In this document: piece after piece, positions 1 to 64,000 of the stretch
Numbering within the stretch: position 1 is the first letter of the stretch
Layout: every line of letters begins with the position of its first letter
Source: Minisyncoccota bacterium
GTDB lineage: Bacteria; Patescibacteriota; Minisyncoccia; Phycocordibacterales; UBA9973
Length of the DNA stretch: 64,000 nt
Reading direction: 5' to 3'
Assembly (NCBI GenBank): GCA_017991395.1
Contig: JAGOQQ010000002.1
Coordinates: 61,925 to 125,924, forward strand
Position numbers and translations under genes: made by a program
Notes under the pieces: generated by a model
What the model was told of the DNA's origin: nothing
Databases searched by the model: none
The model's input: only the letters and a program-made list of their open reading frames with translations

Positions 1-843
1 CTCGTTTCAGGATCTCAAGTATTTTTCCCTCCTGCCAAGGCGGGGTGCCTGAAAGGCGGGGTGGTGTATTCCAGTTAGTTTGGTTTCCCAAAATCACCAT
101 CCTTCCTCATTTAAAACATTGCGCAAGGCTGACGAGCCGAGCATAGGAATTTTTCAGCAGAAAAATATACGTGTTTTAAATGGGGAAGGATAATAAACTT
201 TGACATTTTTTAAATCCATTGTCCAAATAATATCCTTGTAACATAAGCCTATAACCGTCGTCATAATAAGTGTAGTGCGGTGAGTATCTGTCATTTAGCC
301 AGATACGATCCAACTGCCTCTTTGTTGGCAGTCGATCAAAACGTAATTCGTGGAGATTTCCACATATTTATTACTTGTTTTGAAAGATGTGCTCTATAAT
401 AAAGAGTGCATAAGAACTGGTGTTTTAGCGAACATTATGGTATTATGCGTTTACGTATTTCGTCCGCGCATCTTCCGGAATGATAGGATTCCTGAAGTAC
501 CGCGATAACGAAACGCGTGTTCACAAGCAAGAACAGATCGATCATTGAAAACTAAACTTAGGATTTTTCTCAAATTACTTGAGAATATTTTTAGTAGTTT
601 TCTTTCGAAGTTTTGCTCTTGTCTGTATGCCCTGTCGACAAGGCAGACACAACGCTTAACATACATAGATATATGTATGGGTAAGTTTATTCAGAAAGAA
701 ACCAAACCCGATTTGTGATAAAGACAAATCGGATCAGGTATGTATGCAGTGATATGTCGGTATCACAATTTTAAATGCATACACTATGTGATTGATATGA
801 GTAAAATCGTAGCAACTCACGTAGGACTTATAAACGATAAATT

Positions 844-2733
844 ATGAAGAACATTACAAAGTTCGCAGTAAGTTTCGTTGCAGTAGCAGCTCTTTTTGTA
901 GCAGCAAACGCACAAGCTTACACACACATGGGAACCCTCAAAATGGGTTCAACTGGTTCACAAGTTATGGAGCTCCAAAAAGCTCTTAACGCAAAAGGAT
1001 TCGTTGTTTCATCAACTGGTGCTGGTTCACCAGGAATGGAATCATCTTATTTCGGTGCAAAGACAAAGGGAGCAGTTGTTGCTTTCCAAACAGCTAACGA
1101 TCTTGGAAAAGACGGTATCGTTGGACTTAACACAGGTGCTAAGCTTTCTTCAGGATCATCAACAGGTGGAACTTCAACAGTTCCAGGATGTACAGCAGGT
1201 GCAGCATTCAGTTCAACAACTGGAGCACCATGTACTGGAGGATCAACACCAACAACTCCAACAGGACCACTAGCTGGAACTGTTGGAACTATCGACTATT
1301 CTCTTACAACAGGTCTTTCTAATGAAGAAGTTGGAGAAGAAGATAGTGATGTTAAGGTTGCTGGTCTTGAGCTTGATCTCGATGACAGTGATTCAGATGT
1401 ACAAGTTACAGCAATCAAGCTTAACTTTGACGTTGGAACAGCAGGAAACGATTTTGAAGACTATGCAGATGAAGTATCTGTATGGCTCGGATCAACTAAA
1501 GTAGCATCTGTTGAGGCTGATGAATTTAACGATGATAATGACTTTGAAAAGACTGTATCTCTTTCAAATGCAGTAATTCGAATGGGTGATACTAAGGATC
1601 TTTACGTAGCAATTTCAGGTGTTTCTAATCTTGATACTGCTGATGTAAGTGATACTTGGACTGTTGATTTTACTCTCGTTCGTTTCACTGACGCACAGGG
1701 TGCAACTACATCTGAGGATCCTACGGAAACTGCAGTAACATTTTCATTCGAATCATTTGCTACAGCAACTGATGCTGAATTGAAGATTTCTGAAGGAGAT
1801 GATAGTATCAACGATGCTCATGTTATCAATGTAGACGCTACAGATGATACTGACAACGTTGAAATCCTTTCATTCAACATGGAAGCAGAAGGTGATTCAG
1901 ATCTTACAATTGATGCTCTTCCAATCACACTTACTTCAGTAGAAGCAACAGGTAATGACCCTGATGATCTCATTTCAATTGTTTACCTCTTTGCAGGTGA
2001 CACTGAAATCGGTTCAGAAAACCTATCTACTGGGGATGCTGATGGAAGTACAGAAGTAGTTGTCTTTGATGACCTCGATTACACAATTGATGCTGGTGAA
2101 GAGGAAGAATTTACTGTAAAAGCTAAGTTCTACTCTATCGCTGACACTCTTGATTCTGGAGACACACTCCAAGCAACATTTGGTGAGACTGAAACTGATC
2201 TTGCAACATTTGAAGTTGAAGACGAATCAGGTGAAGAACTCGCAGACGGAGACAAGACTGGTACAGTTGCTGGTGGTGCTCACGGTGTATACGATGTTGG
2301 TATAATGGCTAAATACATTTCTTCTACAGCAACAGCGACTCCAAGTGGAGTAGCTACTGTTGATGATAACGGTACATTTACTATCGTATTTGACGTAAGT
2401 GCATTTGATTCTGATATCTACGTAGATGGAACTGCTATTGCAGATGAAACAGGTGGGGCGACTTACCAAGACATTGATGCTTCTACTACAAGTGTAGCTA
2501 GTGGTGTTCTATCATGTTCAGGATGTGCTGATGCAGCTAACTCTACTTTCAAAGTAGCAGAAGGCGAGACTGAGAGATTCACAGTTACAGTTGCTGGTTC
2601 AGGAGCTGACGTATTTGCGATGGCTTCTCTTACAAGTATCTTGTATGCTACAACTGCAATTGATGGTGATACTTTGTACGCTTTCAACATGACAGACTTC
2701 AAGACAAACAGCGTATGGTTGGACAGTAACTAA
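844..2733 (+). CDS. secreted surface protein with an N-terminal peptidoglycan-binding-like domain, a Ser/Thr/Gly linker and long acidic D/E-rich repeats
   Basis: Signal-peptide-like N-terminus (MKNITKFAVSFVAVAALFVAANA). A PG_binding_1-like segment (GSTGSQVMELQKALNAKGF...GKDGIVG). The rest is acidic and repetitive. Confidence 0.55.
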   Translation: MKNITKFAVSFVAVAALFVAANAQAYTHMGTLKMGSTGSQVMELQKALNAKGFVVSSTGAGSPGMESSYFGAKTKGAVVAFQTANDLGKDGIVGLNTGAKLSSGSSTGGTSTVPGCTAGAAFSSTTGAPCTGGSTPTTPTGPLAGTVGTIDYSLTTGLSNEEVGEEDSDVKVAGLELDLDDSDSDVQVTAIKLNFDVGTAGNDFEDYADEVSVWLGSTKVASVEADEFNDDNDFEKTVSLSNAVIRMGDTKDLYVAISGVSNLDTADVSDTWTVDFTLVRFTDAQGATTSEDPTETAVTFSFESFATATDAELKISEGDDSINDAHVINVDATDDTDNVEILSFNMEAEGDSDLTIDALPITLTSVEATGNDPDDLISIVYLFAGDTEIGSENLSTGDADGSTEVVVFDDLDYTIDAGEEEEFTVKAKFYSIADTLDSGDTLQATFGETETDLATFEVEDESGEELADGDKTGTVAGGAHGVYDVGIMAKYISSTATATPSGVATVDDNGTFTIVFDVSAFDSDIYVDGTAIADETGGATYQDIDASTTSVASGVLSCSGCADAANSTFKVAEGETERFTVTVAGSGADVFAMASLTSILYATTAIDGDTLYAFNMTDFKTNSVWLDSN

Positions 2734-2782
2734 TACGCAAGTATTTAGTTAAATGTTCTAACAATATCTGATTGCTTAGAAA

Positions 2783-2818
2783 ACAAAAAACCACCCTTTT
2801 GGGTGGTTTTTTGTTTTC
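2783..2818 (+). terminator. rho-independent terminator (ccaccc-tttt-gggtgg followed by a T-run)
   Basis: GC hairpin followed by tttttgtttt, directly after the stop codon of 844..2733. Confidence 0.6.
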
Positions 2819-2872
2819 TAAGGAAAATGAATGCGACATCACTGAAAAGAATTTTGATCAGTTAAAAGAAAA

Positions 2873-2901
2873 ACTCAGGCAAGTAATTGCCTGAGTTTTT
2901 C
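2873..2901. terminator. second hairpin plus T-run (actcaggcaagtaattgcctgagttttt)
   Basis: Perfect inverted repeat followed by ttttt. Confidence 0.45.
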
Positions 2902-3030
2902 TTTGTCTATACCCCTTGCGGGGGAGGGCCGAAGCCATTTGCGCCGTAATTATAGATTATGTAGCATTGGAAGTCAACATCTTGTACCAACAAGCACCCT
3001 GTCACTAACGTGTCGTTCCTTCTCATCAAG

Positions 3031-3096
3031 GAGGGGAAGAAATACAACTAAAGTCTAAAGACTAACTACTAAAGACTTCCTTCTCCTTCCGCGTCT
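3031..3096. repeat. dispersed ~66 bp intergenic repeat (ggggaagaaatacaactaaagtctaaagactaactactaaagactt...ccgcgtc); second copy at 17063..17128
   Basis: Near-identical copy upstream of truB, seen by direct comparison. Confidence 0.7.
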
Positions 3097-3152
3097 GTCA
3101 GCGTTCAGGCTTTGCATAAGTGTTCCCTTATCCGCGTAAGTCTGCGATTACT

Positions 3153-3181
3153 TTGACAAAACCCCCTAAAAAATGTAGTAT
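3153..3181 (+). promoter_or_regulatory. sigma70-like promoter: TTGACA, 17 nt spacer, TAGTAT, upstream of rpsN
   Basis: -35 TTGACA at 3153-3158, a 17 nt spacer, -10 tagtat at 3176-3181. About 135 nt upstream of the rpsN start. Confidence 0.5.
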
Positions 3182-3317
3182 GTAGCTTGTACGGACGAGA
3201 TCCGTTTTTCTCCTTGAGAGAGGCCAGTACGGCTTGATTCAAGAACCAAAACGAGATATCTCCTGTACGAACATTAGCAAAAGGCCACAGGTCAATGGTC
3301 TTTAATATTTTATTTCT

Positions 3318-3503
3318 ATGGCAAAAAAGTCAGTAATTGCACGATCAGAAAAAAAGCCAAAATTTAGCACTCGGTCAAAAAACCGATGTTTTAAGTGTGG
3401 TCGCGGAAATGCGTTCATGCGTGATTTTGGACTTTGTCGTATTTGTTTCCGAGAACTTGCAAACGAAGGAATGATTCCAGGAATTCGCAAATCAAGTTGG
3501 TAG
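3318..3503 (+). CDS. rpsN: 30S ribosomal protein S14 type Z (zinc-binding, 61 aa)
   Basis: 61 aa with the CxxC...CxxC motif ([25 protein letters not shown]), typical of S14 type Z, and spc-operon context. Confidence 0.9.
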
Positions 3504-3505
3504 AC

Positions 3506-3591
3506 CTAAAAGCTGAAAGTTTAAAGTTAAAAGCTTAAAGAAGAAGATTCTAAGCTAAAATTTTAAATCTGAAAGTTAAAAGTATGCTCGT
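3506..3591. repeat. tandem array of A-rich heptads (AAAGCTG/AAAGTTT/AAAGCTT...) between rpsN and rpsH; same family at 4039..4084, 7437..7476, 12714..12749 and 16675..16709
   Basis: aaagctgaaagtttaaagttaaaagcttaaagaagaag... recurs at five intergenic loci. Confidence 0.75.
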
Positions 3592-3631
3592 ATTTTTTAG
3601 ATTACTTATTACTTATTACTAATCACTAGTT

Positions 3632-4021
3632 ATGACAGATCCAATCGGAGCTATGCTCAACATGCTTAAGAATGCAGGGAATGCTGGGAAACCAACAATC
3701 ACTGTTCCATTCTCTAAGATCAAATTCGCGATTGCCGAGTGTTTGAAGGCACAAGGTTATGTCGAATCAGTCTCAAAAAAGACTAAGAAAAATCTTCCGT
3801 ACCTTGAAGTAGGTGTGAAGTTCGAAGGAAATGCTCCTCGAATCAACGAAGTAGCACGTGTGTCAAAACCTTCACGAAGAATGTATATGGGTGTAAAGGA
3901 TATCAAGCCGATGAAGCACGGAAAAGGTATGTTTGTCCTTTCAACACCAAAGGGAATATTACGAGATAAGGATGCCCGCAAGGAAATGGTCGGAGGCGAG
4001 GTGTTGTTTAGTATTTGGTAA
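3632..4021 (+). CDS. rpsH: 30S ribosomal protein S8
   Basis: 129 aa with S8-like sequence and position after S14. Confidence 0.9.
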   Translation: MTDPIGAMLNMLKNAGNAGKPTITVPFSKIKFAIAECLKAQGYVESVSKKTKKNLPYLEVGVKFEGNAPRINEVARVSKPSRRMYMGVKDIKPMKHGKGMFVLSTPKGILRDKDARKEMVGGEVLFSIW

Positions 4022-4038
4022 CAAAAAAAGGGGATAGA

Positions 4039-4084
4039 AAAAGCTAAAAGCTGAAAGTCAAAAGCTGAAAGAAGAAATTCAAAG
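4039..4084. repeat. A-rich heptad array (aaagctaaaagctgaaagtcaaaagctgaaagaagaaa) between rpsH and rplF
   Basis: Same motif family as 3506..3591. Confidence 0.7.
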
Positions 4085-4137
4085 CATAAGGCCAGTCGCT
4101 AGAAGCTTAAAAAATAACTATCCGCTAATAAAAATTT

Positions 4138-4671
4138 ATGTCACGTATAGGAAAACAAATCATACAAATTCCACAAGGAACAGAAGTTACTCTTTCAAAG
4201 GGAATTCTTCGTGTGAAAGGTCCAAAGGGTGAACTCATCAAAGAGTTCAAAGACGACATTGTTGTTACAATTGAAAACAACACAGTCGTATTCGTTCCAA
4301 AAGACAACACTCCATTTTCTCGAGCACTCTGGGGAACATATGCTTCACATGTGAAGAATATGATCAAAGGGGTAAATGAAGCTTTCGTAAAGAAACTTAT
4401 TCTCGAAGGAGTTGGATTCAAATCAGAATCAGACGGGAAGACTCTCAAGCTTGCACTCGGATTTTCACATCCAGTACTCGTTCCAATCACAGATGGTCTC
4501 ACTGTCACAGCTGAAAAAAATATTATTACGGTAACTGGTATTGATAAAGAAATGGTCGGCCAGTTCACAGCGGATGTTCGCGCAATGAAGAAACCAGAAC
4601 CATACAAAGGTAAAGGATTTCGATACGATGGCGAAGTTATCCGACGTAAGCAAGGTAAAAAATCAGCATAA
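4138..4671 (+). CDS. rplF: 50S ribosomal protein L6
   Basis: [19 protein letters not shown]...KGPKGEL is an L6 signature. Confidence 0.9.
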
Positions 4672-4676
4672 CGTTT

Positions 4677-5027
4677 ATGAAAATAACACAGAAAAAAACT
4701 CAAAAGCGAATGCGATTGAAAGCAAAGATTCGAACAAAGATCTTTGGTACAGGTGCTACACCTCGACTTTCAGTCTTTCGTTCAAATACATTTATCTACA
4801 CCCAGCTTATCGATGATGAGAATGGTGTTACGCTTGCATCAGCATCTGATGTTAAGATAAAGAAAGGTACAAAAGTAGAACGCGCAGCACAAGTAGGCGA
4901 AGAGCTTGCAAAGAATGCACTTGCAAAAGGAATTTCAAAAATTGTGTTCGATCGAAATGGTTTCAAATATACAGGTCGTGTATTAGCACTTGCAGAAGGA
5001 GCTCGAAAGGGTGGCTTGCAATTTTAA
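4677..5027 (+). CDS. rplR: 50S ribosomal protein L18
   Basis: 116 aa. PRLSVFRSN...YTQLIDD...[30 protein letters not shown]. Confidence 0.85.
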
Positions 5028-5030
5028 TTT

Positions 5031-5633
5031 ATGGAAACAAACACAACAACTCAAACAAAATCTGGAGCATATGTCGCTCCGTCAGGTGCATCACGTGCAC
5101 CGCGAAGTGGTGGAGGTTTTAGATCTGGAGGCGGACGCTCACCTCGAGCATTTGCAGAAAGACCAAAGCCAGAATTTGATCAAAAAATTCTTTCTATCCG
5201 ACGTGTGACTCGTGTGGTTGCCGGAGGACGACGATTTTCATTTGCAGTATCTATTGCGATTGGAGACAAGAAAGGAGCTATTGGTGTAGGTACAGGAAAA
5301 TCTACTGACACATCACTTGCAATCAACAAAGCAGTTAAGACAGCAAAGAAAAACATGATTCGAATCAAGCTTACAAAAGATGGCTCAATTCCTCATGACG
5401 TCAAAGCAAAATACGCGAGTTCACGAATCTGGCTTATGCCAAACAAGGGACGAGGAATGGTGGCAGGTTCAGCTATTCGAGACATGCTCGTACTTGGAGG
5501 TATTCACAACGTGACTTCAAAAGTACTTTCAGGAAGTAAGAACAAGCTCAATATAGGTCGAGCAACAATAAACGCTCTTTCAGCTTTTGCATTGCCTAAA
5601 AAAGTGGCAGTAGTAAAAGAAGAAGAGAAATAA
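5031..5633 (+). CDS. rpsE: 30S ribosomal protein S5
   Basis: RRVTRVVAGGRRFSFAVSIAIGDKKGAIGVGTGKS...GRGMVAGSAIRDMLVLGGIHNV is the S5 core. Confidence 0.9.
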   Translation: METNTTTQTKSGAYVAPSGASRAPRSGGGFRSGGGRSPRAFAERPKPEFDQKILSIRRVTRVVAGGRRFSFAVSIAIGDKKGAIGVGTGKSTDTSLAINKAVKTAKKNMIRIKLTKDGSIPHDVKAKYASSRIWLMPNKGRGMVAGSAIRDMLVLGGIHNVTSKVLSGSKNKLNIGRATINALSAFALPKKVAVVKEEEK

Positions 5634-5636
5634 TTT

Positions 5637-6074
5637 ATGCAACTTCATACATTAAAGCGAAAGACAAAAAACAAGAAAGATAGAGAAGTGGGACGAGGAG
5701 GCCGACATGCCAAGACTTCAGGTCGTGGAACAAAAGGTCAAAACGCTCGTGCAGGACGAAAGCTCCGACCGCAACTTCGTGATATCATTAAGAAGCTTCC
5801 AAAGCGACGAGGACGAGGAAAGAATGTCAACAAGTCATTTGAAATTCGACCGGCGGCTGTGAGTCTCACAAAGCTTTCAGTATTTTCTGCAAAGGATATT
5901 GTCACAAATACTTCACTCTTTGAAAAAGGAGTTATCCAAAAAGTAAAAGGACGAATTCCACAAGTCAAAATATTGGGAACAGGAACAATCGCAATCGCAG
6001 TCACAGTGACTGGATGTACAGTTTCAAAATCTGCAAAAGAAGCAATTGAAAAAGCTGGAGGAAGCGTGAACTAG
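5637..6074 (+). CDS. rplO: 50S ribosomal protein L15
   Basis: Gly/Arg-rich N-terminus (GRGGRHAKTSGRGTKGQNARAGRKLR). It follows rpsE with a 3-nt gap, so there is no room for L30. Confidence 0.85.
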   Translation: MQLHTLKRKTKNKKDREVGRGGRHAKTSGRGTKGQNARAGRKLRPQLRDIIKKLPKRRGRGKNVNKSFEIRPAAVSLTKLSVFSAKDIVTNTSLFEKGVIQKVKGRIPQVKILGTGTIAIAVTVTGCTVSKSAKEAIEKAGGSVN

Positions 6075-6103
6075 TTCATCATTACTTATGGTAACCATGC
6101 AGG

Positions 6104-7399
6104 ATGGTAACATCTTGCTCAAATAGAATGCGAAACGTATTACACAAACTTCGAATAATTTTTGGTGACAAGTCACTCCGAAACCGTATTTTCTTTACGC
6201 TCGGAGCACTTGTGGTATTTCGACTTCTTTCAGCAATCCCAATTCCAGGAGTTGATCAAAACCAACTCGCAGCATTTCTCGCAAGTAACCAACTTGTTGG
6301 AGTGTTGAATATTTTCTCTGGAGGAGGACTTTCAAATCTTTCTATTATCATGCTTGGAGTAGGAGCATACGTGACATCATCAATCATTATGCAGGTGATG
6401 ACAATCATGTTTCCAAAACTCAAATCAATGTATCAGGAAGAAGGTGAGGCAGGACGAAAGAAATTTACTCAGTACTCTCGAATGCTCACAGTACCACTCG
6501 CTGCGATTCAAGGTTTTGGACTTCTGACTCTTCTTGAAAGACAAGGTGCACTCGGCACAGTGACGACATTTCAAATGATTACAAATCTTTCGATTGTGAT
6601 TGCTGGTGCAATGCTCACAATGTGGATCGGCGAACTCATCTCTGAATACGGTATTGGAAACGGTGTTTCTGTACTTATCTTTGGAGGTATCGTGGCGTCA
6701 TTTCCAACAAGTGTTAGTCAGGCATTGTTTACGTATACTCCGGCAGATTTGCCACTGTACATCGCGTTTGTCCTAGTAGGACTGATTGTGATTGCAGGTG
6801 TGGTGCTCGTGACTGAAGCAGAGCGTCCTATTCCTGTGACGTATGCAAAGCAAGTACATGGAAACCATGTCACAGGTGGAACATCAACATATATTCCACT
6901 TCGACTCACACAAGCGGGAGTTATCCCAATTATTTTTGCGCTCTCAATTCTGTTGTTTCCGCAAATTATTGCAAACTTCTTGGCTGGCTCAACAAATGCG
7001 ATTCTGCTCTCGATTTCAAATTCGATGACAGCGTTTTTGCAAAATCAATTACTTTACGGTGCTGTGTACTTTGTACTTGTATTTCTCTTCACATACTTTT
7101 ATACCGCAGTTACCTTCGATCCAGAATCAATGTCTCACAATCTACAAAAGAATGGAGCGTTTATTCCAGGAGTTCGACCAGGTCAATCTACTGCAGAATA
7201 CGTAAGTAAGATTCTGACACGTGTGACATTGGTAGGAGCACTGTTTCTTGGTGTGATTGCGATCTTGCCACTCATAATGCAAAGCATTACAGGTATTACT
7301 CAAATCGCGCTTGGTGGTACATCACTCTTGATTGTTATCAACGTTGCAGTTGATCTCGTAAAGAAAATTGATGCACAGATTGCAATGAGGGAATACTAG
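6104..7399 (+). CDS. secY: preprotein translocase subunit SecY (true start may be the internal Met at ~6128)
   Basis: 431 aa polytopic membrane protein with SecY motifs (GALVVFRLLSAIPIPGVD, GGLSNLSIIMLGVGAYVTSSIIMQ), located after rplO. Confidence 0.9.
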   Translation: MVTSCSNRMRNVLHKLRIIFGDKSLRNRIFFTLGALVVFRLLSAIPIPGVDQNQLAAFLASNQLVGVLNIFSGGGLSNLSIIMLGVGAYVTSSIIMQVMTIMFPKLKSMYQEEGEAGRKKFTQYSRMLTVPLAAIQGFGLLTLLERQGALGTVTTFQMITNLSIVIAGAMLTMWIGELISEYGIGNGVSVLIFGGIVASFPTSVSQALFTYTPADLPLYIAFVLVGLIVIAGVVLVTEAERPIPVTYAKQVHGNHVTGGTSTYIPLRLTQAGVIPIIFALSILLFPQIIANFLAGSTNAILLSISNSMTAFLQNQLLYGAVYFVLVFLFTYFYTAVTFDPESMSHNLQKNGAFIPGVRPGQSTAEYVSKILTRVTLVGALFLGVIAILPLIMQSITGITQIALGGTSLLIVINVAVDLVKKIDAQIAMREY

Positions 7400-7478
7400 G
7401 GAGCAGTTTATAGCGAATAGGTTTTAGGGAATAGTGAAAAAGCTGAAAGCTAAAAGTTTAAAGTTGAAAGAAGAAATT

Positions 7479-7520
7479 GTGTCATCCTGAACTTGTTTCA
7501 GGATCTCAAAACTATTTTCC
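7479..7520. repeat. palindromic dispersed element GTGTCATCCTGAACTTGTTTCAGGATCTCAAA; reverse-complement copy at 12890..12921, partial copy at 1..25
   Basis: Exact reverse-complement match between 7483-7512 and 12891-12920. Internal hairpin atcctgaa/ttcaggat. Confidence 0.8.
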
Positions 7521-7531
7521 AATCCAATTAC

Positions 7532-7566
7532 AAAAGAGCGGCGCCTAGGGCGCCGCTCTTTTGTAA
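7532..7566. terminator. bidirectional rho-independent terminator (agagcggcgcc-tagg-gcgccgctct), A-run upstream and T-run downstream
   Basis: Perfect 11-bp GC-rich stem followed by ttttg, after secY. Confidence 0.65.
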
Positions 7567-7605
7567 TTAACCCTGTTCCCTTATCACTAATCCCTAATTA
7601 CTCGC

Positions 7606-8211
7606 ATGTGTTATAATGTCGTCATGACATCAAATACCTTTATATTCTTCGGGCGGTCGGGGTGCGGGAAAGGTACTCAGGCCCACCTTTTGCAACAAAA
7701 ACTAGAGCAGGCAGGCGGTAAGGTTCTTTATATCGAAACTGGAGCTAAGTTTCGTGAGTTTATGGAAAAAGGCAACCACACAAGCAATCTTACAAAAGAA
7801 GTCATCGACAATGGTGGTCTTTTGCCAGCGTTTTTGCCGGTGTGGGTGTGGTCAAATTTTTTGATTGAAAATTTTACTGGCACTGAGCATCTTATTCTCG
7901 ACGGATTATCACGACGAGCTTTTGAAGCTCCAATACTTGATTCGATGATTGGTTTCTACAAACGCGATCGACCATATGTGATTTTGATTGATGTGTCTCG
8001 TGAGTGGTCAAAAGAGCGATTGATGGGAAGAAAGCGAGAAGATGATACCGATGAATATATCGAAAGTAGACTCAACTGGTACGACCGCGATGTTGTGCCC
8101 GCGATTGAATATTTTAGAAATCATTCCGGCTATCATTTTGTTGAAGTGAATGGAGAAAAATCAATTGAAGAGGTGCATGATGAGATTGTAAAAAAGCTAG
8201 AAATATTTTAA
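7606..8211 (+). CDS. adk: adenylate kinase (likely start at Met 7624)
   Basis: P-loop FGRSGCGKGTQ, LID-like region, and the conserved secY-adk-map order. Confidence 0.8.
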   Translation: MCYNVVMTSNTFIFFGRSGCGKGTQAHLLQQKLEQAGGKVLYIETGAKFREFMEKGNHTSNLTKEVIDNGGLLPAFLPVWVWSNFLIENFTGTEHLILDGLSRRAFEAPILDSMIGFYKRDRPYVILIDVSREWSKERLMGRKREDDTDEYIESRLNWYDRDVVPAIEYFRNHSGYHFVEVNGEKSIEEVHDEIVKKLEIF

Positions 8212-8214
8212 ACG

Positions 8215-8262
8215 GTCGCGGACCTAACGCGGAAGGTCGCGGAACGGACGCGGAATTTTGCA
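8215..8262. repeat. GCGGA-type short tandem motif cluster (ggtcgcggacctaacgcggaaggtcgcggaacggacgcgga)
   Basis: Same motif family at 17126..17170, 24661..24700 and 25139..25170. Related CGTAGAACG clusters at 19855..19893, 45675..45712, 46088..46180 and 54547..54585. Confidence 0.65.
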
Positions 8263-8291
8263 GCTTACGTTTTACGTATAACTTATCGCCA

Positions 8292-9056
8292 ATGATTATA
8301 ATTAAGACAGAGAAAGAAATAAAAAATCTACGTATCGCCGGAAAACATCTCGGTGAGATTCTTTCAATTCTTGAAAAGGAAATCAAGCCAGGCGTCACAC
8401 CAAAACAGCTCGATGCAAGATCACGAGAGCTCATACAAGAGAGAGGGTGCACACCTGCGTTTCTTGGATACACACCGCATGGAGCACCGCGTCCTTATCC
8501 ATCTGCACTTTGTACTTCTGTAAATAGTGAAGTAGTTCATGGTATTCCCACAAACACACCACTTAAAGAAGGAGATATTATTTCGATTGATCTTGGACTT
8601 TGGTACAACGCCGTGGTGGTGGATTCAGCACGCACAGTTCCTGTTGGGAAAATTTCACCCGAACTTGAAAAGCTTTTACAAATTACACGCGAATCACTCT
8701 ATGTCGGTATACAACAAGCAGTGGCGGGTAATCGCACAGGAGATATAGGAAATGCAATTGAGACGTTCATCAAACCTCATAACTATGGAATTGTGAAAGA
8801 ACTCGCTGGTCACGGAGTGGGACGTGAAATTCATGAAGATCCCTATGTACCAAATTATGGGAAAAAAGGCACAGGGTCACTTTTGAAAGAAAACATGGTT
8901 ATTGCAATTGAGCCAATGATCAATCTTGGGAAAGCAGGCGTAGTGTTCCACAAAGATGGGTACACCGTCACTGCAAAAGACTCTCTTCCAAGTGCACACT
9001 TTGAGCACACCGTACTGATCACAAAAGGTAAACCAGAAATTCTCACAGATTATTAA
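8292..9056 (+). CDS. map: methionine aminopeptidase type I
   Basis: 254 aa with the pita-bread fold metal ligands in context (DLGLWYN...HGVGREIHE...AIEPMI...FEHTVLIT). Confidence 0.85.
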   Translation: MIIIKTEKEIKNLRIAGKHLGEILSILEKEIKPGVTPKQLDARSRELIQERGCTPAFLGYTPHGAPRPYPSALCTSVNSEVVHGIPTNTPLKEGDIISIDLGLWYNAVVVDSARTVPVGKISPELEKLLQITRESLYVGIQQAVAGNRTGDIGNAIETFIKPHNYGIVKELAGHGVGREIHEDPYVPNYGKKGTGSLLKENMVIAIEPMINLGKAGVVFHKDGYTVTAKDSLPSAHFEHTVLITKGKPEILTDY

Positions 9057-9157
9057 ATAATTAGTTAAGTATATGCCAGGAATAGTTGTATTTATTATAC
9101 TTTTTTCACTCGTTGTATTTCTAATAAAGGATTGAACTTGTTATACTTACAGTATCT

Positions 9158-11896
9158 ATGGAAGGTTACCTAAAAGAAGTTCCTCAATTTAATACACCAG
9201 AAGAAGAACTTGCGTATTTGCGTGAGCATGTTTCTCGTCGTGAAAAAGAACTCTATGAAAATGGATTTGAAGCAGAAAAAGCAAAGATAGCACACGAAAC
9301 TCTTCGTTCATATGGAAATATTCCAAAAGCTCAAGCACTAGAACGCAGTCAAATGATACAAGACGGCGAAGCACACGAGATAGTTCTTCGCCTCAAGCCT
9401 GAACCACATGATCACAAAATGGAAGAATTGCTTGGTATTTTACTCGAGCGAGGAATTCGAAATGTTCTTGATATTATAGAAAAATCAAAAAACCCACATC
9501 TTGACGATGACTTCCATCGCTTTTTGGTGCAATATCTTATTTCGTCTGACCAAATACCAGGGTTGAAAGAGGGAACGGAAATTTGGAAATCTCTCCATAT
9601 GAAATTGTTTGAAGTGACTCTCCCAGAAAAATCTGGAAATGACACTCGTGGATTCAAGGATTTTCTCGGAGGAATGGAACAGTTTTTTGCTGGAATGAAT
9701 TCAATTGCTTCAGACAAAGACAATACGAAGAAAAATTATTTTACTATTGAAGTAGCACTTTCAAATCAAAGTGATGAAGTCGTGGTGTATGTGGGTGTGC
9801 CAAATGAAAAGATTGATTTGTTCGAGAAACAATTGAACGCATCATTTCCAAATTCAAAAATCCGCGAAGTCGTGGATGACTACAATGTGTTTATGGAAGG
9901 CGGTGGATCTGCAGGCTCATATGCAGTACTTGAAGAAAGCGAAATTTATCCACTCAAGACTTTTGATACCTTTGATCACGATCCAATTAATGCACTTTTG
10001 AATGCGTTTTCTAAACTCAAAAAAGAAGGCGAGGGAGCGTCAGTACAGTTTGTGATTGCACCGACCGGGACTACTCACATCAAGCGATTTCAGGATGTAC
10101 TTAAACATGTTGAAAAAGGTCTTTCCGCAAAAGATGCTCTCAAAAAAACTTCAAGCGCAATCGATGATGCACTTATTGAGATCGGAAAAGGATTATTTTT
10201 TGGACATACTTCAAACAAGGACGAAAAAGAACCACCAAAAATAGATGACCGCACAATCAAGCGAATTACAGAAAAAATGAAAGCGACGATGGTGCTTTCA
10301 AATATCCGCATAATTTCTGGTGCTCGTGATGTTGTTCGAGCAGAACAAATAGTGGCAGAAATTGCGTCATCATTCAATCAGTTTACCGAAGCAGGAAGCA
10401 ATAGTCTTGTCTGGAAAAAAGTTGAGGGAAATTCTGCAAAGGAACTTTTTCATATGTTTTCATATCGCATTTTTGACGATTCAAAAAAGCTGGTGCTCAA
10501 TCTCCACGAGCTCTCAACTATGATTCATTTTCCATATGGCATCACCAGCGCACCACAGCTCAAGCAAGCACGTGCGGGTACTGCATCAGCACCACTTGAA
10601 CTTATTGGCGAAGGGACGCTCCTTGGTGTCAATCGTTTTCGAGGATTTGAAACTCCGGCATATCTGACAAAGGAAGATCGCGTGAGACATTTTTATTGTA
10701 TTGGACAAACCGGTACTGGTAAGACGACTCTATTGAAAAATATGATAGTCCAAGATATCGAAGCAGGCCACGGTGTGTGTTATATTGATCCGCACGGAAA
10801 TGATATCCAAGATATTCTTGCTTCTATTCCACGAGAGCGTATTGATGATGTGATTTATTTTGACCCCGCATACACAGCTCGACCAATGGGTCTCAACATG
10901 CTCGAATACGATCCACGATTTCCTGAACAAAAAAGTTTTGTGGTGGATGAGATGCTTTCGATTTTCAATAAGCTTTTTGATATGAAAACTGCGGGAGGTC
11001 CTATGTTTGAACAATACTTCAGAAACGCTACGATGCTCGTACTTGAAGATCCAGAAAGTGGAAATACACTTCTTGATATTTCACGCGTGCTTGCAGATGA
11101 AAAATTTCGCGCGCTCAAACTATCAAAGTGCACCAATCCGGTAATCCTTCAGTTTTGGAATAATATTGCAGGGAAGGCAGGAGGTGAAGCGTCTCTTCAA
11201 AACATCGTCCCTTATATCGTCTCAAAATTTGACGTGTTTCTATCAAATGAAATAATGCGTCCGATTGTTGCTCAAGAAAAATCCGTATTTAATTTTCGAG
11301 AAATTATGGATAACAAAAAGATTTTGCTTGTGAATCTCTCAAAGGGTCGTCTCGGTGAAATCAATTCGAGCTTGCTCGGACTTGTGATTGTAGGAAAAAT
11401 TTTGATGTCGGCACTTTCTCGCACGGATGCGATGGGACAAAAGCTCAATGATTTTTATTTGTATATTGATGAATTCCAAAATGTGACCACAAACTCAATT
11501 TCACAAATTCTTTCTGAAGCACGAAAATATAGACTTTCGCTCAATATCGCTCACCAATACATTGGTCAACTTGAAGAGGGAATCAAAAATGCGGTGTTTG
11601 GAAACGTCGGATCAATGGCAGTATTTCGTGTTGGACCAGACGACGCAAAATATCTTGAAGCACAGCTTGCTCCGGTATTTTCATCTGATGATATTATTAA
11701 GCTCGAAAATAGAAATGCGTATTTGAAACTTCTTGTGAATGGTCAACCAGTAAAACCATTTAATATAGAAACACTTCGCCCGCCAGAAGGTCGCCCGGAA
11801 ATTATCGACAAGCTGAAAGAGCTTTCATACCTCACATACGGACGCGACAGAGCTGAGGTAGAGGAAGAAGTGGCGCGTAGATATCGAGCACTCTAA
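9158..11896 (+). CDS. 912-aa cytoplasmic FtsK/HerA/VirD4-superfamily P-loop ATPase (T4SS coupling-protein-like, TraG-D_C-like C-terminus) with no predicted TM segments
   Basis: Walker A GQTGTGKTT at roughly aa 515. Walker B YLYIDEFQN followed by ARKYRLSLNIAHQYIGQL, as in TraD/TraG/VirD4 C-terminal domains. The ~480-aa N-terminal region is soluble with no recognisable motif. Confidence 0.5.
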   Translation: MEGYLKEVPQFNTPEEELAYLREHVSRREKELYENGFEAEKAKIAHETLRSYGNIPKAQALERSQMIQDGEAHEIVLRLKPEPHDHKMEELLGILLERGIRNVLDIIEKSKNPHLDDDFHRFLVQYLISSDQIPGLKEGTEIWKSLHMKLFEVTLPEKSGNDTRGFKDFLGGMEQFFAGMNSIASDKDNTKKNYFTIEVALSNQSDEVVVYVGVPNEKIDLFEKQLNASFPNSKIREVVDDYNVFMEGGGSAGSYAVLEESEIYPLKTFDTFDHDPINALLNAFSKLKKEGEGASVQFVIAPTGTTHIKRFQDVLKHVEKGLSAKDALKKTSSAIDDALIEIGKGLFFGHTSNKDEKEPPKIDDRTIKRITEKMKATMVLSNIRIISGARDVVRAEQIVAEIASSFNQFTEAGSNSLVWKKVEGNSAKELFHMFSYRIFDDSKKLVLNLHELSTMIHFPYGITSAPQLKQARAGTASAPLELIGEGTLLGVNRFRGFETPAYLTKEDRVRHFYCIGQTGTGKTTLLKNMIVQDIEAGHGVCYIDPHGNDIQDILASIPRERIDDVIYFDPAYTARPMGLNMLEYDPRFPEQKSFVVDEMLSIFNKLFDMKTAGGPMFEQYFRNATMLVLEDPESGNTLLDISRVLADEKFRALKLSKCTNPVILQFWNNIAGKAGGEASLQNIVPYIVSKFDVFLSNEIMRPIVAQEKSVFNFREIMDNKKILLVNLSKGRLGEINSSLLGLVIVGKILMSALSRTDAMGQKLNDFYLYIDEFQNVTTNSISQILSEARKYRLSLNIAHQYIGQLEEGIKNAVFGNVGSMAVFRVGPDDAKYLEAQLAPVFSSDDIIKLENRNAYLKLLVNGQPVKPFNIETLRPPEGRPEIIDKLKELSYLTYGRDRAEVEEEVARRYRAL

Positions 11897-11959
11897 GTTT
11901 GATTTTGTACGTGATTGTATGGTAGGATACACACACTTATTCAATAATTCATATTTGTT

Positions 11960-12436
11960 ATGTCACAACCAATTCACGAGAGGTCTTTAATAATCATCAA
12001 GCCAGATGCAGTTCAACGAAACCTAATCGGCGAGATAATCAGTCGTTTTGAAAGAAAAGGATTGAAAGTAATTGGTCTAAAAATGATGAGTGTTGAAGAC
12101 GCGACACTAGAAGAACATTACTCACACATTAAAGATAAACCATTTTTCCCAGGCATTCGAGATTTTATGAAATCATGTCCTGTGGTGGTGATGGCGCTTG
12201 AAGGTATCAATGCAGTATCATCAATTCGTATTCTCGTTGGTCCAACCAAAGCATGGGAGGCAGACGCGGGAACAATTCGAGGAGATTTCTCTCTTTCAAC
12301 TCAATCAAATATTGTGCACGCATCTGATTCTGTAGAAAATGGTCTTATTGAAGTTGATCGATTTTTCAAGAAAGAAGAACTCTTTGTATACAAGAAAATT
12401 GATATCGATTTTGTGTACGCTGAACACAAAGAATAG
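11960..12436 (+). CDS. ndk: nucleoside diphosphate kinase
   Basis: ERSLIIIKPDAVQRNLIGEIISRFERKGLKVIGLKMM...NIVHASDS is the NDK signature including the active-site His region. Confidence 0.9.
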   Translation: MSQPIHERSLIIIKPDAVQRNLIGEIISRFERKGLKVIGLKMMSVEDATLEEHYSHIKDKPFFPGIRDFMKSCPVVVMALEGINAVSSIRILVGPTKAWEADAGTIRGDFSLSTQSNIVHASDSVENGLIEVDRFFKKEELFVYKKIDIDFVYAEHKE

Positions 12437-12529
12437 CATTAGGCTTTAGAGTATATTTTTTGAAACATTTTTACTCGTGTGTACAGATTGCGTCCAATTG
12501 TAGATTTTGTATATACTTAAGGTACGGTT

Positions 12530-12700
12530 ATTTGGAAAAATTACCTAGAAACAATATCACTATGGGAACTTGGAATGGACGCATTCCTAATGTAGTACAC
12601 CACTTTGGTGATGTACTCAGGTGCCCACCTAGCTTTCATGCTAAGGTAATTTTACCCAGATAGCCGTAAGAAAAAACTGTCGCGCAAGCGACAGTTTTTT
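12530..12700 (+). ncRNA. candidate structured RNA: long-range helix (aaattacct / aggtaattt) enclosing three hairpins, ending in an intrinsic terminator
   Basis: ggaaaaattacctag (12537-12551) pairs with ctaaggtaattttaccc (12640-12656). Internal hairpins ggaatg-gacg-cattcc, agtacaccac-tttg-gtgatgtact and ggtg-cc-cacc. Terminator aaaaaactgtcgc-gcaa-gcgacagtttttt at 12671-12700. Confidence 0.3.
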
Positions 12701-12790
12701 CTAATAACCACCAAGCTCAAAGTTTAAAGCTGAAAGCTAAAAGAAGAAAAATATAGTATCTAGCTTTGCATTTAGTGAATCACTGAATTG

Positions 12791-12836
12791 AAGCCTCCCC
12801 TTGAGGGGAGGTGTCCGAAGGACGGAGGGGTAAGGA
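12791..12836. repeat. double-hairpin dispersed element (cctcccc-ttga-ggggagg then tccgaaggacgga then ggggtaag); copy at 54591..54634, degenerate copy at 2921..2953
   Basis: Near-identical palindromic sequence at three intergenic sites. Confidence 0.7.
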
Positions 12837-12889
12837 AACAGGTTATAGCAAATAGTTTATAGGTGATAAAGAAATACAAATAAATACAT

Positions 12890-12921
12890 TTGAGATCCTG
12901 AAACAAGTTCAGGATGACACG
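12890..12921. repeat. reverse-complement copy of the 7479..7520 palindromic element
   Basis: Exact match seen by direct comparison. Confidence 0.8.
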
Positions 12922-12994
12922 GAATCCTGAATTTTCCTATTTCCTACTACCTACTTATTATTTCCTATAATCTTTATGTTAAACTATATCCATA

Positions 12995-13420
12995 ATGACA
13001 GTACAGAAACGAATTTTGACAGAAATATTCCTTCTCATTGCGGGTATTTTTTTGGTAAATATCATGGCAATGAAATTTCATTGGTATAGTATCGTATGGT
13101 GGTTTGATATGCCGATGCACACGCTCGGAGGAATGTGGATTGCGCTTACGAGTCTTTTTGTATACAAATATCGCCGTACGACATACGATGATATTACAAA
13201 CCCAAAAAAGTTGTTTTTTGTTGCACTCATCTGTGTGATCATAATCGGATTACTCTGGGAAATTTTTGAGTTTGGGATGGAGACGGTGGGCACTCTAGAT
13301 CTTGCTAATCCTATTGATTCAATTTCTGATCTATGTTTTGACTTGGTTGGTGGCGTTGTAGGGACAATGTATTTTATTTACAAATATGAACGTGTCATAA
13401 AATCAATAGACAAGGTATAA
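12995..13420 (+). CDS. small aromatic-rich integral membrane protein, function unknown
   Basis: 141 aa with about four hydrophobic helices and no recognisable motif. Confidence 0.4.
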   Translation: MTVQKRILTEIFLLIAGIFLVNIMAMKFHWYSIVWWFDMPMHTLGGMWIALTSLFVYKYRRTTYDDITNPKKLFFVALICVIIIGLLWEIFEFGMETVGTLDLANPIDSISDLCFDLVGGVVGTMYFIYKYERVIKSIDKV

Positions 13421-13427
13421 TAAAAGT

Positions 13428-14798
13428 ATGGAATCAGAAAAAAAGTTGAAACTCACATTTTGTGCGGGCGCTGGCTCTGTAACCGGAGCGAATTTTCTTT
13501 TGGAAGGCGAGGGTAAAAAATTTCTTATTGATTGTGGTCTGACACAAGGGACAAAAATGGCGGAGGAGGTAAACTGGGAAGATTTTTCATATGATCCGAA
13601 AACTATAGATATTCTTTTTATTACACACGCACACATTGACCACATCGGGCGTATCCCAAAACTCTATCATGATGGATTTCGAGGACGAATCATCTCGACC
13701 GATGCTACAAAAGACATAGTGTTGCCGATGTTGCTTGATACATGTGGAATACTTTCAAAAGACAAAGAACGTGGACTTGATACGATTTATGATGAGACCA
13801 AAGTAAAAAACATTTTGCATCTTTGGGAAGGCGTGCCCTATCATCAAAAAATCAATATTGATCATGGCTTCCAAATGACACTTAAAGACTCAGGACACAT
13901 TCTCGGCTCTGCAATGCTTGAGATAGCCTACAACGGTAAAAGGATTGTATTTACAGGTGACTTGGGAAATTCGCCGTCGCCACTACTTCGTGACACTGAA
14001 GAACTCACCGATGTTGATTATTTGATAATGGAATCTGTGTACGGAGATAGAAATCATGAATCACGTGATGAAAGAAAAAAGCGTCTTGAGGCGGTGATAG
14101 AAGACAATTTCAATCGAAAAGGTGCACTCGTGATACCAACATTTTCACTCGAGAGAAGTCAGGAGCTTTTGTATGAAATAAATGATTTTGTGGAAGACAA
14201 ACGTATTCCATTTATGCCCGTATATTTTGATTCACCACTTGCGATCGAGCTCACAAAAGTCTACAAAAATTATACAAAGTATTTCAATGAAGAAGCACAA
14301 TCACGAATAAAGGGAGGGGATGATATTTTTAAATTTCCAGGTCTTCGTGTGACTGCAGAAACTGAAGAATCAAAAAGAATTTTTGGTGAACCAAATCCAA
14401 AAATAATCATCGCCGGTTCTGGTATGTCAAACGGCGGACGAATCATTCACCACGAAAAGCATTATTTGCCAGACCCAGACAGCACACTTCTTTTGATCGG
14501 GTACCAATCTGTGGGGACGCTCGGTAGGCTTATTGAAGACGGCGAGAAGGAAGTCAGAATCAATGGTGAAATGATTTCAATCAAAGCAAAAATCGAGAAA
14601 ATTAGTGGCTATTCCGGGCACAAGGATTCTGACCACTTGATTGAATTTGTAGAGAAAATGGCAGATAAAGTGAAGCGGGTGTATGTGGCAATGGGTGAAC
14701 CAAAATCATCATTGTTTCTTGCTCAGAGGCTTCGGGATTATCTTGGTGTAGAGGCATATGCGCCGGAACAAGGTCAGGTGGTAGAATTAGAATGTTAA
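13428..14798 (+). CDS. MBL-fold metallo-hydrolase of the beta-CASP family (RNase J/CPSF-like RNA-processing nuclease)
   Basis: HxHxDH motif (ITHAHIDHIG) and beta-CASP layout (GDLGNSPSP...MESVYGDRNHE...GYSGHKDSDHL). Confidence 0.7.
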   Translation: MESEKKLKLTFCAGAGSVTGANFLLEGEGKKFLIDCGLTQGTKMAEEVNWEDFSYDPKTIDILFITHAHIDHIGRIPKLYHDGFRGRIISTDATKDIVLPMLLDTCGILSKDKERGLDTIYDETKVKNILHLWEGVPYHQKINIDHGFQMTLKDSGHILGSAMLEIAYNGKRIVFTGDLGNSPSPLLRDTEELTDVDYLIMESVYGDRNHESRDERKKRLEAVIEDNFNRKGALVIPTFSLERSQELLYEINDFVEDKRIPFMPVYFDSPLAIELTKVYKNYTKYFNEEAQSRIKGGDDIFKFPGLRVTAETEESKRIFGEPNPKIIIAGSGMSNGGRIIHHEKHYLPDPDSTLLLIGYQSVGTLGRLIEDGEKEVRINGEMISIKAKIEKISGYSGHKDSDHLIEFVEKMADKVKRVYVAMGEPKSSLFLAQRLRDYLGVEAYAPEQGQVVELEC

Positions 14799-14802
14799 AA
14801 CT

Positions 14803-15402
14803 ATGGAAGAGAACACAAAGCACAATCATCTAAAATTAAAATTGGGAGTATCAGGTGCAGCCGAAACGGGACACTGTGGTATTGACGCACTTTCAAAGGC
14901 AAAAGAGCTCGGACGGGAGATTGTTCGTCAGGGTGGAATTCTTGTCACTGGTGCGACTACTGGATTTCCTCTGTGGTCTGCGATGGGAACAAAAGAAGAA
15001 CGAGGAATATCAATCGGCCTTTCGCCTGCATCAAATGAACGAGAACATGTGGGTGTGTATCGACTTCCGCTTGATTATATGGATTTGATTGTCTATACAG
15101 GGTTTGGATTTCCTGGAAGAGATCTTCTCTTTACACGCTCGTGTGATGCCTTGTTTGTAGGATGTGGACGAATTGGTACTATTCACGAGTTTACTATCGC
15201 GTTCGAGGACAACAAGCCTATTGGGGTACTTGAAGGAAGCTGGGACATGGATGAGACCATCAAAGATATTCTTTCAAAAGGCCATCGTCCAAATGACAAA
15301 ATTGTGTTTGATTCTGACCCAAAACGTCTTGTAGAAAAAGTCATCGCACTTGTGCTCAAGGACAAGGTAGACGAATACAAAACTATCTCAAACGATAAAT
15401 AA
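14803..15402 (+). CDS. LOG/TIGR00725-family Rossmann-fold protein (SLOG, lysine-decarboxylase-like)
   Basis: GVSGAAETGHCG...GGILVTGATTG...IVYTGFGFPGRD pattern as in TIGR00725/LOG proteins. Confidence 0.5.
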   Translation: MEENTKHNHLKLKLGVSGAAETGHCGIDALSKAKELGREIVRQGGILVTGATTGFPLWSAMGTKEERGISIGLSPASNEREHVGVYRLPLDYMDLIVYTGFGFPGRDLLFTRSCDALFVGCGRIGTIHEFTIAFEDNKPIGVLEGSWDMDETIKDILSKGHRPNDKIVFDSDPKRLVEKVIALVLKDKVDEYKTISNDK

Positions 15403-15431
15403 AAAAAATCCCTCGAAAGAGGGATTTTTTT
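15401..15431. terminator. bidirectional intrinsic terminator (aaaaaaaatccctc-gaaa-gagggattttttt) between convergent genes
   Basis: Perfect hairpin flanked by an A-run and a T-run. Confidence 0.75.
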
Positions 15432-15774
15432 ATGAGAGAGATTTTACAACTCGTTCAAATGATGAAGGATTGTTTTCTGCCAAGTCAGCAAGAATTTTTC
15501 GATCTACACCAATTGATTTCTTTGTAAGAATATCAATAAATTTTGAGTATGAGTATCCAAGTGGTCGAAGTGCTGCATTGATCTTGACTTGCCAGAGGCG
15601 TCGTCGGTCAGACTTCTTGTCTCGTCGGTGAGCAAAGGCATGAGTTCCAGCGTGAAGGAGTGCTGTCTTTGCTTCGATTTCCTTTGTTCCTCGTCCAAAT
15701 CGGAATCCTTTTACTCTTTTTAGAATGTTTCGGCGTCGCTTGAGAGCGGTCACGCCTCGTTTTACTCGTGTCAT
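15430..15774 (-). CDS. rplT: 50S ribosomal protein L20
   Basis: TRVKRGVTALKRRRNILKRVKGFRFGRGT...LHAGTHAFAHRRDKK. Confidence 0.9.
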   Translation of the reverse strand: MTRVKRGVTALKRRRNILKRVKGFRFGRGTKEIEAKTALLHAGTHAFAHRRDKKSDRRRLWQVKINAALRPLGYSYSKFIDILTKKSIGVDRKILADLAENNPSSFERVVKSLS

Positions 15775-15806
15775 ATACTAGTTGATAAGTGATTTATAAT
15801 AATTGG

Positions 15807-16001
15807 TTATTTTACACCAGGAAGCATTCGGCTTTTTGCCTTTGGTTTGATACTAAAATCTGTTGCTACTCGTCCTCCGAGTTGTGTTGCGCGAGATTGT
15901 TTTGCATTGAAGTGGTTGAACCCAGGCTTTCGTGCCTTGATCTTGCCATTCTTTGTGACCTTCAAGCGTTTTGAATATGATTTGTTGGTTTTGATACTCA
16001 T
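15807..16001 (-). CDS. rpmI: 50S ribosomal protein L35
   Basis: 64 aa basic protein in infC-rpmI-rplT context. Confidence 0.85.
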   Translation of the reverse strand: MSIKTNKSYSKRLKVTKNGKIKARKPGFNHFNAKQSRATQLGGRVATDFSIKPKAKSRMLPGVK

Positions 16002-16036
16002 AAATGTTTCTTTAACTTTGGATTTGTGTCTCGTAA

Positions 16037-16549
16037 TTATTTTTTACTTTCTTTCTCGAGTGTTACCATGAGGCCTTTTGGACTTCGTTTAACCGGTTCG
16101 GAAATTTTGTAATGCTCAGTAATAAGGTGAAGTACTCGATCGAGTCTTTCTCTCAAGAAGTCTTCCTTCATGTATTTCGCTCTTCCTGCAAGGAAAAGTT
16201 CAACTTTGATTCGGTGACCTTCTTTCAACCACTGTGATGCCCGTTTTGCTTTGAGTTCAAGATCATGATCACCTGTGGCGATTTTGATTTGGATAGATTT
16301 TGTTTCTGTTGTCTTTGCTCCTGCTTTGGCCTTTTTTTGTTTCTTATTTTCGAGATATTGGTACTTACCAAAGTCCATAATCTTTGCGATTGGTGGGTTG
16401 GTGGTTGCCGAAATTTCAATAAGATCAAGACCTTTTGTTTGTGCAAGAGAAAGAGCCTCTTCTCGAGATAATACCCCGAGATTGTTTCCTTCATCATCTA
16501 TGATACGAAGCTGTAAGGCGCGTATTTGGTTGTTTATTCGTTCCTTCAA
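16037..16549 (-). CDS. infC: translation initiation factor IF-3
   Basis: INNQIRALQLRIIDDEGNNLGVLSREEALSLAQTKGLDLIEIS...GKYQY... is an IF3 N- and C-domain pattern. Confidence 0.85.
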   Translation of the reverse strand: MKERINNQIRALQLRIIDDEGNNLGVLSREEALSLAQTKGLDLIEISATTNPPIAKIMDFGKYQYLENKKQKKAKAGAKTTETKSIQIKIATGDHDLELKAKRASQWLKEGHRIKVELFLAGRAKYMKEDFLRERLDRVLHLITEHYKISEPVKRSPKGLMVTLEKESKK

Positions 16550-16674
16550 CGTAAATTAAAAAATCGTGAGACACGATTACCTTGGCTTTCATAATAGCGA
16601 ATTTAAGCCTGAAAGTCAAATCGATTGGGCAGGCCATAGGGGGGGGGATAGTTTATAGGGGATAGGCGAGGGAG

Positions 16675-16709
16675 CTCAAAGCTAAAAGTTTAAAGCTGAA
16701 AGAAGAAAA
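16675..16709. repeat. A-rich heptad array (gctcaaagctaaaagtttaaagctgaaagaagaaaaa)
   Basis: Same family as 3506..3591. Confidence 0.7.
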
Positions 16710-17062
16710 ATGCGGTCTTTGGTGGATTTTCCCCTCCTGCCAAGGAGGTGAGAAAGTGTGGGACACTTTCGCAAGACCTTTTGAGATAGATTTCGAACTC
16801 GTGAAGAAATATATCCAAAAGGTATACAGCTTCTGTAAGAAGTGCCTGAAAGGCGGGGTGGTTCCTCTCCTAGACAGGTGAGCTTGGGAGAGGGACCCAA
16901 GCGCAAGTACTTTTGAGATTTTATTGGAGGTACTTCGAACAATAAAATCCAAAAGTTAAACAGTTTCTGTAAGAAAAGGACGACACGAAGTGACTGGTGA
17001 GGTTGTTTGAATACTCTATACATATACACCACCCCGTCGCTTCGCGCCACCCCTCCTTGAAA

Positions 17063-17128
17063 AGTAGGGGAAGAAATACAACTAAATTCTAAAGACTAAC
17101 TACTAAAGACTTTCTTCTCCTTCTGCGT
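17063..17128. repeat. second copy of the ~66 bp dispersed repeat seen at 3031..3096
   Basis: Direct comparison shows a few mismatches only. Confidence 0.7.
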
Positions 17129-17190
17129 CCGTTCCGCGTAGGTCTGCGTTTAGTCCGCGACTTCCGCGATTTGTGTGTTAGATTTGAGAT

Positions 17191-17955
17191 ATGAGTGAAG
17201 GAATTCATAATCTATACAAAAAGCAAGGAGAAACACCACTCGCGTGGATTAAGCGATTTCAGGAAGAATTTCCACAATACAAAGATATCCCGATGACATA
17301 CGCGGGCAGGCTTGATCCTATGGCAGAAGGGGTACTTTTGGTGCTTTCAGGAGAAATGACGAAAAGGAAAGATGAGTATTTGTCTGTAGATAAAGAGTAT
17401 GAGATTTCTGTACTTGTCGGCGTCTCAACAGACACGGGCGATGTGCTGGGTATTGTAGAAGAAGTGGATGGTGTGGGCGAGATAGATGATTATTTGATTT
17501 TAGAAAAAAATGCACAACTGGTAGGAACTCACGAAGAACCATATCCAATTTTTTCTTCAAAACCTGTAAATGGAAAACCGCTTTTTGAATGGGCACGAAA
17601 TGCACCACTTTTGGCAAAAGATATTCCGCTTCACACTGTGGTGATTGATACGATAGAATTACTTTCAAAAAAATATTTCACACTAAGTGAATTGCTCGAT
17701 GAAATAAAAAATAGAATTGAATATGTCGAAGGAGATTTTAGACAAGAAGCGATAATGCGAAAATGGGAAAGTACGATTGAAGAGTATGGTGAGAATAATG
17801 TATGTATGATAAAGCTACGAATCAAATGCGGAAGTGGTGCGTATATGCGAGTGGTGGCACAGAAGCTTGCGCGAAGTCTTGGGTATGGAGGACTTGCGTA
17901 TCATATAAAAAGGACAAGGGTGGGGGATTTTATAATTGAAGAAAGTGAGAAATAA
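17191..17955 (+). CDS. truB: tRNA pseudouridine synthase, TruB family
   Basis: Catalytic motif YAGRLDPMAEGVLLV (the conserved Asp) plus a C-terminal extension. Confidence 0.7.
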   Translation: MSEGIHNLYKKQGETPLAWIKRFQEEFPQYKDIPMTYAGRLDPMAEGVLLVLSGEMTKRKDEYLSVDKEYEISVLVGVSTDTGDVLGIVEEVDGVGEIDDYLILEKNAQLVGTHEEPYPIFSSKPVNGKPLFEWARNAPLLAKDIPLHTVVIDTIELLSKKYFTLSELLDEIKNRIEYVEGDFRQEAIMRKWESTIEEYGENNVCMIKLRIKCGSGAYMRVVAQKLARSLGYGGLAYHIKRTRVGDFIIEESEK

Positions 17956-17983
17956 AAAAACATCTCATCGTAAAGATGAGATG
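17954..17983 (-). terminator. intrinsic terminator for the minus-strand gene 18000..18476 (catctcatc-tttac-gatgagatg then a T-run on the minus strand)
   Basis: Hairpin followed by ttttttt when read on the minus strand. Confidence 0.55.
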
Positions 17984-17999
17984 CTGAGAGTGGATAGTT

Positions 18000-18476
18000 C
18001 TAGTAAAGAGGACTCCACACAAGCATAGATTTTTTTATTGCAGCAAAAAAAGAAGCGTTGAGTCTGTCTAACTGCGTTTGGTTTATTCTGCTGGAATTGA
18101 ACCACGTCTCGATTTCTTCCTGATCAAGCACCTCCGATAATATTTTTTGGATTTGGAGGCGTACAGTGTCGATGTCCGAAGGTGTTCCAACCGGTGTTTT
18201 CACTATGTGAAGAATGCCGAGGTCATCACAGATATCAAGAACGGATTCGACAGATGCTTTACTTTCAATCATGAATTCAATTTTGAATGCGATTTGAGAA
18301 GCGATTGTTCCAATAGGTAAACCGCTTTTAAGTAGAACCGAAAGATTGATTTCACGGTTTGAGAGCAAGTGGCGTAGGCCATCATTTTCTTTTTCAAGTT
18401 TCTTATTTTTTCTTGTTTCTTGGGTAAGAAAAAGAATAAGAAATAGAGTAATAATTCCAAATACTAATGCTGTCAT
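18000..18476 (-). CDS. membrane-anchored hypothetical protein (N-terminal TM, coiled-coil)
   Basis: Single N-terminal hydrophobic helix and no known motifs. Confidence 0.35.
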   Translation of the reverse strand: MTALVFGIITLFLILFLTQETRKNKKLEKENDGLRHLLSNREINLSVLLKSGLPIGTIASQIAFKIEFMIESKASVESVLDICDDLGILHIVKTPVGTPSDIDTVRLQIQKILSEVLDQEEIETWFNSSRINQTQLDRLNASFFAAIKKSMLVWSPLY

Positions 18477-18572
18477 GTTTTCTTGTTTTTAGATGTTTAA
18501 TATATTATAGCACATAATATACTGTTTTGTCAAATAAAAATGCCCCGTCTTAAACGAGGCATCAATTCGAAT

Positions 18573-19007
18573 CTAGCTTACAATTGAAGGACTGTGGTAA
18601 CACGTAACAAATGGTGAAATCGCAATTTCGATGAGTTCTAGGTCTTTTTCAACTCGTCTTAGGTGTTTGAGAACTACATGAATTCCGTCATTGGCAAAAT
18701 AAACTCGCTCGATCAATTTGTGTTTGGAGTTTTCAATTTCTATACCAAGCAGGGCAAGGGCAATTTTTTCTTGCAATTCGTTCATTTTGATTGCATTGTT
18801 CATTTTGCCGATAGTACGATCAATAATTTTTAGACATTTACTTTCATCGCGATCTTTTTCGTATTGAAAGTATTCTCTGTTGTCGCTTACAACTACAATT
18901 TCAGGATGTGTAGTCTTGAGGTCAATCCAATATTGATTGTTCGATCCGCCTGTAATTTCTACTCTATACAAGTGATCTGGTTTCTGGTCTGTTTTCATTT
19001 TTTTCAA
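18573..19007 (-). CDS. hypothetical protein
   Basis: 144-aa ORF with consistent codon usage and no recognisable motif. Confidence 0.35.
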   Translation of the reverse strand: MKKMKTDQKPDHLYRVEITGGSNNQYWIDLKTTHPEIVVVSDNREYFQYEKDRDESKCLKIIDRTIGKMNNAIKMNELQEKIALALLGIEIENSKHKLIERVYFANDGIHVVLKHLRRVEKDLELIEIAISPFVTCYHSPSIVS

Positions 19008-19058
19008 TTTTTCTTCATAATACTGTTTTTGAGAAAAAATGCAAAAGGAGGGAATTGG

Positions 19059-19301
19059 TCACGGAAGCAATCTTTTTCTTGAGAATGCATGACCAGAAGA
19101 ACTTTTTAGATATTTTTCAAAATCGATTGCCTTTTGTTTTTCAACAAATGCACCATACCAAACTATTACATAGGGTAATTTACTGCTTGTATATTTTGAA
19201 TATCCACTATTGTGCTCAGATAGTCGTTTTTTTAAATCATCGGTATGACCATAATAGAAAGTATTATCTTTTTTACTTTGAATAATATATGAATAGTACA
19301 T
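19059..19301 (-). CDS. GIY-YIG nuclease family protein (stand-alone, 80 aa)
   Basis: YYSYIIQSKKDNTFYYGHTDDLKKRLSEHNSG matches the GIY-YIG motif (YxYIL...YxGxTxDLxxRLxxHN). Confidence 0.7.
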   Translation of the reverse strand: MYYSYIIQSKKDNTFYYGHTDDLKKRLSEHNSGYSKYTSSKLPYVIVWYGAFVEKQKAIDFEKYLKSSSGHAFSRKRLLP

Positions 19302-19436
19302 ACTATAAATATAACAAAAAGCCCCACTACGCTAAAGCTACGCGGGACACCACTTCTCTATCTTTTAAATATTGAAGTGTATTTTGTTGTGCCTGCACCG
19401 CGTAGCCAAATGAAGTGACAACGTAATGAGGCGAAG

Positions 19437-19826
19437 TGGTGGAGATGGGGGGATTTGAACCCCCGTGCAAGAGTGTTTCTCAAATGTTTCTACATGTGTG
19501 TCGTGTTTCAATGATTTAAATTCATATTCTTGGAAACACGCAAGATAAATATGAATCGAGTTCTATGATTGTCGAAAATGTGGCGAACACTCACATTTCG
19601 TAACCCGATAACATGTTGCCCCTCAATCACTATCGGATGTCGTGACGAGAGACACCGGCGACGCTATTAAGCGAACGCTGGAGCAAAACCAAACTTACTT
19701 GCGTAAGGAGACTTTACTGAACTAAATGTTTTTCCATTTAGAAAATATACGATGATTTACGAGCTATACGTATGTGCTCGACATGCACAAGAGAGAAGTA
19801 AACAATTGTCGATGCCTGGCATCCCC
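19437..19826 (-). ncRNA. ssrA: tmRNA (SsrA), about 390 nt, one-piece
   Basis: Minus-strand 5' end GGGGATGCCAGGCATCGAC and 3' end ACGGGGGTTCAAATCCCCCCATCTCCACCA. The acceptor stem has the G3:U70 alanine identity pair and a T-arm GGGGG-TTCAAAT-CCCCC. The internal tag frame ends ...SKFGFAPAFA with a double stop TAA TAG. It lies adjacent to smpB. Confidence 0.7.
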
Positions 19827-19921
19827 AAAGTTTTAGCGGATAGGGAATAGTGACGTTGTACGTAGAACGCAAAGCGTAGAACGTACATACGAAAAAATGC
19901 GCACTCGATATCACTAGTCTA

Positions 19922-20377
19922 CTAGCTATCCTTTCCTGTTTTCAAAGTTCTACGAACCTCACGATCTGTATCACGTTTTTTGATACTTTCTCGTTTGTCG
20001 AATTTCTTTTTTCCTTTCGCAAGACCAATTTCTATCTTAATCTTGGGACCTTTATTGTACAACGAAATAGCTATAAGTGTCAAACCTTTGTTTTTGAGCG
20101 ATTCCTCAATACTTTTAATTTGTTTTTTATTTAAAAGAAGTCTTCGAGTTCGGTCTTCGATATATGTCACTTGAGTATTGTTGGCTTGATATGGCGGTAT
20201 AGTGAGTCCAGTGATATATGCTTCACCACCTCGAATAATCACAAAACTTCCAAGAAGTTGCGCGCGTCCGAGCCGGATAGACTTCACTTCATTTCCAAGT
20301 AGCTCAATTCCCGCCTCGTGTGTTTCAAGGATTTCGTAGTCAAAATGTGCTTTTTTGTTGGTTGCAAATGTTGCCAT
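19922..20377 (-). CDS. smpB: SsrA-binding protein SmpB
   Basis: KKAHFDYEILETHEAGIELLGNEVKSIR...LLLNKKQI is SmpB-like. Confidence 0.9.
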   Translation of the reverse strand: MATFATNKKAHFDYEILETHEAGIELLGNEVKSIRLGRAQLLGSFVIIRGGEAYITGLTIPPYQANNTQVTYIEDRTRRLLLNKKQIKSIEESLKNKGLTLIAISLYNKGPKIKIEIGLAKGKKKFDKRESIKKRDTDREVRRTLKTGKDS

Positions 20378-20443
20378 ATAAATTATTCTATCATGATACG
20401 GAAGGGTTTATGTTTTGTCTACTTCCGTGTATAATGCGCCTAC

Positions 20444-22360
20444 ATGGAAACCAACACAAAAATACCAAATAAATCAAAAAAGAACCCTCCAAAAATGGGA
20501 ACTCAGATGATTGCGGTCATTCTGTTTTTTATGGCATTGACGGCTATCTATACTCTAGTCGCAGAAGATAAAAAGGAAATCAAAGAAGTCGCGATTTCAG
20601 ACGTGGCTTCGTCTGTCATAAAAGGTGAAATAAAATCAATTCTCATCGAAGGCGAAACACTTTCTATAGAAAGACTTGATGGCACATTTGAGAAAACAAA
20701 AAAAGAAGCTGATGCGTCTGTCACAGAAACTCTTTCATCATATGGTGTGACACCAGAACTGCTCGGCAAACTGACAATCAACGTAAAATCTGAAAGCGGA
20801 TTTGGATATTGGGTACTCGCAATACTTCCGATTGCACTTCCAGTACTATTTATTGTACTTTTCTTTTGGATGCTCACACGCCAAGCAAAAGGCGCAGGTA
20901 TGCAAGCATTTAGTTTTGGGCAATCAAAAGCAAAACTTACTGATCCAAACGACAAAAATAACAAAGTCACTTTTAAGGATGTTGCGGGAAATCGTGAAGC
21001 AAAAGAAGAACTCAAGGAAATTGTGGACTTTCTTCGAAATCCAAAAAAGTTTCTTGATATTGGTGCAAGAATTCCAAAAGGTGTGATATTGACCGGAGCT
21101 CCAGGTACAGGAAAAACGCTTCTTGCACGTGCTGTTGCAGGAGAAGCAGGTGTGCCATTTTTTCATCTTTCTGGATCTGAATTTGTGGAAATGTTTGTGG
21201 GAGTAGGAGCATCACGAGTACGTGATCTTTTTCAAATGGCAAAACGCTCATCACCAGCAATTATTTTCATAGACGAAATTGATGCGGTTGGACGAGTACG
21301 AGGTACAGGAGTTGGCGGAGGAAATGATGAACGCGAACAAACTCTCAATCAAATTCTCGTGGAGATGGATGGATTTGAACCAAATGAAAAAGTGATTGTG
21401 ATTGCAGCAACAAACAGAAGCGATGTGCTTGATCCTGCACTTCTTCGTCCAGGACGTTTTGATCGCCGAGTGATGCTTGATTTGCCAGACCGAAAAGATC
21501 GAAAAGAAATTTTGGCAATTCACTCACTCAAGAAGCCTTTTGCTGAAGATGTAAACTTGGATGTTATTGCAGAGAGAACACCTGGATTTTCTGGTGCGGA
21601 TTTGTTTTCATTGATGAACGAAGGTGCTATTTTGGCTGCACGTGAAGATAGAAAAACAATTGGGCAATTTGACCTTGTACGTTCAATCGAAAAAGTAATG
21701 ATGGGACCAGAAAGAAAGAGCCATCTTTTTTCAAAGAAAGAAAAAGAAATCACTGCATATCACGAGGGTGGTCATGCACTCGTCGCATCAGTGCTTCCGT
21801 ATGCTGATCCTGTACACAAAGTCTCAATTGTGGCACGTGGCAGAGCAGGTGGATATACACTCAAGCTTCCACTCGAAGACCGAAAACTCCAAAGCAAAAA
21901 AGAATTTCTCGATGATATTGCAATGTCACTTGGTGGATATGTTGCCGAAGAAATGATTCTCGGTGACATCACTACAGGACCTTCAAATGACCTTCAGGTT
22001 TCGACAGCACTTGCGCGTGCTATGGTGACACGATGGGGAATGAACGAAACTATTGGGCCGATGGCACTCGAATCTGATGGCGGACGAACACTCTTTGGAC
22101 GAGGAGTAAATGACAAAGAATATTCAGAAGAAATGTCTGCAAAAATCGACAGTGAGGTGAAAAATATTATGAACACCGCACTCGCTCGGGCAAGAGAAGT
22201 GCTCACGACTCATCGCATAGTACTTGATGCGATTGCAAAAAAACTTATGGAAGTCGAGACTCTCGAACAAGCTGAATATGAGGAAATTTTGAAAGCTCAC
22301 AATATTCCGCTGAAGAAAAAAGATTCTCCTGCGATTGATATAGTAAACGATACAAAATAA
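20444..22360 (+). CDS. ftsH: ATP-dependent zinc metalloprotease FtsH
   Basis: Two N-terminal TM helices. AAA module ([38 protein letters not shown] region). Zinc protease motif HEGGHAL. Confidence 0.95.
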
Positions 22361-22388
22361 AAATCCCCGAAAGGGGATTTTTATTTTG
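22358..22388. terminator. bidirectional intrinsic terminator (aaaaatcccc-gaaa-ggggattttt)
   Basis: Perfect hairpin with A and T runs, sitting between convergent genes. Confidence 0.75.
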
Positions 22389-22390
22389 TA

Positions 22391-22900
22391 TTACATACCT
22401 GCTTTATCTTGTCCGACTTGTTCGAGTTCACTACACACCGTATCGAGAATTTCGTGATGGAAATTTTGTGCTTCTTCAGAGAGTGTCATCAAAAGTTCAC
22501 TGTTCAATCCTTCGCCTGCACCTTTGACGAGTGCCCAGTGAGCAGATCCTGCTCCGTGAAAAAATGATGACCATTCGAGAAGTTCGGTGGGATTGTCCCA
22601 CTGGTCACCAATATACATATCACGCATATCTCGAAGTTTTTTTCCTGTCGATTCAAGTTTTTTCATTACGATTTCAGATACATTGTTTTCTTCTGCAAAC
22701 TTTTTGATCTCCTCGCTATGAATTCGATTTTTATCGAGTATTCCTTCGACCTCCTCATCTCCCATTACAAGAATAAAACCTGCTTTACCTTTGGTGATTG
22801 TTTCGTTTCCAATTTCTGCAAAGGCAAGAACCTCACCAAGCTTTTTTGCTACAAATTCGTTTATCATATATCTATTATACAAAATTGCGGGAAGTCGCAA
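22391..22900 (-). CDS. hypothetical protein (possibly ferritin-like helical; start likely at an internal Met)
   Basis: 169-aa ORF with no clear motif. Confidence 0.3.
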   Translation of the reverse strand: MRLPAILYNRYMINEFVAKKLGEVLAFAEIGNETITKGKAGFILVMGDEEVEGILDKNRIHSEEIKKFAEENNVSEIVMKKLESTGKKLRDMRDMYIGDQWDNPTELLEWSSFFHGAGSAHWALVKGAGEGLNSELLMTLSEEAQNFHHEILDTVCSELEQVGQDKAGM

Positions 22901-22923
22901 AATCTTGTACTATAAGCCCATAA

Positions 22924-22997
22924 CCGTCCTTAGCTCAGTTGGTTAGAGCACAGAGCTTATACCTCTGGGGTCCATGGTTCGAATCCATGAGGACGGA
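22924..22997 (+). tRNA. tRNA-Ile with anticodon UAU (reads AUA)
   Basis: Manual cloverleaf: acceptor CCGTCCT/AGGACGG, D GCTC/GAGC, anticodon stem CAGAG/CTCTG with loop CTTATAC (anticodon TAT), T-arm CATGG-TTCGAAT-CCATG, discriminator A. No encoded CCA. Confidence 0.75.
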
Positions 22998-23046
22998 CAA
23001 ACATAAGAAGCGACACCGTCAGGCGTCGCTTTTTATGTTTGTCCGT
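22984..23046 (+). repeat. ~62 bp direct repeat (tRNA-Ile 3' end plus terminator hairpin); second copy at 23200..23262
   Basis: atccatgaggacggacaaacataagaagcgacaccgtcaggcgtcgctttttatgtttgtccg appears twice about 216 bp apart. Confidence 0.8.
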
Positions 23047-23279
23047 CCTCAGTGAACAAACTGCTTTGTTCACGTATGGATTCGAAAGGCGCAGGCATGT
23101 TTTTCAAAGTTCACACTTTGAAAAATGCCGAGCCCAGGTCAGGAGTACTTTGTAGAATTTGAGCGTCGCGAAAAATTATACTTAGTAACTCGGGACCGAT
23201 TCCATGAGGACGGACAAACATAAGAAGCGACACCGTCAGGCGTCGCTTTTTATGTTTGTCCGATAAGTATGAAATCAAC

Positions 23280-23792
23280 CTATTTCTTAAACCCGTCCCA
23301 TTGCTTCACGACAGATATTGGAGAAAATGGTGCAGACCAAATCTGTATCAGATAGTGATCATCTCCTTCTTCGGCATCTTTACCTTCTTCTTTGAGGTTG
23401 CCAAAATAAATTCGGACACGGTATTCACCCGGACTTACATTCATTACAATGTTTGCATCTCCAGGCATACCATTGCTGATTTCCAGTTCATCGTTTTGTA
23501 TTTCGATTGATGCTTCGACAATATGATCCCATGATCCTGATTCGAGACTTGGCTCACCATCTTTTAGTTCTGCCACTACAGACACATCATGCATGTCTGA
23601 ATATGGATGAAATCCAATCATTGTTTTACTTTTTGAGTCATCTACATGTGTCACTTCTGCTGACTCGTCTGATAGATTCGAGTCATCCATCATTTCTGGT
23701 GCGTCCTCTCTTGACCAAAACTTTCTGTCTTGAATATAAATATTATGAAAATCGGGAAACAATATCGCTTCTTGTTTGCTTGGTGTGTTCAT
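23280..23792 (-). CDS. acidic hypothetical protein
   Basis: 170-aa ORF with no recognisable motif. Confidence 0.35.
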   Translation of the reverse strand: MNTPSKQEAILFPDFHNIYIQDRKFWSREDAPEMMDDSNLSDESAEVTHVDDSKSKTMIGFHPYSDMHDVSVVAELKDGEPSLESGSWDHIVEASIEIQNDELEISNGMPGDANIVMNVSPGEYRVRIYFGNLKEEGKDAEEGDDHYLIQIWSAPFSPISVVKQWDGFKK

Positions 23793-23832
23793 GTTCTAAG
23801 TATAGCAAAAATTAATTTATGTCAAACTCGCA

Positions 23833-26487
23833 CTATTCAAAATGAAATGTGCTAAATTTTGAAACTTTTTCTTTGAGTATCGGGTATGAATCAAGCTCAC
23901 TATCAGATTCAACCATTTTGAGTGCTTCATTTCGGGCAGCTTCAACCATTTTGAGATTTTTGATTGCCTCCATTCCAAGGTCTGTGATACCCCACTGTTT
24001 TCCTCCTCCAAGTTCTCCCGCGCCACGAAGTTGCAAATCAAGCTCTGAAAGTTCAAATCCATTTTTCGCTGTTTTAAGTGCCTTAAGTCTGTCGAGAGTT
24101 TTTTGAGTTTTTGCATCTGCAAAAAGATAACAATACGCTTGATGATTTCCACGGATAACACGACCCCGAAGCTGGTGAAGCTGTGCGAGTCCAAATCTCT
24201 CCGCACCTTCGATGATTATCATTGTGGCGTTTGGCACATTCACTCCCACTTCGACCACCGAAGTTGCGACAAGAATATCGATTTCGTGGCGAGAAAAGGA
24301 TTGCATGATCTCTTCCTTTTTCTCTTTGGTCATTTTTGAATGAAGTATTCCAATTTTTGAACCTTTGAATACTTCCTTTGAAAGTCTCTCTGCTTCACTT
24401 GTGACTGATTTCACTTGCAGTGCCATTTCTTGATCCGGGTCTGGGTCGTTGATTCGCGGACAAATCACATAAAGCTGACGACCGGATGCCATTTCCTTTT
24501 TTATAGCGTCATAGGTTTTTTGTCTACCGTCCACACCAATAATTTCTGTGATGATTGGTTTTCGACCACTTGGCATTTGGTCGATAATACTCACGTCCAA
24601 ATCTCCGTAGATTGTAAGTGCGAGAGTACGAGGAATAGGCGTTGCGGTCATGGACAACAGGTGGGGCATGATCGCGGACTGACGCGGACTTGACGCGGAA
24701 CGAGCTTGATTTACATTTCGTGCAAGCTGGTATACTACTCTTTCAACATCGAGTGTTGATTTACCGAAATTGACTAAAAGTCCGAGTTCAAAATCTGATC
24801 CTTTGAGATATGACCACAGTTGTTTCTTTTCCTGGGTTCCGAGAAACGGAAGTGTTTTTAGCTCTACAACAATTTTATTTTCTACAACAAAGTCCGGAAT
24901 GTATGTACCCACTTTTTTACCTCTAAATTTAATATCAATTCTATGTTCTTGAGAAAATTGTATATTATTTTTTTTCAATTCTATCGCCAAAGCTTTTTGA
25001 TAAATAATTTCTTTATGCCCAAGCCCAAGTTCTTGTTTTACGTTGAATAGAGATCTTCTGATTGCATACGTAAGGTCGCGGAATAGCAATGAGTCATCGA
25101 CTGTTTTATCAAAATGAGTATTCTCGAGGTCGGATTTTTTCCGCGTGAGTTCTGCGCTGTCCGCGTCAAACTTGCCCCTAGCAAGGAGGAAGCGTTGGTT
25201 GGTTCCAAATCTATGTTGTTCATCGATTATCACAAGTGCGAGATGTTTAAACTTCACGCTTTTTTGGATGAGTGTGTGCGTTCCAATTACAATCGGGATA
25301 TCACCAGAGGCGACCCATTTCATGAGCTGAGGTTTTGAAACTGTTGTCCACGAATCTGGGTTGACCTTTGAGGGGAATTTTCTGCACCCACTTCCTGTCA
25401 TGAGTGCGATGGATATCCCTGTGTGCCTGAAATACGTGATGAAGTTTTCAAAGAGTTGTGTTGCGAGAATTTCTGTCGGTGCCATATATGCCACTTGAAG
25501 TGAACCAAATTTTTGATCATTTGGTCGACTCGAAATAATTGAGTGAGACACCACTGCGGCAACTGCAGTCTTTCCACTACCCACATCTCCTTCAAGGAGT
25601 CGTGCCATTGGATGAGGTTTTTTTAAATCAGAAAGTATTGTGTTGATTGAATCCATCTGACCTTTAGTCGGAGTGAAGGGAAATCTGCTGATGAATGACT
25701 CAGTGTCTTTTTTTGATGTGGTGACAGTGAATGCATTGTTCTCACGAAATATTTTTTTATCTTGTTGTTTTTTGAGTTGGATAACAAACACTTCTTCAAA
25801 TGCAAAACGCTTTCGTGCGACTTCAGCGTGTTCTTTTTTCTTTGGAGTATGAACCCAGACATATGCTGTTGAAAGAGAAGGAAGGTTGTACTTTTTGAGA
25901 ATCGACTCCGGAATGTATTCTTCGAGTGTGTCGAGTAATCCAGATTTAAAAATTCTATCTATTGCATGATAGAGCCATTTTGAGGTGACAAACTTTGTTT
26001 CGGGATAAATTGGATATCCAAAAACTTCATGCGAATTTCCCTCATCGCTAAATAATGATGAATGCGAATCAATAGGCAGGTCGGGTGTTTTTTCAAATTC
26101 AGGGTTGGTCAGATAAAGTCCCGTACTTCCTTCGGCGACTTTTCCTGTGATTTTTACGGTATCACCATCACGAAGCATTTTTGCAATGTATGCTTGGTTG
26201 AACCACATCACCTTCATTTTTCCAGAAAGATCTTCGATCCACGCTTCAGCCATTGGAATTTTTGTACGAAAAGACTTCTTTGTTTTTGGTGCACTGATGG
26301 TGCCGTAGATTGTGATACTTTCTCCTTTTACCGCATCAGCGATTGACTTTATGGTAGAGAGGTCGCTGTATCGTGTGGGAAAATAGCGAAGTATATCTTC
26401 AATGGTCTGAAGTTTGATTCGGGTTAGCGCTTTTTTTTGTTGTTCATCAATTCGAAAATGTTTCTCGATTGTATCGGTTAGATTCAT
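23833..26487 (-). CDS. recG: ATP-dependent DNA helicase RecG carrying an in-frame ~180-aa insertion between helicase motifs II and III
   Basis: Wedge/N-terminal domain, Walker A LEGDVGSGKTAVA, motif II IIDEQHRFG, motif III MTATPIPRTL and C-terminal helicase motifs (VATSVVEVGVNVPNATMIII, QLRGRVIRG). Motifs II and III are separated by ~185 aa, versus the ~25 aa between these motifs in E. coli RecG as recalled from memory. Confidence 0.85.
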   Translation of the reverse strand: MNLTDTIEKHFRIDEQQKKALTRIKLQTIEDILRYFPTRYSDLSTIKSIADAVKGESITIYGTISAPKTKKSFRTKIPMAEAWIEDLSGKMKVMWFNQAYIAKMLRDGDTVKITGKVAEGSTGLYLTNPEFEKTPDLPIDSHSSLFSDEGNSHEVFGYPIYPETKFVTSKWLYHAIDRIFKSGLLDTLEEYIPESILKKYNLPSLSTAYVWVHTPKKKEHAEVARKRFAFEEVFVIQLKKQQDKKIFRENNAFTVTTSKKDTESFISRFPFTPTKGQMDSINTILSDLKKPHPMARLLEGDVGSGKTAVAAVVSHSIISSRPNDQKFGSLQVAYMAPTEILATQLFENFITYFRHTGISIALMTGSGCRKFPSKVNPDSWTTVSKPQLMKWVASGDIPIVIGTHTLIQKSVKFKHLALVIIDEQHRFGTNQRFLLARGKFDADSAELTRKKSDLENTHFDKTVDDSLLFRDLTYAIRRSLFNVKQELGLGHKEIIYQKALAIELKKNNIQFSQEHRIDIKFRGKKVGTYIPDFVVENKIVVELKTLPFLGTQEKKQLWSYLKGSDFELGLLVNFGKSTLDVERVVYQLARNVNQARSASSPRQSAIMPHLLSMTATPIPRTLALTIYGDLDVSIIDQMPSGRKPIITEIIGVDGRQKTYDAIKKEMASGRQLYVICPRINDPDPDQEMALQVKSVTSEAERLSKEVFKGSKIGILHSKMTKEKKEEIMQSFSRHEIDILVATSVVEVGVNVPNATMIIIEGAERFGLAQLHQLRGRVIRGNHQAYCYLFADAKTQKTLDRLKALKTAKNGFELSELDLQLRGAGELGGGKQWGITDLGMEAIKNLKMVEAARNEALKMVESDSELDSYPILKEKVSKFSTFHFE
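24650..25200 (-). other. in-frame GxxExxY-family (PD-(D/E)xK-like, 23S-rRNA-IVS-type) domain inserted inside recG, flanked by GCGGA-repeat clusters
   Basis: Insert sequence ...LGLGHKEIIYQKALAIELKKNNIQFSQEHRIDIKFRGKKVGTYIPDFVVENKIVVELKTLPFLGTQEKKQLWSYLKGSDFELGLLVNFGKSTLDVERVV contains the literal G-H-K-E-I-I-Y (GxxExxY) and a PDF...ELK PD-(D/E)xK core. Nucleotide flanks: gcggactgacgcggacttgacgcggaac at 24661-24700, and its partial inverted counterpart at 25139-25170. Confidence 0.6.
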
Positions 26488-26496
26488 ACTAGAAAT

Positions 26497-27081
26497 TTAT
26501 TTCACCACTATAGTTCCCGCAAGTGATTGATTGTTGATGTTTTTATAGCGCCATTCACCCGTGTCTTTGAATGTGTAGCTAAAAATGCCGTCTGAGCCAT
26601 ACGCGGCTGTTGATTCAAATGTTGCCATGTTTGGGTACGTGGGATTTGGTTCAGATTTGATATATACTTCATCATCGCTGTTGTTTACAAACCGTACCGA
26701 GTCACCCTTTTTAATAGTGAGAATACTTGGAAAAAATCCATTGCTCGAATACGAGACTGTCCATGTGGCGCTCTCTTTTGGAAGGGTTACGTTTTTTGAA
26801 AGCGATGAACCTTGTATCTCACCTTGATCTTCGTTTACTATTATTGAAGCATCGCCTTCGGCTGATGGTGTGGGAGGTTCGTCGTCAATGATGTCTTGTG
26901 CCGGAGTTGTGTCATTTAGTTCACTGTTTGTATTTTGTGGTGTCTCAGCAATAGGAGTATCATCTTTTGTAAAAAAGTATATACCTGCAAGAACAAGTAG
27001 TATGATTGAGATTCGTGCAAATGTGCTCATGAGTATATTGTACCTTTTCTTGGAAACCACTGCCACCTTCATAAAAAGCAA
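26497..27081 (-). CDS. secreted/membrane-anchored protein with a possible cupredoxin-like C-terminal fold (no copper ligands evident)
   Basis: N-terminal TM or signal anchor (start probably Met at ~27028). C-terminal region ILTIKKGDSVRFVNNSDDEVYI...GEWRY resembles the cupredoxin strand pattern but lacks His/Cys/Met ligands. Confidence 0.35.
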   Translation of the reverse strand: MLFMKVAVVSKKRYNILMSTFARISIILLVLAGIYFFTKDDTPIAETPQNTNSELNDTTPAQDIIDDEPPTPSAEGDASIIVNEDQGEIQGSSLSKNVTLPKESATWTVSYSSNGFFPSILTIKKGDSVRFVNNSDDEVYIKSEPNPTYPNMATFESTAAYGSDGIFSYTFKDTGEWRYKNINNQSLAGTIVVK

Positions 27082-27083
27082 GT

Positions 27084-27113
27084 TCTCTCACACAAAAATC
27101 GCCCACATGTGGG
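27084..27113. terminator. bidirectional intrinsic terminator (aaaaatcgcccacatgtgggcgattttt)
   Basis: Perfect palindrome with flanking A and T runs, downstream of the minus-strand response regulator. Confidence 0.7.
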
Positions 27114-27131
27114 CGATTTTTGTGTAATACT

Positions 27132-27500
27132 TTAGTCAGTCAGCTCTCTTACTTTTGATACGATTTCATCAAGCGTAAAGTTTGATTTGATCATAAAATG
27201 ATTCGCACCAAGTTCTTTGGCTTGAGCGATATCTTTCTCATCACTTAGGTTTGAGAAAATAATAACAGGTGTTTCTGTAAGCTTTAGGTTCTCACGAATT
27301 TTTTTAAGAATGCCAAATCCGTCTGTTCCTGGCAAAAGCAGATCAAGCAATATAATATCTGGAGTATGCGATTCCAAGATAGTATTGAGCTCTTCAACGC
27401 TACTTGCAGGAAGTACTTCAAAGCCTTCTTTTGTAAGCTTTGTTGATGCGAGGTTTTTTAGAAATGTATCATCTTCTACGATTAGGACTTTTTTGCTCAT
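27132..27500 (-). CDS. stand-alone response regulator receiver (CheY-like)
   Basis: IVEDD...D54-equivalent (DIILLDLLLPGTDG)...K (IIFSNL...AKELGANHFMIK). Confidence 0.8.
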   Translation of the reverse strand: MSKKVLIVEDDTFLKNLASTKLTKEGFEVLPASSVEELNTILESHTPDIILLDLLLPGTDGFGILKKIRENLKLTETPVIIFSNLSDEKDIAQAKELGANHFMIKSNFTLDEIVSKVRELTD

Positions 27501-27535
27501 AATGGAAATTATTATCTTATATACTTACTATTTTA

Positions 27536-28288
27536 TCACAATTTTGATTCAAAGGGCAGGGTGATTGAAAATGTCGTACCTTGACCCTCAGTGCTTTCAA
27601 ACACCATCGTTCCTCCGTGTTTTTCAATAATATTCTTTGAGGTGTACAATCCCAATCCTGTGCCAATTTCTTCTTTTTCTTTTGCATTTTTTGAGCGGAA
27701 GAATTTTTCAAATATTTTGGCTTTGTCCTCGTCTTTTATTCCGATGCCCGTATCTTTGACCGTGATTGTCAGTGTGTCGAATTGTTCATGCAAAGAGATG
27801 AGTACTCGGTCACCATCGTTGCTGTACTTGATTGCGTTTTCAATAAGATTTTGAATCACAAACCGTATCTTACCTTGATCTACGTGGATATCTTTCGGCG
27901 TGTAATCAGGCTTCAGGAAAAGCAATTCAATTCCTCTTTTGTATGATTCTCCGACAAAGTCAAACACGATGCTGTCGATAAGTGTAATGATGTTTGTGGG
28001 TTGCGGGTTGTATGAAAGACTCGCTTCTTCTGTATGATTGATAGAGAGCATTTCATTTACGAGTCCTATCATTCTGTCGTTTCCTTCAAATGCTTTTTTG
28101 AGAAGTTTTGATTGATCCGGTGTCAGCACGCCCAAGTCGCCATCGAGACACATTTTGAGTAGCCATTTTGTAGCTCCAAGTGAGGTGCGAAGTTCGTGAG
28201 CGCTAATTGAAATAACATCAGACTTAAAAGAATTAAGCTTTTTGAGTTTCTCGTTTTCTTCTTGTAGTTTTTTTATTTCTTCGTCCAT
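27536..28288 (-). CDS. cytoplasmic sensor histidine kinase (HisKA plus HATPase_c)
   Basis: H-box SAHELRTSL, N-box QNLIENAIKYS, G-boxes DTGIGI and GTGLGL. No TM segments. Confidence 0.8.
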   Translation of the reverse strand: MDEEIKKLQEENEKLKKLNSFKSDVISISAHELRTSLGATKWLLKMCLDGDLGVLTPDQSKLLKKAFEGNDRMIGLVNEMLSINHTEEASLSYNPQPTNIITLIDSIVFDFVGESYKRGIELLFLKPDYTPKDIHVDQGKIRFVIQNLIENAIKYSNDGDRVLISLHEQFDTLTITVKDTGIGIKDEDKAKIFEKFFRSKNAKEKEEIGTGLGLYTSKNIIEKHGGTMVFESTEGQGTTFSITLPFESKL

Positions 28289-28290
28289 TG

Positions 28291-28602
28291 TTATTCTTTT
28301 TTCATATCAAGATTTTCGAGCTTGAGTGCCTTGAATCCAAAATAAATTACCGCTGCTACAATTATAAAATCAATAATACTTGAAATAAATGCTCCGTATT
28401 TGATTGACGTCGCACCAATTTCAATCGCCTTGTCCGCGAGATTTACTTTTCCAAGAAGTGCGCCGATGAGGGGATTGATAATGTTGTCGACAAGTGACGT
28501 CACAGTCTTTGAGACAGCTCCGCCAAGAATAAATCCAATCGCGAGTCCAATGACACCTTGTTTTCTAATAAATTCTACAAAACCTGTAAGTTGTTGATTC
28601 AT
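28291..28602 (-). CDS. mscL: large-conductance mechanosensitive channel MscL
   Basis: FVEFIRKQGVIGLAIGFILGGAVSKTVTSLVDNIINPLIG is the MscL N-terminal/TM1 signature. 103 aa. Confidence 0.8.
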   Translation of the reverse strand: MNQQLTGFVEFIRKQGVIGLAIGFILGGAVSKTVTSLVDNIINPLIGALLGKVNLADKAIEIGATSIKYGAFISSIIDFIIVAAVIYFGFKALKLENLDMKKE

Positions 28603-28677
28603 ACTACCTATAGTATATCCTTTCTTTTAAAATACAAAAATACACCATCAGTGTAAATAGTGTATTTTTTGGGAATG

Positions 28678-28899
28678 CTATTTGATTGGATTTTCTCCGC
28701 GAATTATGCGAACGAGGAAAAGTATAACTGCGATAACGAGAAGGATGTGAATAAATCCACCGAGGACATGAAATCCCAAAAATCCGAGTAACCATAGTAT
28801 CAAAAGTATGGTAGCGATAGTTGTAATCATAAAATGAGTTAAGTGTGAAATTGTAAGTAAGTTGACATCGACCAATTGTCTCTGTATTAAGTATACCAC
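28678..28899 (-). CDS. small lmo0937-family-like membrane protein (likely shorter, starting at an internal Met)
   Basis: ILLILWLLGFLGFHVLGGFIHILLVIAVILFLVRIIRG resembles the small GG-containing lmo0937-type membrane peptides. Confidence 0.45.
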   Translation of the reverse strand: MVYLIQRQLVDVNLLTISHLTHFMITTIATILLILWLLGFLGFHVLGGFIHILLVIAVILFLVRIIRGENPIK

Positions 28900-28943
28900 T
28901 TAATGTGGTATTTTTTGAGGTTGTAACTTATTGACGTATATGT

Positions 28944-29552
28944 TCACTTGTGAAATCTGAGGCGTTTGATGGCTTGGTGAATAAGCACGGAGATAATTGA
29001 GACTATGATTAATAGTAGAATTAATGATAAGGCGCGATCCCCAAAATACGACGTGAAAAAATTTCCTGCATACACTCCAACAACACCCCAAATCATAGAT
29101 CCAATAAAGCTGTATATAATGTATCGTTTTGTGTGGACACCGCGGACAGCTGCAAATAATGACGGCGTTGAACGTACCAAAGGTATGAGTTTGCCAAAGA
29201 TTGCGATGAGCGCCAAGTGTCTATCAAAAAGTTCCCACGATTTTTGATGTTTTTCATTTTCCACAATTGCTTTAATCCACTTGAGGTGTTTGAATCGTTT
29301 TGCTATTAAAAATCCTGTCATATCGCCAAGGAAGCTTGCGAGTCCCACTATTGTGCACGCTGTAAGTGGAGCAATAATACCTTTTGCAGATAACCCTCCT
29401 GCAAATATGGCAATCGTACCACCGGGCAGCACAGAGCCAATCACTGGCAACCCTTCCGCAAATGAAAAAAATCCAAGTACGAGCATTTGCCATTCTGTCG
29501 GAATTGTTTCAAGTAGTGAGATTATTGAATTGGAAATAGATGCCATGCACAA
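28944..29552 (-). CDS. DedA/VTT-domain family membrane protein
   Basis: FAEGLPVIGSVLPGGTIAIFAGGLSAKG and overall DedA topology. Confidence 0.75.
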   Translation of the reverse strand: MCMASISNSIISLLETIPTEWQMLVLGFFSFAEGLPVIGSVLPGGTIAIFAGGLSAKGIIAPLTACTIVGLASFLGDMTGFLIAKRFKHLKWIKAIVENEKHQKSWELFDRHLALIAIFGKLIPLVRSTPSLFAAVRGVHTKRYIIYSFIGSMIWGVVGVYAGNFFTSYFGDRALSLILLLIIVSIISVLIHQAIKRLRFHK

Positions 29553-29653
29553 ATCTTACCATGTAGACTTGTTGTACAAGAAGAGGTATGTGTCGTTTTA
29601 ATGCGGTGTCTATTGTGCAAAATTCGAACATTTTTTGACGAAAATCCTAAAAA

Positions 29654-29872
29654 CTAATTTTCTGGATAGTGTTCTAAATAAAACTCACGAAGTATTTCAC
29701 TCTTACTTTCATAATTCTTATCTTGTTCTGAAACTGCAATAACTCCCTCCAAATATTTTTTTGCTTTTGGCTCATCGTATTCCTTCATAGACAGAAAAAT
29801 TTCTACAGCTTCTTTAATGGGTAAGTATTTATTCTCAATTGGTGTTGGGCTTGATTCAAAGTTTGTATTCAT
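29654..29872 (-). CDS. hypothetical small protein
   Basis: 72-aa ORF with no motif. Confidence 0.3.
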   Translation of the reverse strand: MNTNFESSPTPIENKYLPIKEAVEIFLSMKEYDEPKAKKYLEGVIAVSEQDKNYESKSEILREFYLEHYPEN

Positions 29873-30090
29873 AAGTATGATTATATCATATAAAAATGAT
29901 CACTTTTTTCTTTGCGGAACCGGCGAGATTCGAAACTTACAGTTTCAGTACACCTTTTCGATTTGTTTGGAGAAATCTCCTCACAAACAACGAAAAGCTC
30001 TTCGAATCTCTCTCGGAAGTACCGCAGGGTACTTCCTCGTCTCCGCGAACAAAAATGGTCCGGAATGATTCCGGACTCATTTTTTGTAAT

Positions 30091-30293
30091 CGCGGTGTGT
30101 ATTGAACGAAGTTCGAATGTATTTTGAATTGAATCCTGACGACCAATGATGCGCGCCTCGGACACGCTCGCGGACTCGCGTGTGCAAAAACCAAAAAATT
30201 TCCTTGCATTTTTCTCGCGTCTCCTCCCCCCACCCCTCCGCCGCGAAGCGGAAAAAGAAATGGAAAGGAAATTTTTGGTTTTGCTTCGCCGTT
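30091..30293. repeat. inverted repeat arm A (~203 bp) with an internal long palindrome (aaaccaaaaaatttccttgcatttttc...gaaaaagaaatggaaaggaaatttttggttt around a GC-rich core)
   Basis: Reverse complement of 32270..32474. ORF-track translations on opposite strands are identical over about 65 aa (AKQNQKFPFHFFFRFAAEGWGEETREKCKEIFWFLHTRVRERVRGAHHWSSGFNSKYIRTSFNTHR). Confidence 0.85.
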
Positions 30294-30573
30294 TCAGTCT
30301 CCGAAAAGAGCAATCTTATTTTAACATTTTTGTTTGCTCTTTTCTCCACCCTCACGGCGACCGAGGCGCTTCCTCTCCGCGTTTGGTGGTGACTCTAAAC
30401 TCCGTGGCTTCGACGGAGAAAGTGCCAACTCATCAAAGTGGAGCCTCGCCATACAAAATTCTTTAAGGAATGGCGAGGCGCAAATCCTATTATGTGTTTG
30501 CCCCACCCTCCCGTGCGCACACATCATCCCCGCCGTTTTGGGAGAATATTATAAAACGGCGGGGATGGCTCCC

Positions 30574-31317
30574 TTATTTAAAATTCATAGTCCACTTATC
30601 TTTACCTTCCCAACCATCAAACATTTTTCCATGTCCCATTTCTCGGCTCAGTTTTTCAATACCAGAAAGTAAATCTTGTTGAGTTTTAAGGTCTGCTGTT
30701 TCTAAAATATGTTTTATTTTTTCTACAAATTCTTTGGGCGACCAAGGCAAATTTTCCAAAGGATACTTTTCTAGTTCTTTTTGAACATAACCGAGAAATG
30801 GTCTATGCCTGCCATTCATGGCAAATACGAGTGTAAGTAAATCAAGCATGGAGTTTACTGCCTCCAAATGAGCACCAAACATATTATTATTGCGAATACA
30901 TTTTACAGAGCGATATACACCATTTACATACCCGTCAATCCACCAATCAATAAATTTATTCAATTTATCTGGCGGTATTTGACCTTTTTCCTTAACCAGT
31001 TTTTCCAATTCTCCGTCTGTCCTGTCTACAAGAATTTTGACATGAGCGTAATTATATCTGTCCCATGATTCTGGGCTTTCCCAGCCAGCAAATGTTTTGA
31101 AATCAGAGAAAGAACGCACTGACAAATCCACATTATCTAAAGTCATCTTTTCGTATTTTTCGTGGATTGTGTTAGCGGCTTCGTCTTTAATAATCATTAC
31201 AGCATCATAATCGGAATGTTCATTTTCAAAACCCTTGCCACGCGAACCAACAAGAATGAAGCCGACAACGTCCTCGTTTTCTTGTGCCTCTTTAAGTATT
31301 TTTTCGTAGTCGTTCAT
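30574..31317 (-). CDS. ANT(6)/AadK-like minimal nucleotidyltransferase (putative aminoglycoside adenylyltransferase-family protein)
   Basis: N-terminal NTase motif VGFILVGSRGKGFENEHSDYDAVMII (GS...DxD) and a helical C-terminal domain. The layout resembles the ANT(6) N-terminal motif (GSRANINIPKDEFQDYDITYFV in ANT(6)-Ia) as recalled from memory. Confidence 0.5.
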   Translation of the reverse strand: MNDYEKILKEAQENEDVVGFILVGSRGKGFENEHSDYDAVMIIKDEAANTIHEKYEKMTLDNVDLSVRSFSDFKTFAGWESPESWDRYNYAHVKILVDRTDGELEKLVKEKGQIPPDKLNKFIDWWIDGYVNGVYRSVKCIRNNNMFGAHLEAVNSMLDLLTLVFAMNGRHRPFLGYVQKELEKYPLENLPWSPKEFVEKIKHILETADLKTQQDLLSGIEKLSREMGHGKMFDGWEGKDKWTMNFK

Positions 31318-31321
31318 AGAT

Positions 31322-31981
31322 TTATTTTAACATTTTATTAGCTAATAATAATTTTTGAATAAGTTCCGAAATATTTTTATGGACAGGCCAAATTTTTTGT
31401 ATTTCGGCACGCATATCTTGATGTTGAAGGTATCCCTCATCTCGTTTTCCATTCATTAGATCGGAAAACTCAAGATTCAAAAGTTCCGTCAAAGATTCTT
31501 TGATGTCGTTATACGCCAATTTTGAAAGTCCCTCGTCTAGCAACTTTTTACCGAAAGTGTGCCATGTGTAGAAATGTAAAAGTTCGTGCATTATCGTGTT
31601 GTTGGAAAATTCCGAGCCGATTCTGACGAAAAAATAGTTTTGCTCGATGTTGTAGGTACAACGCTCGTTGTGGGTCAAATAAACAGTAATAATCGGGGCT
31701 GGGTAAGAAATGCCGAATAACTTTTCCACTCGCTCAATGAAAATGGGTTCGGCAATTTTCCATCTTGCCTCTACAGCAACAATTTCCTTGTTAGCGTCGA
31801 AACCACTTATTTTGTCTTGTTCCCCAATAAACGCCTTGACCTTTTCCGTTTCAAAATTTTCGCCGTATTTTTCGGAAAACGAAATTTGAAACTTTGTTGG
31901 TTTCTTACTATTCGTCGCGTTCGTTCCCTTGATAAAGTTTTCAACGTCCTTATCTATATTGTATGCAAAATGTAATTTCAT
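31322..31981 (-). CDS. HExxH-motif protein (putative ImmA/IrrE-like zinc metallopeptidase), function unknown
   Basis: IMHELLHFYTWH contains HExxH. It is co-oriented and adjacent to an XRE-family HTH gene, as in ImmR/ImmA modules. Confidence 0.35.
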   Translation of the reverse strand: MKLHFAYNIDKDVENFIKGTNATNSKKPTKFQISFSEKYGENFETEKVKAFIGEQDKISGFDANKEIVAVEARWKIAEPIFIERVEKLFGISYPAPIITVYLTHNERCTYNIEQNYFFVRIGSEFSNNTIMHELLHFYTWHTFGKKLLDEGLSKLAYNDIKESLTELLNLEFSDLMNGKRDEGYLQHQDMRAEIQKIWPVHKNISELIQKLLLANKMLK

Positions 31982-31985
31982 AAAT

Positions 31986-32198
31986 TTATTTCAAAAGTTC
32001 ATCACTTGCAACTCCTAACGCTTGAGCGATTTTCTCAATGGTTGCGAGTGTTGGATTTCCTTTTCCACTCTCAATATTGCTCATTTGAGCGCGATCAAAA
32101 CCGAGAGCACGACAAATGTCGCCTTGCGACATTTTCTTTCGCTCTCGTATGCGCTTTATGTTTCTTCCCAACTTAATTGACGATGTTTTCATATCCAC
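31986..32198 (-). CDS. XRE-family helix-turn-helix transcriptional regulator (70 aa)
   Basis: LGRNIKRIRERKKMSQGDICRALGFDRAQMSNIESGKGNPTLATIEKIAQALG is a canonical HTH_XRE. Confidence 0.75.
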   Translation of the reverse strand: MDMKTSSIKLGRNIKRIRERKKMSQGDICRALGFDRAQMSNIESGKGNPTLATIEKIAQALGVASDELLK

Positions 32199-32269
32199 AG
32201 TTTATATTCTAGCAGTTTGTTGTGTCTTATATCAATAATGTGATATATTACAATAGATGAGAATGTTGA

Positions 32270-32474
32270 TAACGGCGAAGCAAAACCAAAAATTTCCTTT
32301 CCATTTCTTTTTCCGCTTCGCGGCGGAGGGGTGGGGGGAGGAGACGCGAGAAAAATGCAAGGAAATTTTTTGGTTTTTGCACACGCGAGTCCGCGAGCGT
32401 GTCCGAGGCGCGCATCATTGGTCGTCAGGATTCAATTCAAAATACATTCGAACTTCGTTCAATACACACCGCCA
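32270..32474. repeat. inverted repeat arm B (reverse complement of 30091..30293), directly fused to 32471..32587
   Basis: Sequence identity, plus shared ORF-track peptides on opposite strands. Confidence 0.85.
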
Positions 32475-32587
32475 GAAAACGAAATCGGATTTTAGAGCCG
32501 AAATGGGGTCGCGCCGAAGGCGCGACACTAGGGCATTCCCCCCGCCGAATCCAGAATCCAAAAGGGTTTTCCACGCTCCGCGTGGCT
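32471..32587. repeat. second inverted repeat: reverse complement of 33994..34110, which abuts the tRNA-Ser 3' end
   Basis: Peptide RKRNRILEPKWGRAEGATLGHSPRRIQNPKGFSTLRVA is encoded on opposite strands at both loci. Confidence 0.85.
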
Positions 32588-32609
32588 CGTCGTTTGCCAA
32601 TACAATTCT

Positions 32610-34160
32610 ATGAATAATCAAACCAAAAAGTTTTTCATATATACTCGCAAGTCTACGGACGACAAAGACAGACAAGTCCGCAGTATTTCCGACCAGTTGA
32701 GTGAGTTAAAAGAGTTAGCGCTGAAAGAGCAACTGGAAGTGATGGATGTCTTTGTCGAAAAGCAGACCGCCAAAATACCAGGTCGTCCCGTGTTTAATGA
32801 AATGATGACGAGAATGGAAGCGGGCGAAGCGTCTGGTATTTTGGCGTGGCATCCCGATAGACTTGCTCGCAACTCGGTAGATGGAGGAAAAATCATCTAC
32901 CTCGTTGATACTGGAGTAATTTCAGAAATGAAATTCCCAACTTTTTGGTTTGATCCGACACCGCAAGGCAAATTCATGCTCTCAATCGCTTTTTCGCAAT
33001 CCAAGTATTATGTGGACAATTTGAGTGAAAATATCAAGCGCGGACATAGAAACAAAGTGAAGGAAGGGATATGGCCTCAAATGTCTCCGATTGGATATGT
33101 GAACGAGAAAGGAAAAGGTATTGTGCCACATCCTGAACTTTCGATTTTAGTAAAAAAGACATTTGAGGCATATGCAACTGGAAACTTCACTTTGCGGGAA
33201 GTCCGCGACAAATTTAACGCGCTTGGATTGAAAAGAAAAAGCGGTAGAGAGCTTGCGGTGTCGAATTATCAAAAACTTCTCAAAAATCCTATTTACACTG
33301 GTCTCATGAGGTATAACGGAGAGATTTTTGAGGGAAAGCACGAACCGATTATTTCAAAGAAACTTTTTGATTCTGTTCAAGAAGTGATGAGTCGAAAATC
33401 TAAACCTCATTCCAAAGGTTTGAAACCATATATTTATCGGGGATTTTTCCGTTGCGGAGAATGTGGATGTTTTATAACTACCGAGCAACAAAAAGGTCAT
33501 AACTATTTGCGATGTACCAAACGGAAAAATCCTTGTGAGCAAAAATATGTTCGTGAGGAGCTCATCACTTCTCAAATTCAAGAGGAAATCAAAAAAGTTT
33601 CTTTGCCTCTCGATTGGACAGAATGGATGATTGCCGAAAATGCAAAGGATCGGCAATCGGAAGTCCAATCAAGTGAGATTTTTTCTCAAAAAATACAAAG
33701 TAAAATTTCTCTTTTGGATGCAAAAATGGAGAAGCTGATGTCTGCGTATTTGGAAAGTGCATTTTCGCTTGAAGAATATCGTGATGCTAAAAGTGCCATG
33801 GTTAACTCAAAACAGCTTCTCAAAGAGAAATTATCAGCTTTTGAGAAAAAATCTCATAATCGGTTCGAACTTACCGAAAAGTTTTTGAAATACAATATGG
33901 AATTGGCAAACGACCGAACAAATGAGGAAAATACTCATTTGTTCAAAAAAGTCGGTTCGAACTTTCAAATTAAGGATCGAACCGTACTTTTTGAGCCACG
34001 CGGAGCGTGGAAAACCCTTTTGGATTCTGGATTCGGCGGGGGGAATGCCCTAGTGTCGCGCCTTCGGCGCGACCCCATTTCGGCTCTAAAATCCGATTTC
34101 GTTTTCTGGCGGAGACGGAGAGATTCGAACTCTCGAGGCCATTACAGCCTGCCTCCTTAG
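32610..34160 (+). CDS. large serine recombinase (resolvase/invertase N-terminal catalytic domain, recombinase domain, zinc ribbon, coiled-coil). The annotated 3' end runs through the repeat and tRNA-Ser, so the true stop may be earlier or the C-terminus repeat-derived
   Basis: FFIYTRKSTDDKDRQVRSISDQ (catalytic Ser in YTRKS), GILAWHPDRLARN, recombinase-domain residues, and a Cys cluster RCGECGCF...CTKRKNPC. Confidence 0.8.
   Translation: MNNQTKKFFIYTRKSTDDKDRQVRSISDQLSELKELALKEQLEVMDVFVEKQTAKIPGRPVFNEMMTRMEAGEASGILAWHPDRLARNSVDGGKIIYLVDTGVISEMKFPTFWFDPTPQGKFMLSIAFSQSKYYVDNLSENIKRGHRNKVKEGIWPQMSPIGYVNEKGKGIVPHPELSILVKKTFEAYATGNFTLREVRDKFNALGLKRKSGRELAVSNYQKLLKNPIYTGLMRYNGEIFEGKHEPIISKKLFDSVQEVMSRKSKPHSKGLKPYIYRGFFRCGECGCFITTEQQKGHNYLRCTKRKNPCEQKYVREELITSQIQEEIKKVSLPLDWTEWMIAENAKDRQSEVQSSEIFSQKIQSKISLLDAKMEKLMSAYLESAFSLEEYRDAKSAMVNSKQLLKEKLSAFEKKSHNRFELTEKFLKYNMELANDRTNEENTHLFKKVGSNFQIKDRTVLFEPRGAWKTLLDSGFGGGNALVSRLRRDPISALKSDFVFWRRRRDSNSRGHYSLPP
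33994..34110. repeat. inverted repeat arm C (partner of 32471..32587), ending at the tRNA-Ser CCA end
   Basis: See 32471..32587. Confidence 0.85.
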
Positions 34161-34195
34161 CAAGGAGGTACGTTAGACCACTCCGACACGTCTCC
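34107..34195 (-). tRNA. tRNA-Ser (anticodon GCU), class II with a long variable arm and encoded CCA
   Basis: Reverse complement GGAGACGTGTCGGAGTGGTCTAACGTACCTCCTTGCTAAGGAGGCAGGCTGTAATGGCCTCGAGAGTTCGAATCTCTCCGTCTCCGCCA. Anticodon stem CCTCC/GGAGG with loop TTGCTAA, T-arm AGAGA-TTCGAAT-CTCT, discriminator G. Confidence 0.85.
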
Positions 34196-34299
34196 AGATA
34201 ACATAAAAACAATACCATATTTAGTCTCTTTTTCCCAAAAAATCTACCTCTTAAAAATCATAGAAAAAAAGCACAATATATGATATATTCTATTCGCAC

Positions 34300-34386
34300 G
34301 GAGGATTGGATGAGTGGTTTAAATCAACGGTTTACTAAACCGTCGTTCCTTAATTGGAACCGTGAGTTCGAATCTCACATCCTCCG
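34300..34386 (+). tRNA. class-II (Ser-like, G73) tRNA with anticodon loop UUACUAA, i.e. an apparent ACU anticodon; possibly aberrant or a pseudo-tRNA
   Basis: Acceptor GGAGGAT/ATCCTCC (7 bp). 3-bp D stem GAT/ATC. Anticodon stem ACGGT/ACCGT. Variable-arm hairpin GTTCC-ttaatt-GGAAC. T-arm GTGAG-TTCGAAT-CTCAC. Discriminator G. Confidence 0.55.
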
Positions 34387-34388
34387 CA

Positions 34389-34426
34389 AAAAAACCAAAC
34401 TCAGATTATCTGAGTTTGGTTTTTAA
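34389..34426 (+). terminator. intrinsic terminator (aaaccaaactcaga-ttat-ctgagtttggttttt)
   Basis: Perfect 14-bp stem followed by a T-run. Confidence 0.7.
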
Positions 34427-34509
34427 AATTTTGACAAAAAAATAATTTTATTGACTTATTGCGTAAACGTTTCGCTTCAGAAGAACACGTTGACTCGTAG
34501 TTTGTCAAA

Positions 34510-35076
34510 TTGGTACTATTAAATTCTATGATTACAACAATGCCTTATGACGTTCCATTGTATTCTCAAATAAGTGATATTTCATCCGTTGCATGGCAAC
34601 AAAAAGGATGTGGTGTGGCTGATGTGGCAATGATTGTAGAATTCTACAAGCCAAATACTACGACCGTACAAAAAGTTCTCGAAACAGCACTTGCGCAAGG
34701 CGCATATCAAAAAAATGTTGGGTGGAAACATGCGGGTCTTGCGGCACTTGCTTCAAAATACGGTCTCGTCGGAAAGACAGTGGATTTTTCTACGTATTCA
34801 AATGATTCAGCATTGAAAAATTTCAAAAAAGAAGTAGATGCGGGTCCGGTAGTGGCTTCAATTCGTCGCGGATTCAATCCAAAAAGTCCATATGGACACC
34901 TCGTGGTGATCACTGGATATGATGACAAAGTCGTGTACTACAACGATCCGGGAAAAAGAGACGGAAAAAAGTCCGTACTAATTGCAGATTTCATGAAAGG
35001 CTGGAAAAAAAGATTGATTGTTATACGTCCACCTGCAGAGAAAAAGGAAATTGTAAAAGTGACTTACTCGTACTAA
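34510..35076 (+). CDS. peptidase C39-like (papain-fold) domain protein
   Basis: VPLYSQ...GCGVADVAMIVEFY...GHLVVITGYDD gives the Cys/His layout of Peptidase_C39_2-like domains. Confidence 0.55.
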   Translation: MVLLNSMITTMPYDVPLYSQISDISSVAWQQKGCGVADVAMIVEFYKPNTTTVQKVLETALAQGAYQKNVGWKHAGLAALASKYGLVGKTVDFSTYSNDSALKNFKKEVDAGPVVASIRRGFNPKSPYGHLVVITGYDDKVVYYNDPGKRDGKKSVLIADFMKGWKKRLIVIRPPAEKKEIVKVTYSY

Positions 35077-35092
35077 TTTTAGCTTTCTAGAT

Positions 35093-36976
35093 TTAAGGTG
35101 TTTGTGTGCCCACTAAGCATACTTTTTGCCATGGTCTATAGACACTGTGAAAGTTTTTATCTTTCTTTGTTCCGTCTTTGTACAAGATAGAATACAACAC
35201 ATCGGTGGTGATGCCATCATGAGGACTCTCTATGCATTTGGTTTGTCCAATTTTCAAATCTGGTGTTGGTATGTATTTTGCTGGAGGTGCAGGAATTTTG
35301 TTGTATATTTTTGGTTCTGAAATTGTGACCGTGCGACCATCGCTATGACCATAGAGTTCCATTATTACTTCAGTACCTTCTACTCGTGCTTGAAGTAAGA
35401 GATAGCCCTCTGTGTCATTTGTAAATCGAAAATCAGGATGTGGACCATATATTGTGGCATCAAGTCCTGGCGGATCATAATAGTGAACGACAAATTTGTG
35501 ATTCATTCTCTCTGTTATGGGAAGTCCCGCATCAAGCGCAACACGAAAAAGAGTTGTGGCGATTTGGCACAATCCACCACCAAATTCCTTTGCGGTGGTG
35601 TTTTCTTTGATCACTGTTTCTTTTACGTAGCCTTCTTTTTCAGTCACCGCACCAATCGATTTGACTGTTGAAAATTCTCCACCAGGTGGAATAAGCATTC
35701 CATTTATTGCTCCTGCTCCTATTGTTATGTTGTGTGCACGATCAGCACTACTACCTTTGAAGCTTGTGCGCACTTCGCCAACAAGGTCATTGATATAATA
35801 TTTTTCTACTGTTTCTTTCGTGACACGTGGCTCAATTTCGATTGTTTCCACAGGAATAGAAAACGTACTACTTTTTGCATCATATGTCGCGGTGGTATCT
35901 TTTGTGTAGGTTTGTGAGTCTGGTGATTCTGGATTTACCAAATAACTTATTTGAATTTCATTAAATATTTTTTCTAAATCATTTCGTACTTTTTCAGCAT
36001 TTACTGCCTGACCACTTTTCCCCTTGGATATCTCTACAAGTTCACCTTCGATCATTTGGAACCTACTGTTTTTTCTTGGGTTGTTTATGTATTTAGCGAC
36101 TGTACCATTCATGTATCTATCGAATATACTCGGATCAATGCTTATGAGACGCTGTTCGTTTAATGTCAGCCACTCTACAAATTTTGGACTCGTCACTTTC
36201 CATTTTTGACCTTTGTAGGTGAATACCACATTCATTTTTTTAGCAATATGTTCTGCGAGTCCTCGAAATTGCTCAAGGTCTGATTTGACCACAGAAGGAA
36301 TGTCATCATACACAGAATGCTCACTGGGTGAAATGTCGAGAGTGGCTATTTTTGTTTCAAGAGATTTTAGTACCTCATCCATATGGACACTCTTTCCATT
36401 TTTTTCTTGTGTGATCGAAAGTGTATTATTTGAAAACGTGAATTGAGCAGGAATTTTTTCCTCAACAAATGGCAACATTTCATGATTGATGAGTGATGTG
36501 ATTGCGTCGTGTTGGATGCTGTTTGCGAAAGTGAAATATTTTTTTCTAAAAAGGAGTGATATTTTGTGCGCACTATTTTTAATCAAAGAAGGTGATCGTC
36601 CGTACATGAATGCTTCGTTGACGGTGCGTTGCCAGTCTGCAATCGTGAGATATTCGACGGATGTATCAGAAGTGAGTCCTGTATAAGAAACAGGAATTGT
36701 GATCTTGCGCTCTTCCTCGCCCATGTCGAAATATACAGAAAGCCCATCTGCTTCAAGAGAGGCAATTCGTTCGCTAAAAATAGTTGCGACTTCAGCCTCT
36801 GTGAGTCCGCCTGCGTATACATTACCGACATAAATGCCCGGGTAGAAGCGATCTTTGTACTTTATTTGGAGAACTATAAGTGAAATGATTCCGGCAAGTA
36901 GGCACACCGCAAGAAAAACACCTACTTTGAAATAAGATTTTTTTCTAAAGTATTCCAATGTGGAATGCTTTATCAT
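35093..36976 (-). CDS. VanW-family protein (N-terminal TM anchor)
   Basis: GGGLCQIATTLFRVALDAGLPITERMNHKFVVHYYDPPGLDATIY matches the VanW core. Confidence 0.7.
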   Translation of the reverse strand: MIKHSTLEYFRKKSYFKVGVFLAVCLLAGIISLIVLQIKYKDRFYPGIYVGNVYAGGLTEAEVATIFSERIASLEADGLSVYFDMGEEERKITIPVSYTGLTSDTSVEYLTIADWQRTVNEAFMYGRSPSLIKNSAHKISLLFRKKYFTFANSIQHDAITSLINHEMLPFVEEKIPAQFTFSNNTLSITQEKNGKSVHMDEVLKSLETKIATLDISPSEHSVYDDIPSVVKSDLEQFRGLAEHIAKKMNVVFTYKGQKWKVTSPKFVEWLTLNEQRLISIDPSIFDRYMNGTVAKYINNPRKNSRFQMIEGELVEISKGKSGQAVNAEKVRNDLEKIFNEIQISYLVNPESPDSQTYTKDTTATYDAKSSTFSIPVETIEIEPRVTKETVEKYYINDLVGEVRTSFKGSSADRAHNITIGAGAINGMLIPPGGEFSTVKSIGAVTEKEGYVKETVIKENTTAKEFGGGLCQIATTLFRVALDAGLPITERMNHKFVVHYYDPPGLDATIYGPHPDFRFTNDTEGYLLLQARVEGTEVIMELYGHSDGRTVTISEPKIYNKIPAPPAKYIPTPDLKIGQTKCIESPHDGITTDVLYSILYKDGTKKDKNFHSVYRPWQKVCLVGTQTP

Positions 36977-37042
36977 CTATTAAGTATATGCCTATATTAG
37001 CAAGACTGCTAATTGGCAACTATACGCAAGAGGGAATACGAC

Positions 37043-37291
37043 CTATTTTTTACTCCACCGTGGTGCAAAACGTACAAGCCATGTGAAGAATGTTGCTTTG
37101 ATTGGATTGATGCCAATACCACGCATTCCTTTGTAGACGAATTTTTTGAAACCCTTCAAATCGCCTTCGTAGGTGAATTTTCCATCTTTGAAGCAATAGC
37201 TACAATATCTACTGTCTTCTTGTACACCAGGATCTTTTGAAAATGGCATGAGACAGCTTTGGCACTGGTCTTTGCATTGTGATTCTTTCAT
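37043..37291 (-). CDS. small zinc-ribbon domain protein
   Basis: CKDQCQSC...RYCSYCFKDGKFTYEG: two CxxC pairs. Confidence 0.4.
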   Translation of the reverse strand: MKESQCKDQCQSCLMPFSKDPGVQEDSRYCSYCFKDGKFTYEGDLKGFKKFVYKGMRGIGINPIKATFFTWLVRFAPRWSKK

Positions 37292-37315
37292 ACATATATA
37301 GTATCAAATTCCTTT

Positions 37316-37960
37316 TTAGTGTGCAACTGCAATGAGGATGACTTTTTTTGCACCAGATTTTTTCAATATACTCAGTGCTTCTTTCATTGTGGCGCCCGTG
37401 GTGACTATGTCATCAATCAGGAGTATTGTTGCACCCTTGAGAAGTTCTTTGTTTTTCACACCAAATACTCCTTTGATGTTTTCGAGTCGTTCACGTTTGA
37501 GGTGAATGGAAGATTGGGGTTTTGTGTGGCCGTGTCTAAAGAGGATATTTGTGGAAAGCGAGAGTGTAGAGTCGCGCGAAGCGAAGCTTCGCGCGACGAG
37601 TTCGGATTGATTGAACCCGCGTTCGTTTAATCGCTTTTTGGAAAGCGGAATCGGCACGACCGATACTTTTTTGTGCAGTGAAAATGCTTTTTCATCAGAT
37701 ATGTCTTCGATTATTCGTTCATAGAGAAGTTCGCCAAGTATTTTTGCCAACATTTTTCTTTTTCGAAATTTCAACGCCTTGAGCACACGCTTCACAATCG
37801 GATCTTGATATGAAAATCCGATATGTATCTGCGGAGTTGTGCGTGGAAATGAATTTCGGATATGCTCGATACATTTTTCGCACAGTTCAAAACCTTGTAC
37901 GCGACATCCGGCACAGTGTGGAGGAAAAAGATATTCAATAAATGTGTCTATCCACTTCAT
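37316..37960 (-). CDS. comF: ComF-family protein (phosphoribosyltransferase domain, competence-associated)
   Basis: N-terminal Cys-rich motif (CAGCRVQGFELCEKC) and PRTase motif ILLIDDIVTTGATM. Confidence 0.7.
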   Translation of the reverse strand: MKWIDTFIEYLFPPHCAGCRVQGFELCEKCIEHIRNSFPRTTPQIHIGFSYQDPIVKRVLKALKFRKRKMLAKILGELLYERIIEDISDEKAFSLHKKVSVVPIPLSKKRLNERGFNQSELVARSFASRDSTLSLSTNILFRHGHTKPQSSIHLKRERLENIKGVFGVKNKELLKGATILLIDDIVTTGATMKEALSILKKSGAKKVILIAVAH

Positions 37961-38006
37961 ACGTTATTTATTGTATCGTACTTCATGATATACTTTTGGT
38001 ATATTC

Positions 38007-39134
38007 ATGGACAATCCTTTTAAGAAAATCTTAAGTGAAGGACTTTCTTTTTTTAACTCTCAGAAAACCGAGAGTGTTATTGGTATTGATATTGGGTCAT
38101 CTGCAATCAAGGTTGTGCAAATCAAAAAAAAGAACGGCAAAGCAGTACTTGAAACATATGGAGCCCTTGCACTTGGTCCATATGGCAAGCTTGATGTTGG
38201 ACAAGTCACAAATTTTACTTCAGATGTCGTCGGACAAGCCCTCGTAGATGTACTCAAAGAAACAAACGTCACCACAAAGGACGGTGCAGTCGCAATTCCA
38301 TCTGCATCAAGTCTTATTTTCACAATCGAACTTCCAAGTATGGTAAGTGACGCAGATATTCCAGCGGTAGTTCCCACAGAAGCACGAAAATTTATTCCAG
38401 TTCCAATTACCGAAGTATCACTTGATTGGTTTGAAGTGCCAAAACGCGAAATGGTATACGAAGATCCAAGTGTGACTGAAGGAAGTGTGAAGGATGAACG
38501 AAGAGAAGTGTTGGTTGCCGCAATCCACAATGACACAATTGAGAAGTATCGTGATATTATAAAGAGAGCAGATGTGAATGCCGGTTTCTTTGAAATAGAA
38601 GTGTTCTCAAGTATCAGATCTACACTTGGTCGCGAAGTTGGAGCGACAATGATTATGGATCTCGGTGCGTCAAAAACAAAATTGATAATTGTAGATTATG
38701 GTGTGGTGCGAAATTTTCACATCGTCAATCGTGGCGCGCAAGATATTACGAGTTCACTTTCAAAATCATTAAACATTTCTTTTACACAAGCCGAAGATTT
38801 GAAACGTGAATACGGACTCGGTGGAGGAGCACCAGATCCAAATGTCACAGAAGTTGTACGACTTGGACTCGATTATGTGTTCAACGAAACCCAAAGTGTA
38901 TTGCTAAATTACGAAAAGAAGTATAATAGAAATGTAGGTAAAATAATTCTTATAGGTGGAGGTGCACTCACACGAGGAATTGAACAGCACGCACGTGAAA
39001 GTTTTAGAAGCGAAGTCGTACTCGGTCATCCTTTCGGGAGAACAGAAGCACCCGCATTTCTCGAGCAGATACTTCAAGCAACAGGTCCAGAGTTTGCTGT
39101 TGCGGTAGGTCTTGCATTGAGAAAATTACAATAG
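38007..39134 (+). CDS. pilM: type IV pilus assembly protein PilM (actin-like ATPase fold)
   Basis: GIDIGSSAIKVVQIKK... and overall PilM length and pattern. First gene of the pilMNO block. Confidence 0.85.
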   Translation: MDNPFKKILSEGLSFFNSQKTESVIGIDIGSSAIKVVQIKKKNGKAVLETYGALALGPYGKLDVGQVTNFTSDVVGQALVDVLKETNVTTKDGAVAIPSASSLIFTIELPSMVSDADIPAVVPTEARKFIPVPITEVSLDWFEVPKREMVYEDPSVTEGSVKDERREVLVAAIHNDTIEKYRDIIKRADVNAGFFEIEVFSSIRSTLGREVGATMIMDLGASKTKLIIVDYGVVRNFHIVNRGAQDITSSLSKSLNISFTQAEDLKREYGLGGGAPDPNVTEVVRLGLDYVFNETQSVLLNYEKKYNRNVGKIILIGGGALTRGIEQHARESFRSEVVLGHPFGRTEAPAFLEQILQATGPEFAVAVGLALRKLQ

Positions 39135-39155
39135 TTCATTCAATATAGTTCATTC

Positions 39156-39818
39156 ATGGAATCAGAATTTAAAACATCATTTATCCCAAAAAAGCCAATT
39201 GTCGAGGAAAAGTTTGAGCGTCCTCGCTCTGTTGGTTTGATTTCGTTTATTGGTACAGTTATTTTTGTTGCGTCACTTGTTTCTGCTGGCGCAGTATATT
39301 TCTATAAAGTATCACTCGATACTCAGATAAAATCAAAAGGCAATCAGCTCAAGATCGCGGAAGAGCGTTTTGACTCAAATCTTGTAGAAGAAATGCAAAA
39401 GCTCGATCGACGTATCAACAGTGCACGTGATGTTCTCTCAAGTCACGTGGTTATTTCTCCTATTTTCAAAGCTCTCGAAGAGTACACACTTCGCTCAATC
39501 AGCTTCACCAAATTTACCTATGCATTTGATCCCATTTCACAACGCGTCAACGTGGAAATGTCGGGAAAGGCGACAGGGTACGATGCAATCGCGCTTCAGT
39601 CTGACGCGCTCGCGACAAATCGATACATCAAAGATCCAGTATTTTCAAATTTGAATCTCGACGACAAAGGCAAAATCACTTTTGACCTCACTTTTTATGT
39701 TGACCCAACATTCATCAACTTTGAAGATACATTGGCACGAGAGGGAACAGCGAGCATGAACACAATGGAAACAGGAAGTGAAATGCCTATTACTAGTGAT
39801 AATGGTGCAACACAATAG
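39156..39818 (+). CDS. pilN: PilN-like inner-membrane pilus assembly protein
   Basis: Short cytoplasmic N-terminus, single TM, periplasmic coiled-coil. Positioned after pilM. Confidence 0.55.
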   Translation: MESEFKTSFIPKKPIVEEKFERPRSVGLISFIGTVIFVASLVSAGAVYFYKVSLDTQIKSKGNQLKIAEERFDSNLVEEMQKLDRRINSARDVLSSHVVISPIFKALEEYTLRSISFTKFTYAFDPISQRVNVEMSGKATGYDAIALQSDALATNRYIKDPVFSNLNLDDKGKITFDLTFYVDPTFINFEDTLAREGTASMNTMETGSEMPITSDNGATQ

Positions 39819-39820
39819 TT

Positions 39821-40417
39821 ATGTTTAGATACATCGTCCCAATAATAATGATATCGATTTCACTAGGTATCTTTTTCGCATACACAGATCCTGTCTACAA
39901 AGATGTCAAAGATCTACGAACACAAGTCGCGTCATACGATGAAGCACTTGATAACTCAAAAAAGCTTGAGGAGGCAAAAAATATTCTCAATCAACAATAC
40001 AACACATTTACAGAAGATGAGCTCGAGCGCCTCCGAAAACTTATTCCAGACAATGTCGACAACATCCGATTGATTCTCGAAATCGAGAGTGTCGCTGTGC
40101 GATACGGTATGACTGTCCAAAATGTTGAATTTGATGTCGCAAAACGTGATGCAACAGGAAAAGAAATCGAAGAAACATCAAAAGACTTGAAGGAGACACA
40201 AAAAGAATACGGCGTGTTTGACCTTTCATTTTCAACCGAAGGTACATATCCAAATTTTGTCGCATTCCTTGCTGATGTTGAAAAAAGTCTTCGTATTGTC
40301 GACATAAATCAAATTGACTTCACTTCACCTGAAAATAATCCAGTTCAAGGATTTGGAAAACCGAAAGATATATACAAGTATGATATTTCATTACGAACCT
40401 ATTGGCTCAAAAACTAA
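39821..40417 (+). CDS. pilO: PilO-like pilus assembly protein
   Basis: N-terminal TM plus coiled-coil, in operon position. Confidence 0.5.
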   Translation: MFRYIVPIIMISISLGIFFAYTDPVYKDVKDLRTQVASYDEALDNSKKLEEAKNILNQQYNTFTEDELERLRKLIPDNVDNIRLILEIESVAVRYGMTVQNVEFDVAKRDATGKEIEETSKDLKETQKEYGVFDLSFSTEGTYPNFVAFLADVEKSLRIVDINQIDFTSPENNPVQGFGKPKDIYKYDISLRTYWLKN

Positions 40418-41145
40418 TTATGTCTAAAATACGAAACATCATCATATTTGTGCTCATTCTCGGAGGTGTAATTTACGCATTCAATTCTTTCTCAAAAAAA
40501 GATACTGCATCAACTGATCAATTGCTCAGCGTAGAAGGTGGCGACGAAGGTGTACTCGCAGGTGAAAGTATTCCTGGCGGAGCGGAAAATGTAGGACAAG
40601 GATTCCTCGACACACTACTTAGTCTTCGAACAATCAAGCTCGACAGATCAGTCCTCGATCGAGATTCTTTCAAAGCTCTTCGTGATTTTACAAAAGAATT
40701 GATTCCACAAAACAACCAAGGACGACCAAATCCATTTGCGCCGATTGGTACAGACGTGGAAATTGCGCCAAGTGCAGCTCCGACACCTGAGACAGGTGCA
40801 TCACTTCAAGCACAAGCAATCGCTTCGACAAGCGGGAATTCTGGTGCGACATCTTCATCTGTGGTGATTGAAACAGCAGATGCAAGTGCAGTCGCTCGAA
40901 CTACAGCGACATTAAACGGCAAGATTTTTTCACCTTCATCTACCACAGTTCGTTCTTTTGAATGGGGTACAAATCCAGACGCACTCGCAAATACAACTCC
41001 ACAAGTAAAACAAGCTACACAAGGTGCATTTACAACCGCAATTAGCGGACTTGCACCAAACACTACGTACTATTTCAAGGCAGTGGCACTCACTGGTGCA
41101 CTTGTAGCCGAGGGTGATATCTACATGTTTACGACACTTCCTTAA
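40402..41145 (+). CDS. membrane-anchored pilus-locus protein with a C-terminal Ig/FN3-like beta domain (PilP-like?)
   Basis: N-terminal TM. C-terminal TATLNGKIFSPSSTTVRSFEWGT...YYFKAVALT beta-sandwich-like. Confidence 0.35.
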   Translation: MAQKLIMSKIRNIIIFVLILGGVIYAFNSFSKKDTASTDQLLSVEGGDEGVLAGESIPGGAENVGQGFLDTLLSLRTIKLDRSVLDRDSFKALRDFTKELIPQNNQGRPNPFAPIGTDVEIAPSAAPTPETGASLQAQAIASTSGNSGATSSSVVIETADASAVARTTATLNGKIFSPSSTTVRSFEWGTNPDALANTTPQVKQATQGAFTTAISGLAPNTTYYFKAVALTGALVAEGDIYMFTTLP

Positions 41146-41162
41146 TATAGAATTTTTACATC

Positions 41163-42890
41163 ATGACTTTTCTTGAAGATTTAGCAAAGAAAGGCGTAAT
41201 TGATCAAAGCCAAGTATCACTTGTGCTTGATCGCTCACGCGAAATGCACGGGGGCAATATTGCGCTTGCGCTTATTGAGCTTGGCATGAACGAAGATGAT
41301 CTCACTCGAATGCGTGGTGAGTTTTTCAATATTCCTACCAAGAAAATCAGTATCAAATCATTCAATTTTGATGTACTCAAATATATTCCACAAGATTCAT
41401 CAGAGCACTACAATTTTGTTCCGATTGGAATGACAGACGGCGTGCTCGAAATCGGTGTTATTGAACCAGACAATATTGAAGCCATGAATGCGCTTCAGTT
41501 TATCGCATCAAAACTCAATACTCCTTTCAAACTTTTTCTTATCTCACACTCAGATTTCAAAGAGATAATGAGCAACTACAAAGGACTTTCAGGCGAAGTT
41601 GACCAAGCGCTCTCTGAGTTTGATACAAGTATTTCACAAGAAGACGCAGAAAACGTGCTTCGTTCTGCCACAAAAAGTCAGACATCAGGAAATGATGAAA
41701 ACAAAATTACCGAAGATGCACCTATCATCAAAATCGTGGCGGTGATTTTGAATCATGCGACCGAAGGAAATGCATCCGATATTCATATTGAAAACACCGG
41801 CGAAAGAGTCAAAGTGAGATTTCGAGTTGATGGAATACTTCATACATCACTTGTGCTTCCTCCAAACGTATACTCTGGAATCGTTGCGCGTATCAAAATT
41901 CTCTCAAAGCTCAAACTCGACGAAAAGCGTAAGCCGCAAGACGGAGGATTTTCAGCAAAAATTGCCGGACGAAAAGTGGATTTTCGTGTCTCAACATTTC
42001 CTGCGTACTATGGTGAAAAAGTGGTGATGCGTATTTTGGATTCCGAAAAAGGAGTGAAGCCACTCGCCGAGCTTGGACTTTCACCAGAAAACGAAAAGCT
42101 TGTTCGAGACGCACTCGCGCGTCCATATGGACTTATTTTGATTACTGGTCCGACTGGTTCCGGAAAAACGACCACACTGTATTCGATGCTAAAAGAGCTC
42201 GATCGCGAACAAGCAAACGTGGTGTCACTTGAAGATCCAGTTGAATACCACATTCCCGACATTGCTCAATCACAAGTTATGCCAGAAATTGGCTATACAT
42301 TTGCGTCCGGAATCCGTTCTATTTTGAGACAAGACCCAGACATCATTATGGTGGGAGAAATCCGCGATCTTGAAACAGCAAAACTTGCGATTCAAGCAGC
42401 GCTCACTGGACACTTGGTGCTTTCAACACTTCACACCAACAGTGCGATTGGTGTTGTACCAAGACTTGTCGATATGGGAGTAGATCCATATCTCATCGCG
42501 CCCACGCTCACACTCGCCATTGCTCAGCGACTCACTCGCACAATGTGTCCATCTGCTCGCAAAAAAATCCCGCTTGATGAAGCCACAAAGATAATGCTCG
42601 AAAAGCAATTTGCTGATTTGCCAAAAGAACACAGAGACAAAATTAAAATGGATGAAAATATGTACGAAATGGAACCGAGTTCAGAATGTCCATCTGGTAC
42701 ACGAGGACGAACTGCGGTGTTTGAGATGTTTTCAGTGGACAAGGAAATGCAAAACGTCATATTAAAAAATCCTGTCGAACAAGAAATATTCAAAGTAGCA
42801 CGAGAAAAAGGCATGCTTACCATGAAAGAAGACGGGTTCCTAAAGAGTCTCAAAGGAGAGATTCCAATCCAAGACGCATACGCACTCTAA
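41163..42890 (+). CDS. pilB: type IV pilus assembly ATPase PilB (GspE family)
   Basis: Walker A GPTGSGKTTT, Asp box, His box (LVLSTLHTN) and a tetracysteine-like segment. Confidence 0.9.
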   Translation: MTFLEDLAKKGVIDQSQVSLVLDRSREMHGGNIALALIELGMNEDDLTRMRGEFFNIPTKKISIKSFNFDVLKYIPQDSSEHYNFVPIGMTDGVLEIGVIEPDNIEAMNALQFIASKLNTPFKLFLISHSDFKEIMSNYKGLSGEVDQALSEFDTSISQEDAENVLRSATKSQTSGNDENKITEDAPIIKIVAVILNHATEGNASDIHIENTGERVKVRFRVDGILHTSLVLPPNVYSGIVARIKILSKLKLDEKRKPQDGGFSAKIAGRKVDFRVSTFPAYYGEKVVMRILDSEKGVKPLAELGLSPENEKLVRDALARPYGLILITGPTGSGKTTTLYSMLKELDREQANVVSLEDPVEYHIPDIAQSQVMPEIGYTFASGIRSILRQDPDIIMVGEIRDLETAKLAIQAALTGHLVLSTLHTNSAIGVVPRLVDMGVDPYLIAPTLTLAIAQRLTRTMCPSARKKIPLDEATKIMLEKQFADLPKEHRDKIKMDENMYEMEPSSECPSGTRGRTAVFEMFSVDKEMQNVILKNPVEQEIFKVAREKGMLTMKEDGFLKSLKGEIPIQDAYAL

Positions 42891-42936
42891 ACGTGTGGAT
42901 TGTTGATTGTGAACCAAATGCTATACTAAATATATT

Positions 42937-43329
42937 ATGGATGAACAGAAAAAACTCAAAATTCTTATAATTGATGATGACAATTTTTTGCTTGATATGT
43001 ATGCGCTCAAGTTTGGGCAAGCTGGTTTTGAAGTAGTCACCGCGCTCGGATCACAGATTGCATATGATCAACTCAAAAATGGTCTTGTAGTGGATGTGAT
43101 TTTGACCGACATCGTGATGCCGATTATGAGTGGATTTGAATTGTTACAAAAAATGAAAGACGAAAATCTTTCTTCAAACTCAATCAAAATCTTGCTTTCA
43201 AATCGTGGACAACAATCTGATATAAATCAAGGAAAAGATATTGGTGTCGCAGGATATATCATCAAAGCAAACAACACACCATCTGAAGTTATTGAAAAGG
43301 TAAACGACATCATTAAAAAATCTAACTAA
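42937..43329 (+). CDS. response regulator receiver domain protein (PilH/PilG-like) embedded between pilB and pilT
   Basis: LIIDDD...D (DVILTDIVMP)...K (ILLSN...GVAGYIIK). Confidence 0.75.
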   Translation: MDEQKKLKILIIDDDNFLLDMYALKFGQAGFEVVTALGSQIAYDQLKNGLVVDVILTDIVMPIMSGFELLQKMKDENLSSNSIKILLSNRGQQSDINQGKDIGVAGYIIKANNTPSEVIEKVNDIIKKSN

Positions 43330-43341
43330 CATATAGTACAC

Positions 43342-44403
43342 ATGGATTACAAAACAGAACTCGAGGAGCTTATTCTTACCGTCCTTCGCGAAGGAGGTTC
43401 AGACCTGCATATTTCAGCCGGTCGGTATCCTGCAATCCGTGTGACAGGCCAGCTTATATTTTTGGTCAAACGAGCAATCTTCACAAATGAAGATGTGCTT
43501 GGTATTCTCGGACAGCTTCTTGGCGACAAAGAAAAAATTGAACTCTTTCTAGAAAATCAGGAAGTAGACTTTTCGTTCAATTTCCGCGGAGAATCTAGAC
43601 TTCGAGGAAACGCATTTTTCCAAAAAGGAATGATTGGTATTGCAATGCGTTTGATTCCTCAAGTCAAAACTATTGCTGACCTCAACCTTCCGCCAATCAT
43701 CGAAACGTATGCCCGCAAAAAGCAAGGGTTCTTTCTTGTGGTGGGTCCAGTGGGTCAAGGAAAATCTACCACAATGGCGGCTATGATAAACCTCATCAAT
43801 ACTGAGCGTGCAGAACACATTGTCACCATCGAAGATCCGATTGAATTTATTTTTGAACCAAAACGTTCGATGATTGATCAACGTGAAGTGGGTATTGATA
43901 CAAAAGATTTTACCGTGGCACTCAAGTCTGCATTTCGTCAAGACGTGAATGTAATCATGATCGGAGAAATGCGTTCACCTGATACTATCGCTACCGCCGT
44001 GACTGCCGCTGAGACAGGACACTTGGTGCTTTCAACGCTTCACACCAACAACGCATCTCAAACTATCGACCGTATTATCGACTCGTTCCCACCAGGACAA
44101 CAAGATCAGATTCGAATTCAGCTTTCAAACTCTCTTCTCGGTATTTTCTCACAGCGTCTTATTCCTCGTATCACAGGAGGCCTCGTGCCCGCGTTTGAAT
44201 TTCTCGTCAACAACAATGCAGTATCAAACCTTATTCGAGAAAAGCGTACACACGAGATTGATGTGGTGATTGAAACAGGATACGAAAACGGAATGATAGA
44301 CATGAACCGTTCATTGCTTGAGCTAGTTCAAAAAGGAGAAATCAGTATCGAAAATGCATACCTGCACTCACTTAATCCAAAAGGACTTGAGCGGTTAATA
44401 TAG
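43342..44403 (+). CDS. pilT: twitching-motility (retraction) ATPase PilT
   Basis: GPVGQGKSTT Walker A, EDPIEF, VIMIGEMR, LVLSTLHTNNASQTIDRI. Confidence 0.9.
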   Translation: MDYKTELEELILTVLREGGSDLHISAGRYPAIRVTGQLIFLVKRAIFTNEDVLGILGQLLGDKEKIELFLENQEVDFSFNFRGESRLRGNAFFQKGMIGIAMRLIPQVKTIADLNLPPIIETYARKKQGFFLVVGPVGQGKSTTMAAMINLINTERAEHIVTIEDPIEFIFEPKRSMIDQREVGIDTKDFTVALKSAFRQDVNVIMIGEMRSPDTIATAVTAAETGHLVLSTLHTNNASQTIDRIIDSFPPGQQDQIRIQLSNSLLGIFSQRLIPRITGGLVPAFEFLVNNNAVSNLIREKRTHEIDVVIETGYENGMIDMNRSLLELVQKGEISIENAYLHSLNPKGLERLI

Positions 44404-44438
44404 CTACTTACTACTAATTACTATCTACTAACTAACAT

Positions 44439-45644
44439 ATGCAATTCAACTACAAAGCCATTACGGCAACGGGTGAAAAAAAAGAAGGTGTGGTGGAGGC
44501 GGTCAACAAAGACCTCGCTATTTCTGCGCTCCAGCGTCGCGGACTTGTGGTTGCAGCTATCAAGTCTACAGAAGAAGCAAAAAGTTTTCTTGAAATAAGT
44601 CTTTTTGAATCTGTTCCAATGAAAGATGTGGTGATGCTTTCTCGTCAGATTTCAACATTGTTTGAAGCCCAAGTTTCTGCCCTCAAAGCGTTTTCTTTGC
44701 TCGGTGGAAATTCTGAGAACAAACTTCTCCAAAGAACACTCAACCAAATAGTAGACGACATCCAAGCAGGATTTTCAATTTCCGGTGCACTTGCAAAACA
44801 TCCAAAAGTTTTTTCTGAATTTTATGTAAACATGGTTAAAGCCGGAGAAGAATCAGGAAAGCTCGTGCAAACATTTACCTATTTGGCGGATTATCTTGAT
44901 CGACAATACGAACTTACTTCAAAGACTCGTAATGCACTCATCTATCCAGCCTTCGTGATTTTGGTTTTTATCACAGTGATGATACTTATGTTTGTGGTGG
45001 TAATTCCAAAACTCTCACAAATTATTGTTGAATCTGGACAGGAAATTCCTGTGTATACAAAAGTAGTAATCGGTATTTCAAATTTCTTTGTAAATTATGG
45101 ACTGTTTCTATTGATTGGTGTTGTGGCATTTGGAGTATATGTGTGGTGGTTTGCCCAATCAGATCGCGGAAGAAAATACCTTGACCAAGTGAAGCTTTCA
45201 ATTCCATTCGCAGGAAATCTTTTCACAAAGCTTTATCTTTCTCGAATCTCAGACAACATGGAAACAATGCTCACCTCAGGTATTCCAATTGTGCGCTCAA
45301 TCGAAATCACTGCTCAAGTCGTGGGCAATCGAGTGTATCGAGATATTATGCTCATGTCAGCTGAAAAAGTGAAATCTGGTTCGTCACTCGCCGATTCTGT
45401 CGATAGACATGTTGAAATTCCATCTATTATGGTGCAAATGATAAAAGTGGGAGAAGAAACTGGATCTGTGGGAATGGTACTCAAAACTCTTGGAAAATTT
45501 TACAAACGAGAAGTTGATGACGCAGTAGATACACTCGTCGGACTCATCGAACCATTTATGATCGTGATGCTTGGAGTGGGAGTGGGAATTCTCCTTACGT
45601 CTGTGTTGGTGCCGATTTACAATATTGCTTCTGGAATTTCTTAA
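44439..45644 (+). CDS. pilC: type IV pilus platform protein PilC (GspF family)
   Basis: About 400 aa with two GspF-like repeats and three TM segments. Confidence 0.85.
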   Translation: MQFNYKAITATGEKKEGVVEAVNKDLAISALQRRGLVVAAIKSTEEAKSFLEISLFESVPMKDVVMLSRQISTLFEAQVSALKAFSLLGGNSENKLLQRTLNQIVDDIQAGFSISGALAKHPKVFSEFYVNMVKAGEESGKLVQTFTYLADYLDRQYELTSKTRNALIYPAFVILVFITVMILMFVVVIPKLSQIIVESGQEIPVYTKVVIGISNFFVNYGLFLLIGVVAFGVYVWWFAQSDRGRKYLDQVKLSIPFAGNLFTKLYLSRISDNMETMLTSGIPIVRSIEITAQVVGNRVYRDIMLMSAEKVKSGSSLADSVDRHVEIPSIMVQMIKVGEETGSVGMVLKTLGKFYKREVDDAVDTLVGLIEPFMIVMLGVGVGILLTSVLVPIYNIASGIS

Positions 45645-45674
45645 AAAGCGAAGCTTTTTAAGAAATTCCAGATA

Positions 45675-45712
45675 GAACGTGATACCTAAAACGTAGAACG
45701 TTCAATTCATAT
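45675..45712. repeat. CGTAGAACG-type repeat cluster (left flank of the four-helix-bundle cassette)
   Basis: agaacgtgatacctaaaacgtagaacgttc. Inverted counterpart at 46088..46180. Confidence 0.65.
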
Positions 45713-45713
45713 A

Positions 45714-46067
45714 ATGCAAAACAGTTTTCAAGAAGAACTTAAAAATCTTGCAGATGAATATGCACACAGTGTGTATTCTGTTACAAAAAAATTTCCGAAA
45801 GATGAACAGTTCGGGATAACTTCACAATTGCGTCGCTCCTCACTGTCCGTACCTTTAAATATTGTTGAAGGCTATGCACGAAATAGTAAAAATACATTTC
45901 GTAATTTTTTGGAAATTGCATTTGGATCTTTAAAGGAATCATTATATTTGATTGATTTTTCACAAAAAGAAAATTATATATCAGAGGAAAAATCATTAGA
46001 ATTGAAAAAAATAGGTGATAGAATATCTGGAATGCTTTGGGGAACAATACAAAAATTGAAAGAATAA
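45714..46067 (+). CDS. 'four helix bundle' protein (TIGR02436-like, 23S-rRNA-intervening-sequence-type protein)
   Basis: SVYSVTKKFPKDEQFGITSQLRRSSLSVPLNIVEGYARNSKNTFRNFLEIAFGSLKESLYLIDFS matches the conserved four-helix-bundle (IVS) protein pattern. Confidence 0.75.
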   Translation: MQNSFQEELKNLADEYAHSVYSVTKKFPKDEQFGITSQLRRSSLSVPLNIVEGYARNSKNTFRNFLEIAFGSLKESLYLIDFSQKENYISEEKSLELKKIGDRISGMLWGTIQKLKE

Positions 46068-46087
46068 AGCATTCCCAATTAGGATTT

Positions 46088-46180
46088 CCACGTTCTGCGT
46101 TCTACAATCCACGTAATATATTCGAATCAATCTTGCATAGAACGTTCTGCGCTCTACGTTCCGCGTTCTACCCGTAGGCG
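46088..46180. repeat. CGTTCTACG-type repeat cluster (right flank, inverted relative to 45675..45712)
   Basis: ccacgttctgcgttctac...agaacgttctgcgctctacgttccgcgttctacc. Confidence 0.65.
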
Positions 46181-46304
46181 GTTTTCCACAGTTCCTTATT
46201 TTGCAATATAAAAATGAATATGTGTTAGAATATAAGCATTACAAGGTCGTGTCTTTATTCATAAAGGCAAAGAAGTAATTTAGATTAATAAATAATTAAT
46301 TAGT

Positions 46305-46739
46305 ATGGTTAATAAACAAAAAGGTTTTACGCTTATCGAATTGCTCGTTGTTATTGCTATCATCGGCATCTTGGCATCAGTTGTGCTTGCGTCACTTAAC
46401 TCAGCTCGATCAAAGGGTGCAGATGCTGCGACAAAGTCAAACTTGTCAAACATCCGAGCTCAAGCAGAAATTGTATATGATTCTGCAACACCAAGTAATA
46501 GTTATGATGCAGTATGTGCAGATGGAACTGTATTAAATGGTCTTGCAGGTGCAACTAATTCATCAGGTGCTGCATCGGTTTGCTGGGATAGTGCAACAGA
46601 ATGGGCAGCAGCAGCTGTTCTCAAACAAACAAATGTTGTGGGCGCTTCATCAGGAACTGATTACTGGTGTGTTGACTCAGAAGGTCAATCAAAAGCAATA
46701 GACGCTGTACTCGCAACTAATGATACAAACTGCGATTAG
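46305..46739 (+). CDS. type IV pilin (major pilin candidate 1)
   Basis: Prepilin leader then GFTLIELLVVIAIIGILASVVL, followed by a strong terminator. Confidence 0.8.
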   Translation: MVNKQKGFTLIELLVVIAIIGILASVVLASLNSARSKGADAATKSNLSNIRAQAEIVYDSATPSNSYDAVCADGTVLNGLAGATNSSGAASVCWDSATEWAAAAVLKQTNVVGASSGTDYWCVDSEGQSKAIDAVLATNDTNCD

Positions 46740-46747
46740 TAAAAATT

Positions 46748-46785
46748 TAAAAAATACTCACACATTTGTGTGAGTATTTTTTAAA
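46748..46785 (+). terminator. strong intrinsic terminator after the first pilin gene
   Basis: aaaaatactcacaca-tttg-tgtgagtatttttt. Confidence 0.75.
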
Positions 46786-46805
46786 TTGCGTGATATACTT
46801 TTTGT

Positions 46806-47288
46806 ATGAGTGTTACTTTTAGAAAAGGATTTACCTTGATCGAACTTCTGGTCGTGATTGCAATTATTGGAGTATTAGCAAGTGTCGTGCTTACATCGCT
46901 TTCAACTGCAAAAAACAAAGCGCGAGATGCTGCTACAAAAAGTGGACTATCGACGCTTCGTTCACAAGCAGAGCTTTACTACACTGTAAATGGAAGCTAC
47001 CGAAACGCAGTCAATGCAATAGGAGCCACACAAGGAATAGAAGCATGCCAGACAACTGGAACAGTGTTCAATACCACAGATGGTCTCGGAGCAAAAATCG
47101 CAAAAATTTCAAATGATTATGATGCCACTGCATGGAATGCCACCTGTGCACTCGGTGATACTCCAGATAGTTGGTCTGTATCAATTCCCTTAAAGGAAGG
47201 CGGTGCGTGGTGTGTAAATCATCAAGGCGTTGCTCGAGTGGGTGTTGCATCTGGTGGTGGTCCAGGATTAGAAGCATTATGTCAATAA
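46806..47288 (+). CDS. type IV pilin paralog 2
   Basis: KGFTLIELLVVIAIIGVLASVVL. Confidence 0.8.
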   Translation: MSVTFRKGFTLIELLVVIAIIGVLASVVLTSLSTAKNKARDAATKSGLSTLRSQAELYYTVNGSYRNAVNAIGATQGIEACQTTGTVFNTTDGLGAKIAKISNDYDATAWNATCALGDTPDSWSVSIPLKEGGAWCVNHQGVARVGVASGGGPGLEALCQ

Positions 47289-47298
47289 TATTTTATAT

Positions 47299-47838
47299 AT
47301 GAAGTACAAAAATAAATTTATTTCAAAAAAAGGTTTTACAATACTTGAATTGCTTATCGTTATCGCTATAATCGGATTACTTTCTGCGGTTGTTTTGGCA
47401 GCACTCAATTCTTCTCGAAGCAAAGGGCGTGATGCAAAACGAATCGAAGAAATACGTCAGATTATAAATGCAGTAGAGCTTTCTTATAATGCAACTGGAA
47501 AATATCCAAGTCGCGCACAATTTGAGAGCACAATTAAGGCTCAAAATCCTCTTTCTCCGTATCTTTGGCCGATTCCAAAAGACCCAAAAACAAATGTAAA
47601 TTACAATTTTAGTGGAATTCGGACTGGTGCACTTAATGCACCGTGTACAGGCTATCATATTGGTGTTTCGCTGGAAAACAACAATAAGGTCCTTGAGGCA
47701 GATAGTGACTTTTCAAGTATTGCAAACAATTGCCGAGTAGCGGCTAGTGGTTCGGGTACGTCTGGCGGAAATAATGGTTTTAACGGTACAGACACTCCAA
47801 CTGGCAACAATAAATATAAGTATGATATTCGAAGGTAA
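47299..47838 (+). CDS. type IV pilin paralog 3
   Basis: KGFTILELLIVIAIIGLLSAVVLAAL. Confidence 0.75.
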   Translation: MKYKNKFISKKGFTILELLIVIAIIGLLSAVVLAALNSSRSKGRDAKRIEEIRQIINAVELSYNATGKYPSRAQFESTIKAQNPLSPYLWPIPKDPKTNVNYNFSGIRTGALNAPCTGYHIGVSLENNNKVLEADSDFSSIANNCRVAASGSGTSGGNNGFNGTDTPTGNNKYKYDIRR

Positions 47839-48634
47839 CATAATTCCATTTTTCGTCATAAGTGCGTTTGTACTCGGTACTATCATCGGAAGTTTTTTGA
47901 ACGTGGTGATACTTCGACACAATTCGGGACGCACTGTTGGTGGGCGATCGATGTGTTTTTCGTGTGGCAAAACTCTTCATTGGTATGAGCTTGTGCCTGT
48001 TTTTAGTTATCTTCTTCAAAAAGGAAAGTGTGTAAAGTGTAAAAGCAAAATCTCAGTCCAATATCCTGTGGTGGAATTTTTGACAGGTATTATATTTGCA
48101 CTACTCGCATGGAAACTGTCGTTCCTTTTCCTTATTTCACCGCTGACATTTCTTACAAAAATACTATTCTACGGATATTTACTCTCACTTCTCGTAGTGA
48201 TTTCAGTATATGATTTGAGACACGGAATTATTCCGGATCAATTTTCGTATCTGTTTTCGACGATGACATTTCTACTTCTTTTCTTTGAAACAGGGAATGT
48301 GATCCTTGCGCATGTACCAACATTTTCACAAGTGATTGCGGGACCACTCATTGCACTACCGTTTGCATTTCTTTGGTGGGTATCAAAAGGTAAATGGATG
48401 GGATTTGGTGATGCAAAGCTTGCACTCGGAATGGGATTTCTTCTTGGAGTGACGGGAGGTGTGACTGCGCTCATGATTGCGTTTTGGTCGGGAGCACTTT
48501 TATCGTTGTTCTTATTGCTTTTGAAGCGTTACAGGTTTACAATGAAAAGTGAGATTCCCTTTGCTCCATTTCTCGTCTTTGCAACATGTGTGACATTTAT
48601 TTTTAATCTCGACTTGATTGCATACTTATCTTAG
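47822..48634 (+). CDS. pilD: prepilin peptidase PilD (A24 family). Start taken at Met 47822; the track ORF begins at 47747
   Basis: Zinc-binding CFSCGKTLHWYELVPVFSYLLQKGKCVKCKS, polytopic membrane protein, catalytic Asp regions (YDLRHGIIPD; GFGDAKL). Confidence 0.8.
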   Translation: MIFEGNIIPFFVISAFVLGTIIGSFLNVVILRHNSGRTVGGRSMCFSCGKTLHWYELVPVFSYLLQKGKCVKCKSKISVQYPVVEFLTGIIFALLAWKLSFLFLISPLTFLTKILFYGYLLSLLVVISVYDLRHGIIPDQFSYLFSTMTFLLLFFETGNVILAHVPTFSQVIAGPLIALPFAFLWWVSKGKWMGFGDAKLALGMGFLLGVTGGVTALMIAFWSGALLSLFLLLLKRYRFTMKSEIPFAPFLVFATCVTFIFNLDLIAYLS

Positions 48635-49331
48635 TGTTATGAAAAGTACCTATATAAAAAATAATAAAAAATTTCTCAATTCATCTTCTCAGGCTGGACT
48701 CACGTTTATAGAACTTATTGTGGTGATGAGTATTTTTTCTATCATTGCGTCTGTGGTGCTTTTCAATTTCTCTTCTTTTAATACAAACATTACTTCTCAA
48801 AATCTCGCACAACAAATTGCCCTTCAAATCAAGCAAGCTCAGACTGAATCAATTTCAGGTACTCGAACAGTGGGTTTTGCTGAAGATGAGATTTTGAATC
48901 CAGAAGGTGCTCCGACATATGGTGTGAAATTTGATATTGATGTTACCGACGGAACAGATCAACTCGACGCAAAAAGCTTGGCGTATTTTGCAGATATGGA
49001 TGGTAACGGCACATATGACCACCCATCGAATCAAACTCCATGCGGTATTGGCATGAGCGGTACAGAATGTATTGCAATAATTGAAATCAATACAGCAGAT
49101 TCAATTGTTGGAATTTGTAGTGATGCGGATTGTGACGCAGGCAGTTATAATGAGATGCAAGCTACAATTCTTTTTCGAAGACCATTCCCAGAAGCTCGAC
49201 TTTATATTGGCACTGATCTCACTCCGCGATCAAAAATTGGAATAAAAGTGCGTTCATCAAAAGGTGCGGAGCGTGTAATCATGACAACAATTTTGGGACA
49301 AGTTAGTGTGTTTGGAATAGATACTCAATAA
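48618..49331 (+). CDS. minor pilin/pseudopilin (prepilin-type N-terminus)
   Basis: GLTFIELIVVMSIFSIIASVVL. Confidence 0.6.
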   Translation: MHTYLSVMKSTYIKNNKKFLNSSSQAGLTFIELIVVMSIFSIIASVVLFNFSSFNTNITSQNLAQQIALQIKQAQTESISGTRTVGFAEDEILNPEGAPTYGVKFDIDVTDGTDQLDAKSLAYFADMDGNGTYDHPSNQTPCGIGMSGTECIAIIEINTADSIVGICSDADCDAGSYNEMQATILFRRPFPEARLYIGTDLTPRSKIGIKVRSSKGAERVIMTTILGQVSVFGIDTQ

Positions 49332-49359
49332 TGAACATACTAATTTTACTGAATAATAT

Positions 49360-50013
49360 ATGAACAAGAACATTTCAAAAATAGAAAATCAAAAAGGATT
49401 TACACTCGTCGAAGTCATGATAGCAGTGGGACTTTTTGTTGTGGTAATGGTGTTTGGAATTGGTTCTGTGCTTTCAACAAACTCTGCTCACAAAAAAAGT
49501 CAGTCTCAACGTGCAATAAATGACAACCTAAGTTTTGTGATTGAAGATATGTCTCGAAATATTCGACTTGGAAGCAATTACCGATGCCCAATTGATTTTA
49601 GTGGAGGCATCAATCCTACTTCTTTGTATGAATTTACTGCAAATATCACTGATGCCACAGCGCAAGACTGTGAAATAGGTGATGAGTCACTCACGCTTTC
49701 ATTTGATCCAATGAATGCAAATTTTGATGATCCAGCAGATACGTCAGATCAGATGGCATATGTGATTTATGATAGTGCGATCTACAAAGCATCAGCAAGT
49801 ACCTATGATGGAAGTGCACATACATTTATTCGGATTACATCGCCAGAAATATTTATCGATATGCAAAAATCGGGGTTCACTGTCATCGGTACCGAGTCAA
49901 CTGGGACTCAACCACGTGTGATAGTGCGACTTTCTGGAACAGTGACTTACAAAAACATTACAACACCATTTGATATACAGACTACTCTCTCACAGCGACT
50001 TCTTGAAGAATAA
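49360..50013 (+). CDS. minor pilin (PilW/FimT-like)
   Basis: KGFTLVEVMIAVGLFVVVMVFGIGSV. Confidence 0.65.
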   Translation: MNKNISKIENQKGFTLVEVMIAVGLFVVVMVFGIGSVLSTNSAHKKSQSQRAINDNLSFVIEDMSRNIRLGSNYRCPIDFSGGINPTSLYEFTANITDATAQDCEIGDESLTLSFDPMNANFDDPADTSDQMAYVIYDSAIYKASASTYDGSAHTFIRITSPEIFIDMQKSGFTVIGTESTGTQPRVIVRLSGTVTYKNITTPFDIQTTLSQRLLEE

Positions 50014-50031
50014 TTATTTGCATAGATATTT

Positions 50032-50625
50032 ATGACCACTCAAAAAAACAACAAAATACGTACTCGTGGTTTTACACTCGTTGAGACACTTGTGTCTTTG
50101 GCAATATTTGCGTCTGCGATTGTGGGAATGATTGTCATTACTTCACAGGGAATCAACGACACAAACTATGCAAAAAATAAACTCGTTGCCACAGCACTTT
50201 CTCAGGAAGGAATTGAAATGGTGAGAAATATTCGTGATAGTGAACTACTAGGAGATACAGTGGGTGCAGGACAGGGTTGGCTCAATTTTCTTGGATTGAC
50301 GCAAGCTTGTGGAAATACAAATGGATGCAGTATTAACCCAATTGATTTAGTTATTGATACTTGTGATTCAGTTAGCGACTGCGTGCTTTATCGAGATGCA
50401 CAAAACGGTCCTTCGTATTTCCTAAGTGGAGATTCGACGTCTGGTGATGAATCATCGTATATTCGAACAATTCAAATAAATCAAATCCCAGATACAGATT
50501 CAGGAGAAATGACTACAGTGGAAATTATTTCAACCGTAAAATGGACACAAGGAAGTGGAGGACAAAAAGAAGTTGTCTCAAAAGAATACCTTACAAATTG
50601 GTTTGTTAATTCTGTCACTCCATAA
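50032..50625 (+). CDS. minor pilin (PilV-like)
   Basis: RGFTLVETLVSLAIFASAIVGMI. Confidence 0.65.
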   Translation: MTTQKNNKIRTRGFTLVETLVSLAIFASAIVGMIVITSQGINDTNYAKNKLVATALSQEGIEMVRNIRDSELLGDTVGAGQGWLNFLGLTQACGNTNGCSINPIDLVIDTCDSVSDCVLYRDAQNGPSYFLSGDSTSGDESSYIRTIQINQIPDTDSGEMTTVEIISTVKWTQGSGGQKEVVSKEYLTNWFVNSVTP

Positions 50626-50629
50626 TTAT

Positions 50630-51184
50630 ATGAAGCATACTAATACACACACAAAAAAAGGATTCGTCGCACTTTTCGCAGTACTACTTGCGACAGTCGT
50701 ACTTTCGATTTCGATAGGTATCGCAAATATTTCATACAAAGAGGTCGTGCTCTCATCTGCTGCACGTGAAGCAAATAGTGCGTTTTTTGCAGCAGACAGT
50801 GGAGCAGAGTGTTTGCTTTTGCATGATTTGAAATTGGGAGTATTTACAGGATCCGGTGTGGATGCAGAAATTTCATGTTTTGGACTTGATCCAACTGACG
50901 ATAAAGTGTCCAAGTTTCCTCCAGTTGAGTATGAAAATGAAGGATCAACTCCGTCGTACGCATTTGGATATCAATTTAATCTCGAAGATAGTTGTGCAAG
51001 AATCGAACTTCATAAAAATGTTGAAGAAAATGATGCTTTTTATACTAAAATCGAAGCGAAAGGATACAACATGTCATGTGATCAAATGAGCACCATTACT
51101 GCTGGTACCGCAATTGCCTCACGACTCGTGGAGCGTGCAGTCCGTGCTTCATACGTCGAACAAGTCATCACACCAGGTCCATAA
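50630..51184 (+). CDS. minor pilin (PilX-like); start at Met 50630 within the 50555 track ORF
   Basis: KKGFVALFAVLLATVVLSISIGIANISY. Confidence 0.5.
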   Translation: MKHTNTHTKKGFVALFAVLLATVVLSISIGIANISYKEVVLSSAAREANSAFFAADSGAECLLLHDLKLGVFTGSGVDAEISCFGLDPTDDKVSKFPPVEYENEGSTPSYAFGYQFNLEDSCARIELHKNVEENDAFYTKIEAKGYNMSCDQMSTITAGTAIASRLVERAVRASYVEQVITPGP

Positions 51185-51218
51185 TTTCAGTCTAAAAGTG
51201 TACAAAATATGCTATTCT

Positions 51219-51244
51219 AAAGAGGCAGAAATGCCTCTTTTTCT
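51219..51244 (+). terminator. intrinsic terminator closing the pilus operon (agaggca-gaa-atgcctct then a T-run)
   Basis: Hairpin plus tttttc, ending immediately before the ligA start. Confidence 0.6.
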
Positions 51245-53248
51245 ATGGAACAAGACACACAAATAGTCAAAAGAATACAAAATCTAGTTGATGAAATCCG
51301 CGAATTGCGGTATCGCTACCATGTCACAAATGACCCTTCGGTCACCGACGAGGTATATGATTCACTTCGCAAAGAACTCGATGCAATTTTGAAAAAGTAT
51401 CCAGCGTATATTGCGATGAAAAATGAACTCGACCGTGTGGCGGGCAAGCCACTTGATGCATTTCAAAAGGTCACTCACCGATCGAGAATGCTCTCGCTCA
51501 ATGATGCATTTTCGATTGATGAAATTCGCGAATGGGTTACTCGAATTCAGAAAATTATTCCTGATGCAAAATATGAATATTTTGCAGAACTCAAGCTCGA
51601 TGGACTTGCAGTGTCTTTGATGTATGAGAATGGTGTGTTTGTAAAAGGTGCAACTCGTGGGGACGGATTTATTGGAGAGGATATTACTGAGAATCTTAAG
51701 ATGATTAAAAGTATTCCACTAACAATTCCTGCACCATATCCTTCATATGTTGAAGTGCGAGGTGAAGCAGTTATGTCAAAAAAAGTGTGGCAGACTCTCA
51801 ATAAAAAAAATGAAAAAGAAGGGAAGTCAGTATTTGCAAATACTCGTAATGCTGCGGCAGGAAGTTTGCGTCAGCTTGATCCTCGACTCACACAAGAACG
51901 CAAGCTTGATTTTTTTGCGTATGATATTGCAGAAATTGATGGATGGAAAAATGTTCCGCGAACACACAGCGAAAAACACGCACTTCTTCGCGAGTTTGGA
52001 TTTGTGCTCGATACGCATGAGAAAATATTTTCAACAGTTGATGAAATCATTCCATATATTGAAATGATTGGAAAGAAACGTGAAGAATTTGCGTACGGCA
52101 CAGATGGACTTGTGATTGCAGTAGACTCACTTGCATTCCAAGAAGAGCTCGGCGTTGTGGGTAAAGCGCCTCGCTATGCAATCGCCTACAAATATCCTGC
52201 AGAAAAAGCTACAACGACCGTCACTGATATTACGGTCAATGTGGGACGCACCGGAGTACTCACTCCACTTGCGCATTTTGTGCCCACACTTGTCGCGGGC
52301 TCTACTGTGTCCAAATCTACTCTTCACAACATGGATCAGATTGAAAGACTTGATATACGAGTAGGAGACACTGTCGTGATTCAAAAAGCGGGCGACGTGA
52401 TACCGGAAGTGGTGGAAGTGCTCACACGTTTTCGAACTGGCAACGAGAAAAAATTTGTAATGCCAAAGAAATGTCCTGTGTGTGGTGCATCAGTCGAAAA
52501 ACGAGAAGGTGGAAGTGAGAAAACTGTAGCATTTTATTGCACAAACAATTTGTGCGAGGCACGCAATCGTCGTGGACTACAGCATTTTGTAAATGCATTT
52601 GAAATATATGAAATTGGGCCAAAGATTCTCGATCGACTTCAAGAAGAAGGGCTCATCACGGATGCGAGTGATTTGTTTATACTCGAAGAGTCTGATTTGT
52701 CGGGACTCGAGAGGTTTGGAGAAAAGTCTGCAAAAAATATTATAGAGTCTATCAAAATTCACAAAAAAGTTCCATTGTGGAGATTTTTGGTTGCGCTCGG
52801 AATTCTTCACGTAGGCGAAGAAACAGCAAAAGACCTGGCAAATCATTTTGGGACACTATCAAAAATAATGAATACAAAAGAATATGAGTTTAACGCACTT
52901 CCAAACATTGGTCCTGTCGTGGCAAAAAGTCTGACAGAGTATTTTTCACACAAAGAGCATGTACATTTCATCGAAAAGCTTATCGAAAACGGTGTGTCGA
53001 TAACAAAGCCCGACACAAAGAACAAAAAATTTGCTGGTATGACATTTGTACTTACTGGAACACTTCCGACACTTGAGCGAAATGATGCAAAAAAAATGAT
53101 TGAAGAGCGAGGTGGAAAAGTATCGAGTAGTGTGTCAAAAAATACAACCTATGTGTTGGTCGGCGAAAATCCCGGGTCGAAATTTGACGACGCAAAAAAA
53201 GTCGGCGTGCCAATTCTTGATGAGAAGGCATTTGTGAATATTTTATGA
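51245..53248 (+). CDS. ligA: NAD-dependent DNA ligase LigA
   Basis: KxDG adenylation motif (ELKLDGLAVSL), OB fold, Zn finger (CPVCGASVEK...C...C), HhH repeats, and a C-terminal BRCT (FVLTGTL...). Confidence 0.95.
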   Translation: MEQDTQIVKRIQNLVDEIRELRYRYHVTNDPSVTDEVYDSLRKELDAILKKYPAYIAMKNELDRVAGKPLDAFQKVTHRSRMLSLNDAFSIDEIREWVTRIQKIIPDAKYEYFAELKLDGLAVSLMYENGVFVKGATRGDGFIGEDITENLKMIKSIPLTIPAPYPSYVEVRGEAVMSKKVWQTLNKKNEKEGKSVFANTRNAAAGSLRQLDPRLTQERKLDFFAYDIAEIDGWKNVPRTHSEKHALLREFGFVLDTHEKIFSTVDEIIPYIEMIGKKREEFAYGTDGLVIAVDSLAFQEELGVVGKAPRYAIAYKYPAEKATTTVTDITVNVGRTGVLTPLAHFVPTLVAGSTVSKSTLHNMDQIERLDIRVGDTVVIQKAGDVIPEVVEVLTRFRTGNEKKFVMPKKCPVCGASVEKREGGSEKTVAFYCTNNLCEARNRRGLQHFVNAFEIYEIGPKILDRLQEEGLITDASDLFILEESDLSGLERFGEKSAKNIIESIKIHKKVPLWRFLVALGILHVGEETAKDLANHFGTLSKIMNTKEYEFNALPNIGPVVAKSLTEYFSHKEHVHFIEKLIENGVSITKPDTKNKKFAGMTFVLTGTLPTLERNDAKKMIEERGGKVSSSVSKNTTYVLVGENPGSKFDDAKKVGVPILDEKAFVNIL

Positions 53249-53302
53249 TGGGGTATAATATAGACATTAGTAATTTATTATAAAAATATGGAAGATAATG
53301 TA

Positions 53303-53337
53303 AAAACCTCAAAACCTCAAAACCTCAAAACCTCAAA
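53303..53337. repeat. 8-bp tandem repeat (aaaacctc) x4
   Basis: aaaacctcaaaacctcaaaacctcaaaacctcaaa, directly upstream of ORF 53356..53883. Confidence 0.85.
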
Positions 53338-53355
53338 GCAGTATTTAGTGTTACA

Positions 53356-53883
53356 TTGGCATTAATAGTTGGTTTTATTTTAGGTGGACTGTTTCCAGTA
53401 GATAATTATTTGAATTCTCAAAAGGCTACAAGTCTTGATTCAGAGTTTGCAGAGAAATCACTAAATGAAAATGGTCGTGCGCATACTAGTATCAATGACT
53501 TGAACAACACTGAGCCAACCCCTAATTCTAATTATCCATATCCATACATGTGTGGGGACGAACCTATGATTTTTGACTTACCGGACATTAATCCTCAGAA
53601 TGAAATTACATATATTACCCAGGGTGGACTATCAATAACGTGTTTTTTGATGGCTGCAAGAGTGGCAAAAGAGATTACTGATGAAGTTCTTGTTGAAGAT
53701 TTGAGTGTGGTTGGAAAATTGAATTCATCAACACAACCAAACCCATCACCTGAAAAGAAATATAAATGTACTTCACAATATGGGAGTAGTAACATTGAAG
53801 ATTTTCCATTTAATTATCAAAGTTTTAGCTACACAATATTGTATCAAGCATATAGCGTGACGTGGAATTGTGAGGCTATATAA
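53356..53883 (+). CDS. hypothetical (secreted?) protein with a TTG start
   Basis: Hydrophobic N-terminus and no recognisable motif. Confidence 0.35.
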   Translation: MALIVGFILGGLFPVDNYLNSQKATSLDSEFAEKSLNENGRAHTSINDLNNTEPTPNSNYPYPYMCGDEPMIFDLPDINPQNEITYITQGGLSITCFLMAARVAKEITDEVLVEDLSVVGKLNSSTQPNPSPEKKYKCTSQYGSSNIEDFPFNYQSFSYTILYQAYSVTWNCEAI

Positions 53884-53935
53884 TTACAACTTCCCCCATT
53901 TTTAAGTAGAAATTTCTGTGCTATTGTAATTTTCT

Positions 53936-54235
53936 ATGAACACCCCAGAATTTATTGTAAAAGCTTCAGATAATTCACGGTTTGATACTGCTGAGAGTGA
54001 CTATATGTACGGAGCATATATGACATATGAAGAAGCGTATGCAAAGTGTGAGGAAATTGTGGAAGATTTTTTGACGAGCAACAAGACGGAAGGCATGAGT
54101 GCCGAAGAGCTATACCACCACTATATTTCATTTGGTGAGGAACCATATATTGTATCTGTTGACGGAAGTGAGTGTCTTCCATTTCCTGCAATTAATTATG
54201 CAAAAGAACAAGTAAAAATTATTTGTCAAAAGTAG
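53936..54235 (+). CDS. hypothetical protein
   Basis: 99-aa ORF. Confidence 0.3.
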   Translation: MNTPEFIVKASDNSRFDTAESDYMYGAYMTYEEAYAKCEEIVEDFLTSNKTEGMSAEELYHHYISFGEEPYIVSVDGSECLPFPAINYAKEQVKIICQK

Positions 54236-54267
54236 ACTGTTTGTGTCTATTTGGGTATACTCACAAT

Positions 54268-54546
54268 ATGGAAATAAAAGACATTGAGCACCTGGCTCAC
54301 CTCGCTCGAATCGATATCGACGCTTCAGAGAAAGAAGCGTTGCTTTCTGATATGAAATCAATCATAGGATATATCGACACAATTTCAGAAGTTGATACAA
54401 GTGCTGTTGACCTGACACTTCCTCTACATCGAAACATTATGAGAGATGACGTCGTCACAAACGAAACAGGATCAAATACTGATGCGATTTTGAGCAATGC
54501 TCCTGATTCTCAAGATGGTTTTGTTAAGGTAAAGAAAATATTGTAG
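54268..54546 (+). CDS. gatC: Asp/Glu-tRNA amidotransferase subunit C
   Basis: MEIKDIEHLAHLARIDIDASEKEALLSDMKSIIGYIDTISEVDTS is the GatC pattern, upstream of gatA. Confidence 0.75.
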   Translation: MEIKDIEHLAHLARIDIDASEKEALLSDMKSIIGYIDTISEVDTSAVDLTLPLHRNIMRDDVVTNETGSNTDAILSNAPDSQDGFVKVKKIL

Positions 54547-54590
54547 ACGTGAAGCGTAGAACGTAGAACGCAGAACGTGCCTCGCTGCAT

Positions 54591-54634
54591 TCAAGCCTCC
54601 CCTAGAGGGGAGGTGCCCGAAGGGCGGAGGGGTA
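54591..54634. repeat. copy of the double-hairpin element (cctcccc-taga-ggggagg, gcccgaagggc) preceded by a CGTAGAACG cluster at 54547..54585
   Basis: Direct comparison with 12791..12836. Confidence 0.7.
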
Positions 54635-54690
54635 AAAAATATTTTCTGTATCTTCTACTCACTACTTACTAATCACTAATTACTACCCAA

Positions 54691-56109
54691 ATGATTGATA
54701 TAAAAAATCTCACAATTAAAAAAGCACACGAACATTTGAAAAGTGGTGACTTTTCGGTGCGTGAACTCGTGGATGCGTATCTTTCTGAAATCAAATCAAA
54801 AGACAAAGAAATTCATGCATACATTGAAATTTTTTCTGATATAGATGAATCAATCACTCGTGCACAAAAAATGTTCGAAGATGGCACTGCCACACTTTTG
54901 ACCGGTATTCCTTGTTCAATCAAAGACAATATGTTGTACAAAGGTCACATCACTTCATCGGGTTCAAAAATTCTCGAAAACTATGTTGCAACATACAACG
55001 GTACTGCAATAAAAAAAATCATTGATGCGGGAGCAGTGATTCTTGGACGAACAAACATGGATGAATTTGCCATGGGTTCTTCAACCGAGCATTCATTTTA
55101 TGGTCCAACAAAAAATCCCCTCGACACTTCTCGTGTACCAGGAGGATCTTCAGGTGGAGCGGCAGCGTCTGTGGCAATGGACGGTGCACTCTTTGCACTT
55201 GGTTCAGATACAGGAGGATCAATTTGTCAGCCAGCGTCACTTTGTGGAATTGTAGGATTCAAACCGACATATGGCGGAGTATCGCGATTTGGACTTGGTG
55301 CACTCGCGTCTTCACTTGATCAGATTGGACCGTTTACAAAAAGTACCGAGGATGCAGAAATTGTCCACTCATTTATTTCTGGATTTGATCCAATGGATTC
55401 GACCACAATCACCGCGGCAACTCGTGCAGATGGTGCATCACGCACACAAAAAAAGAAAATTGGTGTTCCTTGGCATTTGTTCAAAGATGGACTTCGCGCA
55501 GACATGAAAGAAAATTTTGAAAAGTCACTTGAGAATCTCAAAAAAGCTGGATATGAAATTGTGGATGTAGAACTTCCTCATGCAAAGTATGCGCTCGCGG
55601 TATATTATATTTTACTTCCCGCTGAAGCGTCTTCAAACCTCGCTCGATATGACGGTGTTCGCTATGGACTACGCGAAGAGGGAAAGGATTTGATGGATGT
55701 CTATATGAAGTCTCGTGGAAAAGGTTTTGGAAAAGAAGTTCGCCGAAGAATAATGCTCGGTACATATGTCCTTTCACACGGATACTATGATGCGTACTAC
55801 AACAAAGCACGAAAACTTCAAAAAGTAATCACTGAAGAATTTGAAAAAGTATTTGAAACAGTTGATGCGGTCATCACTCCTACCACTCCTTCACCTGCGT
55901 TTAAATTTGGTGAGAAGACCAGTGATCCTGTGGCGATGTATCTCTCTGATGTGTTCACAGTACCTGCAAACATTGCGGGAATTCCTGCGCTCACTGTGCC
56001 ATTTGGAAAATCAGAAGAAGGACTTCCACTCGATATTCACCTCATGGGACCAGCCTGTGGAGAACATATATTGTTTTCCATTGGAAAAGACTTCGAAAAC
56101 GTGGAATAA
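54691..56109 (+). CDS. gatA: Glu-tRNA(Gln)/Asp-tRNA(Asn) amidotransferase subunit A
   Basis: Amidase signature GGSSGGAAASVA...GSDTGGSIRQP-like (here GSDTGGSICQP). Confidence 0.9.
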   Translation: MIDIKNLTIKKAHEHLKSGDFSVRELVDAYLSEIKSKDKEIHAYIEIFSDIDESITRAQKMFEDGTATLLTGIPCSIKDNMLYKGHITSSGSKILENYVATYNGTAIKKIIDAGAVILGRTNMDEFAMGSSTEHSFYGPTKNPLDTSRVPGGSSGGAAASVAMDGALFALGSDTGGSICQPASLCGIVGFKPTYGGVSRFGLGALASSLDQIGPFTKSTEDAEIVHSFISGFDPMDSTTITAATRADGASRTQKKKIGVPWHLFKDGLRADMKENFEKSLENLKKAGYEIVDVELPHAKYALAVYYILLPAEASSNLARYDGVRYGLREEGKDLMDVYMKSRGKGFGKEVRRRIMLGTYVLSHGYYDAYYNKARKLQKVITEEFEKVFETVDAVITPTTPSPAFKFGEKTSDPVAMYLSDVFTVPANIAGIPALTVPFGKSEEGLPLDIHLMGPACGEHILFSIGKDFENVE

Positions 56110-56118
56110 TAGAGAGGT

Positions 56119-56712
56119 ATGCAACAACAGGTCTTTGAACCTAACTTTTTAAACCTCGAATTTATTTTCGGAGCGATCTATACTTTCTTTGGAAATCTTT
56201 TTTCCGGAGGTTCTGTTGATTTCACTCAACTTATAAATATACTCGTCGCACTTTTTTCTATTCTCGCAATACTACTTATTGCAATCATTATTTATACATG
56301 GGTACGAATATTTGAAATCAACAAAAAGGAACACGCCGAACACAAAGCACTCTTTGCAAAAGAACACGTGTCAGAAGATCCTGTTCGAATGACCGTCGTG
56401 AACCCACGCTGGGAACAAGTACAAAAGCATATACGCTCTGATACGCCTGCAGATTGGAGACTCGCAATACTTGAAGCAGACTTGATGCTTGAAGACTTGC
56501 TGGTCACGCTCGGATACAAAGAGGGAACTATAGGAGAAAAACTAAAAGCAATTGAACCAAGTGACTTTCCAGGACACGACAGAGCATGGTGGGCGCACAG
56601 AGTCCGAAACAATATTGCACACCAAGGCTCTACCTATATTCTCGGCAAAGCAGAAGCACGCAACACTATTGATATTTTCGAAGAAGTATTTAAGGCGAAT
56701 AATTATATATAA
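56119..56712 (+). CDS. membrane protein with a cytoplasmic helical domain carrying an Rx4H (HEPN-like) motif
   Basis: TM region followed by ...AWWAHRVRNNIAHQG (R-x4-H). Confidence 0.35.
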   Translation: MQQQVFEPNFLNLEFIFGAIYTFFGNLFSGGSVDFTQLINILVALFSILAILLIAIIIYTWVRIFEINKKEHAEHKALFAKEHVSEDPVRMTVVNPRWEQVQKHIRSDTPADWRLAILEADLMLEDLLVTLGYKEGTIGEKLKAIEPSDFPGHDRAWWAHRVRNNIAHQGSTYILGKAEARNTIDIFEEVFKANNYI

Positions 56713-56764
56713 GTAGCAACACCGCAATTTCTTTTGAAGGGATATTGCGGTGTTATAAGTTTGT

Positions 56765-59725
56765 ATGAAAAAAATATACAAAAGTATAATCAAGCTGTGT
56801 GTTGTATGTGCGATGTGTATGAATGGTGGTGATGTGTTCGCATTGACTGATCTTAGTGGCGGAAGTGTAATGCTTACCTCAAACACTACGTGGACACTTT
56901 CTGGTAGTCCGTATGTTGTTGATTTTGTGTACATTGATAACGGGGCAGTACTGACACTCGAGCCTGGTGTAATTGTAAAATTTACATATGGTGGGTCTGA
57001 TCAAGCTGCTCAGATAAGTATTGAAGACGGGGCAATTGTTGCAAACGGAACTGAAGCAAGTCCGATTATTTTCACTTCATACAATGATGATGTGGGAGGT
57101 GACACAAATGGTGATGGAAATTTGAGTGAACCTGCGATGTACGATTGGAATGGAATATATTTTTCAAATACTGAATCATCAGCCATGTTATTTACTGTGT
57201 TTAATAATGCACAAATAAAGTATTCAGAATTTGGATTGAAAATAAAAGAGGGAATTCTGACAAATATAGATTTCTCATATAATAACGTAGCATTGTTTTT
57301 GTTCGGTGGAGATCCAATGACAATTAGTGATATGGCTTTTGCTTCAAATGGTGTTGATTTAAAACTTGGCGGGAATAGAGAACTCTCACTTTCTGGATAC
57401 ACTTTTGATACTAGTGAAATCGCCGTTGTGACTCAAAATAATTCTCATTTTATTTGTGATGAGTGTAACTTTTTGGGAGGATATTCTGCAATTATGGTGG
57501 GTGGTGATTCGGATCTTACACTTACAAATTCGTTGATTGAAAACTATACAAATGCTGGAATATTTAATCAAAGTGTTTCGCCTACTTTCAGTCCTGAGCC
57601 AGGAGATAATGAAATAAACATTTCTAATAGTGAAATTAGAAACAATGATATTGGAATAGAATTTGGTTCGGATGGATATGGTGTAATAGTAAACAATTCA
57701 ATTCATGACAATGTGACATTCGGAGTGAAGATTCTTGATTTTGATTCACCAGCCACGGTTGACCTCAGAAACAATTGGTGGGGCCATGCCTCTGGTCCAC
57801 ATGAAGTCGTGGGGAATCCCAGTGGACAAGGTGACAATCTGCAAGTGCAGTTTATTCCGTATTCTCCATGGACAGGACAATTGTCACCTATGACTTTGCA
57901 TCAATATAAAATGGACGGCGAATTTGAATTGTCAGAAGGTAACACAAACATGAGTGACAAATTTGTATTCAAAGCGAAAGGTTCACTTGTGGCAAGTCCA
58001 AGAAAAATTGAAGTTGAAATAAAACCGCACGCACAAAGTTTTGATGGTCTGGTTACCCATCTTTCAGATTTTCAATCAAACACTGATGAGCTGAGTGTGG
58101 ACGTGAGTCCGATTGTGAAAGGTTCGTACAAATGGCGTGCGAGAATTGTTGATTCTGGCGGAGGTGAGGGGAACTGGATTGAATTTGGAACTACGCAAAG
58201 CGGAGTGGATTTCATTGCAAAACCAATTCCGCACTATACGCAAAATCAGTCCGATTTCCCAGAACCTGGATTTTCTGAGGAATGGTATAGAGAAGCTTAT
58301 GCAAATGGTAAAAGTACATATGAAGGTGGATGTGGATATACAATTAGAAGTTGTGGTTGTGCGTTAACTTCTTTAGTTATGTTGTTACGATTTCATGAGA
58401 TTGAAAATATACAAAACGAAGATATAAATCCTCTGTCATTAAATAATTGGTTAAATCAAAACAATGGTTACGGTCCACGTGGCGATGTATTGTGGTATAC
58501 CATGGCAAAGTATACAAACAATCAATTTAAAATTGTAGATTCAGTCAATTACGATACATACTTAGCAACTCGTGACAATTCGAAGCTTGACCAATATTTA
58601 GCACAAGGTTTTCCTGTGATTGCACGAATGAAGGGACAGCGAAAATTAACAGGGCAAAGTGGTGGAGGACATTTTCTGGTAATAGGAAATAAATTAAATG
58701 ATACGTATGAAGTAAAAGATCCATCACAATACAATACCACAACACTCAGTCACATTCCGGAATCAAATGAAGATCATGTAAGAACATACTTTAATGGTTA
58801 TGATGGTTTACGTTTTTTAAAACCTGTATTAAACAGTGTTACAGAAGCATACACTGCTGTTCATATGGCATCACCGGCAGATATTTTAATAACTGATTTG
58901 CAAGGCAGACGTGTAGGGCGAAATCCTATAACAGGAGAATATTTTCAAGAAATCCCGGGAAGTTTTTATGTTTCCGATAGTGTTGACGATGCGGAAAAAG
59001 AGAATCTTGAGAATTTTGACCATGACCAAAAAACAGCATACATTCCAAACTTAGGGAATGTATATGATCTCGATGTGTTTGGCACAGGTGATGGCTCGTA
59101 TAGATTGGATATAGAAAAAGTACCTGTAACAGGTGCCGAACAAACATTTGTATACGAGGGCGAGGTGGTTGAAAATGAAGTACAACCTTTTTCAGTTCTT
59201 TCTACAAATTCAGAAATACATATTAAAGATGAAAAGATTGATACAACTCCACCATCGTTGACACTTGCATTAAATGGCAACGAAGGAAAAAATTGGTTAT
59301 TGGAAGGAGTTGACGAGAATGCGCCGGTGACAAAAAATGTTGATGTGCATAACCATATATTTTCAGTTGAAGACAGATATGGAAATACTGCAAAAATAGA
59401 TTTTGATGTTGTGCCCGGATACAGAATGCCTGCGATTGGCAAACTCAATCTTGAGCTCAATCGTGTTACAATAAATGACACAGAACAGATGATTCCATAT
59501 ACATGGATTAGTTATGATTGGAGTAACAATGGAGGACCAGGAGTGATGTTCAAGCAGGTGTATTCATCGAGTGATGGATATGTTCAGGCAGTATATACCC
59601 AAGCAACAAATCAGACGGCAGTTACCATAATGAATGGAACAACAGTACAAAATCTCACATTTCCAAAATTAAAATTAATTAAGATACACATTTCACCAAA
59701 TGGACAACCAAGCTATCAACTATAA
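56765..59725 (+). CDS. large secreted protein with a right-handed parallel beta-helix (PbH1 repeats) and a central papain-like/C39-like peptidase domain
   Basis: Signal-peptide-like N-terminus. PbH1-like repeats (SNSEIRNNDIGIEFG, NNSIHDNVTFGVKI). Peptidase-like Cys (GGCGYTIRSCGCALTSLVMLL) and His (GGGHFLVIGN). Confidence 0.55.
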   Translation: MKKIYKSIIKLCVVCAMCMNGGDVFALTDLSGGSVMLTSNTTWTLSGSPYVVDFVYIDNGAVLTLEPGVIVKFTYGGSDQAAQISIEDGAIVANGTEASPIIFTSYNDDVGGDTNGDGNLSEPAMYDWNGIYFSNTESSAMLFTVFNNAQIKYSEFGLKIKEGILTNIDFSYNNVALFLFGGDPMTISDMAFASNGVDLKLGGNRELSLSGYTFDTSEIAVVTQNNSHFICDECNFLGGYSAIMVGGDSDLTLTNSLIENYTNAGIFNQSVSPTFSPEPGDNEINISNSEIRNNDIGIEFGSDGYGVIVNNSIHDNVTFGVKILDFDSPATVDLRNNWWGHASGPHEVVGNPSGQGDNLQVQFIPYSPWTGQLSPMTLHQYKMDGEFELSEGNTNMSDKFVFKAKGSLVASPRKIEVEIKPHAQSFDGLVTHLSDFQSNTDELSVDVSPIVKGSYKWRARIVDSGGGEGNWIEFGTTQSGVDFIAKPIPHYTQNQSDFPEPGFSEEWYREAYANGKSTYEGGCGYTIRSCGCALTSLVMLLRFHEIENIQNEDINPLSLNNWLNQNNGYGPRGDVLWYTMAKYTNNQFKIVDSVNYDTYLATRDNSKLDQYLAQGFPVIARMKGQRKLTGQSGGGHFLVIGNKLNDTYEVKDPSQYNTTTLSHIPESNEDHVRTYFNGYDGLRFLKPVLNSVTEAYTAVHMASPADILITDLQGRRVGRNPITGEYFQEIPGSFYVSDSVDDAEKENLENFDHDQKTAYIPNLGNVYDLDVFGTGDGSYRLDIEKVPVTGAEQTFVYEGEVVENEVQPFSVLSTNSEIHIKDEKIDTTPPSLTLALNGNEGKNWLLEGVDENAPVTKNVDVHNHIFSVEDRYGNTAKIDFDVVPGYRMPAIGKLNLELNRVTINDTEQMIPYTWISYDWSNNGGPGVMFKQVYSSSDGYVQAVYTQATNQTAVTIMNGTTVQNLTFPKLKLIKIHISPNGQPSYQL

Positions 59726-60794
59726 AAAATACTTGTTATTTGTTGTGATTGTTGGAATTTTCGCACACGGTGGATTGTATTTTCTATACCATAATATTGA
59801 GCCTCAAAATCAAGAAAAGTCACAGAATACAATTATTACTGAAAACAAACAAGTAAGTAATAAAAATTTAATTTGTCGTGACCAAATTAAGTCACTGAAA
59901 TGGGATGATAAGGTAAATGTATATAAAAATCAAAGCTCTGGTGATATGAGAGTTGAAATTACTGACCTACGCGATAAGAAGTATGATTATGTGATTAAAG
60001 ATGTGAATGTAGGTTCTATCGATTCATTCATTGAAACAGATTGTCATTTTTATACAACGAAATTCTTAAATGTGAAAAGAGAGTCATCTAAATTAACATA
60101 TGACGCTTCGTTATGGCAATATACTTATGATGGCACTGGTAAAAAGATCTTAGATTTTACAGAACGCATTGATATAAGTAGTATTAAATTTATATATAGC
60201 CTTGGCTACTCGGTGGATCCAAAGGAAAAATTTATCGCGCTTTCAAATAGACATTCCTCAAACGGAGAAATGTATCTGTTTATCAAGAGAATGGCAACAC
60301 TTGAAAATGTTTCTCAAATAAATCTTAAAAAAGATTTATTTGAGAAACATCCTGAGAAAAGAGGTGATATTGCCTTCGAGAATGGATCATGGTCTACCGA
60401 TGAAAAATTTTTCCTCGTTCCGTTTAGTGATCAAGCAAACATAACTGGCTATATAAGGGTACAATTAACTGATGGCCACTTCGATGTATTTGATGTGTAT
60501 CCAGGTACAATGGTGGGGGATAAGATAAATGTTGATTCAGGTTGGACAACATTTGATGATGGACCTGAATGGTCTGGTTGGTCTGACATTGAAGAATCAA
60601 ACAGAGATGAATGGAGAGCACAGGGTATCAAGATCAACTTTGGAATATACAATATATATACAAAACAAAAAATAGTCATTGAACAAGTGGACGACACGAC
60701 ACATTGGCATGAACCACGTTGGATTGATGACAATACACTAGAGTACCTTTCTATCACAGGTGAAAAAAAGATATTTATTGTTAGTACTAATTAG
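59700..60794 (+). CDS. membrane-anchored hypothetical protein, paralog A
   Basis: N-terminal TM. Shares blocks with the next ORF (SLWQYTYDGTGKKILDF vs SLWRYTYDGVGDKLIDL; C-terminal G[IV]YNI[YF]TK[QE]KIVI). Confidence 0.4.
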   Translation: MDNQAINYKKYLLFVVIVGIFAHGGLYFLYHNIEPQNQEKSQNTIITENKQVSNKNLICRDQIKSLKWDDKVNVYKNQSSGDMRVEITDLRDKKYDYVIKDVNVGSIDSFIETDCHFYTTKFLNVKRESSKLTYDASLWQYTYDGTGKKILDFTERIDISSIKFIYSLGYSVDPKEKFIALSNRHSSNGEMYLFIKRMATLENVSQINLKKDLFEKHPEKRGDIAFENGSWSTDEKFFLVPFSDQANITGYIRVQLTDGHFDVFDVYPGTMVGDKINVDSGWTTFDDGPEWSGWSDIEESNRDEWRAQGIKINFGIYNIYTKQKIVIEQVDDTTHWHEPRWIDDNTLEYLSITGEKKIFIVSTN

Positions 60795-60861
60795 ATTTTT
60801 TTTTGGAATTTTGTAAAACTACGTACAAAATTTAAAATTATATATTTAATTTTAAATAAAA

Positions 60862-61995
60862 TTGGATTTATGCACACTTGTTTTGAAGTATCTTATGACA
60901 TCTGATTTGAAAACAAAAAAGTATGGAAATGCCCCATTCTATATTATTGGAATTAGTGTCTTTTTGTGTACGGTGTTTGCATATTTAGGAGCACCAATAA
61001 AAATTGATGAAGATTTTAGTACAAATCAAGTACATGAAGAAAAAACTACATTGGCTGAGAAAAAGATATTATGTAAAGAACAAATTAGTTCAATTAAAAC
61101 TTTTAAAACTAATGTTAATCAGAAGCAGTACGATCAAGGTGTCAAAGTTTTTGTTGAGACGAAAACCGGACAAACTTATGAATTTGTAATTGAAAACTTT
61201 GATATTGAAAGGTTTGATGGATATTATCAGTCAAATTGTCATATTTATGCAGTTAGAATAATTCATGATTATACTAAAAGTGAAAATAAGATTCAGTCAG
61301 TTTCTTTGTGGAGATATACTTATGATGGTGTTGGTGATAAATTGATTGATCTATTTGACCGAACCAGTGTTGGGGAAAGTGGAAAACTTTTTTCATTCTC
61401 CGTGTTTGTGGACCCCCAAGAACAATTTATTATACTCGAGAACTATTTCAGCTCGCAGACACATAAATTATATTTTAAAAAACTTCCCGACCTTGAAGAT
61501 ATTTTTACTGTAGATGTGAAAGAATATTTTAATAGAAACAATCTAAATAATTTCTCTTGTTATATTGATTTTCATGAAACTGAAGTGTCTGATAATAGAA
61601 AATATATTGTCCTAGGCTCAAGTTTTACAACAGAGAAGTGTGGGTATTTTAAAATCGATATAATTAGTGGAATTATGGAGTATTTTGATTTACCAGTCGA
61701 TGAATTTACGGTTTATTCCTTAAATATTGATACGGGTTGGGTGTTTTTTGATGGAAGACCAAACTTTTTTTCATTCGACGGTGATGATTCAGAAGAAAAA
61801 GCATATGTCAAAGAATCCAAAGAAACCGGAAGAATTTTTCATCACGGTGTGTATAATATCTTCACTAAGGAAAAAATAGTAATTACAGAATATGGAGATT
61901 TTTATTTCTTTCCCCGTTTTGAATGGATAGATGAGTACTCAGCATGGTACTTTGACCCAAGTGGTGAAAAGAAGATATATACATTGCCGCAATAG
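60862..61995 (+). CDS. membrane-anchored hypothetical protein, paralog B
   Basis: Tandem duplicate of 59700..60794. Confidence 0.4.
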   Translation: MDLCTLVLKYLMTSDLKTKKYGNAPFYIIGISVFLCTVFAYLGAPIKIDEDFSTNQVHEEKTTLAEKKILCKEQISSIKTFKTNVNQKQYDQGVKVFVETKTGQTYEFVIENFDIERFDGYYQSNCHIYAVRIIHDYTKSENKIQSVSLWRYTYDGVGDKLIDLFDRTSVGESGKLFSFSVFVDPQEQFIILENYFSSQTHKLYFKKLPDLEDIFTVDVKEYFNRNNLNNFSCYIDFHETEVSDNRKYIVLGSSFTTEKCGYFKIDIISGIMEYFDLPVDEFTVYSLNIDTGWVFFDGRPNFFSFDGDDSEEKAYVKESKETGRIFHHGVYNIFTKEKIVITEYGDFYFFPRFEWIDEYSAWYFDPSGEKKIYTLPQ

Positions 61996-62046
61996 TTTTT
62001 AAATCTAACTACTTACAATTAGCTAGTAACTCAAAATTACGCATTT

Positions 62047-62087
62047 CCCGCGATAGCGGGAAATGCGTAATTTTTTTATACTATAGA
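62047..62087 (+). terminator. intrinsic terminator (ttacgcatttcccgc-gata-gcgggaaatgcgtaa then ttttttt)
   Basis: 15-bp perfect stem and a T-run. Confidence 0.75.
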
Positions 62088-62221
62088 TGGTTAATAGTTA
62101 ATAGTTAATGGATGATGAATGAAGGGTGATGGTTGATAATAGTACACGGTTGAATATGAGTGAGTCTTATATACAGTCAATTATCATCCTATTATCCAAT
62201 CTTCCTGTCTCGACCTGAAAT

Positions 62222-63127
62222 TTGCTATACTCACTCAATATGGACGCGACAGCAAAAGAACAATTACAAATGCGGATTGCCGAACTTGAAGCCAGTATGT
62301 CAGCGGCGGATTTTTGGTCAGACAAACACAAGGCGCAGGCGGTGATTAAAGAAATCCAAGAATTGAAAGACAAGATTGAAGGACTTGGAAAATACGACAA
62401 AGGTGATGCAGTGATCACGATTTTTTCTGGTGCAGGAGGTGATGATTCGGAAGATTTTTCTCGAATGCTTCTACAGATGTATATGAAATACATTTCAAAA
62501 AAAGGCTGGCAAATTTCTTTTCTTCATGAAAACAAAAATGATCACGGCGGATACAGAAATATTACTTTTGAAATAAATGGCAAAGGTGCGTACGGTACAA
62601 TGAAAGGCGAGTCTGGCGTGCATCGACTTGTGCGTATCTCTCCGTTTAATGCAAAACAACTTCGCCACACATCTTTCTCAATGGTTGAAGTAATTCCAAA
62701 ACTTCCAAAAGACAATGATCTTGTGATCAATGAATCTGATATCAAGATTGATTTTGCACGTTCGGGTGGTCCGGGTGGGCAAAACGTGAACAAGCGAGAG
62801 ACTGCAGTACGAATGGTACATACTCCGACAGGACTTGCGGTGCATGCAGATGGTGAGCGTTCACAAGAAGCAAACCGTGAAAAAGCTCTGATGCTTTTGA
62901 AGGGAAAACTTTTCAAAAGACAAGAAGACGAAAGAATCGCAAGTGAAAAAGGATTGTATATTTCCAAGACAACGGATATTGAATGGGGAAATCAAATTCG
63001 TTCATATGTACTTCATCCATACAAAATGGTCAAAGATCATCGCACAGAAGTAGAGACAAGTGATGTGGATGCGGTGCTTGAGGATGGTGAGATTGACGAA
63101 TTCATTGAAGCAGAGCGAAATATATAA
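62222..63127 (+). CDS. prfB: peptide chain release factor 2 (short N-terminus; TTG start or Met at 62240; no programmed +1 frameshift detectable)
   Basis: SPF tripeptide (RISPFNAKQ) and the GGQ motif ([18 protein letters not shown]). Confidence 0.8.
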
Positions 63128-63244
63128 TTGGTGTGATTCCTTTTTGAGAAAGACCTAAAATTTGATATACTATATTGGTTAGTTTCCGCACTCGACTATA
63201 CGACAGACTGCTTTTTCTATAAGCTATAACCATTAAACTCATTT

Positions 63245-63925
63245 ATGATTCAATTTGATAAAGTAAGCAAAGTGTATCCAAATAGTTCTGTGTCTCTTGA
63301 AGATGTGAATTTGTCTATCAAGCAAGGCGAATTTGTGTCACTCGTAGGACATTCTGGTGCCGGTAAGACCACCCTCATCAAGCTCATTCTCGCAGAAGAA
63401 TCACCAACCGAAGGTGAAGTGTGTTTTGAAGGCAAATGTATTCACAAACTTTCAAGTAAAGAACTCACCACTTTTCGAAAACGAGTTGGAGTAGTATTCC
63501 AAGATTTTCGACTTCTCCCAAACAAAACAGCGTACGAAAATATTGCATTTGCGATGGAGGCTGCAGGCAAACCAGACGAAGAAATTGCCTCAGATGTACC
63601 ACACGTGCTTGAGCTCGTGGATTTGATGGATAAGATCCACAATTTTCCACATCAAATGTCTGGAGGAGAACGACAGCGACTTGCTATTGCACGAGCAATC
63701 ATCAATCAGCCAGAAGTTATTATTGCCGACGAACCGACTGGAAACCTTGACCCAATCAATACATATGAGGTTGTCCAAATTTTGAAAAAAATAAATGATC
63801 TTGGAACAACAGTCATTTTGACCACACACAATCGTGGAGTTATTGATTCTATTGGAAAGCGTGTTATTACAATCGAAAAAGGTCGAATTACTCGAGATGA
63901 CGACAGTGGAAAATACGTCATTTAA
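63245..63925 (+). CDS. ftsE: cell division ATP-binding protein FtsE (ABC ATPase)
   Basis: Walker A GHSGAGKTT, ABC signature MSGGERQRLAIARA, Walker B IIADEPTGNLD, and FtsE-like length. Confidence 0.9.
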   Translation: MIQFDKVSKVYPNSSVSLEDVNLSIKQGEFVSLVGHSGAGKTTLIKLILAEESPTEGEVCFEGKCIHKLSSKELTTFRKRVGVVFQDFRLLPNKTAYENIAFAMEAAGKPDEEIASDVPHVLELVDLMDKIHNFPHQMSGGERQRLAIARAIINQPEVIIADEPTGNLDPINTYEVVQILKKINDLGTTVILTTHNRGVIDSIGKRVITIEKGRITRDDDSGKYVI

Positions 63926-64000
63926 TCATTATTCACACCCAAAAATCTACGCATTTTTGGGTGTGCTATAGTTAATCAATATGTTTTGGACAGACCTTAA

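Follow-up and report, generated by a model that had tools for sequence, protein, structure and literature searches.

The window, that is, the whole 64 kb stretch of DNA analysed here, carries the spc ribosomal-protein cluster with rpsN, rpsH, rplF, rplR, secY, and adk, and, farther along, the divergent infC/truB pair. Short sequence modules, labelled (a) to (f), recur between its genes (Table 1). All modules recurred well above chance, and every copy in the 64 kb was intergenic. The initial annotation had reported at least six recurring intergenic modules, and this was confirmed by shuffle controls, a period-7 signal, and duplicate copies that were 93–100% identical across 31–71 nt in a window self-comparison. 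Three kinds of element were distinguished, namely, degenerate heptanucleotide arrays, an oriented hairpin of NTS/SRM type, and small GC-rich double hairpins. Copy counts cover the window plus approximately 5 kb of further sequence from this genome, in which the longest contig measures 424 kb; within the window, every copy of (a) and (b) lay in the first 17 kb.

Table 1. Repeat modules and associated features in the window.
Feature	Position	Strand	Remark
Partial (b), cut by window edge	1..26	+	85% complementary to 12882-12907
Compact double hairpin, variant (c) family, ccctcctgccaaggcgggg + tgcctgaaaggcgg	28..65	+	21-mer at 45-65 identical to 16842-16862; intact relative in L128 infC/truB
Partial (c)-like hairpin ccccttgcgggggagggccgaagcc	2921..2953	+	Read in sequence
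(e) hairpin GGGGAAGAAA...TTTCTTCTCC, loop of ACTAAAG heptads	3028..3098	+	Period 7
A-rich AAAGNNN heptads (3506-3548, 3555-3582)	3504..3591	+	3 nt past rpsN stop
Pyrimidine-rich heptads (ATTACTT/ATTACTA)	3595..3631	+	End at rpsH start codon; final 20 nt identical in sister L126
rpsH/rplF element: GGGGATAG, A-rich array 4037-4079, CTATCC closing outer stem	4031..4124	+	Fold z = −1.67; missing from L126, L128, L130 (spacer comparison)
(d) into (a) heptad array, NNNATAG to AAAGNNN	7405..7478	+	6 nt past secY stop
(b) NTS/SRM-like hairpin GTC-ATCCTGAA-CTTGT-TTCAGGAT-C	7479..7509	+	Exact 31-mer
Intrinsic-terminator-like hairpin caaaagagcggcgcc...ggcgccgctcttttg of secY transcript	7523..7562	+	Conserved in L128
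Pyrimidine-rich heptads (TCCCTAA/TCACTAA)	7571..7605	+	Precede adk; partial complementarity to 7405-7436 read in sequence
(f) GCGGA-type array, period 11/21	8215..8255	+	Complementary to 17121-17161
A-rich heptad array	12709..12751	+	Directly past a terminator
(c) GC-rich double hairpin + GGAGGGGTAA tail	12791..12836	+	Exact pattern
(d) heptads, two neighbouring AGNTTATAG units	12840..12870	+	Pattern matches
Composite: purine-rich heptads (GGAAATA ATAAGTA GGTAGTA ...) then hairpin (b)	12890..12968	−	Homologous to secY/adk element of sister L131
(d) + (a) as single heptad array	16640..16710	+	infC/truB divergent spacer; orthologous to copy in L128
Variant (c) family double hairpin, split	16727..16862	+	21-mer identity, L128 comparison; split by ~95 nt extra DNA relative to L128 and window 28-65
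(e), second copy	17062..17132	+	93% identical to 3028-3098
(f), reverse complement of 8215-8255	17121..17161	+	Conserved upstream of truB in L128
80-aa single-domain GIY-YIG nuclease gene, candidate Ssn-type partner of (b)	19059..19301	−	
GTAGAACG array	19860..19883	+	Window self-comparison
Pyrimidine-rich heptads (CTACTAA)	44403..44434	+	End 4 nt upstream of start codon
GTAGAACG array	45677..45700	+	13 nt upstream of 23S-rRNA-IVS-type protein gene
CGTTCTAC arrays (reverse complement of GTAGAACG)	46089..46172	+	Just downstream of 23S-rRNA-IVS-type protein gene
Nested: GTAGAAC heptads, (c) 54591-54635, CTACTCA/CTAATCA heptads to start codon	54547..54690	+	Outer arms pair; 54547-54695 fold z = −3.54, 0/200 shuffles fold as well
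GTTAATA/GATGGTT heptad array	62082..62137	+	Past a terminator; partly complementary pyrimidine-rich stretch precedes next start codon

Modules (a) and (d), parts of (e) and (f), and a pyrimidine-rich set were found to be degenerate heptanucleotide arrays, in which an invariant core of 3–4 nt (AAAG or TAG) is repeated every 7 nt while the other positions vary. This periodicity, common to most modules, had been missed in the initial annotation, from which the pyrimidine-rich set was also absent. The (a) pattern AAAGYNNAAAGYTNAAAGAAGAA was matched exactly at 3523, 4054, 7453, 12726, and 16685, always on the + strand, with 0 matches expected from 100 shuffles. Treated as a 43-nt family, these five copies were 72–88% identical to the reference, and a sixth, weaker array of the same type was located at 3555–3582. 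Each of the five consisted of 4–5 AAAG units and a GAAGAAA end, a constant format that fits module copying. The arrays reported between rpsN/rpsH and rpsH/rplF were correctly placed, as judged from Pfam assignments on an identical contig (L123). In the case of (d), the pattern as first written gave 2 matches versus 1.25 expected from shuffles and was not above chance because its variable part is 2 nt rather than 1. The corrected pattern AGTTTATAGNNRATA gave 5 matches versus 0.18 expected (7405, 12840, 12854, 12959 on the − strand, and 16650); the module does recur, although its original coordinates were off by 1–10 nt. At 7405–7478, (d) and (a) form a single unbroken heptad array in which every unit ends in AG.

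Against an expectation of 0, the 40-nt pattern of (c) had two exact matches, at 12794 and 54596. The copies claimed at 12791 and 54591 thus fit it exactly, whereas 2921–2953 resembles it only in part. In module (c), compensatory changes maintain a GC-rich double hairpin. The two-copy unit (e) was borne out, its similarity reaching approximately 110 nt, and so were the (f) clusters, 8215–8255 being 80% complementary to 17121–17161. Arrays of GTAGAACG were located at 19860, 45677, 46089, 46140, and 54547, and the terminator-like hairpin downstream of secY is an ordinary feature within the mosaic.

The 31-mer GTGTCATCCTGAACTTGTTTCAGGATCTCAA of module (b), for which 0 matches were expected, was found exactly on the + strand at 7479 and on the − strand at 12890; thus, the element and its reverse complement recur as claimed, together with the partial copy at the window start. 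Short-read contigs from three samples and the sister contig L131 terminate inside the copy at 7479–7509, as expected of a multi-copy repeat. In the NTS, GTC stands ahead of the palindrome and C behind it (PMC11893778), and (b) is like the NTS/SRM hairpin, the target of Ssn GIY-YIG nucleases, in its GTC, palindrome, and C. Judged by its sequence, (b) has the anatomy of an NTS/SRM-type hairpin, the kind bound and cut on single-stranded DNA by Ssn nucleases. A strict SRM search pattern gave 0 matches in the window. The exact core of (b) was present in 24 contigs of the IMG/VR viral collection with 28–71% GC and in plasmids of Sphingobium, Novosphingobium, and Sphingomonas, and on a Sphingobium plasmid it formed an inverted doublet beside a strict-SRM doublet.

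The GIY-YIG gene lies 6–12 kb from the (b) copies in the window. Its 80-aa product matched Pfam GIY-YIG (E = 7.6e-16) and shared 40% identity with a Shinella GIY-YIG gene (E = 4e-11) and 37.7% (tblastn) with a Rhizobium relative of the latter. The Shinella and Rhizobium genes carry the strict SRMs CGTCATCCTCGGGCTTGACCCGAGGATCC and CGTCATCCCAGGGCTTGACCCTGGGATCC on both flanks, and these have ATCC...CTTG...GGATC in common with (b). Module (b) was not found flanking the window gene, and the best solved relatives of the protein were UPF0213 proteins. The protein is a candidate member of the Ssn subfamily, and (b) is its putative target. Both the NTS/SRM nature of (b) and this candidate partner gene had gone unseen in the initial annotation.

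The same spacers were compared with those of relatives. The rpsH/rplF spacer measured 116 nt in the window versus 11 nt in L126, L128, and L130, whose SecY is 89–92% identical; relative to these three, the spc-cluster arrays are insertions. The rplF/rplR spacer was 5 nt in the window versus 124 nt in L129, the secY/adk spacer 206 nt versus 95–126 nt in relatives, and the infC/truB spacer 641 nt versus 352 nt in L128, which retains (d) and (a) there along with a double hairpin that is not split. Module (e), duplicated in the window, is missing from this orthologous L128 spacer, where the counterpart of the copy at 17062 would stand. Elsewhere, (c) occurred in adk/map of L128 and DUF8128/ndk of L129, and the composite of heptads and (b) follows secY in L131 and lies inverted upstream of a DUF2238 gene in the window. 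Thus, the modules are not restricted to the window, as sister genomes carry them too, often at other sites. These non-orthologous sites indicate that modules were gained, lost, and moved, and their absence from the same sites in close relatives indicates that the ribosomal-protein operon does not include them as a standard component. In sister genomes, purine-rich arrays past the stop codon of the upstream gene and pyrimidine-rich arrays ahead of the next start were complementary, making up the 5' and 3' arms of a single long, imperfect hairpin, and the L129 spacers folded with z = −2.98 (rpsN/rpsH), −3.02 (rpsH/rplF), and −6.74 (rplF/rplR). Among same-species contigs from several samples, the arrays were 100% identical, and the copy-number hypervariability of active slippage was not seen.

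Chance similarity in low-complexity AT-rich intergenic DNA, without any repeat family, has a probability close to nil. Single arrays are indeed short (4–6 units) and degenerate, (d) in its original wording did not exceed chance, and about half of the cross-genome A-rich pattern matches fall in Lys/Glu-rich coding sequence. However, the matches to (a), (b), and (c) numbered 5, 2, and 2 versus 0 in shuffles, and a segment search of the window gave 12 heptad-periodic segments, all intergenic and totalling 453 nt of approximately 6.6 kb of intergenic DNA, versus 0 in shuffles; lags 5, 6, and 9–11 yielded nothing similar in this search. Intergenic autocorrelation reached z = 10.4 at lag 7, 5.9 at lag 14, and 5.6 at lag 21, with no 7-nt periodicity in the coding DNA of the window. 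Together with the near-identical duplicates, these results oppose the chance explanation, and the shuffle controls already refute it; the REP/MITE-like repertoire initially proposed is real.

The initial annotation had also suggested that the A-rich arrays serve as translational spacers, enhancers, or RNA-binding sites. A Shine-Dalgarno core was found in just 2 of 70 genes, so long intra-operon spacers must be bridged somehow, and the heptad arrays could be functional RNA elements in a genome without Shine-Dalgarno pairing. Ribosomal protein S1 and cold-shock-domain proteins bind approximately 6–7 nt each, and the G-poor pyrimidine-rich arrays at start codons would be unstructured landing pads for such proteins; the post-stop purine-rich arrays would pair with them, and the terminating ribosome would melt the hairpin and couple the next cistron. 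Consistent with this, all five pyrimidine-rich arrays end 0–35 nt upstream of a same-strand start codon, purine-rich arrays begin 1–16 nt past stop codons at 3504, 4037, 7405, and 54547, the L129 operon hairpins run exactly from stop to start codon, and every (a) copy keeps its core, length, and sense orientation. A published parallel is found in Beggiatoaceae mostly without ribosome-binding sites, where TAACTGA heptamers stand directly upstream of starts, including within ribosomal-protein operons, and S1, Csp, and CsrA were proposed as binders (PMC4679880). Nevertheless, this explanation is considered unlikely, as the close relatives have 11-nt or 3–5-nt spacers at the same junctions and the arrays are therefore dispensable. 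Moreover, the rpsN/rpsH arms of the window are non-complementary and the spacer RNA folds no better than shuffles (z = 0.21), the A-rich arrays adjoin the upstream stop codon rather than the downstream start codon, (a) copies also stand after a terminator (12709) and within a divergent spacer (16668), and the pyrimidine-rich array at 12933–12968 is simply the purine-rich flank of the inverted (b) element read on the opposite strand. A translational-enhancer role was thus unsupported, though it retains some probability. It is also improbable that the arrays are nuclease by-products, built at the flank by repeated slipped repair after an Ssn-type nuclease nicks single-stranded DNA a few nucleotides 5' of (b), with array and hairpin then spreading together as composites. 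SsnA cleaves within the variable flank, a few nucleotides ahead of the NTS (PMC11893778), and the 49 nt 5' of (b) are heptad-periodic at all three complete copies of the lineage (7479, 12890 on the − strand, and L131), with a lag-7 identity of 0.55–0.62 and period 7 the best; the composite of array and (b) is, moreover, common to non-orthologous sites. Among 28 occurrences of this hairpin in other taxa, however, none had such a flank, and most window arrays (3504, 4037, 12709, 16668, 44403, 54547, and 62082) have no neighbouring (b). Both (b) and AAAG-type arrays occur in other phyla, the arrays there without the hairpin.

The intergenic spacers of this Paceibacteria (candidate phyla radiation) genome have probably been colonised by a mosaic of small non-coding repeats, a likelihood that applies jointly to the mosaic and to its origin, spread, and near-neutrality. 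The kinds of module are already known, namely, 7-base tandem repeats and an Ssn-type hairpin. The invariant AAAG/TAG core, the constant length of (a), and its all-+ orientation could, against near-neutrality, mark a selected binding array. For the modules, neither terminal inverted repeats with target-site duplications nor a linked transposase was identified, so mobility is inferred from genome comparison only. The arrays may arise and change via replication slippage and template switching, and whole modules of 40–110 nt may be copied to fresh intergenic sites, with a preference for sites in or beside existing hairpins and terminators that would produce nested mosaics. The heptad units, rich in stop triplets, would persist because only DNA between genes tolerates them, with almost no selective effect. 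The modules resemble the NIMEs of Neisseria and the BIMEs of enterobacteria as an analogous lineage-specific repeat mosaic. Given slippage, copying, and near-neutrality, they would be lineage-specific selfish or neutral DNA rather than conserved regulatory components of the spc operon.

The recurrence of the repeat modules proposed in the initial annotation was compared with that in shuffled sequences. The A-rich AAAGNNN heptad pattern (module a) gave 5 exact matches against 0 in 100 shuffles, and the 31-nt palindrome of the hairpin module (b) and the 40-nt GC-rich double hairpin (c) were each matched twice, with none in the shuffles. The heptad module (d) did not recur as the pattern first written, but with a 2-nt variable centre it gave 5 matches against 0.18 expected. 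Module (e) was a 71-nt duplicate with 93% identity, and the GCGGA-type arrays of module (f) were an 80% complementary pair. Moreover, an unbiased comparison of intergenic and coding 6-mers recovered these same words, namely, GGGGAGG, GAACGT/GTAGAAC, AAGCTA, TACTAA, and TTATAG. Because the exact matches far exceeded those in the shuffles, the mosaic of repeat modules was concluded to be real. It is a NIME/BIME-like mosaic in a Paceibacteria genome, and it combines heptanucleotide arrays and GC-rich double hairpins with a hairpin of the NTS/SRM type (the class targeted by Ssn GIY-YIG nucleases), for which a GIY-YIG protein is the candidate partner.

The gene order around the modules was obtained from Pfam assignments on identical contigs of the same species and on syntenic relatives, and the corresponding coordinates are summarized in the table below. 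The same-species Logan contigs, found in several samples by exact-protein look-ups, were short and 100% identical to the window, in which the GC content is 40% and the cumulative GC skew climbs steadily. Shine-Dalgarno sequences are almost unused in this genome, as only 2 of 70 genes have a 4-nt core within -20 to -4, and TATAAT-like boxes were located 6-12 nt 5' of ATG in many of the 70 genes; the position of these boxes suggests that leaderless or very-short-leader mRNAs are widespread. The spc cluster is interrupted 5' of rpsN (2734-3317), without a preceding rplE. The neighbour of rpsN is a Wzy_C gene in three relatives (L126, L128, and L130 were compared) and a peptidoglycan-binding-domain gene in the window, and the rpsN leader (~3190-3317), which is structured and carries its own TTGACA-17-TAGTAT promoter-like site, is kept in the window and in these three relatives.

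Coordinates of genes and further elements (window positions)
Feature	Coordinates	Strand	Basis or remark
Hairpin-ended element	100-190		AAAACATTGCGCAAGG...TTTTTCAGCAGAAAAATA...CGTGTTTT
Peptidoglycan-binding-domain protein	844-2733		Pfam
rpsN	3318-3503		Pfam
rpsH	3632-4021		Pfam
rplF, then rplR, rpsE, rplO	4138-4671 (rplF)		Pfam
secY	ends 7399		Pfam
adk, then map, DUF8128	starts 7606		Pfam
ndk	ends 12436		Pfam
Stretch 3' of ndk	12520-12700		~180 nt; ends pair (GGTACGGTTATTTGG...CCAGATAGCCGTAA); terminator at end
Three TCCTGAA/TTCAGGA segments in a row	12882-12934		ATCCTGAA..TTCAGGAT..ATCCTGAA
DUF2238 gene, then beta-CASP nuclease, LDcluster4 protein	starts 12995		Pfam
rplT, rpmI, infC	to 16549	minus	Pfam
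truB	starts 17191		Pfam
GIY-YIG single-domain protein, 80 aa	19059-19301	minus	Pfam PF01541, E = 7.6e-16; small-ORF scan
Direct repeat, 66 nt	22980-23045 and 23197-23262		98% identical; copies 217 nt apart
Period-11 array	24673-24699		CGCGGACTTGA x 2.5; within 884-aa ORF 23833-26487
Inverted repeats, 215 nt	30079-30293/32271-32485		97%
Inverted repeats, 120 nt	32469-32588/33993-34112		100%
Large serine recombinase, 516 aa	32610-34160
tRNA-Ser gene	34107-34195
Array-bracketed region	45677-46172		GTAGAACG arrays 5' of PF05635 gene, reverse complement 3'
23S-rRNA-intervening-sequence-type protein gene	45714-46067		PF05635, bAvd-like
Period-8 array	53303-53337		perfect (AAAACCTC) x 4.4; just 5' of a gene

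Tandem Repeats Finder reported many short period-7 arrays with differing units, namely, AAAGCTG, ACTAAAG, ATTACTT, TCCCTAA, TTTCCTA, CTACTAA, GTAGAAC, CTACTCA, and GTTAATA. Across the 6.6 kb of intergenic DNA, bases 7 nt apart were identical more often than in shuffles (z = 10.4), with echoes at lags 14 and 21, while in the autocorrelation of coding DNA the lag-7 signal was absent and only the usual period 3 appeared. A sliding test, in which 16 or more of 21 positions had to match at lag 7, gave 12 heptad segments, and all 12 were intergenic, although intergenic DNA is only ~10% of the window; the shuffles gave 0, and the same test at lags 5, 6, and 9-11 gave essentially nothing in the window. 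Heptad arrays alone account for ~7% of the intergenic DNA, and the other modules add more.

The arrays are composed of 4-6 degenerate units and are never perfect, with an invariant core of 3-4 nt and variable positions elsewhere. All five copies of module (a) have a common format, in which 4-5 AAAG units are followed by a GAAGAAA end, and at 7405-7478 modules (d) and (a) are a single unbroken array in which every unit ends in AG. Pyrimidine-rich heptads at 3595, 7571, 12933, 44403, and 54653 were a set absent from the initial annotation, and each of the five ends 0-35 nt 5' of a start codon on the same strand. Two arrays with other periods were also observed. Of the arrays in the window, only that of period 8 is perfect and microsatellite-like, for which reason it is probably young. 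The period-11 array is related to module (f) and was the only one of its kind located within a coding sequence.

A comparison with sister genomes had been proposed, and it was made with syntenic contigs whose SecY identity to that of the window was 94% (L131), 92% (L130), 90% (L126 and L127), 89% (L128), and 78% (L129). The arrays in the spc cluster are insertions relative to three of these relatives, as between rpsH and rplF a spacer of 116 nt here corresponds to 11 nt in L126, L128, and L130. The 95-nt spacer of L129 at this junction holds a different element, of GGGAATA type.

Lengths of orthologous spacers (nt)
Spacer	Window	L126	L128	L130	L129
rpsN/rpsH	128	63	85	~97	~99
rpsH/rplF	116	11	11	11	95
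rplF/rplR	5	5	5	5	124
secY/adk	206	95	111	112	126
infC/truB	641		352

The elements in L128, L129, and L130 are plainly hairpins, in which a purine-rich heptad arm (AAAGCTC... or GGGAATA/GGTGATA...) is followed by a loop and a complementary pyrimidine-rich arm that ends just 5' of the next start. Three L129 spacers folded with z = -3.0, -3.0, and -6.7, and the nested element at 54547-54690 of the window folded likewise (z = -3.5), while the rpsN/rpsH spacer of the window showed no comparable folding (z = 0.2). Since a palindromic element is purine-first on both strands, the polarity of the arms belongs to the element itself, whichever way it is oriented.

The modules also occupy different sites in different relatives. 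Module (c) is present between ndk and the DUF2238 gene and at 54591 in the window, between adk and map in L128, and between DUF8128 and ndk in L129. A composite of purine-rich heptads and hairpin (b) is located 3' of secY in L131 and, inverted, 5' of the DUF2238 gene in the window, with ~80% identity between the two over ~75 nt. The infC/truB spacer of L128 retains (d), (a), and a double hairpin that is intact; in the window, the double hairpin is split by ~95 nt and is followed by further insertions, including (e). These comparisons show that the modules have been gained, lost, and relocated in a lineage-specific manner, which speaks against a conserved function within the spc operon. In addition, the hairpin-ended element at 100-190, which the initial annotation lacked, is found inverted in the adk/map spacer of L128, a non-orthologous site, and is a further member of the mosaic.

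In module (c), the hairpins are kept by compensatory changes, with GTCC/GGAC against GCCC/GGGC and GCCCC/GGGGC, and with CCTCCCC/GGGGAGG against CCTTCCC/GGGAAGG. These changes were read directly from the sequences, since MAFFT placed the 5' arms of the 7 aligned copies out of register; a metagenome scan with the (c) pattern gave only 4 loci, too few for covariation statistics. The module resembles whalefall-1 (RF01762) in that a CUCCCC...GGGGAG hairpin precedes a purine-rich GGGGUAAGGA box; when aligned to this family, the copy at 12791-12837 scored 22.3 bits and that at 54578-54632 scored 15-17 bits. As both copies were under the 37-bit gathering threshold and the second hairpin differs, this assignment was rejected. 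Across the window, Rfam at gathering thresholds gave only tmRNA and tRNAs, and permissive E-values added only terminator-like chance matches and the sub-threshold whalefall-1. The stretch 3' of ndk, which unlike the surrounding spacer is kept in all sister loci (after ndk in L126, L128, and L129), looks like a small structured RNA gene; it matched no Rfam family, permissive E-values included.

Hairpin (b) was read as GTC-ATCCTGAA-CTTGT-TTCAGGAT-C. With GTC 5' of the 8-bp palindrome and C directly 3', it is oriented and has the anatomy of the NTS/SRM class. In Neisseria, the NTS reads CGTCATTCCCGCGMAVGCGGGAATCYRG and NTSvar reads CGTCATACTCGGGNNNNNCCCGAGTATC (Chenal et al. 2025, PMC11893778); the wider class of Ssn-related motifs (SRM) is recognized in single-stranded DNA by single-domain GIY-YIG nucleases, which bind and cut it there and for which the 3 nt 5' of the palindrome are critical for cutting, the C 3' of it is critical for binding, and the cut site is a few nt upstream (PMC11893778). 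However, the strict SRM pattern, HGTCWYN(0-2)YYVSBRHN(0-5)WNVSBRGN(0-2)RNCYNB (PMC11893778), had 0 matches in the window, as the AT-rich stem of (b) violates its V/S positions; the same script does find matches in Shinella, Rhizobium, and Sphingobium loci.

The 64 kb contain 2 complete copies and 1 partial copy of (b), and assemblies break within it. In a scan of IMG/VR with its 23-nt core, 24 stretches were found on contigs of 28-71% GC, nearly always with GT 5' and T or C 3' and with sibling hairpins of the same frame nearby. By BLAST, the 25-mer was matched exactly in plasmids of Sphingobium, Novosphingobium, and Sphingomonas and nearly exactly in Sulfurovum and Treponema. In one Sphingobium plasmid, the core is an inverted doublet adjoining a second doublet, and strict SRMs are present there. 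For the (b) copy within 12882-12934, two alternative pairings are available because three complementary segments stand in a row; three segments are similarly arranged in module (c) (CCTCCCC/GGGGAGG/GGAGGGG).

The window also encodes a single-domain GIY-YIG protein. Its 80-aa sequence begins MYYSYIIQSKKDNTFYYGHTDDLKKRLSEHNSGY..., PF01541 spans residues 1-70 of the 80, and the YSY and YYG motifs and E62 are as expected from Y6, Y17, and E64 of SsnA, of the Ssn family (cd10448). The closest solved relatives are BH0048 and EF2693, which belong to UPF0213, a different clade of stand-alone GIY-YIG proteins. The protein is 40% identical to that of a Shinella GIY-YIG gene (pairwise E = 4e-11) and 37.7% identical to that of a related Rhizobium gene (tblastn); both of these genes have strict SRMs, CGTCATCCTCGGGCTTGACCCGAGGATCC and CGTCATCCCAGGGCTTGACCCTGGGATCC, on both sides, and these SRMs and (b) have ATCC...CTTG...GGATC in common. 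No (b)-type hairpin was found beside the gene in the window, and because of this, the protein is only a plausible candidate partner of (b).

Compared with the Neisseria system, in which dRS3/NIME mosaics contain NTS/SRM hairpins (PMC11893778), (b) is likewise present in more than one copy, intergenic, and joined with other repeats into mosaics, and the GIY-YIG protein of 80 aa is close in size to that of N. meningitidis (94 aa). The differences are that (b) fails the degenerate SRM pattern, that only 2 complete copies and 1 partial copy occur in the 64 kb, and that the GIY-YIG gene lacks flanking hairpins. The initial annotation had called the repertoire REP/MITE-like. As in enterobacterial REP/BIME, the REPINs of Pseudomonas (PMC3116915), and MITEs, short palindromic intergenic units occur in varied combinations and orientations, often nested, at operon junctions and terminators. 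However, no RAYT or transposase, GTAG-type REP head, terminal inverted repeats with target-site duplication, or REPIN-style doublets were seen in the window. No target-site duplication was recognisable at the rpsH/rplF insertion relative to the 11-nt ancestral-type spacer, and no transposase was present among 20 small ORFs scanned in the window.

Other elements of possibly mobile character were observed. The inverted repeats at 30079-34195, the 120-nt pair of which overlaps the tRNA-Ser gene, enclose the large serine recombinase, an HTH protein, and a nucleotidyltransferase, and may be an integrated or invertible element. The 66-nt direct repeat covers a hairpin as well as the 3' end of tRNA-Ile(TAT), and resembles what an integrative element would leave at its att site after excision or decay. 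The arrays on either side of the PF05635 gene suggest a small cassette bounded by heptad-type inverted arrays.

The heptad arrays fit the published excess of heptameric repeats in many bacteria, together with the STRR, GGGAATC, and TAACTGA cases. Long SSRs were described by Mrazek et al. 2007 and the cyanobacterial STRR by Mazel et al. 1990 (cited in PMC4692102 and PMC4679880), and Xanthomonas and Nostoc have GGGAATC repeats (PMC4692102). The excess in bacteria has been noted since 2007, and that in cyanobacteria since 1990, without an accepted explanation. The arrays in the window share with these repeats the restriction of period-7 tandem units to intergenic DNA, the presence of several unit families per genome, some as inverted pairs able to form stem-loops, and the difference between close relatives; polymerase slippage has been proposed as the origin of such repeats. 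However, they are short (4-6 units) and imperfect and not long, near-perfect, and isolate-variable; they have a fixed polarity, with a purine-rich 5' arm and a pyrimidine-rich 3' arm, and are joined to other hairpin modules in a Paceibacteria host of a few hundred kb. Copy-number variation was not seen among the same-species contigs, which were 100% identical in several samples, and was found only between species-level relatives.

The TAACTGA heptamers of marine Beggiatoaceae and some Cyanobacteria and Bacteroidetes (MacGregor 2015, PMC4679880) are alike in being G-poor heptads directly 5' of start codons, some of them at junctions within ribosomal-protein operons, in a host genome mostly without ribosome-binding sites at those genes, and in containing stop triplets. 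In contrast, the units here (TTACTAA, CTACTTA, AACTTTA) are degenerate and not one exact heptamer, they are paired with purine-rich arrays, and close relatives lack them at the same junctions. A literature search found no paper on heptads in Patescibacteria. Among species-representative genomes, the A-rich pattern occurred in at least 117 stretches; about half of the matches listed were Lys/Glu-rich coding sequence, and at least 33 of the 117 listed were noncoding, that is, without an overlapping open frame of at least 100 codons. The noncoding AAAG arrays, among the matches listed, were from Acidobacteriota, Bacteroidota, Cyanobacteria (Nostoc, Chamaesiphon), Deinococcales, and Patescibacteria including Saccharibacteria. 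They were often followed by a small hairpin and a complementary CTTT-type array, and the partner was downstream in 18 cases and upstream in 6 (~3:1) among the matches listed.

Several explanations for the arrays were weighed. No terminator-like sites were found in the rpsN/rpsH and rpsH/rplF spacers, and a promoter scan was uninformative (31 found, 33 expected), so that the reading of the pyrimidine-rich heptads as reiterated -10 boxes was dropped; therefore, the arrays probably belong to the operon mRNA. Stop codons in all three frames were present in 5 of 13 arrays against 7% of background 33-mers, which is suggestive but not compelling as the purpose of the arrays. That nicking by a nuclease generates heptads was not supported beyond this lineage, as heptads flanked (b) on the 5' side in 0 of 28 copies in other taxa. 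A role in Shine-Dalgarno-independent initiation or coupling is a minority possibility. The layout of an (AAAGNNN)n purine arm, a loop, and an (NNNCTTT)n pyrimidine arm could also be read as that of a functional class across phyla and not as slippage debris, in which periodic arrays would serve a conserved protein that binds single-stranded nucleic acid with a footprint of ~7 nt (cold-shock-domain or S1) and would organise re-initiation and coupling at operon junctions without Shine-Dalgarno sequences. The noncoding AAAG arrays of other phyla and their mainly downstream partners are compatible with this reading, but we consider it improbable; if true, it would provide a mechanism for the long-noted heptanucleotide excess in bacteria.

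Genomes of the candidate phyla radiation are regarded as streamlined, and DNA uptake is thought to be important in this group. The host was unexpected, as a measurable share of the scarce intergenic DNA of a streamlined-type genome is repeat mosaic, and the mosaic separates ribosomal-protein cistrons that relatives hold 3-11 nt apart. It connects a Paceibacteria genome to two known systems, the heptanucleotide repeats and the NTS/SRM hairpin with its Ssn nucleases, the latter of which modulates natural transformation in Neisseria. If the 80-aa protein does cut (b), incoming single-stranded DNA would be under Ssn-type control in the candidate phyla radiation as well, and there would be a biochemical reason for an exact 25-nt AT-rich hairpin across genomes of 28-71% GC. 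Moreover, as near-identical operons either carry or lack arrays at the rpsN, rpsH, and rplF junctions, these junctions offer a natural experiment on translation of cistrons without Shine-Dalgarno sequences.

Follow-up and report, generated by a model that had tools for sequence, protein, structure and literature searches.

Inteins with homing endonucleases are parasitic in-frame inserts, found at highly conserved positions of proteins that are themselves conserved, among them helicases. Their nuclease has neither start nor stop codon of its own, and they occur sporadically as empty, intact and decayed alleles and have a history at odds with that of their hosts. In all these respects they resemble an insert that we analysed in the recG gene of a Patescibacteria (Minisyncoccota) genome, in a 64,000-nt stretch of contig JAGOQQ010000002.1 (the window). 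Unlike inteins, the recG element has no Hint domain and no splicing junction residues, it appears to remain in mature RecG, on disordered linkers, its nuclease belongs to the GxxExxY / PD-(D/E)xK type rather than to LAGLIDADG or HNH, and it has inverted repeat arrays.

Two other kinds of in-frame insert are comparable. The ShiLan-type insertion in actinophage DNA methylase genes (PMC11855218) is also stop-free, is neither intein nor intron, evolves in a homing-like manner, encodes an endonuclease and is predicted to loop out from the host protein. Its HNH nuclease, however, is of another superfamily and uses a reading frame other than that of the host gene, whereas the recG nuclease shares the frame of RecG and forms one of its domains; the ShiLan host is a phage gene, the hosts here are bacterial housekeeping genes, and terminal arrays and miniature derivatives belong to the RecG-type element. 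The Rickettsia palindromic elements and other in-frame MITEs, reviewed in PMC10969869, are short palindromes, translated and tolerated in-frame in unrelated housekeeping genes, and the six nuclease-less miniatures described below behave like them. They differ in being one long palindrome instead of arrays of a periodic 6-7 nt motif; the review mentions no nuclease partner, in contrast to the conserved nuclease of the full-length element here, and the elements here recur at one fixed position in orthologues that have diverged.

Free-standing homing endonuclease genes, small nuclease genes wedged within conserved operons, and REP/RAYT-type pairs, in which a protein family goes together with a short DNA repeat, share single features with our element. 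Here inverted and helically phased arrays of the repeat lie on both sides of the gene, and the function of the GxxExxY / PDDEXK_3 family was entered as 'Unknown' in the 2012 survey of the PD-(D/E)xK superfamily (PMC3424549). In the mainly open-access literature on GxxExxY, PF13366, Patescibacteria RecG insertions and in-frame palindromic elements we found no description of the element, and no link between GxxExxY proteins and such flanking repeats.

The cassette in recG and its predicted nuclease

The features of the locus are, in coding order:

23833-26487, minus strand: recG coding sequence, 884 aa, a single ORF interrupted in-frame by the element
24670-25170, minus strand: inserted element, 501 bp, 167 codons, aa 440-606 (FDADSAEL...PRQSAI), delimited by breaks in nucleotide identity
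25140-25165, minus strand: upstream arm (coding sense), three copies, CGCGGA / CGCAGA / CGCGGA on the coding strand
24733-25077, minus strand: GxxExxY / PD-(D/E)xK nuclease core, aa 471-585, from profile matches
25000-25020, minus strand: GHKEIIY (aa 490-496), within the nuclease core
24892-24894, 24862-24864 and 24856-24858, minus strand: predicted catalytic residues D532, E542 and K544
24673-24699, minus strand: downstream arm, three TCCGCG copies on the coding strand, spacing 11 and 10 nt in coding order

The host protein is a RecG with wedge domain, SF2 helicase motifs I-VI and C-terminal RecG domain 3 (Pfam matches RecG_wedge, DEAD, Helicase_C and RecG_dom3_C). It matches Thermotoga maritima RecG (1gm5) with E=8e-116, and scores 607 bits against TIGR00643 recG (cutoff 659), a match that is divided in two by the insert. 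The first-pass annotation, made from the sequence of the window, had noticed about 185 residues between motif II (DEQHRFG) and motif III (MTATPIPRT); we count 184, compared with 19-23 in 51 insert-less Patescibacteria RecG sequences. In phmmer alignments residues 439 and 609 of the query correspond to residues 515 and 518 of 1gm5, and residues 435 and 602 to residues 410 and 415 of E. coli 9wm0.

The ends could be placed to the nucleotide. Aligned with the close relatives P0002, P0003 and P0004, the query gene is 81-90% identical outside 24670-25170 and 39-57% inside, and the drop falls exactly at these two positions, in coding sense after ...GGCAAG (LARGK) and before ATGCC (MPH). The protein junctions are ...LARGK/FDAD... 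and ...QSAI/MPHLL. The element brings along neither start nor stop codon, nor a ribosome-binding site, and is translated through within RecG. It is a discrete cassette on the loop between helicase motifs II and III, and the earlier description of an in-frame cassette behaving as mobile DNA is supported. The same annotation expected the insertion to be lineage-specific, which it is not: the insert is present in 70 of 121 close RecG sequences and in dozens of Patescibacteria species.

The insert contains a complete GxxExxY domain, as had been proposed. TIGR04256 GxxExxY matches aa 471-585 over its full length (model 1-116 of 116, E=4e-33, 114 bits vs a cutoff of 35) and PF13366 PDDEXK_3 matches aa 471-583 (profile 2-116 of 117, E=7e-32, 110.6 bits vs a cutoff of 22); GHKEIIY, IPDFVVENKIVVELK and LGLLVNFG are all found. 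The GxxExxY motif is accompanied by the D...ExK catalytic signature of PD-(D/E)xK nucleases. G488, G490, H491, E493, Y496, D532, E542 and K544 do not vary among 65 RecG sequences with the insert, and the complete motif set is retained at 79 of 80 loci of a tblastn set. The usual members of the family are free-standing proteins of about 125-150 aa, whereas the query copy lies inside a helicase of 884 aa, as one of its domains.

A search of PDB sequences at E<=1 returned no solved homologue of the insert domain. The predicted fold is restriction-endonuclease-like, with alpha-beta-beta-beta-alpha-beta order, and matches PD-(D/E)xK nucleases, among them Hjc and I-Bth0305I, a homing endonuclease. 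In the structural model the nuclease is a separately folded domain, tethered by disordered linkers rich in Ser, Ala, Pro, Thr and charged residues (aa 438-469 on the N-side and aa 588-604 on the C-side, both with pLDDT <50).

The label '23S-IVS-type', given to the domain at first, is not supported, nor is the accompanying statement that the family usually resides in 23S rRNA intervening sequences. The insert has no Pfam match to 23S_rRNA_IVP, there is no rRNA in the window, and free-standing relatives, where the locus was readable, sit between protein-coding genes of conserved operons (ruvA-ruvB, upstream of tuf, pepA-efp). The rRNA insertions of these bacteria have been surveyed (PMC11270868); the ORFs reported there are of the LAGLIDADG, GIY-YIG and 23S_rRNA_IVP types, the last being a separate domain, and PDDEXK is never mentioned.

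Inverted arrays in the window and around other copies

The cassette is bounded by inverted clusters of a GCGGA-type repeat, which recur at intergenic sites; this observation of the first-pass annotation was confirmed by the two arms and by five other arrays. On the plus strand the arms read as three CGCGGA at 24673-24699 and three TCCGCG/TCTGCG at 25140-25165, and they share perfect 10-nt inverted repeats (TGACGCGGAC / GTCCGCGTCA). Both are translated, the upstream arm within the N-side linker as DADSAELTRK and the downstream arm within the C-side linker as SASSPRQSA. Element ends generally follow this plan, with an ACGCRGA array upstream and its complement downstream, each of 2-4 copies about one DNA helical turn apart. 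The window contains 14 CGCGGAC (2.05 expected; none of 100 shuffles attained 14) and seven arrays of at least two copies (0.34 expected), two of them in recG. The other five are intergenic:

8217-8254, plus strand: solo array of four CGCGGA copies (spacing 11, 10, 11), between the adk-like and the map-like gene
17122-17168, minus strand: solo array of five copies, directly upstream of a truB-like gene
3088-3146, minus strand: two 2-copy arrays of the same motif (3088-3103 and 3131-3146)
46146-46165, minus strand: weak 2-copy array with 14-nt spacing, which may be due to chance

These intergenic arrays are solo, i.e. they have no paired inverted partner. A six-frame HMM search of the 64-kb window detected no nuclease copy besides that in recG, and translation of the regions adjoining the arrays gave no ORF of the GxxExxY family. 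Intergenic arrays are found also in the P0002 genome, where the 17122-17168 array is in the same place; this array is missing from the P0004 genome, and 31 kb of that genome, whose recG insert has decayed, contain none. Across the window and these two genomes the arrays track the live nuclease.

The pattern holds over many copies of the element. CGCGGA is concentrated 80-160 nt upstream of the GxxExxY codon (107 matches vs about 2.5 expected) and its complement 300-360 nt downstream (93 matches), with almost no motif copies between the two pile-ups. The spacing is mainly 10-11 nt, and in free-standing copies, which are flanked by the same kind of inverted arrays, 10 nt is the commonest value (123 cases), followed by 11 nt (52). 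A set of 74 metagenome loci (56 free-standing and 18 inside larger ORFs), scanned with a 15-sequence alignment, included 55 with significant flanking inverted repeats (mean score 18.2 vs 9.6 in shuffled sequence and 11.1 in direct orientation). The arms of 79 copies were complementary at about 74% of positions, over 58 nt on average. The upstream motif is read in all three frames (44/40/32), which indicates that the constraint acts on the DNA; the downstream motif avoids one frame (57/43/1), which points to selection on the translated peptide. In every one of about 80 in-frame copies the arms are free of stop codons in the frame used, although recovery biases this set, as frame-breaking copies would escape detection as full-length proteins.

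Complementary arms raise the question of whether mature RecG lacks the insert, which could be lost through processing of an RNA stem formed by the arms, as for rRNA intervening sequences or introns, or through intein-like protein excision. The minimum-free-energy fold does pair both arms, and rRNA insertions are abundant in these bacteria (PMC11270868), but this explanation is very unlikely. The fold is no stabler than that of shuffled sequence (z = -0.8), and arm-arm mismatches show no excess of G:U over A:C (157 vs 316 in in-frame copies, 141 vs 166 in free-standing ones), which speaks against an RNA intervening sequence; the frame is open in the in-frame copies, and the avoided downstream frame implies selection on the peptide. 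An Rfam covariance search of 24300-25500 on both strands had no match at E<=1, group I and group II introns included. Pfam gave no Hint or intein match at E<=0.1, and the junctions, with no Cys/Ser start and no His-Asn end, are wrong for protein splicing, in agreement with the first reading of the sequence.

Hosts, empty alleles and insert history

Among the 121 close RecG sequences 66 carry an intact and four a degenerate insert, and 51 (about 42%) are empty. The insertion site is identical in all RecG carriers, and outside this set some 60 more genomes at species level have the insert in recG. The hosts counted in 80 species genomes were RecG (59), LepA (15), LeuRS (2), SecA (1) and two membrane enzymes; further hosts seen in metagenome loci were a ValRS-like synthetase, SecA at a second site and a glycosyltransferase. 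The cassette has the same repeat-coded linkers in LepA, LeuRS, the ValRS-like synthetase, SecA and the membrane enzymes, and single sites are fixed in recG and in lepA. Six miniature copies consist of two arrays, one forward and one reverse, separated by 6-30 nt and with no nuclease; all are in-frame, in RecG, LepA, LeuRS or a membrane protein. A further candidate miniature, L007, lies inside an ordinary enzyme and was discarded as a false positive. In P0004-P0007, near relatives of the query, an insert of the same length has lost GxxExxY, the ExK motif and any Pfam match, and the RecG frame is intact.

These data bear on the possibility that the insert is a domesticated module, i.e. that RecG has acquired a built-in structure-specific nuclease and couples branch migration to fork or junction cutting, similarly to the helicase-nuclease fusions Hef, Dna2 and AddAB, in order to help repair-poor genomes. 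Such a role would be in line with the invariant catalytic residues in 65 diverged RecG sequences, with a weak Pfam match to phage endonuclease I (E=0.03), with the decay of just four of 70 copies and with a nuclease core as conserved as the helicase (mean pairwise identity 0.609 vs 0.614). However, the same cassette occurs in LepA, LeuRS, the ValRS-like synthetase, SecA and membrane glycosyl enzymes, where a junction nuclease has no role; a large minority of close RecG proteins, including a tight clade (78% mutual identity) nested among carriers, do without it; near relatives of the query keep a dead version, nearly identical hosts have swapped inserts, and one organism with a free-standing homologue also has RuvABC. 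We consider it unlikely that the nuclease was recruited for RecG's own work. Of the two options offered by the first-pass annotation, a nuclease now fused into RecG is the less likely one, given the other hosts and the decayed copies with preserved frame; a tolerated parasitic insertion comes closest, although this wording understates the conservation of the core.

The history of the insert does not follow that of its host. Outside the insert the query RecG protein has an identity of 96.4% with P0002, 92.3% with P0004 and 90.2% with P0003, but the insert core shares only 52% (0.516) with P0002 and 51% with P0003. P0009 shows the reverse. This carrier is nested among insert-less sequences, and the empty P0114 is 83% identical to it; its insert matches those of P0027, P0056 and P0068 at 83-84% identity, although the host proteins of these three reach just 61-63% with its own, and at the nucleotide level P0009 and P0027 share 57% outside the insert and mostly 70-87% over its core. 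Over 2145 pairs, host and insert identity are weakly correlated (Spearman 0.15), and the RecG tree requires at least four gains or losses of the insert. Our trees were all neighbour-joining trees, and the discordance rests on these together with the identities. On this evidence the cassette has a history at odds with that of the host gene, with apparent horizontal arrival at the same site. Discordant pairs could also reflect ordinary recombination-type exchange between recG alleles, for which the nuclease would not be needed.

The insert domains group mainly by host gene, thus much of the within-gene history is vertical. This grouping, the identical site in all carriers and the lack of recent duplicate copies would suit an ancient, inert, one-off domain gain, inherited vertically with a few precise losses and immobile today. 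We find this very unlikely, because the neighbour-joining and identity data already point to incongruence between host and insert in both directions, one carrier is nested among insert-less sequences, there are several host genes and miniature derivatives, and an inert insert would not retain every catalytic residue.

The data do not support recent transposition between genes of one genome. We saw no near-identical copies at two sites of one genome, and the sole pair from the same MAG (L039 in recG and L078 in lepA) is just 65% identical. No target-site duplication was evident at the inspected junctions, which included no recent insertion with a matched empty site.

A homing-type reading and its consequences

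With a probability of roughly two in three, the minus-strand segment 24670-25170 is a copy of a selfish, homing-type element that undergoes no splicing. As is typical of homing elements, diverged orthologues carry it at one site, their alleles are sporadically empty, intact or decayed, and host and insert have discordant histories, but the query copy is neither within a self-splicing intron or intein nor free-standing. With TIR transposons and MITEs it shares terminal inverted repeats and short non-autonomous derivatives that keep the ends, but not the several near-identical copies per genome.

We infer cleavage, array binding and mobility from sequence patterns. The nuclease, produced as a domain of the host protein, would cut or nick insert-less or rival alleles at highly conserved sites, and repair would then copy the element in, the conserved flanking codons serving as homology. 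The arrays may be binding sites, on one DNA face, for the nuclease or for a partner. Since nothing would splice the element out, only insertions tolerated by the host protein would survive. Invasion, decay, loss and re-invasion could follow each other in a cycle, as for homing endonuclease genes. A core conserved like the helicase and the few decayed copies make this element stabler than many homing endonuclease genes, and some benefit to the host would fit too.

For a wider reading we find the balance even. GxxExxY proteins (PF13366 / TIGR04256) may be the nucleases of unrecognised, widespread small mobile elements bounded by inverted, helically phased 6-7 nt arrays. In Patescibacteria such elements would be intein-like but without splicing, homing into the most conserved sites of recG, lepA, leuS, valS-like genes and secA; their sole product would be a domain inside the host protein, the arrays doubling as linker code, stop-free in the copies examined, and the mature essential proteins would permanently carry a live nuclease.

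If this is true, a large family annotated by its motif alone would gain a first testable function, and homing nucleases would have a third lifestyle beside introns and inteins, that of staying in the host protein. The nuclease and the array motif could be a new DNA-recognition pair, and arrays readable in three frames with a spacing of one helical turn would be a natural design for domain insertion with built-in linkers. It would also account for the name 'GxxExxY protein' that dozens of Patescibacteria RecG proteins bear at NCBI, and for the unusual length of LepA, LeuRS and SecA in these tiny genomes, which gene callers and orthology pipelines should consider. Finally, it would show the extent to which essential enzymes tolerate a foreign folded domain.

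The inserted domain of RecG

The recG gene is a single ORF of 884 aa (minus strand, 23833-26487), in which a Pfam search recognized the wedge, DEAD, Helicase_C and RecG domain 3 families and, between the two helicase halves, a full-length PDDEXK_3 domain (aa 471-583, E=7e-32). The NCBIfam model TIGR04256 (GxxExxY) was covered over its whole length by aa 471-585 (E=4e-33), and the RecG equivalog models matched the protein as two stretches. The first-pass annotation had claimed an extra GxxExxY segment between helicase motifs II and III, and this was correct: DEQHRFG and MTATPIPRT are separated by 184 residues in this protein vs 19-23 in 51 insert-less relatives, and both family profiles are matched in full. 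In the alignment to solved RecG structures the extra segment corresponds to residues about 436-440 to 602-608, a position occupied by 2 residues in T. maritima RecG and by 4 in E. coli RecG. DNA alignment placed the ends of the element at 24670 and 25170 (aa 440-606 of the protein), the breaks falling after ...LARGK and before MPHLL; DNA identity to relatives was 81-90% outside the element and 39-57% inside. No target-site duplication was seen at the element junctions.

The nuclease fold and the motif set are intact, E493, D532, E542 and K544 being the putative catalytic residues. Modelling, proposed earlier as a check, predicted a folded domain hanging on low-confidence linkers: aa 470-586 were folded in the full RecG model, with linkers at aa 438-469 and 588-604, and in the model of the domain alone the core had pLDDT values of 88-98 and the linkers values near or below 50. 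The predicted junction-spanning peptides of RecG are ...LLAR/GKFDADSAELTR and ...SASSPRQSAIMPHLLSMTATPIPR. Removal of the insert at the RNA or protein level found no support in Pfam, Rfam or RNA folding. A survey of PD-(D/E)xK proteins lists the function of PDDEXK_3 as unknown (PMC3424549), and the '23S-IVS' label attached to the insert at first seems to be a confusion of GxxExxY with the separate 23S_rRNA_IVP family.

Repeat arrays around the nuclease core and elsewhere in the window

On the plus strand three CGCGGA copies (24673-24699) lie on one side of the core and three complement copies (25140-25165) on the other, and the two arms contain perfect 10-nt inverted repeats. The window contains 14 copies of CGCGGAC (2 expected) and 7 arrays with at least two copies (0.34 expected), 5 of them intergenic, so the repeat clusters reported at the borders of the insert and at other intergenic sites are real. 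The motif varies from lineage to lineage around ACGCRGA(A/C), with the variants ACGCGGA, ACGCAGA, CACGGAT and CGCTGAT, and the linker peptides of homologues (NAEQTRKNAE, DADKTQTKRG, SASSPRxSAS) resemble this single DNA motif read in different frames.

Motif positions were analysed in the DNA of 80 species genomes and the window. The forward motif was concentrated 80-160 nt 5' of the GxxExxY codon (107 matches vs about 2.5 expected) and the complement motif 300-360 nt 3' of it (93 matches), with nearly no matches between the two peaks. Upstream, all three reading frames were used (44/40/32), so the motif is not explained by a protein-level constraint and carries a DNA-level signal. Downstream, the motif was confined to two frames (57/43/1), indicating that here the encoded peptide is constrained as well. 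The spacing in the arms was mostly 10-11 nt, with sharp peaks at 10 and 11 nt in free-standing copies, and arm-arm mismatches showed no preference for G:U, either in in-frame (157 G:U against 316 A:C) or in free-standing copies (141 against 166). Judged from these sequence features, the arms appear to be DNA-level sites spaced by one helical turn rather than an RNA stem.

Solo ACGCRGA arrays of 2-5 copies, having neither a partner arm nor a nuclease ORF, and a common sequence of about 55 nt (GGGGAAGAAATACAACTAAAKTCTAAAGACTAACTACTAAAGACTTYCTTCTCCT) directly adjoining two of them were found in the window:

3088-3146, two intergenic solo arrays
8217-8254, intergenic solo array
17122-17168, intergenic solo array
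46146-46165, intergenic solo array
3035-3087, copy of the ~55-nt sequence
17068-17121, copy of the ~55-nt sequence

Solo arrays lie just 5' of map-like, truB-like and rpsN-like gene starts, and their spacing is mostly 9-11 nt (14 nt in 46146-46165). Intergenic arrays are also present in the genome of the near relative P0002, which shares the truB-side array; that array is absent from the P0004 genome, of which 31 kb contained no intergenic arrays and whose insert is decayed. Solo arrays may be what remains of lost elements, or may have a regulatory role. The ~55-nt sequence is non-coding in every frame and had no Rfam match at the gathering threshold; base pairing is possible between its ends (GGGGAAGAAA with TTTCTTCTCC).

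The window has further features:

22924-22998, tRNA-Ile, anticodon TAT
30079-30293 and 32271-32485, 215-nt inverted repeats, 97% complementary, bracketing a 2-kb segment (30079-32485)
30574-31317, ORF with nucleotidyltransferase domain, within the 2-kb segment
31322-31981, ORF without family match, within the 2-kb segment
32469-32588 and 33993-34112, perfect 120-nt inverted repeats bracketing the serine recombinase
32610-34160, large serine recombinase (Resolvase, Recombinase, Zn_ribbon_recom)
34107-34195 (-) and 34300-34387 (+), tRNA-Ser pair, facing apart

The serine recombinase with its 120-nt repeats adjoins a tRNA-Ser gene and has the appearance of an invertible or integrative module, and the 2-kb segment may be a second invertible segment beside it. 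For one tRNA-Ser of the pair ARAGORN called the unusual anticodon ACT.

Hosts, forms and separate history of the element

The insert was present in 69 of the 120 best RecG homologues, many of them named 'GxxExxY protein' at NCBI. Counting the query (70/121), and with its occurrence in many Patescibacteria groups, it is not lineage-specific as had been supposed, nor is it confined to RecG. A scan with one genome per species, an in-frame sample biased to intact frames, yielded 80 loci across many Patescibacteria groups, hosted by RecG (59), LepA (15), LeuRS (2), SecA (1) and membrane enzymes (2). The sites in recG and lepA are fixed, that in LepA lying between the G2 region and DTPGH in 15 of 15. 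Metagenome loci of the family (56 free-standing and 18 in larger ORFs) added a ValRS-like synthetase, a second SecA site and a glycosyltransferase. Significant flanking inverted repeats were detected in 55 of these 74 loci (mean score 18.2, vs 9.6 shuffled and 11.1 in direct orientation).

Free-standing homologues (124-157 aa, 40-52% identical to the insert) share the element architecture with flanking inverted arrays, and occur in the ruvA-ruvB gap, 5' of tuf and in the pepA-efp gap; one (L087) begins within an ACGCAGA array and ends within a TCYGCG array. In a genome with ruvC-ruvA-ruvB (L085:1905-4441) the free-standing gene separates ruvA from ruvB, and its arrays have the variant motif ACGGAT / ATCCGT. 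The repeated occurrence of the family next to recombination genes may be due to target preference or to chance. Six nuclease-less miniatures, consisting of two arrays only, are in-frame in RecG, LepA, LeuRS and a membrane protein. Two recG ORFs (L012:957-3623, L035:4729-7413) carry a full element between motifs II and III and a miniature further downstream. A membrane glycosyltransferase-like ORF (L063:4929-7515) has two different GxxExxY-type inserts, the second with the usual ACGCAGA arms, the first diverged and bordered by a low-complexity repeat of another kind (YSADSDTFGNSDY...), which suggests that other nuclease lineages are paired with other arm motifs.

Inserts and hosts have discordant histories. 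Within the query clade, RecG outside the insert is conserved at 88-96% identity, against about 51-52% for the inserts of the query and of P0002 and P0003; P0004-P0007 have a common decayed insert, which lost its motifs and repeats. P0009 is placed among insert-less RecG proteins, the empty P0114 being 83% identical to it, yet its insert shares 83-84% identity with inserts whose hosts are only 61-63% identical. Nucleotide comparison agrees, with 57% identity outside the insert and mostly 70-87% within its core. Identities of hosts and of inserts were weakly correlated across 2145 pairs (Spearman 0.15), and the NJ tree needed at least 4 gains or losses, all trees being NJ or identity-based and all sequences coming from metagenome assemblies. 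No recent intragenomic copy of the element was seen.

The core is strongly conserved, which leaves some probability to a domesticated nuclease recruited for RecG, but we consider such recruitment unlikely because the element also resides in unrelated hosts, has decayed copies and was swapped between RecG proteins. Among published systems, the closest analogue that we came across is the ShiLan insertion of phage methylase genes, which is also stop-free and non-splicing, whereas its nuclease is of the HNH type and out-of-frame (PMC11855218). Rickettsia palindromic elements are analogues of the miniature copies (PMC10969869), and inteins of the site choice and the evolutionary cycle. The findings agree with a selfish element of the homing type, translated within the host protein and retained in it. 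The nuclease, or a partner, would bind the arrays, the nuclease would cut empty or rival alleles, and repair would copy the element into the cut allele.

Follow-up and report, generated by a model that had tools for sequence, protein, structure and literature searches.

A compact element at a tRNA-Ser gene with a large serine recombinase and inverted attachment sites in a Patescibacteria genome

Our analysis supports the presence, at positions 30096-34108 of the window (the whole stretch of 64,000 nucleotides that was analysed), of a compact element of 4013 bp placed site-specifically by a large serine recombinase (LSR) at the 3' end of a tRNA-Ser(GCU) gene in a CPR/Patescibacteria genome; the element is apparently an active member of a mobile family. 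The best explanation, with a probability of roughly 0.85 taken as a whole, is conservative LSR integration of attP into a tRNA-Ser attB, with a family architecture of two inverted attP sites, in a large family almost confined to Patescibacteria. To our knowledge, mobile elements of these bacteria have barely been characterised; we found no published description of this family in the literature searched, and recombinases and tRNA targets go unmentioned in a survey of Patescibacteria genomic islands from 2025 (PMC12455944). The features of the locus are:

29907-30091, minus strand: host DNA outside the element, arm C of attB and attR, containing a fragment that resembles a tRNA 3' end (29907-29934) and the native terminator hairpin of the tRNA gene (30058-30076)
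30092-30293, minus strand: attR, the left end, consisting of the core and inverted arm A (A'); the core reads GCGG on the plus strand (30092-30095)
30294-30573, no strand: conserved GC-rich non-coding backbone segment N, adjoining A' and ending in a bidirectional terminator-type hairpin (about 30525-30567)
30574-31317, minus strand: cargo nucleotidyltransferase (NTase), 247 aa, with a pol-beta NTase domain at the N-terminus followed by a C-terminal helical bundle
31322-31981, minus strand: HExxH cargo protein, 219 aa, zincin metallopeptidase fold, with invariant H132-E133-x-x-H136
31986-32198, minus strand: XRE-type HTH regulator (PF01381, E = 4e-14) heading the cargo operon, a conserved backbone member of the subfamily
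32271-32588, plus strand: internal intact attP (arm A 32271-32468, core CCGC 32469-32472, arm B 32473-32588)
32610-34160, plus strand: LSR, 516 aa, with Resolvase, Recombinase and Zn_ribbon_recom domains (Pfam)
33993-34112, minus strand: attL, the right end, consisting of inverted arm B (B') and the core GCGG (34109-34112), abutting the tRNA gene
34107-34195, minus strand: target gene, tRNA-Ser(GCU) (ARAGORN; Rfam tRNA, 52 bits)

The limits of the element come from empty sites in two related metagenome contigs, L009 (NCBI GCA_020050275.1) and L012 (ENA ERZ2271328), whose matches to the window stop at 30095 and restart at 34109, the two positions being joined directly. The left junction is 30092-30095, and the core common to the junctions is CCGC, nothing longer; the last bases of the tRNA gene are ..CCGC-CA, and arm B completes them. 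Arm C begins with a terminator hairpin (terminator scan), as expected downstream of a tRNA gene. A preliminary description of this DNA had proposed a compact element integrated site-specifically at this tRNA-Ser, in what looked like a CPR-type genome, and the empty attB in both relatives bears this out; the boundaries it gave (29918-34195) are replaced by those above. The composition check that it proposed for 29.9-34.2 kb also shows a deviation: by tetranucleotide frequencies the element is among the most deviant 4-kb windows (only 1 of 120 windows is equally far from the mean).

The element contains two pairs of perfect inverted repeats, each 100% identical as reverse complement: pair A at 30092-30293 and 32271-32474 (arms of 202-204 nt) and pair B at 32469-32588 and 33993-34112 (arms of 120 nt). 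Repeat DNA had been mentioned before, correctly as more GC-rich than the host (0.495 for A and 0.579 for B, versus 0.393 for the window), but its structure as two inverted pairs had not been resolved. The internal attP is inverted relative to attL and attR and occupies the space separating the divergently oriented XRE and recombinase genes. Its A side is that of attR and its B side that of attL; attB in the two empty contigs combines the tRNA side of attL with the C side of attR. All four site types thus align as exact hybrids with CCGC as the sole common bases, which narrows the crossover dinucleotide to CC, CG or GC within it. Segment N (GC 0.507) accompanies A' in over 20 related loci, where its nucleotide sequence is 80-97% identical; it gave no Rfam match and no convincing covariation.

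The recombinase carries PF00239 (E = 2e-18, residues 9-154), PF07508 (E = 2e-15) and PF13408 (E = 1e-7), and the serine nucleophile motif IYTRKST is present in 119 of 120 homologs. Its conserved body (32610-33992) accounts for 461 aa, and the next 38 or so codons lie within B'; as had been noticed from the sequence, the frame then reads through the repeat 33993-34112 into the tRNA gene, with codons W-R on the core and the final 16 codons, antisense to the tRNA, forming a non-native tail. At an intact attP the frame likewise crosses the core and ends 17-21 codons into arm A', and the first 54 or so nt of attR still code for the native C-terminal tail and its stop codon. In 51 distinct A' arms this frame is open and codes for R-C-[VL]-L-[DN]-[EK]-V-R-x-Y-F-E-x-N-P-D-D followed by a stop, with variation highest at third codon positions. 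Native tails are seen in 13 and tRNA-antisense tails in 74 of the 120 homologs. No small protein gene shared by the backbones was seen as a candidate for a recombination directionality factor (RDF), a class of proteins so diverse that one may have been missed, and the small ORFs adjoining A' look non-coding.

Relatives of the LSR number 192 in GTDB species genomes, and the best 80 of these share 79-95% identity with it. About 65 of the best 80 have a tRNA-Ser gene on the opposite strand, 114-117 nt past residue 461, and all five isoacceptors (gct, cga, gga, tga and act) are seen as targets. The backbone reads A', segment N, a variable cargo operon (headed by a small HTH regulator in most loci), A joined to B, the recombinase, and B'. 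This inverted-attP design recurs in about 20 fully covered relatives from many independent assemblies, with the repeats within each locus 96-100% identical; they include two records titled chromosome-level ('chromosome: 1'; OY969413.1 and OZ246398.1). Diverged second LSRs in some loci (about 42% identical) are flanked by inverted repeats of 132-140 nt and adjoin tRNA-Ala in L036 and tRNA-Glu in L087, and the A-type repeat pair is also found in L036 and L023. The recombinase 3' end is beside the tRNA in about 85-90% of cases. The other integration isomer occurs as well: L099 reads tRNA joined to B, LSR, B' joined to A', then N; L095 has the identical order as far as A', where the contig ends; and L032 and L033 have two different tRNA-Ser genes flanking the LSR. 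These four minority isomers show a similarity of only about 81% between their two B arms.

In the proposed reaction, attP (arm A, CCGC, arm B) would recombine with attB (tRNA, CCGC, terminator arm C) to give attL (tRNA joined to B) and attR (A joined to C), and the family uses any tRNA-Ser isoacceptor as its target. Because the LSR frame spans the attP core, integration there exchanges the last 17-20 residues, the native tail, for tRNA-antisense coding. Since a second, inverted and sequence-identical attP lies upstream of the LSR, the excised circle would hold two inverted attP sites and the integrated element would retain one intact. We infer that such a circular intermediate exists and that the downstream attP is preferred in integration; replacement of the tail may lower recombinase activity after integration, and the spare attP may be able to react with a second tRNA-Ser gene or act as a regulatory binding site. 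A metagenome pattern search gave no complete circle; short contigs cannot reveal the circle, because its junction equals the internal attP sequence over 323 nt. Equivalent attP copies would give equal numbers of isomers, so the orientation bias needs an extra assumption (cis preference or selection), and the B-arm divergence of the minority isomers is not predicted by a simple circle with two attP sites.

Possibly, though we rather doubt it, the element is a self-rewriting recombination switch. Integration through the ORF-embedded attP would then strip the conserved tail of 17-20 residues and fix the element at its site with neither a repressor nor an RDF needed, and inversion of the 1.4-kb gene body would restore a full-length enzyme from the spare copy. 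The spare attP, with its gene 3' end, would also allow integration in an alternative mode, and by reacting with a second tRNA-Ser gene it would drive inversions of CPR chromosomes from one tRNA-Ser gene to another; the loci with an LSR between two different tRNA-Ser genes would be products of such inversions.

Cargo differs among the elements. None of the best 80 of the 192 related elements has the HExxH or the NTase gene, and both are therefore cargo, not backbone; cargo in 19 loci includes R-M genes, ThsB-TIR, Fic, AAA_13 and LexA-like proteins. The XRE gene, noticed before, has a promoter-like site at 32235->32206 (promoter scan), its product matches best the R-M 'Control_protein' in PADLOC (1.6e-15), and it has a 94% identical counterpart in L015, an element with a Fic protein as cargo. 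The next gene does encode an HExxH protein in the position expected of ImmA, but its assignment as ImmA (COG2856 / PF06114) is rejected: the family has no Pfam match, PF06114 included, and its fold matches general zincins and not IrrE/ImmA. The named members of this family are all from Patescibacteria/CPR MAGs. For the NTase, the GS...DYD motif (G24 S25 ... D36 D38, invariant) is present as noted before, together with a two-domain antibiotic-NTase fold, but membership of the ANT(6) family is rejected. Only PF01909 and PF18765 match at E <= 0.01, with PF04439 below threshold (some homologs at 72-77% identity have precomputed PF04439 matches), and the fold is closest to ANT(4'). This fold and the GS...D-x-D catalytic motif are shared with ANT(4')/KNTase, LinB/Lnu and ANT(6), at 8-15% identity; neither sequence nor profile searches gave a PDB match. 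The NTase is partnered with other NTase-fold or zincin proteins, and in relatives it is fused to such proteins via GrpB.

Other readings of the locus were weighed against integration by the LSR. An element running from a tRNA-like fragment at about 29925 to the tRNA gene, with the tRNA 3' end repeated directly at its borders, like islands of the tyrosine-integrase type, and controlled by an ICEBs1-like ImmR/ImmA switch, was the picture first drawn, and we now give it hardly any chance. The degenerate tRNA copy is real, as 22 of the 28 bases at 29907-29934 match the tRNA 3' end (the neighbouring real tRNA-Ser is matched no better, and 20 shuffles gave no equal), and an XRE gene is indeed followed by an HExxH gene, near that of the recombinase. 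The fragment lies, however, 160 nt outside the junction in host DNA: it is present in the empty-site contigs, and 29907-30091 is 96.6% identical in L009 and 97.5-98.6% identical in L011-L014, the other related contigs spanning this segment. A duplicated tRNA 3' fragment, taken before as a classic signature, belongs to tyrosine integrases, whereas a serine enzyme makes no long target duplication. With a serine instead of a tyrosine recombinase, a zincin that is not ImmA and no conjugation gene among the four genes of the element, the ICEBs1 module logic does not apply, and the analogy is weak. An equally slight chance goes to the inverted repeats being artefacts of assembly, made by chimeric joining of the empty, integrated and excised forms of a single-attP element in a mixed population. 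Short-read contigs do break at repeat edges, and the window comes from a metagenome-type assembly; but in real molecules the distal end of arm B has to adjoin the LSR segment on both sides, which mis-joins at shared k-mers cannot produce, and the design recurs in genomes assembled independently, by different studies and assemblers, and around the LSRs that are only about 42% identical.

It is unlikely, too, that the recombinase is mainly a resident invertase, which flips the cargo and LSR segments for phase variation of the defence genes while mobility is rare or lost, even though perfect inverted repeats bracket both unique segments, the recombinase occurs in nature in both orientations relative to the tRNA, and the internal site lies within a divergent promoter region. 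Presence/absence polymorphism at a precise site stands against it, and the use of five tRNA-Ser isoacceptors, with near-identical LSRs across MAGs labelled as many candidate phyla/classes, requires transposition and horizontal spread; the orientation in L099, where N comes after A', reflects use of the other attP and not simple inversion. Less probable still is the decay of a prophage or phage satellite down to its integrase and repressor. It would fit the match of the LSR to the phage integrase family PHROG_95 (E = 7e-79) and those of the XRE protein to phage repressor families, but 2.9 million viral contigs (IMG/VR) yielded a single relative (64% identical), as opposed to 192 from genomes, and the size (1.5-6.4 kb) and backbone are uniform. 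The 25 commonest Pfam families in 93 cargo ORFs from the 19 loci include no virion, terminase, replication or conjugation genes.

Under the preferred reading of LSR integration, CPR/Patescibacteria gain a precisely delimited mobile element family with attB, attP, attL and attR at base resolution, spread over hundreds of species. CPR genomes are reputedly poor in defence systems, and this family is a carrier for defence cargo (R-M genes, TIR, Fic). Genetics in CPR bacteria is very limited; the LSR with its sites of about 50 bp could become an integration tool for them and enlarge the LSR toolbox, and its natural target is conserved across all tRNA-Ser genes seen in the analysis. An ORF-embedded attP with an inverted spare suggests a new control of directionality or stability, and we know of no other serine integrase element with this combination.

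In fusellovirus integrases of the SSV1 type, which are archaeal tyrosine recombinases, attP lies within the integrase gene and the gene is split in two on integration. The attachment site is likewise in the recombinase ORF here and the gene is altered by integration, but the exchange is limited to the last 17-20 codons, and the element keeps an inverted spare of the gene's 3' end. The yeast 2-micron plasmid has two inverted recombination sites for FLP that separate two unique segments, as in the predicted circle, and Tn3 res lies between divergent tnpA and tnpR, much as the intact site here lies between divergent genes including the recombinase. Both likenesses are of layout, without homology, a replication function or any sign of amplification or autoregulation here, and serve as leads only.

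The enzyme itself has the three domains (resolvase catalytic, recombinase and zinc ribbon) of the phage-type integrases A118/LI Int, SPbeta SprA, phiC31 and Bxb1, which likewise recombine attP with attB conservatively, over a very short common core and without duplicating a long stretch of the target. These are distant in sequence (SprA/YokA, E = 9e-7; A118, E = 6e-6), and their systems differ from this one, which has a tRNA 3'-end target, an element of 3-8 kb without phage genes, and an attP that lies in the LSR ORF and is duplicated inverted. SCCmec cassettes are likewise small to medium non-conjugative islands with highly variable cargo, inserted by LSRs (Ccr) at the 3' end of one housekeeping gene. 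The best NCBIfam matches of our LSR are CcrB and XisF, both far below threshold (95 bits versus 900 for the Ccr cut-offs), and a single recombinase, a tRNA-Ser target instead of rlmH, CPR hosts, an internal inverted attP and long perfect inverted repeats set the present family apart. Islander-type islands and the tycheposons of Prochlorococcus also place cargo at tRNA genes, with integrase clades tied to tRNAs and cargo for defence or adaptation. They mostly use tyrosine integrases, carry a displaced tRNA fragment as a direct repeat and often have replication genes, as opposed to the 4-nt core, the two inverted attP sites and the lack of any replication gene seen here; in the Prochlorococcus study, 27 of 937 catalogued integrative elements use a large serine recombinase (bioRxiv 10.1101/2020.12.28.424599).

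The island inserted at the 3' end of tRNA-Ser(GCU) by a large serine recombinase (LSR) represents an apparently undescribed variety of serine-integrase island that is widespread among CPR bacteria and has an unusual attachment site, overlapping itself and duplicated. The list below gives its features, where A and B are the arms of the element site attP, C is the host arm of attB, A' and B' are inverted copies, and N is a conserved non-coding segment.

Features of the element and its flanks in the window (junctions are read in tRNA orientation; both tRNAs were called by ARAGORN and Rfam)
30058-30076, terminator-type hairpin at the start of arm C
30092-30095, junction A|C
30092-30293 and 32271-32474, inverted repeat pair A (perfect, 202-204 nt)
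30294-30573, segment N
30574-31317, strand opposite to and upstream of LSR, nucleotidyltransferase (247 aa)
31322-31981, strand opposite to and upstream of LSR, HExxH protein (219 aa)
31986-32198, strand opposite to and upstream of LSR, XRE regulator
32469-32472, junction A|B
32469-32588 and 33993-34112, inverted repeat pair B (perfect, 120 nt)
32610-34160, strand opposite to the other three element genes, LSR ORF (516 aa; Resolvase E = 2e-18, Recombinase E = 2e-15, Zn_ribbon_recom E = 1e-7)
34107-34195, minus strand, tRNA-Ser(GCU)
34109-34112, junction tRNA|B
34300-34387, tRNA-Ser(ACU), divergent from tRNA-Ser(GCU)

CCGC is the sole sequence common to the three junctions, which is the pattern of attL (tRNA|B), attP (A|B) and attR (A|C) and predicts an attB of the form tRNA|C. 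The predicted site exists: window position 34109 is joined directly to 30095 in two related contigs, L009 (NCBI GCA_020050275.1, which shares 96.6% identity with the window across 6.8 kb) and L012 (ENA ERZ2271328), so the element spans 30096-34108 (4013 bp). Sequencing runs of the source samples (SRR11088409, -410, -447, -448 and -468) contain unitigs of 100% identity. The element is present or absent at one exact site, tRNA|CCGC|C, its junctions are hybrids, and its LSR is intact, with an ORF that crosses attP; a second attP is internal and inverted. A narrower crossover dinucleotide, GC, had been derived from intersecting repeat overlaps and was withdrawn, as other loci show 2-nt shifts and only CCGC is safe. 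The hairpin at the start of arm C is plausibly the native terminator of tRNA-Ser(GCU). An Rfam scan of 28500-35500 (E <= 1) returned only the two tRNAs and chance matches over them, and none for A, B or N.

These results bear out the central idea of the preliminary description, a site-specific LSR island at a tRNA-Ser 3' end, as well as its placement of the tRNA. Its left boundary, set at a tRNA-like fragment, has to be moved: the fragment TTCGAATCTCGCCGGTTCCGCA (29907-29934) is host DNA retained by all empty-site contigs. The resemblance itself is real (22/28 bases matched to tRNA-Ser, with 0 such matches in 20 shuffles), and it is not an att repeat. The description had also seen repeat DNA without resolving it into the two perfect inverted pairs; two of its four gene assignments were wrong, and the analogy it drew with ICEBs1 is weak. 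The repeats are indeed richer in GC than the host, as it stated (A 0.495 and B 0.579, against 0.393 for the window; N is at 0.507 and the element genes at 0.37-0.39), and in tetranucleotide use the element lies at a distance of 0.281, compared with 0.175 +/- 0.039 in same-size windows. Two other regions (1-5000 and 57500-62500) contain 4-kb windows that match the element in this deviation.

Self-comparison of loci showed the A'...A|B - LSR - B' layout in about 20 fully covered loci, with A' of about 200-275 nt in most (77-100 nt was detected in three), B' of 120 nt, 1.5-6.4 kb between A' and A|B, and 96-100% repeat identity within one locus. Among these are two records titled chromosome-level ('chromosome: 1'; OY969413.1 and OZ246398.1). 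B arms fall into at least five sequence types that differ strongly between elements, yet are identical inside each element, which implies copying or gene conversion. We considered whether the repeats could have been created by the assembly. Many contigs do break off 40-400 nt before the recombinase gene begins, as expected when repeats are longer than the assembly k-mer. An artefact is nevertheless very unlikely as the source of the repeats, since the layout recurs in about 20 loci and around LSRs of only ~42% identity, and since the recombinase segment meets one and the same end of arm B at both of its edges, an adjacency that a mis-join at a shared k-mer cannot yield.

Diverged LSRs in the same loci (31-58% identical; ~42% to the window LSR for the copies in L036 and L087) are sometimes tandem or nested with a tRNA-Ser element, and L023 has 191-nt direct repeats around one element.

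Diverged LSRs in related loci
L036, 8632-11994, second LSR with inverted repeats (132-140 nt) and an A-type repeat pair, adjoining tRNA-Ala(ggc)
L087, 8713-10375, second LSR with flanking inverted repeats (132-140 nt), adjoining tRNA-Glu(ttc)
L023, 4882-8276, second LSR with inverted repeats and an A-type repeat pair, without a nearby tRNA
L043, 12403-13887, diverged LSR with no flanking inverted repeats detected, adjoining tRNA-Ser(gct)
L061, 529-4415, second LSR (2900-4288) with inverted repeats flanking the gene

As the preliminary description noticed, the 516-aa ORF reads through repeat DNA into the tRNA antisense. The reading frame is open through B' in about 115 of 120 homologs, ending in FWR on the core (TGG CGG, which reads CCGCCA on the other strand). 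Past the core, the tail is tRNA antisense (R-x-R-D-S-N-...) in 74/120 homologs and a conserved A'-encoded peptide in 13/120; in the other 33 it stops within a few codons or fits no class. A comparison of 51 distinct A' arms gives this peptide as R-C-[VL]-L-[DN]-[EK]-V-R-x-Y-F-E-x-N-P-D-D, with the stop codon 17-21 codons past the core, and the arms are most variable at third codon positions (by codon position, the entropy is 12.5, 9.1 and 16.3). The native gene therefore comprises body, B', core and the first part of A', some 517-520 aa in all. The window copy of LSR bears a non-native tail, and the internal A|B is an inverted spare copy of the 3' end of the LSR gene and its downstream region.

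Arm B also forms a hairpin with an 8-bp GC stem (32520-32545 and 34036-34061 in the window). Among 128 B arms in the loci, its pairing is kept via compensatory changes (GCGCC/GGCGC, GGCGC/GCGCC, GGCAC/GTGCC), and the three loop bases are G-N-A (GAA, GCA, GTA, GGA) in all variants but one. Since these double changes alter the encoded recombinase tail residues while pairing is conserved, arm B is constrained at the nucleic-acid level as well. A second, distal hairpin in arm B (CCACGC-TCC-GCGTGG) is invariant.

A minority of loci show other arrangements, in which the two B arms are only ~81% alike. L099 has the order tRNA-Ser|B - LSR - B'|A' - N, with a native recombinase tail and the circle-expected linkage LSR - B'|A' - N preserved; this would be the expected outcome of integration through the upstream attP copy. 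L095 has the same order as far as A', where its contig ends. In L096, attP-like sites flank the gene on both sides. L032 and L033 each have two different tRNA-Ser genes, one on either side of the recombinase, as predicted for a reaction of the spare attP with a second tRNA-Ser. Both integration isomers exist, and the strong bias to the window-type form would require either that the downstream site is preferred in cis or that elements retaining the full-length enzyme are selected against. We also looked for circles in JGI metagenomes by means of a B'|A' pattern tied to the 3' end of the recombinase. The search gave 12 loci, with three or four LSR-B'|A' junctions, one clear alternative isomer (L099) and no complete circle; several hits lacked a recombinase. 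Seven loci (L098, L100, L101, L104, L106, L107 and L109) have B'|A' after the last recombinase bases and lack the gene body, and look like remnants of decayed elements.

We propose that the element would be excised to a circle bearing two inverted attP sites, of which the one at the 3' end of the recombinase gene may be used in preference; loss of the native tail on integration could restrain further recombination. The spare attP might serve as a second donor site; alternatively, it might supply the full-length gene once inversion has taken place, or be bound by protein within the divergent promoter region. No recombination directionality factor was found.

The backbone of the family consists of A', N, the XRE gene, A|B, LSR and B'. 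N (~280 nt, GC-rich) lies beside A' in more than 20 loci. It has long and short variants, a repeated GTGGTARCTCTAA motif and a bidirectional terminator hairpin at its end, and unitigs of several samples break within it (30340, 30354 and 30450), hinting at strain variants. A structured RNA in N is unsupported (RNAalifold on 21 copies gave 15 pairs, one compensatory), and small ORFs beside A' were judged non-coding from their TTG starts and odd composition. The XRE regulator, with a promoter-like site directly upstream of its gene, has an R-M controller protein as its best match in a defence library and is 94% identical in L015, whose cargo is a Fic protein. Cargo of 19 loci includes HpaII, DpnII and EcoRI-type R-M, other methylases, ThsB-TIR, AAA_13, Fic, LexA-like repressors and RadC; genes for replication, conjugation or virions are absent from the Pfam families listed for it. 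The cargo pair of the window has no counterpart in 80 related loci, and sequence and profile searches of these proteins against PDB gave nothing useful, fold comparison alone being informative.

LSR residues 1-461 have more than 7500 homologs (E <= 1e-10), and the best 120 homolog clusters are 82-100% identical with lengths of 455-647 residues. One scan of GTDB species genomes gave 192 relatives, the best 80 of which (79-95% identical) come from MAGs labelled Kaiser-, Nomura-, Uhr-, Peri-, Moran-, Levy- and Shapirobacteria, Saccharibacteria and others. In about 65 of these 80 loci, LSR residue 461 is followed after 114-117 nt by the 3' end of a tRNA-Ser encoded on the other strand (anticodon gct, cga, gga, tga or act), and the junction is always ..CCGC|B. 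Labels of Actinomycetota and Gammaproteobacteria on some MAG loci are probably binning errors, given a GC of 33-50%, and we claim no cross-phylum transfer. Three loci (L018, L071 and L074) have neither tRNA-Ser nor arm A left of the core and share a motif, GG(G)TAC(C/T)TAAC...CCGC, possibly another conserved target. Among 2.9 million viral contigs only one relative was seen (64% identical). Literature searches on serine recombinases in CPR/Patescibacteria or at tRNA-Ser, and on related topics, gave no description of the family, which is apparently undescribed so far. Recombinases and tRNA targets go unmentioned in a 2025 survey of genomic islands in Patescibacteria (PMC12455944); its type I R-M island of MAG nzgw456 was rejected as the LSR element of the same genome (L044), where the cargo is HpaII-type R-M.

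An exact-protein look-up matched the flanking proteins and gave no match for the 516-aa recombinase or the C39 peptidase ORF. The host segment 29907-30091, between the element and a 72-aa gene, is kept in empty-site relatives; GGAGACG, the 5' acceptor sequence of tRNA-Ser(GCU), occurs ~140 nt before the tRNA-like fragment, and the segment may be a decayed tRNA or a relic of an older event. The ACU anticodon of the second tRNA-Ser is unusual for AGY codons. The divergent pair recurs in several CPR relatives (L009, L019, L031-L033), and tRNA-Ser(ACU) is also a target of family members (L031, L033). Downstream of it, the window encodes a C39-like peptidase and a VanW/PG_binding_4 protein (34388-37043), while the corresponding place in L009 (410-1590) has DUF1801 and three small ORFs; this is another variable region next to the 3' end of a tRNA-Ser, and it is without recombinase, A or B arms. 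The left part of the window carries a tmRNA gene (19437-19826, tag GKTFSSVKSPYASKFGFAPAFA) and, at 22924-22998, a tRNA-Ile whose anticodon is TAT.
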